Below are positions 1 through 64,000 of a stretch of 64,000 bases of DNA, piece after piece. The translations under genes and the position numbers were made by a program. Under the pieces are notes generated by a model. It saw nothing but the letters and a program-made list of their open reading frames with translations, ran no database searches and was not told where the DNA came from. Within the stretch, counting starts at the first letter, position 1, and each line of letters opens with the position of its first letter. Location: NCBI RefSeq assembly GCF_004010195.1, contig NC_057754.1, positions 9,237,215 to 9,301,214 of the forward strand. Reading direction: 5' to 3'. The stretch is from Chiloscyllium plagiosum (lineage: Eukaryota).

Positions 1-515
1 ATTATGTTCGACATGGACTAGTTGGACCGAAAAGTCTGTTTCCATACTGTATGACTCTATATAATAAAGATCCTGGGGATGAAGGGCTTGTCGAATGTGG
101 AATAGTTGAAGACTCTGAATCTGTACTGGAGTTTAGAAGATTGAGGGGTATCTCATTCAAACTGACAGTAAACTGAGGGGCTTAGATAGAGTGGATGTGG
201 AGAAGATGTTCCCTCTAATAGGAGCTACTAGAACCCAAGGGCACAACCTTGAAGTGAAGGGACAATCCTTTGCAACTGGCATGAGAAGGAATTTCTTCAG
301 CTAGAGGGTGATGAACCTCTGGAACTCATTGCTGTGGAGGCCAAGTCATTGAGTATATTTAAGACAGAGATAAATAGATTTATTATCAGTAAGGGTATGA
401 AGAGTTACAGGGAGAAGGCAGGAGAATGAGGTTGAAAAACATATCAGCCACAGTCAACAGAAGGAAGTCTTCATAGCCAGAATGGCCTAATTCTATTCTA
501 GTGTCTTAAGGTCTC
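1..515 (+). mobile_element. CR1-type LINE 3' fragments (two 3' ends)
   Basis: Tail 'ggaccgaaaagtctgtttccatactgtatgactctat' at 25-60. Degenerate RT C-terminus and 3'UTR at 69-515 match other CR1 copies in the window (e.g. reverse of 2790-3360). Confidence 0.75.
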
Positions 516-839
516 TCGGTCACTTTATTCCAGAAAATGTGTGACTGTAGCAGTTCAGAGAAGGCTGAGTTGTCTGATCAGGACAGGGAGGACAGGTTGT
601 ATTGATTGGAGTTTAGAAGAGTAAGAGGGAACTCAAATTGTAAAATATTTGTGCATTCAAAAGAGATAATACCAAAGTTGAAATATGAAACAAAAAACAC
701 TACAAAAACTCAGCATATCTGAAGAAAAGCAGCTGAGATTTCTAGTTTAAAGCTTTCAAATTGTGTTGTTCTGAAATAGGAAATTAACCTTTCACACCAC
801 ACCTCACTCCACATAGTTCCAGGAGTACTCCCGCTTCTC

Positions 840-1335
840 ATTCACTGTGATTGCTTGGAGGACCAGAAGCTTCCAGGCGGTCCGCCGACTCCGCCCCTTC
901 TTCCTATTGGTCCCGACCTACCATCAATTACTGAGGCTGGCCGGCCCTTTGATTTGGAGCATGCGCAAAGCCGACGTTGCAGCTTGGCTCGGCCGGCACC
1001 AGCTGGGCGGAATAAAACTAGCGAAATGGATGAGGTGAGGTGGAGCGGCTTCATAGATACCCCGCGCAGGCCGGAAATCATGAATAGGACGGTATCGGTG
1101 CGACATTCGAACTAGCGTGCTCCGGCTTTTTCCGTTCGAAGGCCGGACGCCCCCATGTTTCAACGAACAGCGGAACGTTGGCGCTCAAGGAAGCCCCGCC
1201 CGCTGCGCGAGTCAAGCCAAACCGTTGCACTTCGTTCTGATTGGTTGGTTCAGTGTGTTCCGGTGCCGCCCGCCTCGTCTATTGGTCTATACTGCCGTCA
1301 ATCACGCCTATTTGTGAACATGCGCAGTGATGGGG
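840..1335 (+). promoter_or_regulatory. CpG-island promoter with two tandem copies of a ZNF-cluster cis-module
   Basis: CpG-rich against a CpG-poor background. Reverse CCAAT boxes (ATTGG) at about 906, 1240, 1281; NRF1-like CATGCGCA at 960 and 1319; ETS-like CCGGAAA at 1071. Motif order is shared with 59511-59626 and 47340-47455. Confidence 0.75.
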
Positions 1336-1356
1336 AGGCTTTCTGTAGGGATGATG

Positions 1357-1497
1357 AGATTAGATTACAGTGCGGAAACAGGCCCTTCGGCCCAACAAGT
1401 CCACACCGACCCGCCGAAGCGAAGCCCACCCATACCCCTACATTTACCCCTTACCTAACACTACGGGCAATTTTAGTATGGCCAATTCACCTGACCC
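1357..1497 (-). mobile_element. HE1-like V-SINE, 3' part
   Basis: gattagattac tail followed by 'ggaaacaggcccttcggcccaacaagtccacaccgacccgccgaagcg', near-identical to 54154-54310. Confidence 0.85.
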
Positions 1498-1519
1498 AGG
1501 CAAAACTTGAACATCCATT

Positions 1520-1750
1520 TCAAATTTCCCAGAGGTTAAAGAGTCAGTTACGTTTCTTTGGGTCTGAAATCATGTGTCGGCCAGACCAAGTAAATAATGC
1601 CTTCCCTAAAGGGGAAGCTGATGGATTTTTCAGACAATCGACAATTGTCACACGCTCTTAATTCTAACCTTTATATTGAATTCAAATTGCACTGCTTGCC
1701 ATGGTAGGATTTGAACTCAGTACCCAGAATATCACCTGGGTCTCTGGGTT
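1520..1750 (-). mobile_element. tRNA-derived Deu/SacSINE-like SINE, degenerate
   Basis: Similar to 42330-42670 (ggccagacca...ttcc.taaagg...ttgccatgg.aggatt.gaac). Confidence 0.55.
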
Positions 1751-1774
1751 CATACTCAGAAGGTCTGGTAGCAT

Positions 1775-2550
1775 CTGCAGATTAAGCAGCGTTTCGCTTG
1801 TACCTCTTTCAATTTGGTCTATTGCATTCGTTGCTCCCAACGTGGTCTCCTCTATATCGGAGAGACAAAACGCCGACTGGGTGATCGCTTTGCTGAGCAC
1901 CTCCGGTCTGTACGCAATCAGGTCCCGGACCTTCCCGTGGCTTGCTACTTCAACACACAATCCTGCTCCCATGCCCACATGTCTGTCCTTTGGCCTGCTG
2001 CAATGTTCCAGTGAAGCTCAACGCAAACTGGAGGAACAGTATCTCGTCTTCCGACTAGGCACGTTACAGCCGGCCGGTCTCAACATTCAATTCAACAACT
2101 TCAGATGATTATCCCATCTCGACCCCTCTGTTTTCATTCTGCTCCGTAATTTTATTTTTATATATATATATTTCTTTCACTGTTCTGTACCTCTTATTTC
2201 TTGATGGTCTCTACCCTTCTCCCCTGTTTTCCATTTTGCCACTGCTTCACCCATCCCCACATATTTTGTCACATAACACTGGCTTCAGCCTTGGTCATTC
2301 ACCGCTCCTAATCTCCCTATAATCTCTCTATGCACTGTCATTATCACCTTTGCTTCTGGATCCATGACTCACCTTCTCTCAGCCTAGTATAAATTTCTCC
2401 TTTTTTTTAGCTTTGACAAAGGATCAGTTAGACTCGAAACGTCAGCTCTTTTCTCTCCTTACAGATGCTGCAAGACTTGCTGAGATTTTCCAGCATTTTC
2501 TCTTTTTTGGTTTCAGATTCCAGCATCCACAGTAATTTGCTTTTATATTA
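1775..2550 (+). mobile_element. Penelope-like element: GIY-YIG endonuclease C-terminus plus pseudo-LTR
   Basis: ORF 1814-2014 'VYCIRCSQRGLLYIGETKRRLGDRFAEH' is a GIY-YIG signature. 'EEQYLVFRLGTLQPAGLNIQF' is a typical Penelope ORF end. Decayed hammerhead-like core near 2412-2445. Confidence 0.85.
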
Positions 2551-2789
2551 GAGAGTTAACGCTTCGGGTCCACAGACCTTTCTTCACAAATTATCGTAGC
2601 CAGGAAAAGATTGGAGGATAAAAAGCAAAGAACTGTGGATGCTATATAACACAGATGCTGCCAGATCAGCTGAGTTTTTTCCAGTAGTTTTCTGACTTTT
2701 GTTTCTGATTTCCAGCATCTGCATTTCTTTGTTACTTTTCTCTCTGGATTAATAGATGGCAATAATATCTCTCGGCCACCACCTCCCAC

Positions 2790-3360
2790 TGTTAGAGCAT
2801 AAGGCATTGGAGCAGAAATTCGGCCATTCAGCCATTGAGTCTGCTCTGCCATTCAATCATGGCTGCTAAGTTTCCTCAGCCCCATTCTCCTGCTTTCTCC
2901 CCATAACCCTTGATCCCCTTGATACTTAAGAATCTATCCATCTCAGTCTTAAATATACTCAATGGCTTGGCCTCCACAACCTTCTGTGGCGATGAATTCC
3001 ATAGATTCACCACTCACTGGCTAAAGAAATTTCTCGTGGTCTCCGTTCGAAAAGGTCTTCCCTTTACTCTAAGGCTATGCCCTTGGGCCCTAGTCTCTTC
3101 TCCCAGTGGAAACATCTCAGCATCTACTCTGTCCAGACCATTCACTATTCTGTATGATTCAATTAAATACCTCCTCATCCTTTTGAATTCCGTCAAGTAT
3201 AGACTCAGAGTCCTCAAACGTTCCTCATATGTTAAGCTTTTCATTCCTGGGACTATTCTTGGGAATCTCCTCTGAACATGCTTCAAGGCCAGTACATCCT
3301 TCCTGAAATATGGGGCCCAAAACTGCGCACAATTCTCCAAATGTGGTCTGACCAAAAGTG
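2790..3360 (-). mobile_element. CR1-type LINE 3' fragment
   Basis: ORF 3014-3457 contains 'LVRPHLENCAQFWAPYFRKDVLALKHVQRRFPRIVPGMKSLTYEERL', the CR1 RT C-terminus. Confidence 0.9.
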
Positions 3361-3825
3361 TTGTTGCCTCTCCAGCATGTGGAGGATGCAATGGAGCTGA
3401 TAGCTGGCCCAGGTGGTATTGGGAGCACTGTGAAGCCAGACCCTGATCCAGAGCCATCAGCTCATGGTCTTATAGTTATTTTTCTCTCTCTCTCTCTCTA
3501 AGAGGTACAGTGGAACAGCAGTCACCCTGGAGCAGCAAATAGAAGATGGTTCACATGAGTGGCGGGTTTGGAGGCGAATAATATTTGCCCTCTAGTTTTT
3601 GACCCCCCCCCCCACTTCAGGGAAAAGACCATGTCTATTTACACCATCTATGCCCCTCATGATTTTATAAATCTCTATATAAGGTCACCCCTCACCCTCC
3701 GAAGCTCAAAAGAAGATTGAACGTAGCCACTTCATTGAAGTTAAGTCGATCCTTGGATTTGTGTTTTACTTGTTTTAGAAACCACCCAGTCCTATCTGAT
3801 TTATATATTTGGTAAATAGGCATAA

Positions 3826-4142
3826 GATTAGATTACTTACAGTGTGAAAACAGACCTTCGGCCCATCAAGTCCACACCGACCCGCCGAAGCGCAACACAC
3901 CCAGACCCATTCCCCTACATTTTACCCCTTCATCTAACACCACGGGCAATTTAGCGTGGCCAATTCACCTAACCTGCACATTTTTGGATTGTGGGAGGAA
4001 ACCAGAGCACCCGGAGGAAACTCATGCAGACACTGGGAGAATGTGCAAACTACACACAGTCAGTCGCCTGAGGTGGGAACTGAACCTGGGTTTCTGGCAC
4101 TGTGAGGCAGCAGTGCTAACCACTGTGCCACCATGCTGCCCA
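3826..4142 (-). mobile_element. HE1-like V-SINE, full length
   Basis: tRNA-like head (rev 'gggcagcatggtggcacagtggttagcactgctgcctcacag'), V-domain 'tgtgt.gtttgcacattctccc', and (AATCT)n tail. Confidence 0.9.
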
Positions 4143-4659
4143 CTAATCAGCTAATTGCTGATTACATTGGAGAGTGGAGTCGGGAGAATTATAACGGTTC
4201 TGATTTGCATTGTGGGTGAATTGATGTTCAAAACACATCAACATTCTTACTGCACCCACGAAGATCAGCTCGGGGGGGGGGAGGTTCTGTACATTTTCTC
4301 TGAACATTAGAAAACTAACAATTATGATTAAGAAATTAAATAGGAGGATCTCGAGCAGTAAGCTCAGGAGTGCTCTCAGTGCTTAATGAATATAAGAACA
4401 GGAAGATCGAACAATTGCACTCGTGGCAATGGACAGGTGTAGGAGGGAGAGCATCAGGTTTCTGAGCAGTTGTGAGGCAGTGAGACCTGGACAACCTGGA
4501 TAGGTTACACCTCAATGGGACTGGAATGGATATCTTGCTAACAAAACTGATAAAGGAGAGTTGTTGTATGTAATATATTTACTTTTTCAGAAGGCTTTTG
4601 ATTGTCCTTAAAGGAGGCTAGTTAGAAAAATTAAGATGGAATTATAAGTAATCCTGGTG

Positions 4660-4970
4660 AAGCAGGCCATTCGGCCCGTTGAGTCCGCACCAACTCTCTG
4701 AAGAGCGTCCAGCCCATCCCCACAATTCTGCATTTCCCATGGCTAGTCCACCTAACCTACACATCTCTGGACATTTTGGGCAATTTATCATGGCCAATCC
4801 ACCTAACCTGCACATCTTTGGATTGTGCGAGGAAACTGGAGCACCAGGATGAAACCCACGCAGGCACAGGGAGAACATAAAAAAATCTATACAGACCGTC
4901 ACTCAAGGGTGATATTGAACCTCGGCACTGTGAGGCAGCAGTGATAACCAGTGAGCCACTGTGCTGCCTT
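4660..4970 (-). mobile_element. HE1-like V-SINE, diverged
   Basis: Head and V-domain homologous to 3826-4142. Confidence 0.8.
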
Positions 4971-4974
4971 GTAC

Positions 4975-6300
4975 TGGCATGCATTAAGGATTGGCCAACA
5001 GATAGAAAACAGAGATTAGAAATAAATCCATCAACCTCCCATTGGCCAGTTGTGATTGGTGGAGTATTGCAAACATCAGTACTTAGGGTCTGATCACTAA
5101 TCAGTGATGAATGATCACTAAATATATATATCAGTGATTTGGTGTTGGGGACCAAGTGTCATGTTTCCAAATTTGCAAATATTATAAAAGGCAAATGTGT
5201 AGTGGCTTCAGGAGCTTTTTGACAGGAACTTAGCAGATGGAACATAATGTGAAATGTGAGGTCATCCACTTTGCTAGGAGGAACAAATGCCGGGTATGAT
5301 TTAAAAAGAAAGGCTGGATAGACTGGGACTTTTTATTCGAGCACAGAAAGCTGAGAGATGATCTTAAAGAGGTTTAGAAAATCATGAGGGGTATGGATAA
5401 GGTTAAAGGTAGGTGTACCTTCCCTAGGAGGGGAGATTTCAATACTAAGGTTATATTTTTAAGGTGAGAGGAGAGATATTTAGAAAAGACGAGGGGCAAA
5501 TATTTTTACCTGGGGTGGTTTATTTATGGAATGAACCACCTGAGGAAGTAGTGGATGTGGGCACAGTTACAATGCTTAAAAGACATTTGGTTAAGTACAT
5601 GAATAGGAAATGTTTGGAGGGATGTAGGCCAGGGGCAGAGAGGTGGGACTAGTTTAGTTTGGGATCATGTTCTGCATGGACTGGTTGAAGGTTGTTTCCA
5701 TGCTGTGATTCTGTGTGGAGTATTCTACAAGGTCTTTAGTGTCCCAGTTAGTAAATAATTAAGACTAATATGTAAGTGTAGCAGGCTATTAAGAAGGCTC
5801 ATAGAATGGTAGCCTTTATTGCATGAGGATTTGAGTACAGGAGCAGTATCACATGTACAGAAACTTTTTTAAACCACACCTGGAATACTGTGTGCAGTTT
5901 TGTTCTCATTATCTCGGGAAACTTAAAATTCCTTTCTTGTTCTCCGGCTGGCAGAGCTGTCGTGTGAAGCAAGATTAAGCAAACTGGACGTGTATTGAGA
6001 GGTGATCTCATTGAAACTTAGAAAATATTTTAATGAGCCTGAAACCAATTTAAAAATAAGGGAGGGAGTGGTGTTACTTGTGTGAGATAAGGAGAATTTT
6101 TTTTCACTCTGCCAGTTGAGAACCTTTGCAATTGAGTACAACAGAGGGCTGTGGAGGCTCAGTCTTTGAGTATGTTTAAGATAGATTTCTGATTATCAGT
6201 GTCATACAGGATTATGAGGAGGGGATGTGTAAAAGGCATCAAAGTGTTTGATCAGCTGAGATAGTCTTGGAATAACAGGGCACTCTCAATGGGTCTAATA
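4975..6300 (+). mobile_element. Degenerate CR1 LINE fragments
   Basis: ORF 5464-5652 'VVYLWNEPPEEVVDVGTVTMLKRHLVKYMNRK' is a CR1 ORF2 end; further RT pieces flank it. Confidence 0.75.
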
Positions 6301-6390
6301 CGTCTTTCTGGGACTTGCATGGAGGTTTCTTTGATACTGCTCCTGTGGAGCATCTTGGGATGTTTTTGAAGGTGCTATATAAATACATGT

Positions 6391-6530
6391 TGTTATTCCT
6401 GCTGTTAATTATATCCAGGACTGAACAATCTTCCTTTTGATGGTTTGTATTTATTGCTGCTGACGTTAGTTATCTCAACTGGGTTGAAACTTAAAATTCC
6501 AATTTAAGTCATAAATCAGTTATAATTCTG
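6391..6530 (+). pseudogene. Orphan ZNF 3'-UTR relic (no finger exon in front)
   Basis: 'ctgctgttaattatatccaggactgaac...tgctgacgttagt' matches the post-stop sequence of the ZNF at 11798 (rev 'ttgttaatcacatctaggactgaa...tgctgatgttaata'). Confidence 0.55.
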
Positions 6531-8424
6531 TCAGTCTTTTAGTTTCACTTTGATAAGGGGAGACTAATTGATGTTATAATACTGAATATTCACTTTTCAT
6601 TTCCTCCTCTCTTCAGTTATAAGTCCCAGCTCTCCATGCCTAGACTGCCTTTCCTTGCTCATGGAAGTGTACAAATGTTGAAAAGTTTGGTCTGGTCCCA
6701 CAGGATTTAATCTGTTTAAAACCACAAACAGAAAGATTGAGTTTTCTCCAGGAGTTTGACACAAATAAGGTTTCCAAATTTGATTTGATTTATTGTTGTC
6801 ACGAGTACCAAAGTACAGTGAAAAGTGTTGTCTTCCACGATTTACAGGCAGATAATACCGAACAAGTGCATCAGGGTAACAAAACAGAGTGCAAGATACT
6901 ATGTTACAGCTGCCGAAAAGTGCAGAGAGTGCAGAGTTTCATTTATCAAGGGAGAGTAGGACCAGGCCTAGACCAACTCTCTTTAGAATCAACAGCATCC
7001 TTACAGTGTGGAACAGGCCACTCACCCATTGAGTCCACACCAACCTTCTGAAGAACATCCTACCCAAACCCACTCCCACCCTACGCCTTTAACCGTTACA
7101 TTTTCCCTTGGCTAATCCACCTGACATACATACACATCCCTGGACATTATAGGCAATTTAGCATGGCCAATCTATCTAACCACATCTTTGGAATGGATGG
7201 AGGGTCAGCTATTTCAGCCTTTGTCCTTCAGAACGGCCCCATTCCCCTATTATTCCAGATCTACTATAAATCTCACAGACATGGGGAGCTGGAGCATCAC
7301 AGAGTCACAGAAGTGTTAGGGTTTGGAAGGCGGCCTTTCAGCTCATTACACCAATACAGACTTGTAAAATGAGCATCCTTACCTAATACCAATCTTCTGC
7401 TTTTTCGCATGCCCTTACACATTATTTTTATCCAAAAAATCATCCCATACTCTCTTGAATGCCTCAATCAAACTTTCCTCCATCACACCTCTGGGCAGTG
7501 CCTTTCTACTGCTCACTGAATGAAAAAGTTTTTCTTACTTCATTCTTGATTCGTCTGCATTTTGTCCAATGCAGTCACGATTTTTCCTGCAGTGTGGCAC
7601 CCAGAACTGTACACAATACTCCAGCTGAGTGTCTAATGCAAGTTCAGCATCATCTGTTTGCTCCTGATACGCACTGTAGGTGCTACTGCTGAACTGAGGT
7701 TGTGCCAATTCTGCAGTATAAATTACAAACTCATTGTGAGTTTACGACCAGGTACAAGGGTAGGCTTAACGGGAAATAAAGTGATGTGTCTGGAATTGGG
7801 ACAGGAAGTGAACAGATCAGAATAGCCCATCAGTTGTATTCACAGGCATTCACTAGAGTGAGAGGCAACCTTATTGAAACAGAAGGGACTTGAGGTTGTT
7901 TTAGAGGACTAGAGGGCAGAATCTCAGAATAAGGGATTGTCCATTTAAGTCAAATGGGGAAGAATATTTTTCTCTGCTGTTAGTGAATCTGTGGAATTCT
8001 TTACAACAGAGGACTGTAGAGGCTGGGTCATTAAGTATAATAAAGGCTGAGATAGACAGATTTTTAATCAGGAAGCAAATCAAGGGTTATGGGGAGAAGA
8101 CAAGAAAGTGGAGTTAAAGATTGTCAGATCAGCTATGATCTCATTGAACAGCAGAGGAGATATGATGGACCAAATGGCCTAATTCTGCTCCTACATCAGG
8201 AAGAATGTCAGGTGACAGGGCAAAGTTTCACAAGACCAGATATGGGATCCCCAGCTACTTTTATGTGTACAGTGTGCCTTTCACAAAGGAGAACTTGGTT
8301 TCAACTTCCACCCTTGGATCTTGTATGTCTCAATTTTTTTCTAAATATCAATAGCTAAAGGCCCAGCCTCTCTAACATCTCCTCAGATGACAATGTTCTT
8401 TCCCTGTTGCACATATGTATAAAT

Positions 8425-8745
8425 AGATTCCCTACAGTGTGAAAACAGGCCATTCAACGCATCAAGTTCACACTGACGCTCCAAAAAGCATCCCAACCAG
8501 ACCCACACCCTGTCCTATCCTTGAAACCTTCCTTTTCCCATGGGAAATCTACCTAGCTTGCCATCCATGGGCAATTCAGCATAGCCAATCCACCTAACCT
8601 GTCCATCTTTGGACAGTGGGAGGAAATTGGAGCACCTGGTGAAAACCCATGCAGACACAGAGAGAATGTGCAAACTCCATACAGACAATCCAACCCAGGT
8701 TCCTGGCACTGTGAGGCAGCAGAGCTAACCACTGAGCCACCCAAG
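8425..8745 (-). mobile_element. HE1-like V-SINE
   Basis: V-domain and tRNA-like head in reverse; ORFs 8515-8709 and 8553-8765 are SINE read-throughs. Confidence 0.85.
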
Positions 8746-9056
8746 TACCAGTCATATGTTTCCACAGTTCTCCTTTGTGTGGCTGTCCTTGTCTCTCACC
8801 AACTTAGATGATATGTTGAAGCCCAGTCAACACACGGGAGAAACAAACAATTCTATTTTGACATACACAGGCCGATCATATCGAGTGACCCTGATCAATA
8901 TTGAGTTTATTGTCCATAAATTATATGCTTCTAATAAGCTTTAAAAGGATTGATGTAAAATTACACTGAATATTTAGCACAGGGAACATTTATCTGTGTT
9001 GGAATTCTACAGTAAATGGTAGGATTCTGGGAATTATGCTCGAAAAGGGATATAAA

Positions 9057-9715
9057 GTCATAGAGATGTACAGCATGGAAACAGACTGTTTGGTTCAACC
9101 CGTCCATGCCGACCAGATAGCCCAACCCAATCTAGTCCCACCTGTCAGCACCCGAGCCATATCCTTCCAAACCCCCCTTCTTCATATACCCATCGAGATG
9201 CCTTTTAAATGTTGTAATCGTACTTGCCTTCACCTCTTCCTCTGGCAGCTCATTCCATACACGCACCACCCTCTGCGTGAAAAAGTTCCCCCTCTGGTCT
9301 TTTTTATATCTTTCCCCTCTCATCCTAAACCTATGCCCTCTAGTTCTGAACTCCCCCCACCCCAGGGAAGAAACCTTATCTATTTATCCTATCCATGCCC
9401 CTCATGATTTTATAAACCTCTATAAGGTTACTCCTCAGCCTCCAGGGAAAACAGCCTCAGCCTACCCAACCTCTCCCTTTAGCTCAAATCCTCCAACCAT
9501 GGCAACATCATTGTAAATCTTTTCTGAACCCTTTCAAGTTTCACAACATCTTTCCGATAGGAAGGAGACCAGAATTGCATACAACATTCCAAAAGTGGCC
9601 TAACCAATGTCCTGTACTGCCACAACATGACCTCCCAACTCCTGCACTCAATACTCTGACCAATAAAGGAAAGCATACCAAATGCCTTCTTCACTATCCT
9701 ATCTCCCTGCAACTA
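9057..9715 (-). mobile_element. CR1 LINE 3' fragment
   Basis: 'YRTLVRPLLECCMQFWSPSYRKDVVKLERVQKRFT' and 'FFTQRVVRVWNELPEE'. Confidence 0.9.
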
Positions 9716-9896
9716 TCTTGGAGTTTATGTTAATTGATCTCTGAACATACCACAACTGGAGAGTAACAATTAAGAAAAAACACAGGTTTTTTTTACCTAT
9801 TTAGCCAGATGAGGAATGTAAGAACAGGAAGGTTGTATTTTAACTGTATGCATCACCAGTTAGGCCACAGTTAGAGCACTGATTACCATACAGGAA

Positions 9897-10320
9897 GGAT
9901 TTGATTTATTACTGTCACGTGTACAGAGAAAAGAGAAAATCTACAAGTAGATCATACTGTGCATCAGGGTAACAGAACCTAGCGCAGAATACAATGTTAC
10001 AGCTGCCAAGAAGGTGCAGAGAGAGATTAACATTAAAGAAGTCCATTCAAAAGTCTGTTAACAACAGGATTATCCAAATTTTTGTATCTTCTACCTAACA
10101 GAAGTGGGTGGAAGAGAGTATAACAAGGATCAGAGAGGTCTTTGATCATGTTGGTTGCTTTCCTGAAGCAGTGGAAACTATAGATGAAGTTAATGGATGG
10201 GAGGCTAGTTTGTGTGATGGACTGGGCTATGTTCCCAACTCCCTGTAGTTTCTTGCGGTCTTAGGAAGAGCAGTTGCCATGCCAAGCTGCGATGCATCCG
10301 GATAGGATGCTTTCTGTGGT
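9897..10320 (-). mobile_element. Rex1/Babar-like LINE 3' fragment (related piece at about 6778-6930)
   Basis: Reverse-complement homology to 16095-16915, including the (AAATC)n-type tail. Confidence 0.65.
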
Positions 10321-11675
10321 ATAATGTGACCGCACCTTAGGTGGTGTGCCTGAAAGATTTTAATAGTGAGGAACGATTGGACAGTTGGCGATGTTTTCTT
10401 TGGAATAGATTAGGCTGAGGGGAGAACTCAGGGAAATGTATGAAATGACGCATTTTGGACAGAGTGGATAGGAAGGAGCCCCTCTCTTTGGCAGAGGGCC
10501 TGTTACAAGGGCCACATATTTAGGGGAAGAAGTGATACCTTTAGAAAGAATATTGTTTTCACTCAGGCTAGTGGGGCTCTGAAACTCAGTGTCTGAAAGA
10601 AAGCCTCATCATATTTTAAAATGGATTTCGATGCACTCTTGAAAATGTCAGAGGCCACAGGGCTATGAAACAAGAGCTAGGAAGTGGGATTAGGATGGCG
10701 GGGGGGGGGGGGGGGGGGGGGGAACGAATTTCGGGCACTCCACACTTGTTGGTGTTCTGGAGTCCTGGTGACTAGGAGCAAAAATGATTCTTTTATATTC
10801 TCCTTCTCTGTATGGGAGCTTGAGCACTGCATACTCAGACAGACGGTCAGAAAATGGATTTCAGGGAAATAAGTAGTTGAGTTAGTGTGATGGGTTTTGA
10901 TTTTGGCACAAGGAGAAGTGAGAATGTGTGGATGGGGATTTAGAGCGTTGGGAGTAGTTAAGGAGGTGTTTAGTGCTCAGACTATTGATTTACAGGAGTT
11001 GGGACATTGAGGCCACGGCCACTTTTGTGGTTTGTACAATTGCTGTACAATTCCCTCTATAGCAAGGATATTATTAAATTGGAGAGGTATAGAAAAGATT
11101 TACTAGGATGTTACCGAGAATGGAGGGTTTGAGTTATATGGATAGACTGGGATTTTTCTTTCTAACTGGAATATAGGAGGCTGAGGGGTGATCGTATAAA
11201 GGTGTATAAAATAATGAGGGGCAGAGATAAGGTGAATTGAAAAGGTCATTTGTTCATCCGCATTTTCCGTCAAATTGGTTGTGGTGCTGCTACCCCTATC
11301 CTCTATAAATTGCTGTTTCTTGTAAACTGCTGTTTTTTATTCACTGGTGGTTTGTATTTTGTATAGTTTCATAAAATTTTTCAAAAGTAATTTCCTGAGG
11401 GGAAAAACTAGTGAGGAACTAGTTTATTCGCATATTTTTAACATGAGAAGAGAGTAGTTCATAGGTGGAATGAATGGCAGAGGAAGTGGTAGATGCAGGT
11501 ACAGTTGCAATATTTAATAGATACTTAACAAAATACATGAATAGGAAAGGTTTGAGGAATATGGGCCAAACACAGGCAAGTGGGACTAGTTTAGTTTGGG
11601 AAACTTGGTCAGCGTGGACGAGTTGGACCAAAGGGTCTGTTTCCGTGTTGTTACAGTTTTTAACACAAGGCTGAT

Positions 11676-11730
11676 TTTATTTTGACTTTTAATCTTTTTA
11701 TTCATCAGTATTACTGCAATGGAGTTTATT
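11676..11730 (-). terminator. Polyadenylation signals of ZNF-A
   Basis: Three AATAAA on the minus strand (plus-strand tttatt at 11676, 11697, 11725), 70-120 nt after the stop codon. Confidence 0.55.
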
Positions 11731-11797
11731 AACATCAGCAAAAACAGACCACAGTGAACATAATTCAGTCCTAGATGTGATTAACAATGAAATCCAA

Positions 11798-12889
11798 TCA
11801 CTGTGGATACTTATGAACTCGTTGGTGTTTCTGCAGGTGGGATGACTGGGTGAATGTTTTCCCACACTCAGAGCAGGTAAACGGCCTCTCCCCAGTGTGA
11901 ATTCTCTGATGTACAGTGAGTTGACATGATCGTCTGAACCTAGCGCTGCAGTGAGTGCACCTGAACGGTCTCTCATTGGTGTGAACACGTTGATGGCATC
12001 TTAGTTCCCAGGAACTTTTATAACACTTCCTGCAGGCTGGGCATTTATAAAGTTTCTCATCAGTATGAACCCGCTGGTGTGTCAACAGGGTAGATGACTG
12101 GCTGAATCCCTTCCCACACTCGGAGCAGGTGAACGGTCTCTCACCAGTGTGAATGCGCTGGTGTACAGCAAGGTCAGATGAACGCAAGAATCCAGCCATA
12201 CAGTGGGAGCACCTGAACGGTCTCTCGTCAGTGTGAACACGTTGATGGGACATCAGTTCCCAGGAACTTTTAAAGCACTTCCCACAGTCTGCGCATTTAA
12301 AAGGTCTCTCATCAGTGTGAACACGTTGATGGTACATCAGTTCCCCAGAACTTTTGTAGTACTTCCCACAGTCCAGACATTTAAAAGGTCTCTTGTCGGT
12401 GTGAACTCGCTGGTGTCGCAGAAGAGTGGATGAATGAGTGAATCCCTTCCCACACTTGGAGCAGGTGAACGGCCTCTCCCCAGTGTGAACCCGCTGGTGT
12501 TTCAGTAGGTTTGATGAATCAATGAATCCCTTCCCACACTTGGAGCAGGCAAACGGCATCTCCCCGGTGTGAACACGCTGATGTGTCAGCAGATTTGATG
12601 GCCGAGTGAATCCCTTCCCACAATCCAAGCATATGAACGGCTTCTCCCCAGTGTGAGTGCGCCGATGTGTTTCCAGCTCAGACGGGTAACCGAATCCCTT
12701 CCCACAGTCCCTACATTTCCATGGTTTCTCTCCAGTGTGACTGCGCTTGTGTCTTGACAGGCCAGCTGATTGGCTAAAGCTTCGTCCACACACACATGAG
12801 TACAGTTTCTCCCCACTCCGAACAGTGCTTTTTCCCTCCATATTCGAAGACTGATGAGATTCAAATTGTGATAAATCAGGTGACTTCAT
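11798..12889 (-). CDS. C2H2 zinc-finger protein (ZNF-A), 12 tandem fingers, no KRAB/SCAN
   Basis: Uninterrupted 363-aa ORF with TGE[KR]P linkers. An in-frame TGA lies three codons upstream of the ATG, so the CDS is confined to this exon. Splice acceptor 'ttttgttttaaaacag|' with exon start 12931. A second possible start is MEGKSTV. Confidence 0.93.
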
Positions 12890-13360
12890 TGGATTTCAAC
12901 CCCACTCCAAATTCTCCCCTCTGCTGTGGAACTGTTTTAAAACAAAAGGGATTGAAAGAAGCCTATGAAAACAAAGCCAGGTTATGAAGTTGAACTGACT
13001 GAGCCCAGTCATTTATGGAACTGGCATAAGGAAAAACTAACATGAAAGCTGCTGAATTGTTGTACTTGGTCAATTGATTTCCTACAGGGTTACCCAATAT
13101 GAATCTAAACAAGACGCTGTGTGGGAGGAGAGAGGTCAGGGGAAAAGGAGTGGGATTTTAGATATCTATAACTTGACCAAAACGTTTGTAGAATCTTTCA
13201 AAGTAACAAAGTTCACCACTGAGAAGGACCAGGTCAGAAATCACACAGCACCAGGTTATAGTTCAACGGATTTATTTCAAATCACAAGCTTTTGGAGCAC
13301 TGTTCTAACATGGCTTCACCTGACAAAGGAGCATGCTCTGAAAGTTTGTGATTTCAAATA

Positions 13361-14308
13361 CAGAACAACCTTAGTTTTCTGAACAAGATCTCAAGGTCCC
13401 ATAAAAACATTACATCAAAGAGGTGTTACCGACAATGGTGCGACGATTGTGTCTTTTGTTTACAATGATTAAAAATGGATTTGGATTACCTGTACTGAAG
13501 AACATGTGAAAACGCTGCAAAAATAAAGAAACACAAGCAACTCAAGCAAAAGCGACTGGATATCTTTTACAGAAGGGTTAGTTATGTAGCCCTTTACAAA
13601 AGTAAGTGCTTTATTCCAGTCACTTTAGCAAGCTGTTCATGAAAAAAAATGGCAGAGAAAGTAAACACATGAATGAGGTGGTGCTTCTGTCTTTCTTCCA
13701 GACACTGAGTTCAGAGGAAACTGACAAATGCTCTTGTGATTTTAGAAGCTGTTGAGGACCTTGTTTAATACTGGGATTTTCATACTTCTGTGATGGTGAG
13801 GGTTTCCTCCTTCTCGGTTTAACTGGACTTGTGCAATTTGCTCCTCGCAGCCTGAAATGTTGCTTTAGGGTATTATTTCCTGCTGCTAAAATACCAAGAT
13901 ACTTCTGAACAAAACACATAAAAATCTACAATTTGCAGAACGCGAAGATTAGTTTGTTTAAATAGCAGACTCGTAAAATTATAGATTTAAACAAACTCTG
14001 GTACAGCACAGCGTTAGATCCTCAAGTCTCCTCCGGACATATGTAGAGCGCTGAAGGAATATTTGAAGATTTGGCCCCCACCTCAATGAATTTTATTTAC
14101 ACAAGAAGTGATTTTATTTGTAACATGTCATGAATGTTTAAGCAATATCCAGTGTTTGTACACATTTTATTGAGTGAATGAAATAAAAACTGTAAACATG
14201 CTTTTTTAACGTTTTATGTTCAGTATGGCTTCCTTTGTTTACGATCAGATCAGTTATCCGAACAAAATATTCCCCGTCCGTCTCGTTCGGATAATCAAGG
14301 TTGTTCTG
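13361..14308. mobile_element. Non-autonomous Tc1/mariner (pogo/Tigger-like) DNA transposon
   Basis: Imperfect 24-bp TIRs CAGAACAACCTTagttttctGAAC and GTTCggataatcAAGGTTGTTCTG. TA on both sides (13359-60, 14309-10). The flanks rejoin into the Penelope-type repeat 'gtgatttcaaaTAaacctgtt'. Confidence 0.8.
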
Positions 14309-14559
14309 TAAACCTGTTCCTACTAAAACCTGGTGTCATGTGACTTCTGACTTTGTCCACCCCAGTCCAACACTGCCACCTCCACATCATAGAAGTACCA
14401 GGGTAACAGGTGGATGTGAACATCATCACCTCCAGGTTCCCCTCCAAGTCTAACACTAGCCTGACTTGTTTGACATCCAATGCTGCGTGAGCAGAAATTT
14501 TCTCCATTTAAATATTGGAAAGATCAACTCCATTGCCTTGCCACTGGCTCCATTGCCCT

Positions 14560-16090
14560 TCCTACAGCATGGAGACAGGCCCTTTGGCCCAAACCTGGCC
14601 TATACCCTTCTAATCCTTTCCTAACCATGTCTTTGTCCCAATGCCTTTTAAATGTTGTTAATGTACCCGCCTCAACCACTTCTGCTGCCAGCTCATTCCA
14701 CATGCGTACAACCATCTGTGTAAAAAAAGATGCCCCTCAAGTTCCTTTTTACTGGTTGCCCTCTAACCTGAAACCGATGCCGCACATGATGTTATACACC
14801 TCTGTAAGGTTCCCCCTTCGGTCTCCTACACTCTAAAGAAGAAAATCCCAGCTTGTCCAATCTCTCCCTACAACTCAGACTATTGAGTCCAGGCAACATC
14901 CTTGTAAATTTCTTCTTCACTGTTTCACAAGGTGACCAAAACTGAACACAATACTCCAAGTGTGGCCTCACCAATGTCCTGTACAACTGCAATATAACTT
15001 CCCAACTTCTATACTCATGTCTGATGAAGGCCAGTATGCCAAAAGCTTCTTCACCGCCCTGTCTACCTGGGACTCCATTTTCAGAAAACCGTGCACCTGA
15101 ACTCCAAGACCCCTCGATCCCACGACACTCCTTAAGGCTCTACCAATCACCATGAAACTCCTGCTTTGATATGACTTTCCAAAATGGAAGGCCTAACATT
15201 TATCTATATTAAATTCCTTTGCCATTTCTCAGCCCACTTCCCCAATTGATCAATTAATAGAGTCATTGAGTCATACAGAATGGAAACAGACCCTTCAGTC
15301 TAACCAGTCCATGCTGACCATAATCCTAAACCAAACTAGTCCCTGCTGCCTGCACTTGGCCCATATCCCTCCAAACATTTCTTAGTCATGTATTTACCTA
15401 AATCACTTTTAAACATTGTAAATTTATTCACATGCACTACTTCTAGAGATTCATTTCACACATGAACCACTCTGTGTAAATCTTTCTCCTCTCACCTGAA
15501 AAATATGCCTGAGTCTTGAAACCCTCCTTCCTAAGTAGAAGACACCTCCATTCACCTTATAAAAGTTTATAAGATCATGAGGGGAATAGAAAAGATCACC
15601 TCTCAACCTCCTGTGCCTATCCAGTCTCTCCTTATAACTCAAACCTTTCATTTCCAGCAAGATCCTGGTAAATCTCTTCTGATTTAATTACATCCTTCCT
15701 ATAACAGGACAACCAGAACTGGCCACAATATCCAGAAGAGGCATTACCAAGGTCCTGTACAACCTCAACATAATGTCCCAACTCCTATACTCAAACATCT
15801 GAGCAATTAAAGCCTGCTGGTAGCCTTCTTAATTACTTACAAAACTTCAAAGAATTATGTACCTGAACCCCTAAGTCTTTCTGTTCCACAACTACCCAAG
15901 GCCCTACTTTTAATTGTAAAAGTTCTGACCTTGTTTGTATTACCAAAATGCAATAGTTCATTTATCCAAATTAAACTCCATCTGCCACTCTTCAGCCCAT
16001 TGACCCAACTAATCAAGAGCTATTTGTAATCCTAGATAACCTTCTTCACTGTCCACTATACCACAATCTTGTTGTCATTTCCAAACTTAC
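14560..16090 (-). mobile_element. CR1 LINE fragments (at least two 3' ends)
   Basis: ORFs 14524-14715, 14792-14992 'LYRTLVRPHLEYCVQFWSP' and 15451-15660. Confidence 0.85.
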
Positions 16091-16094
16091 TTAG

Positions 16095-16915
16095 TCCATC
16101 TACATCAACGGTGCGGAGGTTGAGAGCATCATGTTCTGAGAAGTGACGATAATCCCCACATAGATGTGATGGTCAAGAAGGTACAACGACACCCCTTCTT
16201 CCTACGGCAGGTTAAGAAATTCAGCACATCCAAAAGGACCCTCACCAACTTTTACAGATGCACCATAGAAAGAATACAAAGCGAGTGCATAATGGCCTGG
16301 TATGGCAGCTGCTCCACCTAGGACCAGAAGAAATTACAGAAGGCTGTGTGCACAGCCCAGACCATCACGGAAGCCAACCTTCCATCTATGGACTCCATTT
16401 ACACTTCCTGATGCCCCAGAAAGGCTATCAACATCATCAAAGATCCCTCCCACCCCATTAATGCTCTCCTCCAACCTCATCCGTCAGGCAGCAGATACAG
16501 AAGCTTGAACACATGCACCAACAGACTAAAGAACTGCTTTTTCCCTCCTGTTATTACACTGATAAATGGACTCGAGGAATCGAGGGCTTATGCCCGAAAC
16601 ATCGACTCTCCTGGCTCCTTGGATGCTGCCTGATCTGCTGTGCTTTTCCAGCATCACACTTTTCGACTCTAATCTCCAGCATCTGCAGTCCTCGCTTTCT
16701 CCTGATAAATAAACTCTCTAACTTCCAATAATGTTGATCTTGATAATACTGATCTTGCTTCACACACCCTTTGTGCAGTGTAACCTGTATTCCTCACTCT
16801 GTCCAAGCACCCTATGATCTGTATGTCTTTGCCTACTATGATCTCCTGTACTGTTCACAAACAAAGCTTTTCACTGTACTTAGGTACATATGACAATGAA
16901 TAAAATCAAATCAAT
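16095..16915 (+). mobile_element. Rex1/Babar LINE 3' fragment, interrupted by a Penelope pLTR insert at about 16574-16701
   Basis: 'ctcaccaacttttacagatgcaccatagaaag...atggcctggtatggcagctgc' = LTNFYRCTIE...AWYGSC, the Rex1/Babar RT C-terminus; tail 'aataaaatcaaatcaatc'. Confidence 0.75.
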
Positions 16916-17249
16916 CCATTCTATATTTTCATCGAAATAGTTATATAAATGACAAGTAAAAGTGGATCCAGCACCAATCATTGTGGACCACTGCTGGTCA
17001 TAGGCCTCCAGTCAAAAAACAACCCTCTGCCATCACCCTCTGTATCCTGTTGTTAAACAAATTTTGTATCCAATTGGCAAGCTCACCCTGAATCCAGTGA
17101 CCTAACTTTACAAATTACTCAACCATGCAGGGCCTTGTCAAAGTCCAAGTAAACAATGTCTGTTGCTCTGCCCTCTTCAATCTTCGGGGTTACTTCATCA
17201 AAAAAACTCAGTTAAGTTTGTGAGACACTGTCTTCCTCACACAAAGCAG

Positions 17250-18580
17250 AAAAGGGAAATCCCTGGGAATTACAGGCCAGTCAGTCTTACGTCAGTGGTA
17301 AGCAAGGTACTAGAAAGGATTCTGAGAGATAGGATTTATGACTATTTGGGAAAACATAGTTTGATTAAAGATAGTCAGCACGGCTATGTGAGGGGCAGGT
17401 CATGCCTCACAAACCTTAATGAGTTATTTGAGGACGGGACAAGTTGATGAAAGTTGAGCAGTGGATGTGGTTTACATAGATTTCAATAATGCATTTGATA
17501 AAGTCCCCCATGGTAGGCTCATTCAAAAAGTTAGAAAGTACAGGATACAGGGGGATTTGGCTGTCTGGATACAGAATTAACTGGCCGAAAGACGACAGCC
17601 AGTGGTAATGGATGGAAAGTAATCCGCCTGGAGATAGGTGACCAGTAGAGTCCGCAGGAACCTGTTCTTGGGCCTGTGCTCTTTATAATTTTTACAAATG
17701 ACTTGGATGAGAAAGTGGAAGGGTGGGTTAGTAAGTTTGCCGATGACACAAAGATCGGCGGTGTTGTAGATAGTGTCAAGGGCTGTTGCAGGCTACAACA
17801 TGACTGACAGGATGCAGAGCTGGCTGAGAAGTGACAGATAGAGTTCAACCTGGATAAATGAGAAGTGATTCATTTTGGAAGGCCAAATTTGAATGCTGAA
17901 TACAGACTTAAATACAGGATTCTTGGCAGTGTGGAGGAACAGCGGGATCTTGAGGTTCATGTATATAGATCCCTCAAAGTTGCCACCCAAGTTGATAGGG
18001 TTGTTAAGAAGGCGTATGGTGTTTTGGCTTTCACTAACAGGGGGATTGAATTTAAGAGACACGAGGTTTTGCTGCAGCTCTTTAAAACCCTGGTTAGACC
18101 ACACGTGGAATATTGTGTCCATTTCTGGTCCCCTCATTATAGGAAGGATGTAGATACTTTAGAGGAGATTTACCAGGATTGGAGGGCTTGTCTTATGAAG
18201 AGAGGTTGAGTGAGCTTAGGCTTTTCACACTGGAAAGAAGAAGGAAGAGAGGTGACTTGATGGAGGTATACAAGATAGCATAGATAGCCAGAGACTTTTC
18301 CCCAGAGCAGAAATGGCTGTCTCGAGGGGTCATAATTTTAAGGTGATTGTAGGAAGGTATAGGGGAGATGTCAGAGGTAGGTTCTTTACGGCGAGAGTGG
18401 TGGGTGCGTGGAATGCACTGCCAGCGATGGTAGTAGAGTCAGAGACATTAGAGACATTTAAGCAACACGTGGACGGCAGTAAATTGAGGGGTGCATAGGT
18501 TAGGTTGATCTTAGATTAAGATAAATGTTCAGTGCAACATCGTGGGCTGAAGGGCCTGTACTCTGCTGTATTGTTCTATG
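17250..18580 (+). mobile_element. CR1 LINE, 1.3 kb RT-containing fragment nested in an antisense CR1 (16915-17245 and 18585-18990)
   Basis: 'PGNYRPVSLTSVVSKVLERIL...SQHGYVRGRSCLTNL', 'KFADDTK' at about 17733, and 'LVRPHVEYCVHFWSP', with stops and frameshifts. Confidence 0.92.
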
Positions 18581-19189
18581 TTTGAAAGCCATGCTGACTA
18601 TCTCTAATCATTCCTTGCCTTCCAAACGCATATAAATCCCATCTTTCAGAATCATTTCTAACAACCTATCGACTACCGAAGTCAGACTCACAGGTCTGTA
18701 GTTCCCAGGCTTCTCCTTGTATCTCTTCTTAAACTAAAGCATATTTGCCACTCTCCAGTCATCCAGCACCTCACCTGTAGTTATAGATGAGACAAATATT
18801 TCTGCAAGGGGCCCTGCAGTTTCCTCGCCAACTTCCCACAAAGTCTTGAGTTACACTAGATCAGGTCCCAGAGATTTATCCACCTTAAATTTTCTGAGAC
18901 CTTCAGCACTTCCTCTCCTGTTCTGTGAACTGCTTTTAAAATATCAGTATTTATTTCCCTGAGGTCTCTAGCCTCCATTTCTTTCTCCATAGTAATGTTA
19001 AAGCCTTGGGAAGTGTTGTCGAATAGAAGGACCTTGAGGTGCAAGTACATAGTTACTTGAAAATGGACTCACAGGTAGACAGGATGCCCTCATCGGTCAG
19101 AGAGCACTGACTCCAAGAGTTGGGATGTCGTGTTACTGCTGTGCAAGATATTGGTAAGGCCACTGGGCACAATTCTGGACATCCTGCTT

Positions 19190-20315
19190 TGGGGGCAGCA
19201 TGATGGCTCAGTGGTGAGCACTGTTGCCTCACAGCCCCAGGGACCAAAGTTCGATTCCAGCCTCGGGCAACTGTCTGTGTGGAGTTTGCACATTCTCCCT
19301 GTGTCTGCGTGGGTTTCTTCACACAGTCCAAAGATGTGCAGGTTAGGTGAACTGGCCATGCTAAATTGCCCGTAATGTTAGCTGTATTAGTCAGGAGAAA
19401 GTGAAGACTGCAGATGCTGGAGATCAGAGCTGAAAATGTGTTGCTGGAAAAGCGCAGGTCAGGCAACATCCAAGGAGCAGGAGAATCAACGTTTCAGGCA
19501 TGAGCCCTTCTTCAGAAATGAGGAAAGTGTGCCAAGCAGGCTAAGATAAAAGGTAGGGAGGAGGGACTTGGGGGAGGGACGTTGGAAATGCGATAGGTGG
19601 AAGGAGGTTAAGGTGAGGGTGATAGGCCGGGGTGGGGGCGGAGAGGTCAGGAAGAAGATTGCAGGTTAGGAGGNNNNNNNNNNNNNNNNNNNNNNNNNNN
19701 NNNNNNNNNNNNNNNNNNNNNNNNNNNNNNNNNNNNNNNNNNNNNNNNNNNNNNNNNNNNNNNNNNNNNNNNNNNNNNNNNNNNNNNNNNNNNNNNNNNN
19801 NNNNNNNNNNNNNNNNNNNNNNNNNNNNNNNNNNNNNNNNNNNNNNNNNNNNNNNNNNNNNNNNNNNNNNNNNNNNNNNNNNNNNNNNNNNNNNNNNNNN
19901 NNNNNNNNNNNNNNNNNNNNNNNNNNNNNNNNNNNNNNNNNNNNNNNNNNNNNNNNNNNNNNNNNNNNNNNNNNNNNNNNNNNNNNNATCCCTGGTGGTG
20001 GGGTCCGTTTGGAGGTGGCGGAAATGATGACGGATGATACGATGTATATGGAGGTTGGTGGGGTGGTAGGTGAGGACCAGTGGGGTTCTGTCTTGGTGGT
20101 GATTGGAGGGGCAGGGCTCAAGGGTGGAGGAGCGGGAAGTGGAGGAGATGCAGTGGAGAGCATCGTCGACCACGTCTGGGGGGAAAATTAGTCGCGGTAA
20201 ATGTAGGGTAGGGTTGGGTAGGGTAGGGGAATGGGGCTGCGTGGGTTACTCTCCAGAGAGTCGGTGTGGACTTGTTGGGCCAAATGACCTGTTTCCACAC
20301 TGTAGGTAATCTAAT
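19190..20315 (+). mobile_element. HE1-like SINE split by a minus-strand Penelope insertion (about 19393-20185, contains a gap)
   Basis: SINE 5' half 19190-19392 and 3' half 20186-20315, with 'attagtc' on both sides. The insert has a pLTR and RT-thumb text 'DRTPLVLTYHPTNLHIHRIIRHHFRHLQTDP'. Confidence 0.8.
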
Positions 20316-20319
20316 CCAT

Positions 20320-20745
20320 AGGAAGGATGTTACTAAAGATTTACAAGCATGTTACCGAGACTGGGGGGTTTGAGGAGAGGCTGGGACTTTTTTCCTTGGA
20401 GCATAGGAGGCTGAGGGGATTATCTTGCGAAAGCATTGATAAGGTGAATAGCCAAGGTCTTTTCCCCAGTGTAGGGGAGTCAAAAACTACAGGGCATAAA
20501 GTGAGAGGGGAAAGAATTACAAGAAATGGAGAGGCAACTTTTTAACACTGAGGGTGGTGAGTGAATGGAATGAGCTGCCGGAGGAACTGGTAGAGGCTGG
20601 TACAATTCCCCATTTAAAAGACATTTGGACAGGTGCAGGGACAGGAAGGGTTTCTACGGATTTGGGCCAAATGCAGGCAAGTGGGACTAGATGAGTTTAG
20701 AACACCAGGTAGGCCTGCGCGTGTTTCCATGTGGTATGACTCTGA
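20320..20745 (+). mobile_element. CR1 LINE 3' fragment
   Basis: 'EERLGLFSLEHRRLRG' and the CR1 3'UTR. Confidence 0.8.
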
Positions 20746-20984
20746 GATAGATTATAGAATACAGGCCTCAATGCTGTATTTTATCCCACTCTAAGATCAA
20801 ACTAACCTACATATCCTTCATTTGTTGATCTATAGCGAATCAGTAGTTACAGGGAAAGTGGACGTGAAGAATGTCGGACCAGCAGTACTCCTACTGAATG
20901 CTGGAGGAGGCTCGAATAGCTAAGTGGCCTACTCCTTTTTCCTATGGTATTATCCCAGCTCCATTTTAAACCGCTCTCAGGAAG

Positions 20985-21370
20985 CTTCTGCAGATGACAC
21001 TGAGATGGCTGCTGCGCATGCTCCTTTCGGCGATTCTCCCCCAACAAACATGGTGGCCTTACACGCGCGACGTTGCGCGTTGCCCCGCTAAAGATGGCGA
21101 CCGTTGACAAGGGCCTAGCACATACAGCTATCGCAACAACCCCCCCCCAGTTCTCAGTGCAAGTAGGGGACCCGTAGCGCCTTTTTGAAGTTTAAAGCTT
21201 ATATAATATTTCATCGAAAGCTCTCGGTCGACGCGCCAAGTAGAATACTTTTTCCCCTCCCACAGATTCTCACCGTTTATGAGTCCGTGAAAAAAACCTC
21301 CCCCGTCGCCATTACTCGCTAGGCGCATGCTCACTGTAGTATACGGAACTGCGCCTGTGCACTGCTCTCC
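20985..21370. promoter_or_regulatory. CpG-island promoter, probably for ZNF-A (minus strand)
   Basis: CpG-dense. NRF1-like GCGCATGC at about 21015 and 21323; YY1-like AAGATGGCG at 21091 (plus) and AATGGCG near 21307 (minus); candidate minus-strand donor 'aaacg|gtgaga' at 21274. Confidence 0.7.
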
Positions 21371-21699
21371 CATTGTGGACACTCACCTCGGAGAATGCTG
21401 GGTAAACTCTCCACTGTTGAACATTGCAGTGAGGCAATTGTGCCTTGTTGCTGAATGTCATCAACTTGTGGAAGGGAAACTTGATTTGGAAAGTCTAATA
21501 ATAAATCCTGAAACTATAGTGCAAGCATACTCCCATCAGCCGCCAGAAAGAAGGCAATTGGTGATGAAGCAGGAGTTAAAACAGCTGGTTGGTGTTCTTG
21601 CACAGATCCCTTAAAGCGAATCGCCAGTATGAATATATGGAGTGGACGAACGCACAAGTTGGAGACAGGAGTTGCTCACTCAATCCACCATCCAATAAG

Positions 21700-22180
21700 T
21701 TACAGAGTCATAAAATAGACACTTCGGTCCAACTCGTCCGTATCAACCAACTTTCCCAAACCAAACAGGTCCCTCTTGCCTGCATTCAGCCCATATCCCA
21801 TTAAACATTTCCTATTCAGGTACCCATCCTTTTAAATGTCTTTAAATGTGACAACTGTACCTGCATCAACCACATCCTCTGGCAGTTCATTCCACATATG
21901 AACCACCCTCTGTGTGAAAACATTGCTCCTCAGGTCCCTTTTAAATCTGTCTCCTCTCACCTTAAAACTATGCCCCCTAGTTTTCAACTCCCCCACTTTT
22001 GGGAAAAGACTTTTGCAATTCACTTTATCCATGCCCCTCATGATTTATAAACTTCTCTAAGGTCACCCCTCAATCCCCATCTATCCATATAACTCAAACC
22101 TTTGAGTCGCAGCAGCATCCTGGTAAATCTTTTCTGAAACTTCTCCAATTTAATAATATTTTTCCTACTGCAAGGTGACT
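21700..22180 (-). mobile_element. CR1 LINE 3' fragment
   Basis: ORF 21832-22041 'TRGHSFKVRGDRFKRDLRSNVFTQRVVHMWNELPE'. Confidence 0.88.
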
Positions 22181-23851
22181 AAGTTCATGGCTAATATCAT
22201 CAGTGTGAGCTTGCGGTGCAATTGCAGCATATCTGACTCTGCATCAGTAGGCTGTGTGTTCAAATCATGTTAGGGTCACATGTTTGAATGTAACTGGGTT
22301 TTGTATCAACTTAGAGCTTGTTGTCCACTGATTTCCAATTATCCAAATCCTTTCAGATACGGTGTAGCAGCACCAGTGATGCAAGTTCAACTCCAGCCTT
22401 GGGCAACTGTCCGTGTGGAGTTTGCGTGTCAGTGCAGACTCAATGGGCCAAATGGCCTCCTTCTACTGTAGGGATTGTATCAACTGATGACTGAATATTC
22501 TGGTCTCTCCCAATAACTTTCTATCTCCTTCCTTACTAATCTACCACTGCTTAATAAAACATACAATGATTCTGCTTCTACTACCTCTTGAGGAAGAGAG
22601 TTCTTAATAATTGTGTCTTTCTGTGAGAAAGTATTCTTCCTTATCTCTGCCTCAATAGGAATATACTTTATTTTCCCAACAGTGATCCCAAGTTCTAGAT
22701 TTTACAAGAGGAAAATTGCAGTTTGGCTATTATCACTCTTTGTTATTCATACACTTGGGCCAAATCTTTCTGCATCTTAGAAATCTGCAATTTCTCACCA
22801 CTTAAATGATATATTTCTTTCTTTTATCCTTTCTGCCATTTTCTCATACTAAACCGCATTTACCAAATATTTGCCCCATCATTTAACCTATCTACTCTTT
22901 GTATCCTCCTGATGTCAAAAAACAATATAGCACAGGAACGATCTCTTCAGCGCTCCAATTCTGTGCTAACACATTTTGCCTTTCCATACTAAAGCTTCTC
23001 ACAACGTTGCATTCTATCTACCTTTGTGTCTGATCAAATGTCATAACCATTCTGTGAAAACCTTCATCCAAATGATTTGTATAAATTGTGAAAAAAGTTG
23101 AGTTTCATGCACTGGCGTATCACTTCATTACATTCTGCCAATCAGTAAAGCCCTCATTATGCCTACTCTCTGTTTCCTATTAATTAGCCAGTCATCTCTC
23201 CATACATGCCCACATCACCAAAACAGAACCTTTGACCTCAGAAAGAGCAGCCATGCCATTATAACAAGCAGCACCTCAACTATTTGTATCCAGTCAGATC
23301 ATAATGGAGTCATTCCTCGGTATCAAATTGCCATGTGCTCCTACAGTTCCTGATTCCCTTAGACTCCAAAAACTTTCTCTCCAGCTGAAACTTCAATATC
23401 CTCATTGACTGATTATCTACTGACTTTTGGGTAGGAGAATTCAAATGATTCACAAAACTATCCAGTGAAGAAATGTCTCCTCACCTCAGTCTTAACTGAC
23501 TGACCCATCATCTAGTGAATATGAACTCAGTTCTTGACTCTCCAGTTGGAGGAAAGTAGTTTCTTTGTGCAAATACCTGAAGTGTATTACTGCACAGATT
23601 CACACTTGAGGCAGATCACTGGATTTATTGAGTGCAGCATTTCGACGAAAATGGTGATTATCATGTTGGCCTGACATGTGCAGTTTCCAGTGTGAAATCT
23701 GAATGGATCAAAGCTTATGCAATTATTATTAATATCAAATAATAACTGAACACAGCATCATACAGCCACATGACTACTTCTCTACCTGAAGTGCTGGAAT
23801 ATAATCTGCAATATAAGAAGAGGTGAAACTTCATGGTACACAAAACAGTAA

Positions 23852-24398
23852 TATTATGGACCAGACCAGACCCCTTCAAAATATTTTAAGCAGGTAGCCT
23901 AGACCCTAACGTTTTCTTATCTTAAAGGCAGATGTGAAGTGGATGTTCCACTTGGTCAACCCACTTGGTTTTAAGCAAATTAGAATTTATTGAAACACTA
24001 CAGTTGAAACACGAACAAAAGAAAACAGAATTTAAAATAACTTAACTATTGGAAAACGTCACCACCTAATACAACAACTATTACTAATTAACTGTTGCAA
24101 TACAATAACATCCCATAAGTACCCCTTGGCAAAATGATAAATTCAAACACAGGTTCTTAGAGGCAGGAGGGAACAACATCCAAAGAGAGATTTCAGAAGA
24201 AGTCAGAGGAATTCTTTACTGAGGCTTGCAACTCCCCTGGGTTCACAAACCTTGTGACTGCTACAGCTAAAAACAAATGAGAAAAAACCTGAAGTGGGAG
24301 AACTGGCCACTGGCTTTTCAGTGTTAAACGTGACCCTCTGCCTTTACAACCTCTCTTCAAACAAACCAGGGACAAAATAACGTGATAGCATTGTCACA
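23852..24398 (-). mobile_element. Solo LTR (Gypsy-like)
   Basis: Flanked by a 4-bp TSD GTAA (23848-51, 24399-402). Ends 'tattatggacc...gtcaca' with the left TG mutated. Terminus homologous to the 28087-28738 LTR end 'gtccataaca'. Confidence 0.7.
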
Positions 24399-24449
24399 GT
24401 AAATATTGTCAAAAATTTCAATGGTCACTCAGCAGACCTATTAGCATAG

Positions 24450-25365
24450 AGTCCTAGAGTAATTTAGCATGGAAACAGTCCCTTCAGTTCAAACTGATGC
24501 CCACTCAGCTAGTTCCAATTGCCTGCATTTGGGTCCATCTCCCTCTAAACCCTTCCCGTCCATGTACCTATACAAAAGTTTTTTTAAATGTTGCTATTGC
24601 TCTGCCACAAACACGTTTTCTGGCAGCCCATTCCATATACACAGCACTTTCTATGAGAAGATGTTGCCCCTCAGGTCCTTCTTAAATCTTTTCCCCCTCA
24701 CCTTAAACCTATGCCTTCTAGTTTTCAATCCCCCATCCCTGGGAAAAAGATTATATGCATTCTTCTTATCTATGCCCCTCATGATTTTATTCACCTCAAT
24801 TCACCTTATTCTCCTATGTTCCGAGGAATGAAGTCCTATCCTGGCCAACCTCTCCCTATAACCCAGCCTACTAGTCCTGGCAACATCCTTGCCAATCTTC
24901 TTCACACTCTTTCCAGTTTAACTATGTCTTTCCAATAACAGGGTGACCAAATCTGTACATAATACGCCAAGTGCGGCCTCACCAATGACTTATACAACAA
25001 TAACATAACATTCCAACTCCTTTTCTCAGTGCCTCTACCAATGAAGGCCAGCGTGCTAAATACCTTCTTCACCACCCTGTCTACCTGTGACGCCACTTTC
25101 AAAGAACAATGTTCTTGTGCTCCTAGGTCCCTCTGTTCTACAACACTCTTCAGGATCTTACCATTTACTGTATAAGTCGTACCTTGGACTGACCTCACTT
25201 ATCTGTGTTGAATTGGATTTGCCAATCCACAGCCCACTTCCCCATCTGATCAAGATCCCTCTGAAATTTTTGATAACATTTTTTCACTATCAAGCACACC
25301 TCCTAATTTTGTATTATCCGCAAACTTTCTAATCATGTCTCGTACATTCACATCCAGATCATTTA
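24450..25365 (-). mobile_element. CR1 LINE fragment
   Basis: ORF 24902-25198 'EQRDLGAQEHCSLKVASQVDRVVKK...LYKSLVRPHLAYYVQIWSP'. Confidence 0.9.
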
Positions 25366-25419
25366 TTGGGCTTGTACACTCAGCAACTGACACCAATCTG
25401 TTTGTTGACAAAGATTAAC

Positions 25420-25730
25420 GTCACAGCACCAGGGACCCAGGTTCGATTCCAGTCTTGGGTGACTGCTTGTGTGGAGTTTGCACATTCTCCATGTGTCTGC
25501 GTGGGTTTCCTCTGGGTGCTCCGGTTTTCTCCCACAGTCCAAAGATGTGCAGGTTAGGTGAATTGGCCATGCTAAATTGCCCATAGTATTCAGGAATGTG
25601 GAGGCTAGGTGCATTAGTCATGGAAAATGTAGAATAATAGGGGAGGGGTAATGGGTCTGGGTGGGGTACTCTTCTGAGGGTCGGTGTGGACTTGTTGAGT
25701 TGAATGACCTGTTTCCACACTGTAGGGATT
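25420..25730 (+). mobile_element. HE1-like V-SINE (5' truncated)
   Basis: B-box 'ggttcgattcc', V-domain and CR1-like tail. Confidence 0.88.
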
Positions 25731-26166
25731 CTATAAACCCACCAACTCAAAGAGTGATTGATAGTAACATGCACTCTGAAAGACAAATAGAGGTGATACT
25801 GGAATTGAAACAGATGAAACTGCAAGTAGGCTGCCAAATCAATTTGTATTGATTTTCATAAGAGAGGAAAAGGAAAAAATTGCCAGGTTGGCTACAAAAC
25901 TGAAGTTCAGTGCAGGTGTGGTGAGACCCTCCTTTCTTATTCAATCTGGAAAGATAACACATGGATGGGTTATTTCTAGGTGCCAGAATGTCAAAAATCA
26001 CTTGAGAATATTTGGAAGATGAGTAGAGGAATTAACACCAGTGTCCTGCTCAATGGCTGTCCACTGTCACATCACAAAAACACATTCTCTGCTCATTCTG
26101 CCCTTGCTGTCTCTGAGAGTTTGCTTGATGGATATTCCCTGCCATATTTCTAACATTACAACAAAG

Positions 26167-26265
26167 AAAAAAAGATTCCTGAAGAAGGGCTCATGCCCGA
26201 AACGTCGATTCTCCTGCTCCTTAGATGCTGCCTGACCTGCTGCGCTTTTCCAGCAACACATTTTC
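26167..26265 (+). mobile_element. Mini Penelope pLTR insert with hammerhead core and 15-bp TSD
   Basis: TSD AACATTACAACAAAG at 26152-26166 and 26266-26280; core CTGAAGA-aGGGCtcatGCCC-GAAA-cgtc at 26179-26206. Confidence 0.8.
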
Positions 26266-26379
26266 AACATTACAACAAAGTCAACATTTCAAAAAGGATT
26301 TCAAAGCACTTTGAGATTTTCACTGGTGGTGAAAAGCATGACGTAGAGGCAAGTCTGTCTTACCACAGTCCTCTGTTTA

Positions 26380-27788
26380 GATGAAAGTGAGGACTGTAGA
26401 TGCTGGAGATTAGAGTCAAGATTAGAGTGGTGCTGGAAAAGCACAGCAGGTCAGGTAGCATCCAAAGAGCAGGAAAATCAACGTTTGAGCCCCTCATCAG
26501 GAATGAGGCTGGGAGCCTCGGGGTGGAGAGATAAATGGGAGGTGGTGGGTCTGGGGAGAAGGTAGTTGAGAGTGCAATAGGTGGATGGAGGAAGGAAGAT
26601 TGACAGGTGGGACAGGTCATGAGGATGGTGCTGATCTGGAAGTTTGGAACTGGGGTAAGGTGGGGGAGGGGAAATAAGGAAATTGGTGAAGTCCACATTG
26701 ATGCCCTGGGGTTGAAGTGTTCCGAGGTGGAAGATAAAGCGTTCTTCCTCCAGGCGTCAGGTGGTGAGGGAGTGGCGGTGGAGGAGGCCCAGGACCTGCA
26801 TGTCCTCGGCAGAGTGGGAGGGGGAGTTGAAATGTTGCGCCACAGGGCGGTGGGGTTGATTGGTGCAGGTGTCCCGGCGATGTTCCCTGAAGTGCTCTGC
26901 AAGAAGGTGTCCAGTCTCCCCAGTGTAAAGGTGTCCTGTCTCTCCCACTGCATCGGGAGCAACGGATACAATAAATGACAGTTGTGGAAGTGCAGGTGAA
27001 ACTTTGATGGATGTGGAAGGCTCCTTTGTGGCCTTGGATGGAGGTGAGGGGAGAGGTGTGGGCACAGGTTTTGCAATGCCTGCGGTGGCAGGGAAGGTGC
27101 CAGGAGGGGAGGGTGGGTTGTTGGGAGGCTTGGACCTGACCAGGTCAGGTTGGAGGTCTGATCTCCATCCAAGGCCCCAAAGGAGCCTTTCACATTGTTC
27201 AAAGTTTCACCTGCACTTCCACGAATGTCATTTATTGTTGAGAACATGCAGGTTCTGGGCATCCTCCACCGCCACTCTCTGGGGAGAAGGTAGTTGAGAG
27301 TGCAATAGGTGGATGGAGGAAGAGGTAAAGGTGATAGGTTGGAGAAGAGGATAGAGCGGATAGATGGGAAGGAAGATTGACAGGTGGGACAGGTCATGAG
27401 GATGATGCTCACCTCCCTCCTCGGAACACTTCAACCCCCAAGGCATCAATGTGGACTTCACCAGTTTCCTCATTTCCCTTCCCCTTCACCTTACCCCAGT
27501 TCCAAACTTTCAGCTGAGCACCATCCTCATAACCAGTCCCACCTGTCAATCTTCCTTCCCACTGATCTGCTCCACCCTCCACTCCGACCTACCACCTTTA
27601 CCCCTTTCTCCAGCCACCTATTGCAATCTCAACTACCGTCTCCCCAGCCCCACCCCCTCCCATTTATCTCTCCACCACAAGGCTCCCAGCCTCATTCCTG
27701 ATGAAGGGCTCCTGCCCAAAGCGTCAATTTTCTTGCTGCTCGAATGCTGCCTGACCTACTGTGCTTTTCCAGCACCACTCTAATCTTG
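26380..27788 (-). mobile_element. Penelope-like element with inverted pLTRs (fold-back) and 15-bp TSD
   Basis: TSD ACAGTCCTCTGTTTA at 26365-26379 and 27789-27803. GIY-YIG remnant 'HLYTGETGHLLAEHFREH' (ORF 26757-27065). Terminal about 350 bp are inverted copies; the interior is rearranged. Confidence 0.88.
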
Positions 27789-28086
27789 ACAGTCCTCTGT
27801 TTACTGACCCTCATCCATGGATACAGTTTCTCACTATCTGCTGTGTCAAGCTCACTGTTACCCCGTTCCCCATCTCCATCATTTCAACAGGGCCATGGAA
27901 TCTTTGTTTAACCTTTCTGCTCTACAGGAGCAATCCTGGAGTCTGGATCCTCTCCATAAAACTGAGCTCATTCATCCCTGGCAGTGGATATGGGGGCTCA
28001 GTGGCCCCACCGCGCTAAGAACCCAGGTTCAATTCCAGCCTTGGGTGACTGTCTATGTGGAGTCTGCAAATTCTCCTCATTTCTGC

Positions 28087-28738
28087 TGTCATAAAGCTAG
28101 TCCATTTTTTTCTAAAAGCTGTTCCTTGGCTCAAGGAGACTCTGTCCTTGATTTTTCTCATGGGGCAATAAATGGGGCTGGTCTCTGATTAGTCTGGTTT
28201 GGTACAGAGATGAAAAGGATTTTGAGAGGCCTTTTGTTTATATGTAAACAGATGAGACTTCAGGTCAAAGTGGTCATGCTTTAGAAGTGACCTCTATAAA
28301 GAGAGGGGAGTGGTCAGCTCTTTAACTAGCTGAGCTGAGCTAAACAGTTTTTAATTCAGTCCTGAACTGGGAAGTTCAACAGGAGCTGTGTGGAGACTCT
28401 CGGTCCTTTCTGCCCCTCAACTTCAACCTGTAAGCATGTGTTCCATTTCTACTGGTTTTTAAAGGGAGTTTGCTTATTGGGACTGTTGTGTGTATTCAGA
28501 ATAGTGTAATTAAGTCTAGCTGGATAGGTTGAGTTCTGTGGGGGATCATTATTCTGTTCTTTGTGTTTCATTGTGTAATTTTGTGAATAAAGATTTTGTC
28601 TGTTTTAAAATCTAGTAGTCAACCTAGCTATCCTACTCCAGGTAATTTTCACTGTATACCTACCAAAACAAATTGCAAAGTTAGGTCTAGGCCTGCCTGC
28701 TTAAGACTGTTTTGAGTGGTCTGGCCCAGTCCATAACA
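28087..28738 (+). mobile_element. Solo LTR (Gypsy-like) inserted into a SINE
   Basis: TG...CA termini; 4-bp TSD CTGC (28083-86, 28739-42); TATAAA near 28295 and AATAAA near 28586. It splits the V-SINE spanning about 27985-29135. Confidence 0.85.
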
Positions 28739-29848
28739 CTGCTGGGTGCTCCAGTTTCTTCCCACAGTCCAAAGGTATGGTAGTGACCATGCTAAATTGT
28801 CTGTGGTGTCCAAGGGTGTGCAGGCTGAGTGGATTAGAGTCAAAATTAGAGTGGTGATGGAAAATCTGATTCCTGATGAAGGGCTTTTGCCCAAAACATC
28901 GATTTTCCTGCTCCTCAGATGCTGCCTGACCTGTTGTGCTTTTCCAGCACCACTCTAATCTTGACTCTGATCTCTAGCATCTGCAGTCCTCACTTTCGCC
29001 AGGCTGAGTGCATTAATCAGGGTAAAGTGCATGGTTACATGGATATGATAAAGAGCTGAGATTTGGTGGGATACATCTTGGAGGGCCAGTACAAACTCGA
29101 TGGACTAAACTGCCTCTACCTGCACTGTAGGAAACTTTGTACTGCAGGCTGAAGGATGTGGTGAGATTTTTGGAAAATACTATCCGTTGGCAGGTGGAAA
29201 CATTGAAACAAAACAAAATAGTCAGTCTGTAGCTTGTGAACCTTTCAAATCTCTTTGTGAATCAGACTCGAAGAAGAGTGAAGGGTGATCTGTCTGATTG
29301 ACCAGAGCTAGTCAAGTCACCTTTCCCTTCTTTAAGATGCTGTGACACTGATGCTGACATTGTTGGCAACTTTACCTGATCTGAGACATTGAAAGAACCA
29401 GGATTAATTGACAAGATCAGGAATTTAAACTGAATCTCAGCTGTGAAGTGATCAGATACGTGGCAACAGACAAGAAGCAGAAGTGCAAGAAGGAGATGGT
29501 TCCAGTTGTAGGAGAGCTGGATCCCAAAGACATGGATGACTCTGCAGTGAATGGGATCAGAAGAGTAAACTGATAGAGGATGATTATCATTCCTGGAAGA
29601 CACCATCTGAAGCTTGAACTCCCTGACTTCTGAAGAAGAGTCACTCTGTCTGTCTCCGCAGATGCTGCCAGAATGGCTGAGTTTCTCTAGCATTCTCAAA
29701 ATCTGTTTGAGGGAACCTTGTAGATTTCACTGCCTCAGTTTCTGCAGTGCAGTCTCTCAATTTGTTCCATTACGAACTTAAAGGTTGGTGGATTGAGTCA
29801 ATTTAAGGATGCGGCCTTCACCGTTTCACCGCATCAGCATTCAACACC

Positions 29849-30105
29849 AAGAAAGGCTAAATACTGCGGATGTCAGAAATCTGAAACAAACACAGAGAAT
29901 GCTACAGAAACTTAGCAGATCTGGCAGCATCTGTGGAGAGAAAAACAGAGTTTATGTTTCGAATCTGGCATTATCTTCTTTAGATCTGGTATGCCTTTCT
30001 TCAGTTCTGAAAAAGAGTCATACAGACTCAAAATGTAAACTCTGTTTCTCTCTCCACAGATGTTGCCAGATCTGTCATAATTCACCAGCATTCTCTGTGT
30101 TTGTT
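29849..30105. mobile_element. Fold-back Penelope-type pLTR insert
   Basis: Arms 29880-29965 and 30025-30108 are inverted copies; imperfect TSD TCAGCATTCAacACC / TCAGCATTCActACC (29834, 30106). Confidence 0.75.
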
Positions 30106-31270
30106 TCAGCATTCACTACCGCACAGTTTTGGATTGTCATGGAGACGTTGGCTGCAAGAAAATGTTCCCCATCGCTTGTTAGTTCTGCCGTTATCCAGTA
30201 AATTTCTTCCCCTTTTCTTCAAATAAATATTCCTTCAAATATGTTGAGAAAATAATTAGACCTCACACTTATGTGCATCCAAGCCACTAGAAATCTATGA
30301 AATGATTCGACCAAATCCTTCAATGATTCACTCTTCCTCAGGTTCAAATGAAGCAAGACAGGGACAAGCTGAGGTATTTCAGCTACAATCCCTCCAATTC
30401 TCTGCTGCCAACAGAAAGTGATGCCTGCACCTGCACCCAGTAAGTTATTGCCCATCCCTGGGACGCGATGAGACCCCAACATGGGCCAGATCTCCCATTC
30501 ACTGAGCACAGATTCAGAACAATGCAGGGAGATTATATCAAGCTCACTAAACCTCCAAGTAGCATTAACGCAGTCCCCAAGTGAGAATGACAGATAAAAC
30601 TCACAGTTTTCTAAATCATTTCACTGCAAAATGCCTTCCTTTTTTTTGAAAGCTGATAGGTGAATCTGACAATTAACACCCTCTGATTTGTGCTATCTAG
30701 AGACTTGTTTTCCATCGTTTATCCATCAGGTTCTGTGTGAGCTTCTGAAAGATGTGCAGGTTATTGAATCCCAGAGGAAACATGAGCTAGGGTGAAATCA
30801 GTGTACTTCCACTGTGTGGCATGAAGAAAGTCAAATGTTCCTGAATAAAAAAAAAGGACAAGAGCATTGAGGATACAAAATTAACTGAACAATAGGAGAC
30901 AGAGAGTAATGGGTTAAAGAACAATTTTGGGTTGGCAGAGGTTTGTAGTGGAGTTCCCCAGAGGTCAATATTGGGACCACTGCCTTTCCTGACATAAATG
31001 ATCTAGTTCTGGATGTGCAGTTGACAATTTCAAAGTTTGTAGTTCACACAAATCTTTGGGACAAAAACTCTGAAGAAACAATATCAACATTTAAAAGGCA
31101 TCTGAGTGGGTATAGGAATAGGAAGGGTTTAGAGGGATGTGAGCCAAGTGCTGGCAAATGGGATGAGATTAATTTAGGATATCTGGTTGATATGGACGAG
31201 TTGGACTGAAGCGTCTGTTTCCGTGCTGTACAACTCTATGTGACTCTAATATAAATCAAAAGGGATTATT

Positions 31271-31590
31271 TTGGGGCAGCATGGTGGCTCAATGCTGCCT
31301 CACAGTACCAGGGTCCCAGGTTCGATTCCAGCCTCAGGCGGCTGTCAGTGTGGAGTTTGCACGTTCTCCCCGTGTCTGCGTGGGTTTCCTCCGGGTGCTC
31401 CGGTTTCCTCCCACAGTCCAAAGATGTGCAGGTCAGGTGAATTGGCCGTGCTAAATTGCCCGTAATGTTAGATGCCTTAGTCAGAGGTAAATGTAGGGGA
31501 ATGGGTCTGGGTGGGTTGCTTTTCGGAGGGTCGGTGTGGACTTGTTGGGCCGAAGGGCCTGTTTCCATACTGGAAGGAATCTAAAGGAAT
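31271..31590 (+). mobile_element. HE1-like V-SINE, nearly full length, inside CR1 remnants (30880-32040)
   Basis: A/B-box head, V-domain 'gtggagtttgcacgttctccccgtgtctgcgtgggtttcctccggg', and tail. Confidence 0.9.
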
Positions 31591-34289
31591 CTAATTCTAG
31601 AGTGTATGGAAGCAGAGAGGTCTAGCTGTATATGTACACAAATCACTGGCGGTGACAGAACAAATGGAGAGATTCGTTAATAAAGCATACAGAATCCTAG
31701 CCTTCATTAATAGGAATCTAAGAGTACACAAGGAGGGAATTTACAATGAACTTAAATTGGACTCATTATACTTCAGTTGGAGTATTGCGTACAGCTCTGG
31801 GTGCTACATTATAGGAAAGATGTGAATGGATTGGAGAGAGTGTGGAATAAGTTTATGAGGTTATTCCAGCATTGAGAAACTTTAGTGATGAGGGAAAATT
31901 GGGGAAGTTGGGTCTGCTGTCTTGCAGAAGCGATGGCTAAAAGGAGATTTTCTCGAAGTTATCAAAATCATGAGTGGTCTGAACAGAGTAGGTAAAGAAA
32001 AAACTGTCCCTGTTTGTAAATGAGAACCAGAGAGCACAGGAGCAGCCAGCAAATGGTACTTCATGTTTGTGGACTCAATTCCCACAATCATTAACCAGAT
32101 CTTGACTGATTCAGAGAAACACATTTCCCGAGCGTAAAGGTTCATGTTTCAGATGGGACTCTCGAAGAGGAATACCTTCTGCACATATTGTACCCAAGCA
32201 TCAACAACCAGCACCAGAAACATGTTTGTCTTACAACTTTGTTGACATAATCTGAACACTTGGGATGGATGTGGGTTGGAAACAAAATACAAGAAAGGGT
32301 ACTGAGGAAAATAGTGAGCTAAAATGTAAGTGAGGAATAGAAATGGGTTCAGCTGGATGGATGAGCAGTACAAATGAACATGGGAGGAGAAAACTAAACT
32401 ATTCAGATATTTTAATAAAATAGGTACATGTGTGTAGCAGTATGAAATACACAAACAATGCCTTCTACTCTCAGCAGGCAAACCACGGCACAGATCGTAT
32501 TTATCTACTATTTTACAACCATACAGGAAATTGTACAAAGACACTGATGTACATTGGTAAAATATGTATTACCATTTTATTTGGATGAACATTATACCAT
32601 ATGACTGAGAGTAAACTGAGACACAAGCAGAGCCTGTCTTAATATGAGAGTATTAATACCCATGTGAAGCAATTCAGGATACTTTTACTACGACAAAAAG
32701 GTGATATATAAATGCACTGCATTGTTGTTGACGAGGGAGTGATTCCATTCTTTGTCTCAGCTGGAAACTCATGGACACGTTCACACCAAGGAGTGTATTT
32801 TCACTAGCTAATTCTGTAATTAACTTATTCAATTATCCCATCGCCAGAGAGAGAAGCGCAGTCGCATTGGAGAGATACCATTCAGGTACTTTGCAAGTGT
32901 GAAATGATTTACTTCATTTTCCCACCTCCAAACTTGCTAACTTTGAATGTTTAAAGGATTTGATGGATAATAAACATCTTCAAACAGGATTGAATCTATT
33001 AAACATTCAGTAATTCATTTCTGCATCTCTCCTACTGAGACACAGTGAGTTTACATGACTTTAGGCTGTTAATACTGCTGTTATTTGTGTCATTTTAGGG
33101 ACTCTTGATTTTCCACTAAGCCCCATACTCATTCTTCCTGACTGATAATGGTAGGTCCATATAGATAGGTTTTTTTGTTAAAAAAAAAATTCACAGGTTT
33201 GGTTTTGCTGGCTCGGCAAGCATTTGCTGCCCATTCTAATTTGCCCTCCAGATGGTGATAAGTCACCTGCTTGAACCACAGCAGTCCATTTTGTACCAAT
33301 ACACCCACAAAATGCTGTTAGCAAGGAAGTTCCAGTATTTTAACCAATAATACTAAAGGAACAGTGACATATTTCCAATGATGAGTGAGTGGCTTGGAAA
33401 AGAACTTGCAGATGGTGTTGTCCTCATGTACCCGATGCCCTGGTCCTTCTGGATGGTAGTGATCATGGCTTTGGAAGAAGCTTTGGTGAATTCCTTCAGT
33501 ACATCTTGTTGCTCCTACTGAACATTAGCAGTGGTGAGGAATGAATGTTTAAGGATGTGGTGACAATCAAGTGGGCTGCTTTCTCCTGAATGGTGTCAAG
33601 CTTCTTGAGTGTTATTAGAGCTGCACTCATTCAGGCAAGTGAAGAATATTCTGTCACACTTGTGCCTTGTGGACAGTCTTTGGTGAGTCAGGAATCAAGT
33701 TACTTGCTGCAGGATTCCGGACTTCTGTTAGAGCCAGATAATTCAGAGGTAAAATTTTGTCTTGTAATTTTATTGAAGAATCCTCTAATCTCAATATTTA
33801 TCTTATGAAAGAAAGTAAATCATGATAAATAATTCACACTTCCCATGACAGGGTCTTTGCCTAGTATTCCCGTGGTGAGGAAATTCCTGTATCTCCAGAA
33901 TACGAAAATGAATTGCGGGCGCAGAATCAGACAGAGCTTGGAACGGAGTCAGTAACGGCAGGGAAGAGGTTTTTTCCACAAACCGTTAAGAGAATGGCGG
34001 CCGAAAGGAGGGTTGAATCCAGACAGTGGTTGGGAAGCCTTCATAAAGATGTCTGCAATACGCGAGCAGGGATAAACAATTTCTCAGCCCCTCGGTTTGC
34101 AGCAAGCAAAGGCCACAGCTGCAAGCCCATTAATGGCTGCCATGTGTGGCTGCCAATTTTATAGGGAGCAATGTCTCTGATGATGGAATGGGTTTGCCGT
34201 TTGTTGTTACATGAGACTCACAGGTACTAGTTTTACCACAACTGGAAGTCTGTGAACATTGGAGGCAATGCAGAGTATGTTCACCAGGC

Positions 34290-34730
34290 TGATCACACAT
34301 ATAGCGGGAGTTTCTCATGGGGAGAGGTTGGGTACTTATCAGAGTTTAGAAGAATGAAAGGTAACCTGATTGAAACATGCAGGACTGGGGACTCAACAGA
34401 GATGATGTGGAAAGGCTATTTCCCCTTGTGGGAGAGTCTAGGACCAGAGGGAATAATTTCAGTGTAAGCGGTTACCCTTATGAGACAGATGTGAGGAGTT
34501 AATTCTTCTGCCAGAGGGTAGTGAATCTGTGGAATTCTTTACTGCAGAATGCTGTCGAGGCTGTGTCATTGTGCATATTCAGGACTGAGACGGATAATCC
34601 ATAAGGGAATCAAGGGTTAAGTGGGAAATGCGGGAAAGTGGAGTTGACGATCATCAGATCCGCCTTGATCTCATCGAATGGCACAGATTTGATGGGCTGA
34701 ATGGTCTATTATTGCTCTCATATATAATGG
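34290..34730 (+). mobile_element. CR1 LINE 3' fragment
   Basis: 'EFRRMKGNLIETC' and a 3'UTR like 69-515. Confidence 0.8.
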
Positions 34731-35009
34731 TCAAATGGTAATTAGTACAAATCCTACCAAGGCGGCTGATGGAATTTAAATTCAACCTAAATCCAATCTC
34801 AACAATAGTGACCAGTGAAACTATCTTTGATCTTTGTCAAAGCCTTTGGCCTAGCAAGCCCAATCAAGGGGAAATTAGGCACGGACAGTTGCTGACCTTG
34901 CCCACATCCCATTGTAGAATAAAGTTCATTCTGAGGAGTTTCACAGGAATGATAGTAACCAATACTGGAGATATATTAGGAGATATCAGGGCAGATGACC
35001 TTGTATTCT

Positions 35010-35885
35010 TGAGATTTGGAAAAGTTTATCGATTTCACTTCCAATTTTCACACCTCCCTCACTTTCACCTGGTCCATTTCTGCCACCTCCCTCCTCTTCC
35101 TGAAAATCTCTGTTTTCATTTCGGGGATAGACTGGCCACCAATATCCACTACAAACTCACCAACTCCCACAGTTACCTCCACTACACATCCTCACACCCT
35201 GTAGATATTCTATTCCATTCTCCCAATTCCTCTATCCCCGTTGCATCTATTCTGATGATGTCAACTTCAATAAGGGAGCTTCTGAAATGTCCACCTTCTT
35301 CCTCAACTGAGGATTCCCCAGTACTGTTGTTGGCAGACCCTGAGCCAGGTCCAAACTATCTCTCATACTTTGACCTTGACACCCTGTCTTCCCTCCCGCA
35401 ACAGCAATAGGGTGGCCTTTGTCATAGAGATGTACAGCAAGGAAACAGACCCTTCAGTCTAACCTGTCCATACTGACCAGATATCCCAACCTAATCTAGT
35501 CCCACCTGCCAGCACCCGGCCCATATCCCTCCAAACCCTTCCTATTTATATACCCATGAAATGTTGCAATTGTACCAGCCTCCACCACTTCCTCTGGCAG
35601 CTCATTCCATACACATACCACCCTCTGTGTGAAAAAGTTGCCTCTTAAATCTCTTTTCCTTCTCATCCTAAACCCATGCCCTCTAGTTCTGGACTCCCCG
35701 ACCACAGGGAAAAGACTTTGTCTATTTATCCTATTCATGCCCCTCATAATTTTGTAAACCTCTACCACAACCATCCCACCAGCATCCACATCCTGAGGAT
35801 CATTGGCTTCCATTTTCACGACCTTCAGAGACTTGCTACCACCAGATACATATTTCCCTCCCGTCCTTTGTCAGTCTTCTGCAGG
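35010..35885 (+). mobile_element. Penelope-like RT remnant interrupted by an antisense CR1 (35423-35765)
   Basis: 'KFIDFTSNFHTSLTFTWSIS...' and 'GDRLATNIHYKLTNSHSYLHYTSSHP' are Penelope RT motifs; the CR1 gives 'FFTQRVVCVWNELPEEVVEAG' in reverse. Confidence 0.8.
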
Positions 35886-36640
35886 CACCAAGTCCGGAAA
35901 GGATTCACTCAGTCATCCAGTTTGCTCATCCATCAACAAATTCACACTGGGGAGATACCATTTACCTGCACTGAGTGTGGGACGGGAATCACTCAGTCAT
36001 CTAAACTACTGACACATCAGAGAATTCACACTGATGAGGGACCATTCAGGTGCTCCTAGTGTAAGATTGGGTTCAGGTGCTTATCTGAACTCAGCATACA
36101 CCAGTGCTCTCACACCAGAGAGAGGCCATTTACTCGTATGTAGTATGGGAAGGGATTTACCAATTCATCCACCTTGCTAAGACACCAACACCCTCACACT
36201 GGGAGGAGGCCATTCATCTGCTCTGACTATGGGAAGGGATTCACTCAATTATCCAGTCTGCAGAGACACCGGTGAATTCATACCAGAGAGAGGCCATCGA
36301 TCTGCTCAGAGTGTGGGAAAGGACTCTCCCATTGAAACAATCTTCTGAGACATCAGCAAAAACATACACGTGAAAAGTTGTTCATCCATTCCAAAGGATT
36401 CAGTCAATTGTCCAATGTTGTGACACACCAGCGAATTCACACTGACAAGAGACCCTTCAAATGTTCAGATTATGGAAAGTGCTATGAAGCTTCAGGGGAA
36501 TTGATGTCTCACCAACGTGCTCACACTGAGGAGAGATTATTCAGGTGCTGGGCTCAAGGGATCATCTCAACTTGCTGTACACAAGCAAGCCCACACTGGG
36601 AGAAGCCATTCACCTGCTTTGAACCAACAACACTGAAGAA
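35885..36640 (+). pseudogene. C2H2 ZNF pseudogene (about 8-9 degenerate fingers), paralog of ZNF-A
   Basis: '[28 protein letters not shown]' and '[37 protein letters not shown]'. In-frame stops (e.g. TAG 36057), lost Cys residues; 5' end abuts a Penelope fragment. Confidence 0.88.
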
Positions 36641-36644
36641 ATGA

Positions 36645-36980
36645 TTAGATTAGATTAGATTAGATTCCCCACAGTGTGGAAACAGGCCCCTCAGTCCAAC
36701 AAGTCCACATCGACCCTCCGAAGAGCAACCCACCCAGACCCATTCTCCTGCATTCACTCGACTAATGCACCTTACACTACGGGCAATTTAGCATGGCCAG
36801 TTCACCTGACCTGCACATCCTTGTTCTGTGGGAGGAAACCAGAGCACCCAGAGGAAACCCACGCAGACACGGGGAGAATGTGCAAACTCCACACAGACAG
36901 TTGCCCGAGGGGGGAATTGAACCTGGGTCTCTGGCGCTGTGAGGCAGCAGTGCTAACCCACTGAGCCACCGTGCCGCCCA
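36645..36980 (-). mobile_element. HE1-like V-SINE, full length
   Basis: (GATTA)4 tail, V-domain, and head 'gggcggcacggtggctcagtgg' in reverse. Confidence 0.92.
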
Positions 36981-37539
36981 TTGGTGAAGTATCTCCAAAA
37001 AAAGACGGTGAGGGATTTGGAGTAGAACCTGCAGTGGTAATGTTCCCGTGTCTCTGCTTGTGCTGACAATCAAACAAATGCTTTTGTCCTGAAATAAAAA
37101 CAGAAGTTGCAGAAAAAAAGCACAGCAGGTCTGGCAGAATCTGTAAAGAGAAGTCAGAGTTAATACTTCGAGTCCAGTGACCCTTCCTCTGAACTGATGG
37201 TAGCTAGGAAAATGTGGATTTTTATGCAGAAGATAGGGTGGGAGAGGGGTTAAGAAATAAATGATAGGTGGGGATAGAGCCCAAAGAGAGAGAAAAACAG
37301 TTGGACAGACAAAGGAGTGGAAAACGATCTGGTTAGGAGGATGAATAGCGATTAATGGGTACAGGAGGGTTTGAGTTATAAGGAAAAGGTAGATGAGCTG
37401 GGGGAAAAAAGAGAAGTAGGGAGAAATGAGATGATGAATAGAGAAAAATTAAACAATAAAGTACAGACAGAAGAGACATTGAACAGCTGGTAAGGAAATA
37501 TTACATTTTTAATAGCTTCAAAGTGCATTACAGCCAGGG

Positions 37540-37995
37540 AGGTCCCAGCATATAAGAGGCTGGATGGGCAGAGACCTTTTTTTCCCTGGAGTGTTCGAGG
37601 CTGAGAAGTAACTTTATAGAAGTTTGTAAAATCATGAAGGGCATAGATAAGGTGAATAGCCAATGTCTTTTCTGCCAGAGTAGGGAATACGAAATCTAGA
37701 AGGCCTGGGTTTAAGTTGAGACAGGAAAGATTTAAAAGGGACCTGAGGGGCAACTTTTATCCCCACAGAGGGTAGTGTGTATATGGAATAAGCTGCCAAA
37801 AGAAGTGGTAGAGGTGGGTACAATCACCCTATCTTCTACAACACTTAAAAGACATTTGGACAGGTACATGGATAGGAATGATTTAAAGGGATATGGGCCA
37901 AGCGTGGGCAAATGGGACCAGTTTAGTTTAGATAATCTGGTCGGCAGTGACGAGTTGGGCTAAAGGGCCTGTTTCTGTGCTGCACATGACTCTAT
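37540..37995 (+). mobile_element. CR1 LINE 3' fragment
   Basis: ORF 37775-37963 'WNKLPKEVVEVG...LKRHLDRYMDR'. Confidence 0.85.
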
Positions 37996-38199
37996 TGTCA
38001 AATAGTTGTCAGTATTGTAGCTGTCTTGAAACAGCATAGCTAGGGACCCAAGAAGCTCTGGTGTCCTGTCAGGGTACATTGCCTTTGCAGTGTCCAGTGC
38101 CTCCAGTTGTTCTTGGCTTCACAGGAAGTGAATTGAATTGGCTGAAGACTGGCAACGGAGATGCTAAGGACCTCTGGAGAAGGCCGAGATTTTTTTTTT

Positions 38200-39590
38200 C
38201 ATTTTGTGGGATGTTTAATCACTAGCTGACCAGCATTTATTGCCCATCCCTTCATGAGCTACCTTCATGAACTGCTACAGTCCACCTGGTGATATATTTC
38301 CAAGTCAGGATGATGAGGTGGTGGTGTTCCCATACATCTGTGTCGGTGGGGGAGGCAGTAGATGCTTGTGGATGTAGTGCCAATCAAGCAGGCTGCTTTA
38401 TCCTGGATGGTATCAAGCTTCTTGAGTGTTGTTGGGGCTGCACTCAGCCAGGCAAGTGGGGAGTATTCCATCACACTCCTGAATTGTGCCTTGCAGATGG
38501 TGGAAAGGACTTGAGGAGTCAGGTGTGAGTTAGCTTGCTGTAGTATTCCTAGCTTTTGACCTGCTGTTGTAGCCACTGTGTTTATGTGGTGAGTCCAGTG
38601 AATGCCTGGTCAATGATAACCCCAAGGCTGCTGATAGTGGGAGAACTCAGTGATGGTAACACTGTTGAATGCCAAAGGCCGGTGGTGAAAATGTCTCTTA
38701 TTTGTGATGGTCATAGCCTAGCAGTTGTGTGGCATGTTACTTGCCACTTGTCAGTCCAAGCCTGGATACTGTCCAGATCTTGTTACATTTAAACATGCAC
38801 TTTTTCATTATCTGCGGAGTCACTGATAATGCTGAACATTGCGCAATCATTGGTAAACATTACATTATAAGGTGAGAAGTGGGAGAGAGGGTCATCGATG
38901 AACTGTGGTTGAGCAGAGGACACTACCCTGAGGAACTCCTCCAGAGATGCTCTGGAGTTGAGATGACTGACCTCCAACAACCACAACAAGTTCCTATGTG
39001 TCAGGTATGATTCTAGGAGGTAAAAACAATGACTGCAGATGCTGGAAACCAGATTCTGGATTAGTGGTGCTGGAAGAGCACAGCAGTTCAGGCAGCATCC
39101 AAGGAGCTTCTTGGATGCTGCCCGAACTGCTGTGCGCTTCCAGCACCACTAATCCAGAATCAGGTACGATTCTAACCACTGGATACCCATTGGTTTCCAT
39201 TGCAAATGTTTCAGCCTTATATTTTGCACTTAAAAGCTGAGCTCTCTCATCTTGTTGAGGGCTTGTGGTCGCTCAATTGTCACTTCATGACTGGACATAG
39301 TAGGACTGCAGACCTTCGATTTGAACTGCTGGTTTTGGAATTATTTTGCTCTGTCTACAACTTGTTGCTCATGTTGTTTGGCACACAAATGATCCTGTTC
39401 TGTAGCTTCACCAAGCTGACGCCTCATTTTTAAGCATTCCAAGAGTGCAGCTCTTGGTATGGCCACATGCCCTCTTCATCGAAGGAGAATTGATCCCCTG
39501 GATTGATGGCAACGGCAAGAATGGACAGGGTATGAGATGGCAAATTGTACTGGTACAATTCTGCTGATAGCCCACAGTGCCTCATGAATA
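38200..39590 (-). mobile_element. Old CR1/L2-group LINE (RT C-terminus); related piece at about 33190-33720
   Basis: ORF 38265-38576 'QKLGILQQ...STICKAQFRSVMEYSPLAWLSAAPTTLKKLDTIQDKAACLIG'; interrupted by a hairpin insert at 39016-39159. Confidence 0.75.
39016..39159. mobile_element. Fold-back mini element (Penelope pLTR type) with 15-bp TSD
   Basis: Near-perfect inverted arms 'gattctggattagtggtgctggaag.gcacagcagttc.ggcagcatccaag'; TSD TCAGGTAyGATTCTA at 39001 and 39160. Confidence 0.82.
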
Positions 39591-40029
39591 AGTTTCTTTG
39601 GTCATTCTGTAGACTCTAAATATTGCTCCTTTTGATTTCAGACACCACATAAATCAAGCTCATAGTAACAGATTGTCGTCTACTGACTTTATTAATAGCA
39701 ATTCAGTAATACACACAGAAGATAGTTAAGCACCCAAAGCACAAGGCAAACAGTGAATTCTGTGCCCTCACCAGATGTATAACAGCTAACCCACCTGGAA
39801 ACAGAGATAAAAATTGAGGTGGACAGCCCATTGTGGGGTATACATTCAAGCCGTAAATGATTTAATCATCTTCTGTGGCTGCTCTCATACCTGAAGCATA
39901 TGATCTGAGATCAGCCTAGACATCCACAGAACTGATGCATCATGTAGTTGTAATTGGTACTGGAGGAATTCCTCCAGTGTTGTGTGGTTTGTATGTTGTT
40001 GTTTTACTCTGATACTGTTGCCCATTGGA

Positions 40030-40990
40030 TGACAGCATGGGGGATTTCAAAACTATGGGCATATGTTTAAGGGGAGAGGAGAAAGATTTAAAAAAAGACA
40101 CGACGGCCAACATTTTTACACACAGTGTTGTGTGTGGATTGAACTTCCAGAGGAAGTGGTGCTTGCGGGTACAGTTACAATTTTTAGAACTCATTCAGAT
40201 AAGTACAAGACTAAGAAATGTTTGGAGGGATCTGGACCAAATGCAGGCAGTTGGGACTAGTTTAGTTTAGGATTATAGCTGGCATGGATCGGTTGGAACA
40301 AAGGGTCTGTTTCCATGCAGTATGCATTTTGGAAAGGCAAGAAGTTTATTGCTGAACAAAGAGCTTCGAGTGCAGGTTCATAGTTCCTTGAAAGTAGTCA
40401 CAGATAGTGAAGATGGGCACTTGGTATGCTTGCCTTTATTTGTCAGAGCATTGGGTCTAGGGGTTGGGAAGACATGTTGCTGCTGTACAGGTCATTGGTG
40501 AGGCCACTTTTGGAATACTGTGTGCAATTCTGGTCTCCCTCCTATAGGAAAGGTTGTTGTGAAACTTGAAAGGGTTCAGAAAAGATTTACAAGGATATTG
40601 CCAGGGTTGGAGGGTTTGAGCTTTCGGGAAAGGCTGAATAGGCTAGGGCTGCTTGCCCTGCAGCGTTGGATGCTGATGGGTGACCTTACACAGGTCTATA
40701 AAATCATAAGGGCCACAGATAGGATAAATGGACAAGGTCTTTATCTGGGGTGGTGGAGTCCAGAACAAAAAGACATAGGTTTAGGATGAGATAACAAAAA
40801 GTTAAAAGGGACCCAAGGGGCTGGGACAATTACAACATTTAAAAGGCATGAGGTTGAGTTACAAATAGGAAGTGTTTAGAGGGATATGGGCCAAGTGCTG
40901 GCAAATGGTGCTAGTTTAATTTAGGATATCTGGCCGGCATGGATGAGTTGACTGAAGGGTCTGTTTCCGTGCTGTACATCTCTGGGACTT
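40030..40990 (+). mobile_element. CR1 LINE fragments
   Basis: 'VVKLERVQKRFTRILPGLEGLSFRERLNRLGL'. Confidence 0.88.
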
Positions 40991-42329
40991 CTGAGGGATT
41001 CTGTAATCGGCCATATAGGTGACATGATCTGCTTAAGTTAGATTTCCTGGAGAGTGGTTTTCATGCTGTTGAACCCAGCACAAGGGAAAACCTCACTGTG
41101 ATTTTTTTTTCTTCTGCCATCCCAATAGTCCTCAGCCAGCTTTTGAGGAAATATTCTCAAGCTTTGATGTGGTCCTTTAGCAGACCCAAGACTCTGCCCT
41201 CCCCACCCTGCTGTCTGGTGCAATGTCCTGATGGCATTTGGTTTTGGTCTTCAGCTTAATGTCATGAAGCATCCAGATACAAGCAGAAATAATATTGTTT
41301 GCATTCAGAGCTCAATTACACACAATTACATAATACAGGTAGCACAGAATTGGACATTTGGCCCAACCAATTTATCCTGTGTACGCATTCTACTTGATTC
41401 TCCATCTTTCCTTATCTAAAGATACCATTATACCTCCCTATGCTGTTTCCTCCTCTTGCGCTTGTCCAGCTTCTCCTTAAACACATCACACTATTCACTT
41501 CAACCACACTGTGGGAGCAAGCTTCACATTCTCCCCACTTGGAGAGAAAAACTACCTCTGAATTTTCTTCTGGGATTTCTTGACTGATTATCTTGTACTG
41601 ATGGCCTCTCGTTATTGCCTCCCTCACAAGGAGAAAGATTCTATTTTCTTTCTAACAAAATTGTTTATTATTTTAAAGACCTTTATTAGGTCACCACTTC
41701 AGTCTTGTTTTGTCAGGAGACTTAGGGTTAGCTCTTTAATTATTTTCTGATCTGTGAATGCACACGTCTGGCATCATCCTTATCAAACTTCTCTGCATTC
41801 CCTTGGGTGCCTCCATTAACATTTTCATTATATAACCTCCATAACTGTAAGTAGTGCTCTAAGTCTGGTCTAAACAAAGTTCGAAACAGGTTGGGGATAA
41901 TTTCACTACTCTGCAGTTTAACAACACTCAACATAGGATGCGAGCCTCATTAATGCATACCCACATTTCAGAACAGCAAGGTTCCATTCAGACAAAGTTC
42001 AAAATTGTCCATTACAAGCAACAGAGTAGATCAGGAACAAACTGGCTGCAGGTCTCCGTTCAGTACACTGACTGGATGTACATTGAAACCAGGTTTGCAG
42101 GTGTGGTGTTCTAGTCACACATTCAAGGTGCAGAGATACTGTGAGGCACACATGACGTCCAGTAGATGATATGAGGTATAGGCTGGGGGTGATCCATGGA
42201 AGGATTTACATTATATTCTCTGGATACTAATGTTACAAGAGACACCCTAAGAAGTGTCAGGAGCTAGAACCTGTTGGTGAGAATAACTAAAGGGACAAGA
42301 TCTAAAATAATCTAGATTCAAAAGGAAAA

Positions 42330-42672
42330 AATCTTCAGTCATGGGATATGGGCATCACCAGCCAGCATTTATTACCATAACTAAATGTCCAGAGGGCAGT
42401 TAAGAGTCAGCCATTTGCTGTGGGTCGGCAGTCATATGTAGGCCAGACCAGGTAAGGATGTTAGTTTCCTTCCTTAAAGGATCATTAGTGAACCAGTTGG
42501 GTTTTTCGACAATTGGCAATGGTTTTGTCGTCATCATTAGACTCCTCATTCCTGATTTTTGTTGAGTTCAAACTCCACCATCTGCCATGGCAGGATTCGA
42601 ACTTGGCTCCCCAGAGCACTACTGGCTTCTGGATTAAAAGTCGAGCAATAATACCACTCAGCTAACACCTCC
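42330..42672 (-). mobile_element. tRNA-derived Deu/SacSINE-like SINE overlapping the ZNF-B stop codon
   Basis: Minus strand 'ggaggtgttagctgagtggtatt...gttcgaatcctgccatggcagatggtgg' has A- and B-boxes; homologous head at 50058-50150. Confidence 0.7.
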
Positions 42673-44484
42673 CTTGATCTGTCTCACAGCAGCAAGAACA
42701 GAATCTAGCTCTGCCTCAAACACGTGAATTTGCTGGTGTTTCAGGAGGCTGGATGGCCGGCTAAATCTCTGTTTGCACAAAGAGCAGGTGAGCTGCCTCT
42801 CCCTGGCATGAACTCTGTAGTGTCTCTGCAGGTGGGATGGATCAGTGAATCCCTTCCCACACACAGAGCATTTAAACGGCCTCTCCCCAGTGTGACTACG
42901 TTGGTGTCTCACAAGGTGGGACGAATAAACAAACCCCTGACCACACACGGGACAGATGTACGGCCTCTCCCCAGTGTGAATTCGCTCATGTATCCTAAGG
43001 TAGGGCAAACGAGGGAAACGCTTCCCACATACGGCACAGAGAAATGGCTTCTCCCCAGTGTGAACTCGCTGGTGTGCTTCGAGCTTAGACGACTGAGTGA
43101 AACTCTTCCCACACACAGGGCAGATGAGCGTCTTGTGAACCTGTTGGTGTCTCGCCAGATTGTGTGACTGAGCAAATTTCTTTCCACACTCGGGGCAGGT
43201 GAACGGCCTCTCCACAACGTGAATACGTTGGTGTCTCTGCAATCTGGACAACAAAGTGAATCCCTTCCCACACGTGGTGCAGGTGAACACCATCTCCCTG
43301 GTGTGAATAAGACGGTGTTTCTGCAGGTGGTGGAAACGAGCAAAACCCTTACCGCACACACCACAAATGTAAGGTTTCTCCCCAGTGTGAACACGTTTGT
43401 GAACCAAAAGGTGACACATCCGAGGGAAACTCTTCCCACACACAGAGCAGATGAACGGCCTTTCTCCAGTGTGAACCCGCTGGTGTGTCAGCAGGATAGA
43501 CGACTGACTGAATCTTTTCCCACACACGGAGCAAGAAAACGGTCTCTCTCCTGTATGAATACGTTTGTGCATCAGAAGGTAGGTTGAACGAGTGAATCTC
43601 TTCCCACACACACAGCATGCAAATGGTTTCTCCCCAGTGTGAACACGCTTGTGTGTTGAAAGGTCAGATGCCCGATTGAATCTCTTCCCACATGCAGAGC
43701 AACTGAATGGCCGCTCCCCAGTGTGAATCCTTTTGTGTGTCAGGAGGTGGAATGGATGAGCGAATCTCTTGTCACACACAGAGCAGAAAAACAATCTTTC
43801 CTTGACGTGCGTGGTCTGATGGTTCAAGAGATGAATCTTTCTTTTAAATGTCTTCTGACATTTAGAACATTTAAAAGGTCTCTTAGCAGAATGAACCAGT
43901 TGGTGATTAATGCAATGGGAGGCCTGAGTGAATCTCTTCCCACAGTGGAAGCAGCTGAATGGCCTGTCCTTGGTGTGAACTTGCTGATGCTCAGCGAGAT
44001 CCTCTGGCCCAGTGAAAACCTCCCGACAATGAGAGCAGCTGAACGGTCTCTCGTGAATGTGAAGGAGCTGGTGCTCCCCGAGGCAGGACAACAGACTAAA
44101 CCTCTTTCCACAGTGGGAGCAACTGTACGGCCTCTCATCAATGTGATTTTTGACTATTTCCTTAGAAGATTCAAAGATGTCCCCAGGCTCAGAGCGTTGA
44201 AGATGCCTCTCAATGTGATCAAGTTGGTGTGCCCGTAGGTTGGATGAACAACTAAAGCTCTTCCCACACACAGAGCAGGTGAACAGTCTCTCGCTTTTGC
44301 GAGCTCGCTGACGTGTCAGCATGTTTCCCTGCTGGGTCAATCCCTTCCAACAGCGGCCTTTCACCAGTTTCCAGCTGAGCCTGTTATTATCTCCCTTCAA
44401 TCTGCAAATCTTGAGATTCAAGAGACCGTCTTGACATGAGGCTTGGGTTGACTTTCCTAAGTGCAAACGTTCTCTTCCAATATC
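42658..44484 (-). CDS. C2H2 zinc-finger protein (ZNF-B), main coding exon, 18 intact plus 2 degenerate fingers
   Basis: Long open frame with TGE[KR]P linkers. Acceptor 'gcaaactcctttcacag|gatattgg' at 44484 (phase 0), homologous to the ZNF-C acceptor. First in-exon ATG is at 44322 (554 aa). The ORF-track N-terminus upstream of 44484 is intron/CR1 read-through. Confidence 0.92.
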   Translation of the reverse strand, partial: DIGRERLHLGKSTQASCQDGLLNLKICRLKGDNNRLSWKLVKGRCWKGLTQQGNMLTRQRARKSERLFTCSVCGKSFSCSSNLRAHQLDHIERHLQRSEPGDIFESSKEIVKNHIDERPYSCSHCGKRFSLLSCLGEHQLLHIHERPFSCSHCREVFTGPEDLAEHQQVHTKDRPFSCFHCGKRFTQASHCINHQLVHSAKRPFKCSKCQKTFKRKIHLLNHQTTHVKERLFFCSVCDKRFAHPFHLLTHKRIHTGERPFSCSACGKRFNRASDLSTHKRVHTGEKPFACCVCGKRFTRSTYLLMHKRIHTGERPFSCSVCGKRFSQSSILLTHQRVHTGERPFICSVCGKSFPRMCHLLVHKRVHTGEKPYICGVCGKGFARFHHLQKHRLIHTREMVFTCTTCGKGFTLLSRLQRHQRIHVVERPFTCPECGKKFAQSHNLARHQQVHKTLICPVCGKSFTQSSKLEAHQRVHTGEKPFLCAVCGKRFPRLPYLRIHERIHTGERPYICPVCGQGFVYSSHLVRHQRSHTGERPFKCSVCGKGFTDPSHLQRHYRVHARERQLTCSLCKQRFSRPSSLLKHQQIHVFEAELDSVLAAVRQIKGGVS

Positions 44485-44584
44485 CTGTGAAAGGAGTTTG
44501 CAAGGAATTACACAGAACATCCAATATACAATCAGGCTTTTACTTAGAAACACAGAATTATAGAATATTACAGTATAGAAGAAT

Positions 44585-45040
44585 ATAGAAACTAAGAGCA
44601 AGAGTAGACCATTCGACCCCCTGACCAAGCTTGGCCCTTCATCATCGAGCAATACACCCTTATACTGCCCTGCCACCCCCTTCCCCCTCCACTCTGATAC
44701 TTTTATCCTTTGAGCCACAGAGCGATATTGAAAACACAATATTTTGGCCTCAGCCAGTAGTGAATTCCACTGGCTGACCACTCTCTGGATAAAGAAATTG
44801 CTCATCTCAGTCGTAAAACGTTTGCCCATTACCCTTAATTATGACCCATGGTTAGAGTCTCCCTCACCATCAGGAACATTCTTCCTGCACCTAACCTGTC
44901 TCACCCTGTTAGAGTACTATAGATTTCTGAAATCTTCTCTCATTCTTCTTAGCTCCAGTGAATACAATTCTGACCGACTCAATCACTCCTCATATGTCAG
45001 TCTTGCCACCCCAGGCATCAGTGTGGTAAACCTTTTCATT
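44585..45040 (-). mobile_element. CR1 LINE 3' fragment in the ZNF-B intron
   Basis: 'NFFIQRVVSQWNSL' and the CR1 3'UTR. Confidence 0.8.
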
Positions 45041-45212
45041 CCAAAAAGTTTCAGTCTCTCTCATCTGTGTCAGAATTTCCATTCCACCTGAACCTACTGA
45101 CATCATCTCAGACTTTCAGTTAATCGCAATGGTTTCCTGCAATAGTGAGTTCCACATTTCAATAACTAAGGAAAGAAAGAAATTCTATTGATGCATCGGT
45201 CTCTCTCGTGCA

Positions 45213-45515
45213 TTAGATTAGATTAGATTACATTACATTGTGGAAACAGGCCCTTCGGCCCAACATGTCCACACTGACCCGCCGAAGCGCAACCCACCCA
45301 TACCCCTAACCTAACACTACTGGCAATTTAGCATGGCCAATTCACCTGACCTGCACATCTTTGGACTGTGGGAGGAACCGGAGCACCCGGAGGAAACCCA
45401 CACAGACACGGGGAGAATGTGCGAACTCCACACAGACAGTCGCCTGAGGCGGGAATTGAACCCGGGTCTCAGGCGCTGTGAGGCAGCAGTGCTAACCACT
45501 GTGCCACCGTGCCGC
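45213..45515 (-). mobile_element. HE1-like V-SINE, young full-length copy
   Basis: Near identity to 54154-54481, with CpGs retained. Confidence 0.92.
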
Positions 45516-45892
45516 TCACATTCATGGCTCCCTATTGGATTCTCCAAGATGTGGAAGCATTTCAGCTATATGGACCAGTCCAAACTATTCAGAATTTTCA
45601 AAATGTACATAAAAGACAAATATTTGTTTTTAACTTTACTGTGTCTAAATACTCTCCTCCTCAACTGCTATAAAATGACTCTGTTAACTCACTTTTAGGC
45701 AAAACTGAGGACTGCAGATGCTGGAAAGCAGAGTTTGGATCAGAGAGGTGCAGGAAAAGCACAGATCAGGCAGCATCCGAGGAGCAGGAAAATCGATGTT
45801 TCAGGCAAAAGCTCTTCATCAGGAATAACTCACTTTTTAGATTAGAATCAGTCTAAATATTATGGCACAAACAGAGAAGACAGGGGGCTAAT

Positions 45893-46450
45893 AGAGTCAT
45901 AAGATGTACAGCATGGAAACAGACCCTTCGGTCCAACCCATCCATGCCGACCAGATATCCCAACCCAATCTAGTCCCACCTGCCAGCACCCGGCCCATAT
46001 CCCTCCAAACCCTTCCTATTCATATACCCATCTAAATGCCTTTTAAATGTTGCAATTGTACCAGGTTCCACCACTTCCTCTGGCAGCTCATTCCATACAC
46101 GTACCACCGTGTGTGTGAAAAAGTTGCCCCTTAGGTCTCTTTTATATCTTTCCCCTCTCACCATAAACCTATTCCCTCTAGTTCTGGATTCTGTGACCCC
46201 AGGGAAAAGATTCTATTTATCCTATCCATGCCCCTCATAATTTTGTAAACCTCTATAAGGTCACCCCTCAGCCTCCGACGCTCCAGGGAAAACAGTCTCT
46301 CCTTTTAGCTCAAATCCTCCAAACGTGGCAGCATCCTTGTAAATCTTTTCTGAACCCTTTCAAGTTTCACAACATCCTTCTGATAGGAAGGAGACCAGAA
46401 TTGCACGCAATATTCCAACAGTGGCCTAACCAATGACCTGTACAGCTGCA
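45893..46450 (-). mobile_element. CR1 LINE 3' fragment
   Basis: ORF 45970-46164 '[43 protein letters not shown]'. Confidence 0.9.
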
Positions 46451-46477
46451 TTAATACCTTCAACATATTATCTGGCT

Positions 46478-46955
46478 AACAAAATCACACAGCACCAGAT
46501 TATAGTCCAACAGGTTTAATTGGAAGCATACTAGCTTTTGGAGCGACGCTCCTTCATCAGGTGATGAAAGCTAGTGTGCTTCCAATTAAATCTGTTGGAC
46601 TGTAACCTGGCGCTGTGATTTTTAACTTTGTATACCCCTGTCCAATACCGGCACCTCCAAATCATGACCAATTTACAGTTAACCTGAGAATGTAACTTTA
46701 AAGAAAAGTTGTGATTTACATATGAAAGAAGTGAAACTATCATAGTATTCGAACAGATGAAAGACTCAACAAACAATCAAGGTATTTTTCAATGTATAAC
46801 TTCAGTTTCATAACACTGTAAACTTTTGCTATAAATTCTGTGTCTTACAATTGTGTCCTCCACAATCACCTGAAGGAGCGTCGCTCAGAAAGCTAGTGCT
46901 TCCAATTAAACCTGTTGGACTATAACCTGGTGTTGTGTGATTTTTAACTTTGTAA
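46478..46955. mobile_element. Penelope-type pLTR pieces, including a fold-back (46480-46625)
   Basis: Inverted arms 'tatagtccaacaggtttaattggaagc' and 'gcttccaattaaatctgttggactgta'; homologous to 48850-49140. Confidence 0.75.
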
Positions 46956-46972
46956 ATCCCTATAAAACGCAC

Positions 46973-47660
46973 TTGTCCCATTCCAGGGGAAAGTATTCTG
47001 AACGTTCTCTGACCCAGCGCATGCGCCCTGCAGCGCGCCGCCTCTACAAAATGACAGCCACGCATGTGCCACACCACATTAAGATGGCGGCTGCGCTTGC
47101 GTCCTCCTCCCGCAGAGCCCCGGTGGAGGCGGCAGTCAGCGCGGGGGCCTGTCAGTGAAGAGGCCGCGAACACGTCGCAGGTTGGTGAAAACAAGCGACC
47201 TGCTACCTTGACTGGGGTTCGAAGCGTACGTTGGGTGTTTGTTACGGATTTTCAGCCCACTCGCTCCGGGCACAGACTCCGCCGAGGCCTTTCTCCGAGA
47301 GACCTGAAGGGCGAACCTCTTCCCGAAAGCGACACGCGCACTGCAGCGGCGCGTGGTGCACATGTGACCAACGGCGGCTCCGGGCCAATAGGGCGAGGAG
47401 GCGTGCCGGGAGGACCGAGCTGGGGAGACTGGTCCTCCAACGAAATTGATTGAGTGAGGGGGGGGAGGAGGCGTGGCTGGAGGACCGAGATGGGTGATTG
47501 GTCCTCCAACGAATCAGATTTGAACGAAGTGGGGGGCGGGGGCAGAGCCCGCCGCGCTCTCATTGGCCGAGACTTTCCTTTACTTGGTTCAGATGCCAGG
47601 ATGAAAGTGGGTCTTCCTGGTTGTGGCTTTAAAGGCTGGAGCACGCGTTTCAAAACTTGG
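46973..47660 (-). promoter_or_regulatory. CpG-island promoter and first exon of ZNF-B
   Basis: CpG-dense; NRF1 GCGCATGCGC at 47017; YY1 AAGATGGCGG at 47081; CCAAT at 47385; GC box at about 47533. Candidate exon end 'ggaATGggacaa|gtgcgt' (46981-46973) is in phase with the 44484 acceptor. Confidence 0.75.
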
Positions 47661-47974
47661 GATTAAAAAAAAAGGGGAATATGATGAGACAAACGCACAA
47701 ATATTTCAAAGGCCGATTTAAGCGAATATTGGTTAGACAAAGCGACTAAATAAAAACCAAAAGAACTGCAGATGTAATTGGCCATGCTAAATTGCCTGTA
47801 GTGTTCAGATGTGTAGGTTAGGTGCATTAGTTCGGGGTAAGAGGGTAGGGGAATGCATCTGGAAGGGTTAGTCTTCAGTATGGCCTTGTTGGGCCAAATG
47901 GCCTGTTTCCACACTGTAGAGATTCTGTTATTCTGTGAAATCAGAAACAAAAACGAAGTTGCTGGAGAACACTT

Positions 47975-49140
47975 GCTGCAACCGACAGGGTACCCTTCTG
48001 TTGTTCAGTATTTCCCAGGGGCTGCAAACTTACGCCATGACCTGCAACACATTATCAATGAGGATGAGCACCTCACCAAGACCTTCCCCACACCTCCACT
48101 ACTTGCCTTTAAACAACCGCCAAACCTCAAACAGATCGTTGCTCGTAGCAAGCTGCCCGGCTCTCAGGACAACTCCATACAACCCTGTCACGGTAGGCGC
48201 TGTAAGATGTGTCAGAGTGTGGACATAGATACCACCATTACGCGTGGGGACACCTCCCACCNNNNNNNNNNNNNNNNNNNNNNNNNNNNNNNNNNNNNNN
48301 NNNNNNNNNNNNNNNNNNNNNNNNNNNNNNNNNNNNNNNNNNNNNNNNNNNNNNNNNNNNNNNNNNNNNNNNNNNNNNNNNNNNNNNNNNNNNNNNNNNN
48401 NNNNNNNNNNNNNNNNNNNNNNNNNNNNNNNNNNNNNNNNNNNNNNNNNNNNNNNNNNNNNNNNNNNNNNNNNNNNNNNNNNNNNNNNNNNNNNNNNNNN
48501 NNNNNNNNNNNNNNNNNNNNNNNNNNNNNNNNNNNNNNNNNNNNNNNNNNNNNNNNNNNNNNNNNNNNNNNNNNNNNNNNNNNNNNNNNNNNNNNNNNNN
48601 NNNCTCTGCATTCACTACACACACACATACACTTTCTCACACTCACAACCCCCAACCCAGACAGACCAAGACCCACATGCACACATATATTTTGTGGGGT
48701 GAATTTGTACTTGCAGGGTAACATTGTACTTTGCTCAAAAACTGCATGAATTCATGTAAAACTCCGTTATCTCACTTTTTAGATTAGAATCAATCTAAAC
48801 ATCATGGCATAGACAGAGAACACAGGGGGCCAACACCTTCACCATTGTTAACGGCTAACCCGAGAATGCAACTTTTTACAAAAGGATTTTGTGATTTACA
48901 CATGAAAGAAATGAAACTATCACTGTATTCCAACAGATGAAAGACTTAACAGACAATCAATTTTTCAATGTAAATTTTTGCTATAAATTCTGTGTGTTAG
49001 GATTGAGCCCTCCACTACCACCTGATGAAGGAGCGTCGCTCCGAAAGCTAGTGTGCTTCCAATTAAACCTGTTGGACTATAACCTGGTGTTGTGTGATTT
49101 TTAACTTTGTACACCCCAGTCCAACACCGGCATCTCCAAA
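47975..49140 (+). mobile_element. Penelope-like element (RT thumb to pLTR, with gap)
   Basis: 'PSVVQYFPGAANLRHDLQHIINEDEHLTKTFPTPPLLAFKQPPNLKQIVARSKL...PCHGRRCKMC' is a typical Penelope linker; pLTR with hammerhead at 49019-49053. Confidence 0.85.
49019..49053 (+). ncRNA. Minimal type I hammerhead ribozyme motif in a Penelope pLTR
   Basis: cac-CTGATGA-a-GGAGC gtc GCTCC-GAAA-gcta-gtg: intact core, 5-bp stem II, 3-bp stem I. Confidence 0.7.
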
Positions 49141-49294
49141 TCGCAGCTTCCTCTGAGGAAGGGTAACTGGACCCGAAGCGTTAATTCTGATTTCTGTCTA
49201 CAGATGCTGCCAGACAGCTGAGCTTCTCCAGCAATTTCCATTTTTGTTTGTAGACAAACAACAAATGAACTGGCAGGAAAGTGAGGGCAGTTTG

Positions 49295-49595
49295 ATTTGA
49301 TTCCCTACAGTGTGGAAACAGGACCTTTGGCCCAACAAGTCCACACCGACCCTCCGAAGAGTAATCCACCCAGACCTCTTTTCCCTTTAACTAGTGCACC
49401 CAACACTATGGGCAGTTTAGCACCTAACCTGCACATCTTTGGATTGTGGGAGGAAACCAGAGCACTCGGAGGAAACCCACGCAGACACGGGGAGAATTGC
49501 AAACTCAACACAGACAGTCGCTTGAGGTTGGAATCGAACCTGGGACCCTGGTGCTGTGAGGCAGCAGTGCTAACCACTGAGCCACCCGTGCCACC
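49295..49595 (-). mobile_element. HE1-like V-SINE
   Basis: V-domain, head and tail in reverse. Confidence 0.88.
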
Positions 49596-50607
49596 TGGGA
49601 GAAGAGTAATTCTGTCCTCATTCTGGACATGAGGAAAAAAGGAATGCCTCAATATGTGTTAATATCGTCCTGTGAGTAGAAATGTTTTTGGTTTTTGGAA
49701 TGGAATGTCAAATTCCATTCAGTTAATTGTATTTTTTTTTTATTCATCCATTTATGAAATGTGGGCACCACTGGCTGGACCAGCATTTACTAACTATTCT
49801 AATTGTCTAAGGGCAGTTAAGACAACCACTTTGCTGTGGGTCTGGGGTCCGTAAGCAGCAGGTGATTGACAAGATTAATTCCACACCCAATAGATCAGAT
49901 CTGGAATCTACAGTCCTGCTATACCCAATTATGATAGGTGATGGACAACTAAACAACTGATTAAGGCTCCATAAATACCCCCATCCTCAATGAAGGGGCA
50001 GCTCCGCACATCAGAGCAAAAGACAATATTTACATCCCTCTTCAGCCATTCATAATGGGGAGATGATGGCCTAGTGGTATAATTACTAGTCTATTAATGC
50101 AGAGACGCAGGTAATGTGGGGACCTGGATTCAAACCTTGCCATGGTGGCATGTTAATTCAGTAACAAATGTGGAAAGAAAGTAAGATTCCAACGATAGCC
50201 ATGGGGTGCTATGGTGGCTCAGTGATTAGCACTGTTGCCTCACAGCACCAGGTTTAATTCCAGCCTTGAGTTTGTACATTCTCCCCACGTCTGCATGTGT
50301 TTCCACCAGGTGGTCCAGTTTTGTCCCACAGTCCAAACATGTGCAGGTTAGGTGGATTGGCATGGTAAATATGGGTTTATAGGGATGGGGGGCGGGGGCT
50401 GGATTTGACTGAGATAGTGCAGACTTCATGGGCCGCATGGTGTCTTTCTGTACTATAGGGATTCTATGAAACCATTCCTGCGAAACTGTTGCTAATTGTT
50501 AGAAAATGGGTTCACTAATGTCCTTATGCTGTTCTTGCTTGATCTGGCCTACATTTCGACTCCAGATCCTCAGCAATGTGCTTCATCTCTTATGTCCCTT
50601 GCATTAG

Positions 50608-50912
50608 GGCGACAAAGTGGTTAGCACTGCTGCCTCACAGCACCAGGGACCTGGGTTCAATTCCAGCCTCAGGCGACTGTCTGTGTGGAGTTTGCACATT
50701 CTCTCTGTGTCTGCGTGGGTTTCCTCCGGGTGCTCCGGTTTCCTCCCACAATCCACAGATGTGCAGGTCAGGTGAATTGGCAAGGCTAAATTGCCCGTAG
50801 TGTTAGGTGCATTAGTTAGGGGAATGGGTCTGGGTGGATTACTTTTCAGAGAGTCGGTGTGGACTTGTTGGGCCGGAGAGCCTGTTTCCACACTGTAGGG
50901 AATCTAATCTAA
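50608..50912 (+). mobile_element. HE1-like V-SINE (another diverged copy at about 50205-50465)
   Basis: Head 'gtggttagcactgctgcctcacag', V-domain and (AATCT)n tail. Confidence 0.9.
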
Positions 50913-51510
50913 TCATTCACCCAAGGGTGGAGAAAGGCTCTCTCAGCGATATCAGGAGTTTGATGCACATGAAATAAGCTAGATTAAGAAAGACGAAAAT
51001 ATCCAAAATAATGCAACAGTCAGTAACAGGATGTCAATTAGTCTCTGCTTACCCTGCAGAAATCAAGGACTTGACAGACTGTGTATGTGAAACCAAGCTG
51101 ATTTATTTCACAGACATCAAGATATTAAGCTCCAGCTTGGTTATAGAAATCATTAGAATAAGTACAAATAAACTCTAACAGTCAGAATGAAAATGGGTCA
51201 GTCTGGGGGCAATTAATGGTTGGATTAACAGCAGAAACAAACACATTGAGGGGAACAGAAGGTAAATATCAGTTATTTTCACTGAACTGGGAATCTAGGA
51301 ATAAGACTAGATGGAGTTAGATCAAGGTATGTTTTTGGACATAGTTACAGGCCACTCGACACAACCAGTCTTACCAGTGTAGATTCTACAGATGAGCTGG
51401 CACTCATCTTTCCTGATGTAAATCTATCATCATATTCCTCTGGTCCATTTTCTCTCATGCTTGTCTAGCTTTCCTTTCAATACATTGATACTGTTCACTT
51501 TAACCATGCT

Positions 51511-51796
51511 AAGAGAAAGTGAGGACTGCAGATGCTGGAGACCAGAGTTGAAAAATGTGGTGCTGGAAAAGCGCAGCAGGCCAGGCAGCATCCGAGGAGC
51601 AGGAGAATCGACGTTTCGGGCATAAGCCCTTCATCTTCCGCCTAGGAACCCTCCAACCACATGGGATGAATGTAGATTTCTCCAGTTTCCTCATTTCCCC
51701 TCCCCCCCACCTTATCTCAATCCCAACCCCCGGATTCAGCACCGCCCTCTTGGATGCTGCCTGGCCTGCTGCGCTTTTCCAGTACCACACTTTTCA
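51511..51796. mobile_element. Fold-back Penelope mini element with 14-bp TSD
   Basis: TSD ACTTTAACCATGCT at 51497 and 51797. Inverted pLTR arms enclose the Penelope ORF end 'FIFRLGTLQPHGMNVDFSSF'. Confidence 0.85.
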
Positions 51797-52119
51797 ACTT
51801 TAACCATGCTGTTTGGTAGTGAGCTCCACAACCTCAGCACTCTTTAGATGAAGAAGTTTCTTCTGAATTCTCTAGTTAATTTCTTGGGGAATATCATATT
51901 GATGATCTCTAATTGCACCTTTCCCCACAATCTCTGTATGCTCTTTGTCAAAATTTTAAAAACATTTTAAAGATTTGGTCACCCCTTCAGTCTTCTTCTC
52001 TCAAAAGAGAGGAGACCCAGACTTTATAATTTTTTTCCTGAAATCTAAACCGACATGTTTCTGGCATCATTCTTGTTACTCTTCTCTGTGCCCTCTCCAG
52101 TGCCTCCGATATCTTTCTG

Positions 52120-54150
52120 CAGAGTATCACCAGTCAGACTACTTGCAGTCTTAGTGATCCTGATCACACATTACCCCCCAAAAAAACCTAATGACTTTGG
52201 ACATGGTTTTCAAAGAGTTGAAGAAGAAGCAACAGCTTAAAAATGGCTTCCTGCTCTCGATGTCAAACCAATAGATGACAAATTCTGCACAGAATCTGTT
52301 TTGATCTTTACACATGGACAGTTGGATTCCATACAGGTCCAGTGGTACCAGTCTTGTTTCAGGGCTCGAGATATGTCCTGGGCAGAGATGACAGGCCTGT
52401 CCAGCCAGAAAGCTGCTAAGAAAACTTTCTTTAAAAGACAGCGAGAATCTATTCCATTTCTATAATGTTCAACCAATGTCTTCAGGTTTTTATCAGGAGA
52501 TATGATCCCAGAATACTGGATGAGTTGAACTTTTTAAGGACGTGCTGCACCACAATCATTTAAAGAAAAGAATGTGTAGAATAACCTAGGGTACAAAAAT
52601 GAAGCAGCAGCACATCAGAATTAACTTGAAACACCAAAAGAGTCTTTACTGGACAAATTCCAACAAACAACACGAACAACAGTGAGCGAGCAAGATAATG
52701 ATTTTAATCAATATAAATTTCTACTTTGAATGAAATCCAACAGACCTAACATTGCTCTTTTTTTTTACCGCGGCTTTCATACAGATAGGTTTTTAAACAG
52801 ATTCATACTTGGGAAGAGAGTTCCTTTTCTTCTCTGAGTCTGCCGACACAAGCCACAGTTCAGGTCTTCAGTGTGATCTGAAAATGTGTTGCTGGAAAAG
52901 CGCAGCAGGTCAGGCAGCATCCAAGGAGCAGGAGAATCGACGTTTCGGGCATGAGCCCTTCTTCAGTATGCCCCTACAATACAACCTCCTTGTCTAAATA
53001 TAGGCATCACTGACAATTTCATACCACAGTCCATCAGACAGATGTAGACACTTTGTGAATGTCTATTCTGTAGTCGGACCTCTCTCATTACAGAGCTATT
53101 TGGTCCTGTCCAATTCATGAGAACTCACTCTGACTCTCTGTAAACCTGAAGAATCAATTTCTTTAGTCCAACACTGCAGATCAAATTTCTTCTCACATCC
53201 TTCCTTTTTGAACCAAACACCACCAATCTTTCTTTAGATCACAGTCCACTATCATTTTTTCCCCATAAAAACCCTAGAGCTTTCATATTTATAAGACTCT
53301 AAACTAGGTTAAAAGTGGAAGCATTATTTATAAAGCTGCAGGCATAATAAGCCAAAAGGAGATTAAACAACCTGTATTTTGCTTTAAACTGAAACCAAAA
53401 TTCACATGTATAACCCTTAGTATAGCACATAACAAAGACAGTTATGTCAAGTATCATTCAGCAATTTGTTACCGATCTCCCAGCCTTCAGAAAGTACCAT
53501 CCATATTGATTTCAGGCTATTCCAACTCTCAGCTCCAATCTTATTTACCTAATTTCACGATGGAATACCTAAGAGGGAATACCTAAGCTTCTAAAAAGAT
53601 CAGACTCAGAACACAAGCCCTCGATCTGCCTCCAGGAATAAATCTCGAAATGCTATCACCAACGTGTGAAAAACTGTCAACTTAGAATCACTAGACTTGC
53701 TCTCACGATTCTAAATTGTTGACACGTTGTCAATCCCTATGGTTTAGGTAAAAGTTCCAGCGGGAATTTAAGATTCTGCAGCTCTCACTATTTGCCTGCA
53801 TCCACCTTGTAGGTATTTCCTCAATACAGGTTCTCTGTCTCACTTTTACATAAAAGGCACTCTGTCTGATATTGTTGGTAGAATCCATTACATTAAAGTC
53901 AGTTCCGATGTGGAGTGTGCCTTAATGATTTACAATGGTCATGTTGTTCTGTTGTCAAATCTCTGAGTATGGCTGGGACATGCTGTTCAGGGCAGCTCCA
54001 CCATGCATTTCCACATTTTATTCTTCAGGGGCTATAAATCATATCTGCTTTCTAACACTGCTTCCCCAATATCATGCTACAAGTGGCATCTGATACAAAC
54101 CACTCATGACATTTAGGTAACCTTGTCAGAAGTCCAAGGAAGTATCAGTT
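52120..54150 (-). mobile_element. Highly decayed LTR-retroelement/ERV-like internal region (integrase-like and env-like traces)
   Basis: Minus-strand pieces 'FYVKVRQRTCIEEIPTR' (53805-53855; compare integrase LVxVDxFSxWxEAFPT), 'SWRQIEGL' (about 53615-53640), and further along 'VRLQNR', 'RQGGCIVG' and a hydrophobic Cys-rich segment (52590-52715). Many stops; weak. Confidence 0.35.
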
Positions 54151-54153
54151 TGA

Positions 54154-54481
54154 AGATTAGATTAGATTAGATTAGATTACTTACAGTGTGGAAACAGGCC
54201 CTTCGGCCCAACAAGTCCACACCGACCCGCCGAAGCGCAACCCACCCATACCCCTACATTTACCCCTTTAACCTAACACTACGGGCAATTTAGCATGGCC
54301 AATTCACCTGACCCGCACATCTTTGTGACTGTGGGAGGAAACCGGAGCACCCGGAGGAAACCCACGCAGACACGGGGAGAATATGCAAACTCCACACAGT
54401 CAGTCGCCTGAGTCGGGAATTGAACCCAGGTCTCTGGCGCTGTGAGACAGCAGTGCTAACCACTGCGCCACCGTGCCGCCC
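54154..54481 (-). mobile_element. HE1-like V-SINE, young full-length copy
   Basis: (GATTA)5 tail, complete V-domain and head, many CpGs. Confidence 0.93.
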
Positions 54482-54739
54482 TAATCTTTGCTTAACTCCA
54501 TCAGCAAGGTTCTAGTACCTCAGGTAGTGGCTGGACAATCACATCCAGTTTCTTACGATGTTCTAAAGGAAGCAAACATTGCCAAAAGAAAACTATCTAT
54601 TTATTAATCTTGTTCATACTTTCCTGACTTGAATGTACATGTTCCATTGAACCATACACATGCTGAGTTATTCAAATTCCCATTTGCTGGTGCGGATTTT
54701 TTTATTCAAAGTGGGCTATTACATCTCATTCTCATTATA

Positions 54740-56250
54740 CCTCACAAATTTAGGAGCGTTCTTTGATGAAGTGACCAGGAAGGTTGATGAGGGCAGGGTG
54801 GAAGATGTAGTTTATATGGATTTCAGTAAGGCCTTTGATGAGATTCCACAAGGGAGGCTGTTCTGTAAAGTTAGATTGCATGGAATCCAGGGGACTTGGC
54901 AAATTGGATACACCATTGGTTTGATGGAGGAAGCAGAGGGTAATTGTGGAAGGATGCTTGTCAGACTGGAGGCCTGTGTTCCTCAGGGGTCGGTGCTGGG
55001 CCCATTGCTGTTTGTTATCGATATCAATGATTTGGATGAGAATCTAGAAAGCATGAGTAGTAAGTTTGCAGATGACACTAAAATAGGTGGTATCATGGCA
55101 GTGAGGAAGGTTCTCAGAAATTGCAGCAGGACCTTGATCAGCTGGGGAAGTGGGCCGAGAAATGGCAAATGGGGTTACATATAGATATGTATGAGATGTT
55201 GCATTTTGGAAAGTCAAATCAAGGTAGTAGTTTCATGGTGAATGGTAGGGCCTTAACTGAGAGACATTGGAGTGGAACTGAGGGACATTGGAGTTCAGGT
55301 GCACGGTTCTCTGAAAGTGGAGTCACAGGTAGACGGGACAGTGAAGAAAACATTTGCCACACTGCCTTCATCGGTCAGGGCAGTGAGTATAGAAGTTGGG
55401 AAGTTATGTTGCAGTTGTACAGGACATTGGTGAGACCACACTTGGGGTATTGTGTTCATGGTTGGTCACCTTGCGGCACGGTGGCACAGTGGTTAGCACT
55501 GCTGCCTCACAGCGCCAGAGACCCGGGTTTAATTCCTGCCTCAGGTGACTCTCTGTGTGGAGTTTGCACATTCTCCCTGTGTCTGCGTGGGTTTGCTCCG
55601 GTTTCCTCCCACAATCCAAAAATGTGCAGGTGAGGTAAATTGGCCATGCTAAATTGCCCGCAGTGTTAGGTGAAGGGGTAAATGTAGGGGAATGGGTCTG
55701 GGTGGGTTGCACTTTGGTGGGTCAGTGTGGACTTATTGGGCTGAAGGGCCTGTTTCCACACTGTAAGTAACCTAATCTAAAAAAAAACCTTGCAAGAGGA
55801 AGGATGTTATTAAACTGGAAAGAGTGCAAAAGAAATTGACAAGCTTGCACCTTTTTCTTTAGAGTGTAGGAGACTGAGGGGGATCTAATAGAAGTGTTTA
55901 AGATAATGTGAGGCATGGACAGGTGAGTACACTCAGTCTTTTTCCCAGGGTTGGGGAATCGAAGACTAGAGGACATCAGTTGAAGGTTAGAGAGGAAAAA
56001 ATAAAAGGGAACCTGATGGGCAACCTTTTTACACAGAGGATGGTATGCATATGGAATGGGCTGCCAGTGGAAGTGGTTGAGGCAGGTACATTAACAAGGC
56101 ATTTGGACAAATTCATGGATAGGAAAGGGTTAGAAGGATATGGGCCAAGTGCAGGGAAATGGGGTTAGCATTGATGGACGTTTTGGTCAGCATGGACCAG
56201 TTTGGGCTAAAGGGGCTTGTCTTTGTGTCGTAGGACTTTATGACTCTATT
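54740..56250 (+). mobile_element. CR1 LINE RT fragment with a nested HE1-like SINE (55474-55787)
   Basis: 'DVVYMDFSKAFDEIP', 'VPQGSVLGPLLFVIDINDLD', 'KFADDTKIGG'; the SINE is flanked by a 7-bp duplication ACCTTGC. Confidence 0.92.
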
Positions 56251-56679
56251 CGGGGTTATGTTACATGGTATTCAACCTGACACCAAAGTGTCGCATCGAA
56301 AGAAAAGCTGCTGTTGCTTGGAATGGTGCCGGAGGCTGAGGACAGAGAGGTCAAAGTGGGAGCAGGGTGGAGAATTAAAATAATAAGTGACTAGAAGCTC
56401 TGGGTCCAGCTTGCAGACTGAACAGAGGTAATAAAACGATCATCCAATCTGCCCAATATAAAGATCACTTCGTGAGCGATGAGTACAATCATCAAACTAC
56501 AAGAAATATCAGTATATCACAGTTTAGTCTTATCTCTTAAAGTGCTGAGAATAGCCTGAAGAATGATGCTTTGCTTGCAGAGTGGATTCTAAGATATTAT
56601 AAATAATTATAATATAGAAATAGTGTTATTTTATGAAATAAAGACATTGTCAGAATAATAAATTCATTCCTAGTTATAA

Positions 56680-56870
56680 GGATATTTAAATATCAACAGA
56701 AATAAACACTAACTCTGAGTGAAGATGTTTCAGTCCTGTACATGACGAACTGCAAAACCAAACCCCTGCAGTCACTGGTGAACTCACTGGTTTCTTACTG
56801 GGTTGGAAGATGGACTAAATTTCTCTTCAAGTGCACAGAACAACCTTTTCCATTGTGAAAACACTGATGA
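56680..56870 (-). pseudogene. ZNF relic: last degenerate finger plus 3'-UTR motif
   Basis: Minus strand 'tcttccaacc...aaaccagtgagttcaccagtgactgcagggg...tacaggactgaaacat...tttatttctgttgata' resembles a terminal HQRVH*-type finger followed by the shared post-stop motif. Confidence 0.6.
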
Positions 56871-58178
56871 ATTAGGAATGTGTAGAGATGCTGATGTTGG
56901 GCTGGGGTGGACAAACAATCAGAAGTCACATAACACCGGGTTACAGTCCAAAAGGTTTATTTAAAGTCACAAGCTTTCGGAGTGCTGCTCCTTCATCAAG
57001 TGAAGTGGAGGGAAGAGCAGAGGCACAGTGTATATATCTTTATATATATTAAAGAGAAAGATAATGGTAAGCTAATTCCAGATAATTAAGTGTATCAACA
57101 AATAATACAAGTAGGGTGAGTAGTGTTGGCAGTGTCTTTTTTTGTGTTTCCCTCCACTTCACCTATGAAAGAACAGTGCTCCAAAAGCTTGCGATTTTAA
57201 GTAACCCTGTTGGATTATAACCTGGTGTATGGGAAATGATAGATTTCCCAAGCACCAGCTGCTCTTTGTCCTTTTGGGCTTTGTTGGTTTGGGAAGGTCT
57301 GTTTAAATTCTGTTTGAGTTGCAGGTGTACACAGACTATTCCCTCTGTCCTGTTTTCCATCTCTATCTCTTTCTCCCCCTCTTCACGAAAGCCAGAATCT
57401 CTATGACCAGACCTGGTGGCAGGTTCCCCTCCCTGAATGACACTAGTGAACCAATTGCATTCTTGTGACAACCCTTTCATGAACACTTTGTCCTCATGCA
57501 GTTCCACTAATGACCAAATTCATTCAGCTCAATTTTTCAACCTGCCTTTGCGCTTTTATCGTATTGTATTTGCTTGCTGCATTTGTATGTTAACTAAGTG
57601 ATTTGTGTACAGCAGCGCCCAGTGTGCCATTAGAACCGTTCAAGTGTCCAACAAAATTTTGTATGAAAGTAATGAAGACATCGTTTCATCTTAAACAGTG
57701 TTTTATGCAGCCAAAATTAAACTCCTAAAACCTGTGAAAATTAATCCTCAAATTAAAAGTATGGTATTGGCCTTTGGTTCTAAAATATGTATATTCCAAT
57801 CAGACGTGGCCAAAGGGCACAGTTGAGATCATGTGAAAAAAGTGGACACATTGTGGAATTGTTTGGTTCATTGAAGTCTGCTGTGTTATTGAAAAGGTTG
57901 TTAACTGTTGATGTATAAGGATATTCAGGTTCCTCTGCATGAAAAAAATTTCCAATCTCTCACCATTAAACTGCCCCACCAGACTGAATAACTCATTAAA
58001 TTGTCGTCCATCTCCCATATTCCAACCCACTTAATCGACCTTTCCATGGTATCATGGCTGAGGCCCTATTTCAGAGCATGATGAAAAATGGTAAAGCTGG
58101 CTTCGAAACCTGCTTGGATCTGCATCATAGGGATACACAAGTTGAGCAGGTTTTCAAAATCAGGCCATTAATGAGATA

Positions 58179-58374
58179 GGAGAAAGTGAGGACTGCAGAT
58201 GCTGGAGATCAGAGCTGAAAATGTGTTGCTGGAAAAGTGCAGCAGGTCAGGCAGCATCCAAGGAGCAGGAGAATCGATGTTTGAACATGAGAAGGGCTCA
58301 TGCCCGAAACATCGATTCTCCTGCTCCTTGGATGCTACCTGACCTGCTGTGCTTTTCCAGCAACACATTTTCAA
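58179..58374. mobile_element. Fold-back Penelope pLTR mini element with 14-bp TSD
   Basis: TSD CCATTAATGAGATA at 58165 and 58375; inverted arms. Confidence 0.85.
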
Positions 58375-58409
58375 CCATTAATGAGATAAGCAACTAACTA
58401 AAGAGGCAA

Positions 58410-59000
58410 CTATCACAGGACCTCTGCCATTTCCGCCACCTATAGACAGATCCCACCACCAGTGATTGGGTCCCTCCCCATCCCTATCTGCATTTTATAA
58501 AGACCATTCCCTCCATGACTCTCGTCAGGTCCATGCACCCCTGTCCCACCACCCCACCGTCCCCTCCTGGCACCTTCCCCTGCCACTGCAAGAATTGCAA
58601 AACCTACGCCCATACCTCTCCCCTCCCCTCTGTCCAAGGCCCCAAAGGAGTCTTTCTCATCCATTACAGATTTACCTGCACTTCCACACATGTCATTTAC
58701 TGCATCCATTGCTCCCGAAGTGGTCTCCTCTACACTGGGGAGACAGGACACCTACTTGCAGACCCCTTCAGAGAACATCTCCGGGACACATGCACGAAGC
58801 AACCCCACTGCCCTGTGGCCAAACACTTTAACTCCCCCTCCCACAAGGACATGCAGGTCATGAGCCTCCTCCACCGCCAAAGCCTTATCACCTACCGCAT
58901 AGAGGAAGAACACCTCATCTTCCACCTTGGGACCTTTCAACCGATTCTCCTGCTCCTCGGATGCTGCCTGACCGGCTGCGCTTTTCCAGCAACACATTCT
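58410..59000 (+). mobile_element. Penelope-like GIY-YIG remnant
   Basis: ORF 58515-59078 'HVIYCIHCSRSGLLYTGETGHLLADPFREH...EEEHLIFHLGTFQP'. Confidence 0.88.
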
Positions 59001-59469
59001 CGACATAGGACTAGATTATGTCTCAGCACTAATAAAGGTAATGAGATCCTAAAGAAAGGTCAGATGAATCAGCCATGATCAAATGGCTCAATTTTTCTAC
59101 ACCGTAAGGTCTTAACTCCTTTGAACCTGACTCAACATCAACCTTCTACACATATGACATGTGGTTGTTTTTAAGATCAGTTGTTCCTTTACATTCTGTT
59201 GTTCTGAATGATGACAGGATTATACTTTTGCCAGTTCATTTATTGAAAACCTGGAACTCTCCTTATTCTAATAGTGACATTCCATTGTCTCCCAGTTATT
59301 CCTTTAAATCAGCTCTTGACTTGTCTCATCATATGCCCCATTTCAGTAACAAATGTCGAAATGTTTCCTCCAGCCTAAGGGTTCCATCTTTTTGAGGCCA
59401 GAAAGTTGAAGCTCTAGTTTCCTCTTGGGGTTCAGCACAAATCAAGCTTGCAAATGAATATCGGTTTTA

Positions 59470-59910
59470 ACCAATGACCGATAGGCAGATTCCGGCCCGC
59501 CTCCCCCCCTCCGATTGGTTGGAAGAACAGAGGCTCACAAACAACCCTCCAGCTCCACCCTCTCTTCGTATTGGTTGGAAGCTACCGTCAATCACTAAGA
59601 CGGCGCGAGCTAGGCATGCGCAGTGAGGAGCTGAAGCGGGAACACCAATGGTCGGTTGGAAATTCGTGGTGGCGGTGGTGGAGGGACAAACCTTTCGGTG
59701 AACTGACGAGAGGCTTCACACAGACTCGGTGTAAGCCTTAAACCCCGAATAATAAGCTCCCAGTTCGGCGTTCACCCAGAGCGGGAGCCAGTGGCGGATT
59801 CTCCTCAGAAAACAGGCCCAAGTTAACGGCCGCCGAGGGCTCAGGCGTATCGCCCGCCGCCATGCTGCTGAGGACGGTATGCTGCGCAGCGCATGCGCAG
59901 CCCTCACCTT
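59470..59910 (+). promoter_or_regulatory. CpG-island promoter and first exon of ZNF-C
   Basis: CCAAT boxes (59471, reverse at 59514 and 59570), CCGTCAATCAC, NRF1-like motifs at 59613 and 59889; 'gccgccATGctgctgaggacg|gtatgc' gives a Kozak ATG at 59862 and a candidate donor at 59876. Confidence 0.75.
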
Positions 59911-60699
59911 CATGGGTTGGCAAAACTGAATGATGATCCCACAGGAACAATAAATGAGAGAGAGAGAGTCTGGGGAAACTCGTTGGGTTGTTATAAAATG
60001 GGAGGCAAGGGGTGCAGTCAGCAGCAACACTTACCATTTCTATCTATACAATGCCTTTGACATAATAAACCACCCTGGTGAACTTCACATCAAGGAGGTA
60101 AAACAAATAGTTACTTAGAGGGTCAGGATGAACCTGTGCAGATGATCACACACTTGGTGATAGACGAAGGGTTAAGAGAGAAAAGTTAGGTTTAAGGAGG
60201 GAATTCCAGCACGTATGGTGGAGCAATGAAAATTCGGATTGTGCAAGAGGGTCAGATTTATCAGAGGAGAAGTATCTTAGAGGCTTGTGGAGTTAGAGCA
60301 CAAGGAGGGGTAAGAAGTGGAGATGTTGCTTGTTTAGGTCAGTGAGCACAGGAATGATGGGAATTGCTGTGAGTTACCAACAACAAAATTTTGGATGACT
60401 TCAAATGTCTAGAGGGTAATGTGGGAGACCAACAGGGTTGCATTGGGACAGTCAAGCCCGGAGGTAACAAAAACATGAATAAGGCTTCCTGCAGCAGATT
60501 CGCTGAGTCAGAAATAAGGTTGGATACTATTATTGAGGTATAAAAAGGTGATCTTAGTCATGGCACATATGATCAGAGGCTGTGAACAGGCTGGCAGAAT
60601 TTCAATGTTCCATGGAGAATGATGGAGGCAGTAGCTGGAGAATGGAAATTGGAGCAGGGATTGTCAACAGTGCTGTTTATCTTGTGCAAGGTTAGTGAA

Positions 60700-61965
60700 G
60701 GTTTGTAGCTCAGGTTGAGATTTAGGGTGTAGGTTTGCTCGCTGAGCTGTAGGTTTGATATCCAGATGTTTCATTACCTGGCTAGGTAACATCATCAGTG
60801 GCAACCCCTAAGTGAAGCGAAGCTGTTGTCTCCTGTATTCTATTTATATCTTTCTCCTGGATGGGGTTCCTGGGGTTTGTGGTGATGTCATTTCCTGTTC
60901 GTTTTCTGAGGGGTTGACAGATGGCATCTAGATCCATGTGTTTAGATTAGATTAGATTAGAATACGTACAGTGTGGAAACAGGCCCTTCGGCCCAACAAG
61001 TCCACACCGCCCCGCCGAAGCGCAACTCACCCATACCCCTACATTTACCCCTTACCTAACACTACGGGCAATTTAGCATGGCCAATTCACCTGNNNNNNN
61101 NNNNNNNNNNNNNNNNNNNNNNNNNNNNNNNNNNNNNNNNNNNNNNNNNNNNNNNNNNNNNNNNNNNNNNNNNNNNNNNNNNNNNNNNNNNNNNNNNNNN
61201 NNNNNNNNNNNNNNNNNNNNNNNNNNNNNNNNNNNNNNNNNNNNNNNNNNNNNNNNNNNNNNNNNNNNNNNNNNNNNNNNNNNNNNNNNNNNNNNNNNNN
61301 NNNNNNNNNNNNNNNNNNNNNNNNNNNNNNNNNNNNNNNNNNNNNNNNNNNNNNNNNNNNNNNNNNNNNNNNNNNNNNNNNNNNNNNNNNNNNNNNNNNN
61401 NNNNNNNNNNNNNNNNNNNNNNNNNNNNNNNNNNNNNNNNNNNNNNNNNNNNNNNNNNNNNNNNNNNNNNNNNNNNNNNNNNNNNNNNNNNNNNNNNNNN
61501 NNNNNNNNNNNNNNNNNNNNNNNNNNNNNNNNNNNNNNNNNNNNNNNNNNNNNNNNNNNNNNNNNNNNNNNNNNNNNNNNNNNNNNNNNNNNNNNNNNNN
61601 NNNCATGGACGGTACGGTTTTCCCCACTGCCGCTGCTCTCCTTTATTAGTCAGGGTATTGAACACATCTATCCTGGGACAGGCTAAGCAAAGACATGCCA
61701 GAGAATTCCTAGAGGCCTGGCACTCCAACCACAATGCCATAAACAAACACATAGATCTAGATGCCATCTATCAACCCCTCAGAAAACGAACAGGAAATGA
61801 CATCACCACAAACCCCAGGGACCCCATCCAGGAGAAAGGTATAAATAGAAAGCAGGAGACAACAGCTTCGCTTCACTTGGAGGTCGCCACTGATGATGTT
61901 ACCTAGCCAGGTAATGAAAGGTCTGGATATCAAACCTACAGCTCAGTGAGCAAACCTACACCCTA
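60700..61965 (+). mobile_element. Penelope-like element with inverted pLTRs, containing a SINE piece (60945-61093) and a gap
   Basis: 60723-60942 is the reverse complement of 61746-61965. ORF end 'ILGQAKQRHAREFLEAWHSNHNAINKHIDLDAIYQPLRK'. Hammerhead cores at 61887-61926 (plus) and 60762-60801 (minus). Confidence 0.85.
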
Positions 61966-62767
61966 GGTGTTTAACTTCTCAATGTTTAATTAGACTTGCT
62001 CGGAAAGAGAACAGAATCATAATGGCTCATGAGACTAATTCCAGGTTTTTAGTTTTTGAGAGGGACAGGAGGAACAATGGGGTGCTTGGAGAAACTGTTT
62101 CTCAGTTCATTTAATGCTTATGCGGTCACTTTTAGATATGAGACTGTTGTCTACTATTCTGTACTGTTGGTCAGGACCTTTTATATTCATGTTCTGCCAT
62201 GATTAATGATTGAAGTGAATTATCAAACTTATCTCTAGTCATACATATGTTAAAGAGTACAGAAAAATATTTCCAGTGCTTTATTGGGTTTTAGCAGAGA
62301 GATGAAGGTGAGTGTGTGGGATGGAGATTTGTAGTTTTGGTGAAACGAGAGGGGAAAATGGTGTATAGAAACTCATTGACCGCTCTGGATTTCTCTCCTG
62401 TACTTACAATGATGACTTTTGTAAACTTCTTTTACAGAAATTAGAAGGATGGGATTGGACATTGTGCCAAGATCTAACAGTCACTTGGTTCATTAGGACC
62501 TGAATATTACCAGTCTTTGAATGTGTTTATCTGATCTGTCAGTGGAAAATGATTTCAAACATCTGTATGGCCGGAAAAGCATCAAGACACATATGCAAGT
62601 GAGAGTTTTCCAGTGCACTGACTGTGGAAAGTGCTTTAGACAGTTACACAGCAAGAAAAAAACAACAGTGCATCATTCACAGTGGGGAGAAATTGTACAT
62701 GTGTTTAGAGAGTAAATGAGGCTTCAACTGATTGTGCAACCTGGAGAGTCAAAAGGATGCTTGCACC

Positions 62768-63862
62768 ACGGAGAAACCGTGGAAATGTGGAGACTGTGGA
62801 AAGAGATTTAATTATCCATCTAGGCTAGAAATTCATCGACATAGTCACACTGGAGAGAAACCGTGGAAATGTGGAGACTGTGGGAAGGGATTCAATTATC
62901 CATCCCAGTTGGAAATCCATCGACGCAGTCACACCGGTGAAAAGCCATGGCAATGTGGAGTCTGTGGGAAGGGATTCAGTTACCCATCCCAGCTAGAAAC
63001 ACATCGACGCAGTCACACTGGAGAGGGGACCTTGACCTGCTTTGATTGTGAGGATGGATTTGTCGATGCGTCCAATGTGCTGACAGATGAGCAACTTCAT
63101 GCTGAGGTGAAGCCGTTCAGCTGCACTGACTGTGGGAAGACGTTCAGGCAGTCAGCCAGCCTCACTGTCCACCAGCGGGTTCACACTGGGGAAAGACCAT
63201 TCGGCTGTACTTACTGTGGGAAGACATTTAGGCAGTCAGGTGACCTCATTGAACACCAACGAATTCACACAGGGGAGAGGCCATTCACCTGTTCTGTATG
63301 TGGGAAAGGATTCACTCAGTCATCCAATTTGCTGACACACCAGCGAGTTCACACTGAGGAGAGGCCATTCATTTGCCCTTACTGTGGACAGAGGTTCAGG
63401 CACTCTGGCACCCTCACTGTACACCAGCGAGTTCACACTGGGGAGAGACCATTTATCTGTTCTGTGTGTGCGAAGGGGTTCACTCATTCATCCCATCTAC
63501 TGACTCACCAACGGGTCCACACTGGAGAGAAGCCATTCACCTGCTCCGTGTGCGGGAAGGGATTCACCGATTCGTCCACCCTACTGAAACACCAGCGAGT
63601 TCACACCGAGGAAAGACCGTTCAGCTGCACCTACTGTGGTAAGAGGTTTAGGCAGTCATCTGACCTCATTGTACACCAGCGGGTTCACACAGGGGAGAAA
63701 CCATTCACCTGCTCCGTTTGTGGGAAGGGATTCACTGATTCATCCAACCTGCTGAAACATCAACGAGTTCACACTGGAGAGAGACCATTCACCTGCTCAG
63801 AGTGCGGGAAGGGATTTATTGATTCATCCCAACTGCTTAGACACCAGCGAGTTCATGAGTAA
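62768..63862 (+). CDS. C2H2 zinc-finger protein (ZNF-C), 13 fingers (finger 4 degenerate); no in-frame ATG
   Basis: Open frame 62732-63862 with TGE[KR]P linkers. Acceptor 'gtaaacttcttttacag|aaattag' at 62438. The start position reads accACGg in place of accATGg (TEKPWKC). Confidence 0.8.
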   Translation, partial: TEKPWKCGDCGKRFNYPSRLEIHRHSHTGEKPWKCGDCGKGFNYPSQLEIHRRSHTGEKPWQCGVCGKGFSYPSQLETHRRSHTGEGTLTCFDCEDGFVDASNVLTDEQLHAEVKPFSCTDCGKTFRQSASLTVHQRVHTGERPFGCTYCGKTFRQSGDLIEHQRIHTGERPFTCSVCGKGFTQSSNLLTHQRVHTEERPFICPYCGQRFRHSGTLTVHQRVHTGERPFICSVCAKGFTHSSHLLTHQRVHTGEKPFTCSVCGKGFTDSSTLLKHQRVHTEERPFSCTYCGKRFRQSSDLIVHQRVHTGEKPFTCSVCGKGFTDSSNLLKHQRVHTGERPFTCSECGKGFIDSSQLLRHQRVHE

Positions 63863-64000
63863 CTGAGCAGATATATTTCTACTATTAATAGTCTTCTTTC
63901 AGCATGTGGAGAAGTTCCTAAGTGAAACTACAGAATGAGACCGTTTGACCCATTGTGATTGTACTGGCTTCTGAAAGAGTTAACCAGCTCGTCTGATTCA

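What the first reader, a model, noticed from the sequence alone, without database searches (positions are those of the whole stretch)
26152..61926. Several families of Penelope-type repeats carry minimal hammerhead ribozymes with covarying stem II
Seen: the core CTGA(T/A)GA...GAAA recurs in repeats that are otherwise unrelated, each with a different but paired stem II. Examples: GGGC-tcat-GCCC (26179-26206 plus; 52935-52966 minus; decayed at 27698, 28873, 45790, 19485), GGAGC-gtc-GCTCC (49019-49053; 46531-46562 minus), GTTACCT-agcc-AGGTAAT (61887-61926; 60762-60801 minus), and GAGTC/GGGT variants (30006, 49153). Known: Penelope-like retroelements carry minimal type I hammerheads that are thought to cleave as dimers. 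Inference: at least 3-4 ribozyme-bearing lineages are dense in this ZNF cluster, including in ZNF introns, where sense copies could cleave pre-mRNA.
Basis: partly seen in the sequence, partly recalled or inferred. Interest (0 to 1): 0.72.

Follow-up and report, generated by a model that had tools for sequence, protein, structure and literature searches.

The report
Penelope hammerheads on capped RNA leaders
The tiny hammerhead-ribozyme motifs are real but are pieces of a known kind of jumping gene (Penelope-like) spread over the whole genome; most are likely copies of the capped, uncut front end of the element's RNA and probably do not cut the neighbouring zinc-finger genes' transcripts.

Summary
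The motifs are real: 6 strict hits against 0.26 in shuffles. They belong to at least three RT/GIY-YIG (Penelope-like) lineages and match the published minimal PLE hammerhead. They are not special to this ZNF cluster: 95 per Mb here, 70 per Mb in unselected tiles, 43,169 exact cores of one family genome-wide. Only 2 of 27 window copies inspected keep the full anatomy, and all four sense copies in predicted ZNF introns are damaged, so pre-mRNA cleavage is unlikely. The copies are informative about mechanism. In two Neptune-like families, 5' ends pile up at an initiator-like A just before the core, often with an extra G (50 of 100; 61 of 78), not at the cut site (2 of 141). This points to capped, uncut templates. 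Head-to-head pairs carry one long and one short tail (40 of 43). Five U6 copies are joined exactly at the predicted cut, so some cutting likely occurs in vivo. This scan noted the cap and U6 readings before, on other DNA of this genome; I reached the first independently and re-tested the second. My paper searches found neither in print.

The parts
26175..26266 (+). Family A short insertion with full master anatomy. It starts at the initiator-like A (26175), with a G at 26174; core C3 at 26179; predicted cut between 26206 and 26207; short tail. Flanked by a 15-bp target-site duplication at 26152-26166 and 26266-26280.
52879..52966 (-). Family A short insertion that begins at C3. Core intact, but the 5' strand of stem I is missing.
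19431..20245 (-). Family A 3' fragment with RT-thumb coding remnant. Core intact at 19515-19488, with G10.1.U and U2.1.G wobbles and U17. Sense to the predicted intron of the ZNF gene at 11798-12895.
26427..27206 (-). Older family A fragment with GIY-YIG coding remnant; stem II partly deleted.
27694..27778 (+). Older family A copy, G12 lost.
28869..28953 (+). Older family A short copy (TTTT loop), starts at ATTC with a G before it; G12>A.
45749..45826 (-). Older family A short copy, sense in the likely first intron of the ZNF gene at 42658-44838. Stem II and the stem III palindrome are broken.
58216..58380 (.). Family A head-to-head pair; both arms lack C3-A6.
58428..59006 (+). Family A linker and GIY-YIG coding remnant joined directly to the tail at the predicted cut site (about 58943, one C ambiguous). 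A candidate record of a cut end; a single case.
47841..49143 (+). Family B 3' fragment: coding remnant with a Cys-rich linker, then the pLTR with an intact hammerhead (C3 at 49022, AGCT palindrome, 3-bp stem I; initiator-like A at 49014) and the long tail. Interrupted by an N gap.
46481..46651 (.). Family B head-to-head pair. The minus arm (sense to the ZNF gene) has G12>A; the plus arm begins at G12.
46722..46960 (+). Family B pLTR fragment, core deleted and mutated.
56895..57228 (.). Older family B head-to-head pair, decayed cores.
13234..13360 (.). Older family B head-to-head pair, decayed.
60723..61965 (.). One family C (Poseidon-like) inverted insertion: minus arm 60723-60907 and plus arm 61604-61965, with the end of the endonuclease frame. 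Cores at 60798 (-) and 61890 (+) are intact, but both stem III palindromes are mutated (ACAT, AGGT).
49153..49249 (+). Family D (GGGT stem) copy directly after the family B tail; A15.1>G.
29884..30100 (.). Family E (GAGTC stem) head-to-head pair, decayed cores.
2408..2512 (+). Family F copy with the U3-A8 core variant (TTGACAA), 4-bp stem I and ACGT palindrome; one stem II mismatch.

Best explanation
The motifs are minimal type I hammerheads in the terminal repeats of at least three Penelope-like retrotransposon lineages, and most copies in the window are decayed by-products, likely made when the element's reverse transcriptase started at an internal 'tail' site and ran off the capped 5' end of an uncut transcript. 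Shown: links to RT/GIY-YIG coding sequence; the motif's anatomy; sharp 5' ends 4 nt (family A) and 8 nt (family B) before the core; excess G at that junction; two 3' ends about 35 nt apart; one long and one short arm per head-to-head pair; U6 joined at the predicted cut. Inferred: the 5' end is a Pol II start at an initiator, the G is a copy of the cap, both target strands are primed in one complex (one at each start site), and the ribozyme cuts only a minority of RNAs. When it cuts, probably as a protein-assisted dimer, it would remove the cap and the first 32-37 nt; this would serve the element (processing or silencing its own mRNA), not the ZNF genes.
For: Element type: family C frames carry RVT_1 (E 5.5e-12) and a weak GIY-YIG match (E 0.0011, below cut-off); family A frames carry a weak RVT_1 match (E 0.0042), a YIDD motif and a Cys-rich linker; each lies upstream of its hammerhead. 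In L311 a family B hammerhead is followed by the tail and then the ATG of a long frame, so the short copies equal the 5' leader. Anatomy: the majority sequences of A, A', old A, B and C all have CUGANGA, one unpaired base, a 4-7 bp stem II, GAAA, a palindromic ACGU or AGCU and a 2-5 bp stem I. 5' ends, family A: 59 of 141 young copies end at -33..-29 from the cut, none at -70..-43, 2 at +1. Among 63 solo copies, 28 end at -34..-28, 20 run past -70 and 2 end at +1. Family B: 19 of 48 end at -40..-29, none at +1. Extra G, hand counts on the first 100 listed matches: family A 50 G, 28 A, 22 T (7,538 matches in all); family B 61 G of 78 truncated rows, 39 of 56 without partner-arm cases (2,584 in all). 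About 27% was expected; p = 1e-6 and 6e-11. In L184 and L202 the G lies outside a 12- and a 14-bp target duplication. Short and long copies share the same four commonest haplotypes, so they likely come from the same masters. 3' ends cluster at about +58..68 and +96..98, like the two RT start sites of PMC11167929. 40 of 43 head-to-head pairs have exactly one long tail; 30 of 38 share a haplotype, against 12.8 in shuffles. U6: 2 of 30 loci and 4 of 23 pattern matches, five distinct loci, join five U's to G1.1. Decay: core 12 of 1,040 non-CpG sites against flank 20 of 1,144, p = 0.29; G12, in a CpG, is mutated in 14 of 104 copies.
Against: No cap or start site was seen in RNA. In one search no place had many molecules beginning or ending, and that library is poly(A) single-cell data. 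Of the family A solo junctions with a clean target duplication, only 2 show a clearly untemplated G; in 4 the G ends the duplication, one has an extra A and one TT. Family C has no pile-up: 23 of 39 copies run past 110 nt. The 5' ends spread over several bases, with -31 (22) above -32 (16), blurred by microhomology. Most sampled copies come from one contig. The U6 cases are from older A subfamilies, were recognised by eye, and came from a lead in earlier notes. Two other U6 copies join PLE coding sequence away from the cut (L259, L263). Shared haplotypes in pairs could reflect conversion between arms. In ViennaRNA the hammerhead fold is not the lowest-energy form for monomer or dimer; only stem II forms reliably.
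Confidence: 0.68

Rival explanations
1. One reading: sense copies in ZNF introns cleave the pre-mRNA and affect ZNF expression.
For: Four copies lie sense to predicted introns: 19515, 45822, 46560 and 61890. U6 junctions suggest that this motif can cut in cells. The two intact copies, 26179 and 49022, are on the plus strand and could lie in plus-strand transcripts from the CpG islands at 21 and 47 kb; contigs of X1 and X6 stop at a plus-strand donor-like site near 47181. PMC11167929 aside, 10.64898/2026.07.22.740005 reports under-representation of related retrozymes in Xenopus introns.
Against: 45822 has a broken stem II, 46560 lacks G12, 61890 lacks the palindrome and 19515 has three changes. 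No predicted intron holds two intact same-family sense copies. The inverted arms would pair: -352 and -84 kcal/mol for the C and B pairs. Monomers did not cleave in PMC4209133, and the PAc ribozyme needed protein in PMC11167929. Poly(A) reads from other family B loci cross an intact core uncut (385 of 429 reads have G12). There is no sign of selection on cores.
Confidence: 0.07
2. The short copies come from a separate short, SINE-like master or from a stall of the reverse transcriptase at the pyrimidine tract, and the G is templated or picked from the target.
For: In 4 clean solo junctions the G is the last base of the target duplication. The 5' ends spread over about 6 nt. The sequence just upstream is very C/T-rich.
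Against: Short and long copies share the same haplotypes. Two unrelated pLTRs both stop at a CA initiator-like step and both show the G. No ends fall at -70..-43, inside the tract. Two G's lie outside the duplication.
Confidence: 0.17
3. Head-to-head pairs arise by self-priming or fold-back on one template, as proposed for rotifer PLEs, and the hammerhead is a passenger that hardly ever cuts.
For: Arms mostly share a haplotype (30 of 38). PMC3846280 proposes self-priming. Naiads thrive without hammerheads (PMC8557442). Cleavage was not needed for insertion in vitro (PMC11167929). Only 2 of 141 copies start at the cut.
Against: Fold-back alone does not explain one long and one short tail in 40 of 43 pairs. 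Five U6 junctions lie exactly at the bond. The core is kept across unrelated masters, including the compensated U3-A8 form.
Confidence: 0.08

Closest known systems
Minimal hammerheads in pLTRs of metazoan PLEs (Cervera and De la Pena 2014, PMC4209133; parts 1-2 of 4 read: abstract, results, discussion)
   Same: Core, unpaired base between 9 and 10.1, short helix I, palindromic 15.2-16.2, several consensus families per genome, mostly single truncated copies, nearby opposite-strand pairs, U3-A8 variant. Found there in Xena, Poseidon and Neptune elements of fishes, coelacanth and frog.
   Different: Copy number is far higher here (43,169 exact cores of one family, against about 4,000-9,000 descriptor hits in their richest vertebrates). 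Family A's stem I has a U.U mismatch; family C has G10.1.U11.1. The parts read do not mention cartilaginous fish, 5' end pile-ups or cap traces.
PAc, the Poseidon element of Anolis (Frangieh et al. 2024, PMC11167929; parts 1-2 of 4 and passages read)
   Same: Two internal RT start sites that make the optional tail; both target strands cleaved and extended; unprocessed RNA as the main template; family C's frame opens at an ATG at the start of stem II, as in PAc.
   Different: They found no reads ending at the cut and do not discuss the start site or cap. Here the copies mark the likely start, pairs use one start site each, and U6 junctions mark the cut. Families A and B are Neptune-like, with the hammerhead in a non-coding leader.
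Penelope of Drosophila virilis promoter (Schostak et al. 2008, PMC2377424; passages) and PLE insertion structures (Craig et al. 2021, PMC8557442; Arkhipova et al. 2013, PMC3846280; passages)
   Same: Start site and initiator inside the pLTR; inverted 5'-truncated copies; 30-40 bp tail on one side.
   Different: In D. virilis the start lies 46 nt before a 75-nt intron whose end meets helix I. Here the likely start is only 4-8 nt before the core.
U6/LINE-1 chimeras made by RtcB (Moldovan et al. 2019, PMC6789731; abstract and start of introduction read)
   Same: U6 ending in five U's joined to a retroelement RNA; the join needs a 5'-OH.
   Different: Here the partner is a PLE, and the join falls at one predicted ribozyme bond in five loci.
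Small PLE hammerheads that cleave as dimers (Lunse, Weinberg and Breaker, RNA Biol 14:1499; not held, seen only as cited in PMC6765202)
   Same: Short palindromic stem III, dimer cleavage.
   Different: Could not be read, so not compared.

Membership tests
Penelope-like elements (EN+) | RT followed by a C-terminal GIY-YIG endonuclease | tested here: met
   Family C: RVT_1 above cut-off, GIY-YIG weak. Family A: weak RVT_1 and GIY-YIG, 25-30% identity to C. Family B: RT similarity to A and C at E about 1e-6; its endonuclease was not examined. All from partial frames.
Penelope-like elements (EN+) | pLTR after the frame and before it in partial tandems | tested here: met
   Hammerhead downstream of frames in L295, L296, L300, L302, L154, L167; upstream of the ATG in L311.
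Penelope-like elements (EN+) | Inverted 5'-truncated partner and an optional 30-40 bp tail | tested here: met
   43 head-to-head pairs, 40 with one long tail; two 3' end clusters.
Neptune clade (A, B) and Penelope/Poseidon clade (C) | Cys-rich linker between RT and EN present in Neptune or Nematis, absent in Poseidon; place in an RT tree | tested here: inconclusive
   Linker seen in A (L299) and B (window 47841 frame), not in C (L170) (criterion from PMC8557442). No tree was built, so Nematis is not excluded.
Minimal type I hammerhead of metazoan PLEs | CUGANGA and GAAA..UH core kept across families while flanks differ | tested here: met
   Exact in the majority sequences of all 7 groups of 3 or more copies among 253 descriptor hits. 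The descriptor itself fixes the core; anchor-selected family A copies show it without that bias.
Minimal type I hammerhead of metazoan PLEs | Unpaired base 9/10.1, G10.1-C11.1, palindromic 15.1-16.1, short helix I | tested here: met
   Family C has G10.1.U11.1; its sister C2 has G-C.
Minimal type I hammerhead of metazoan PLEs | Self-cleavage after H17 as a dimer or with protein help | not testable with these tools
   Indirect only: five U6 joins at G1.1.
Rfam hammerhead families | Match to a curated covariance model | tested here: not met
   No hammerhead family among 11 matches at E <= 5.
Non-LTR retrozymes (10.64898/2026.07.22.740005, parts 1-2 of 5 read) | Tandem head-to-tail units, each with a hammerhead | tested here: not met
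   Window copies are solo or head-to-head. No tandem-repeat program was run.

The most novel reading that the evidence does not exclude
In Neptune-type elements the hammerhead is the first 40 nt of the capped mRNA and acts as a self-decapping switch. The dimeric element protein primes both target strands at the two tail sites and copies the uncut leader twice, giving capped-end stubs and asymmetric head-to-head pairs. The minority of RNAs that are cut leave a 5'-OH that RtcB can join to U6. The genome thus records the start site, both RT start sites and in vivo ribozyme cutting at base resolution.
Probability: 0.45. Interest if true: 0.68.

Novelty: new member of a known kind. Interest (0 to 1): 0.44.

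Why it matters
PLE hammerheads are known, but their role is stated as unclear (PMC8557442), their activity in vitro is weak (PMC4209133), and cut ends were not found in lizard RNA (PMC11167929). Tens of thousands of copies here give exact, testable coordinates for the start site, the two RT start sites and the cut. For the ZNF cluster itself the finding is ordinary repeat litter.

Tried and rejected
Enrichment in the ZNF cluster: rejected. A pile-up of ordinary 5' ends at the cut site: rejected, 2 of 141 in A and 0 of 48 in B. Selection on cores of inserted copies: not seen. Core against flank plus loop gave p = 0.013, but that is driven by subfamily loop variants; core against flank alone gave p = 0.29. 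A type III fold with a cut at -32: rejected from the sequence, as there is no room for stem I. The first family B histogram used a poor reference and was redone. An exact U6-plus-tail pattern found 0 matches; the known cases differ from it. Rfam hits to microRNA precursors are the inverted pairs, below gathering scores. The run search listed no RNA holder on record; RNA was laid only on 45440-48250, so the join of the first exon to the coding exon was not seen. Descriptor hits at 42540 and 59703 had no second copy of the motif in the window and were dropped. Pfam gave nothing for 4 of 5 window fragments and for L299 and L311. Lunse et al. could not be read. Paper searches for the cap and U6 readings and for sharks listed no paper on these points. 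The library lacks most subscription papers, and no supplements were opened; those of PMC4209133 and the bioRxiv preprint (which sampled one chondrichthyan) may list such motifs.


Full report
Observation. A strict descriptor (CTGANGA, optional base, stem of 4 bp or more, GAAA) finds 6 sites in the window against 0.26 in 200 shuffles: 19515, 26179, 49022, 52966, 60798 and 61890. Self-BLAST shows families A (GGGC stem), B (GGAGC), C (GTTACCT) and older D, E and F types that share A's tail. I inspected 27 copies by eye; only 26179 and 49022 keep core, stem II, palindrome and stem I as in the family majority. Hammerhead numbering and the role of G12 are recalled. That the genome is a shark's is an inference from recalled repeat types and the earlier notes, not from a call.

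Not special to the cluster. The genome (3.56 Gb) holds 43,169 exact 28-nt family A cores, 60,377 A tail 37-mers, 23,342 B tail 33-mers and 2,489 C 33-mers. Strict hits run at 70 per Mb in 33 unselected 10-kb tiles and 95 per Mb here, p = 0.28.

What they are. Family C frames have RVT_1 (E 5.5e-12) and a weak GIY-YIG match and lack a Cys linker. Families A and B have the linker that PMC8557442 gives for Neptune and Nematis. Window remnants match these frames at 46-91%. The majority motifs have all features listed in PMC4209133. Family F shows the U3-A8 core change in 6 copies, as reported there for Schistosoma. In L311 the B hammerhead, the tail and the ATG follow in order. In C the frame opens at stem II, as in PAc (read from the sequence).

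5' ends. I collected 210 family A copies by an anchor 3' of the cut. 205 had enough flank; 141 young and 59 older ones were scored and 5 with N at the junction were dropped. Ten of the 120 loci had been picked by the core pattern, most of them also anchor hits. Of the young, 59 end at -33..-29, none at -70..-43, 24 further upstream, 5 at -1..+1 and 2 at +1. Solo copies behave alike: 28 of 63 at -34..-28. In B, 19 of 48 end at -40..-29, 5 of them at -37, and none at +1. C shows no pile-up. The A at -32 (A) and at -37 (B) each sit in a BBCABW initiator-like word (consensus recalled). The base before that A, counted by hand on the first 100 listed non-C junctions, is G in 50 of 100. For B it is G in 62 of 100; after removing 22 read-through rows, 61 of 78, and after removing 22 partner-arm rows, 39 of 56. 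About 27% was expected. Target-duplication analysis of 30 A and 30 B loci gave few clean cases: in A, 2 untemplated G, 4 G that end the duplication, 1 A and 1 TT; B gave one clean case, with an extra A. That reverse transcriptases copy a cap as an extra G is recalled; the passages seen in PMC10018344 only mention template-switch G's. I infer capped, uncut templates. This would also explain why stem I is so short: in subfamily A' it pairs exactly from that A.

3' ends and pairs. Of 135 young copies, the ends cluster at about +58..68 and +96..98, like the two RT starts in PMC11167929. 40 of 43 head-to-head pairs have one long and one short arm, and 30 of 38 scored pairs share a two-site haplotype (shuffle mean 12.8, 0 of 5,000 reach 30). 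This fits one complex that primes both target strands, one at each site. Arm conversion and same-age effects are not excluded.

Does it cut? Earlier notes pointed to U6 chimeras, and I tested this. 2 of 30 U6 loci and 4 of 23 U6-end matches (one shared) carry five T's joined to G1.1 of older A subfamilies, followed by normal PLE ends. Two other U6 copies join PLE coding sequence elsewhere. RtcB needs a 5'-OH partner (PMC6789731), which a hammerhead leaves. So cutting likely happens in the germ line, in a minority of RNAs. The window's own join at about 58943 may be such a record; it is one case. Against frequent cutting: poly(A) reads from other family B loci carry an intact core and cross the bond uncut, with poly(A) about 30 nt further on.

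ZNF introns. Coding exons lie at 11798-12895 (-), 42658-44838 (-) and 62732-63862 (+), with CpG islands at 21, 47 and 59.5 kb. One contig of X1 (RNA is a guess) matches 47206-47336 and leaves at a GT donor; the joined exon was not seen, and the other two gene models are predictions. The four sense copies in these introns are damaged or lack a partner, and two have a complementary arm nearby. In 104 inserted A copies the core decays like its flank. I put host pre-mRNA cleavage at about 7%.

Novelty. The motif and element type are published. The cap-marked leader copies, the one-long-one-short rule and U6 at the cut were not found in my paper searches, which miss most subscription papers. This scan noted the cap and U6 readings before on other DNA of this genome. 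I had written the cap reading down before that look-up; the U6 lead and the word 'leader' come from those notes. They are not independent support. Verdict: new members of a known kind, with a useful mechanistic record; interest 0.44.

Noticed in passing
window 2408-2512 (+); L024, L068, L076, L093, L215: A family with the compensated U3-A8 hammerhead core (TTGACAA), 4-bp stem I and ACGT palindrome, in 6 copies.
   Followed up: partly
family B tail, window 46500-46520 (-) and 49060-49080 (+): The pLTR holds ATTAAA. About 350 single-cell reads from other loci are polyadenylated just after it, in sense, so B copies can act as poly(A) signals.
   Followed up: partly
window 46927-47181: Contigs of X1 and X6 end at a plus-strand donor-like site near 47181, suggesting a second, opposite transcript from the same CpG island that may begin in or near the family B pLTR at 46722-46960.
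   Followed up: no
families D, E, F, e.g. window 30040-30062 (+), 49185-49203 (+): A pyrimidine run plus CAG-ATG, like a 3' splice site, lies about 20 nt after the predicted cut; sense copies could be exonised. D copies also have TCAGTT, an initiator-like word, just before the core.
   Followed up: no
L245, L252, L253, L257, L262, L265-L270, L277, L288: Many U6 copies are joined to the 5' start of one abundant SINE-like repeat.
   Followed up: no
L248: U6 followed directly by a tRNA-like sequence.
   Followed up: no
window 35649-36330 (+): Decayed fourth zinc-finger stretch fused to repeat sequence.
   Followed up: no
window 49143-49153; L230: A family D copy starts right at the end of a family B tail, and in L230 an A pair follows a B tail: PLE copies nested at each other's ends.
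   Followed up: no
window 22207-22278 (+): tRNA-like match just above the Rfam gathering score (31.6 bits).
   Followed up: no
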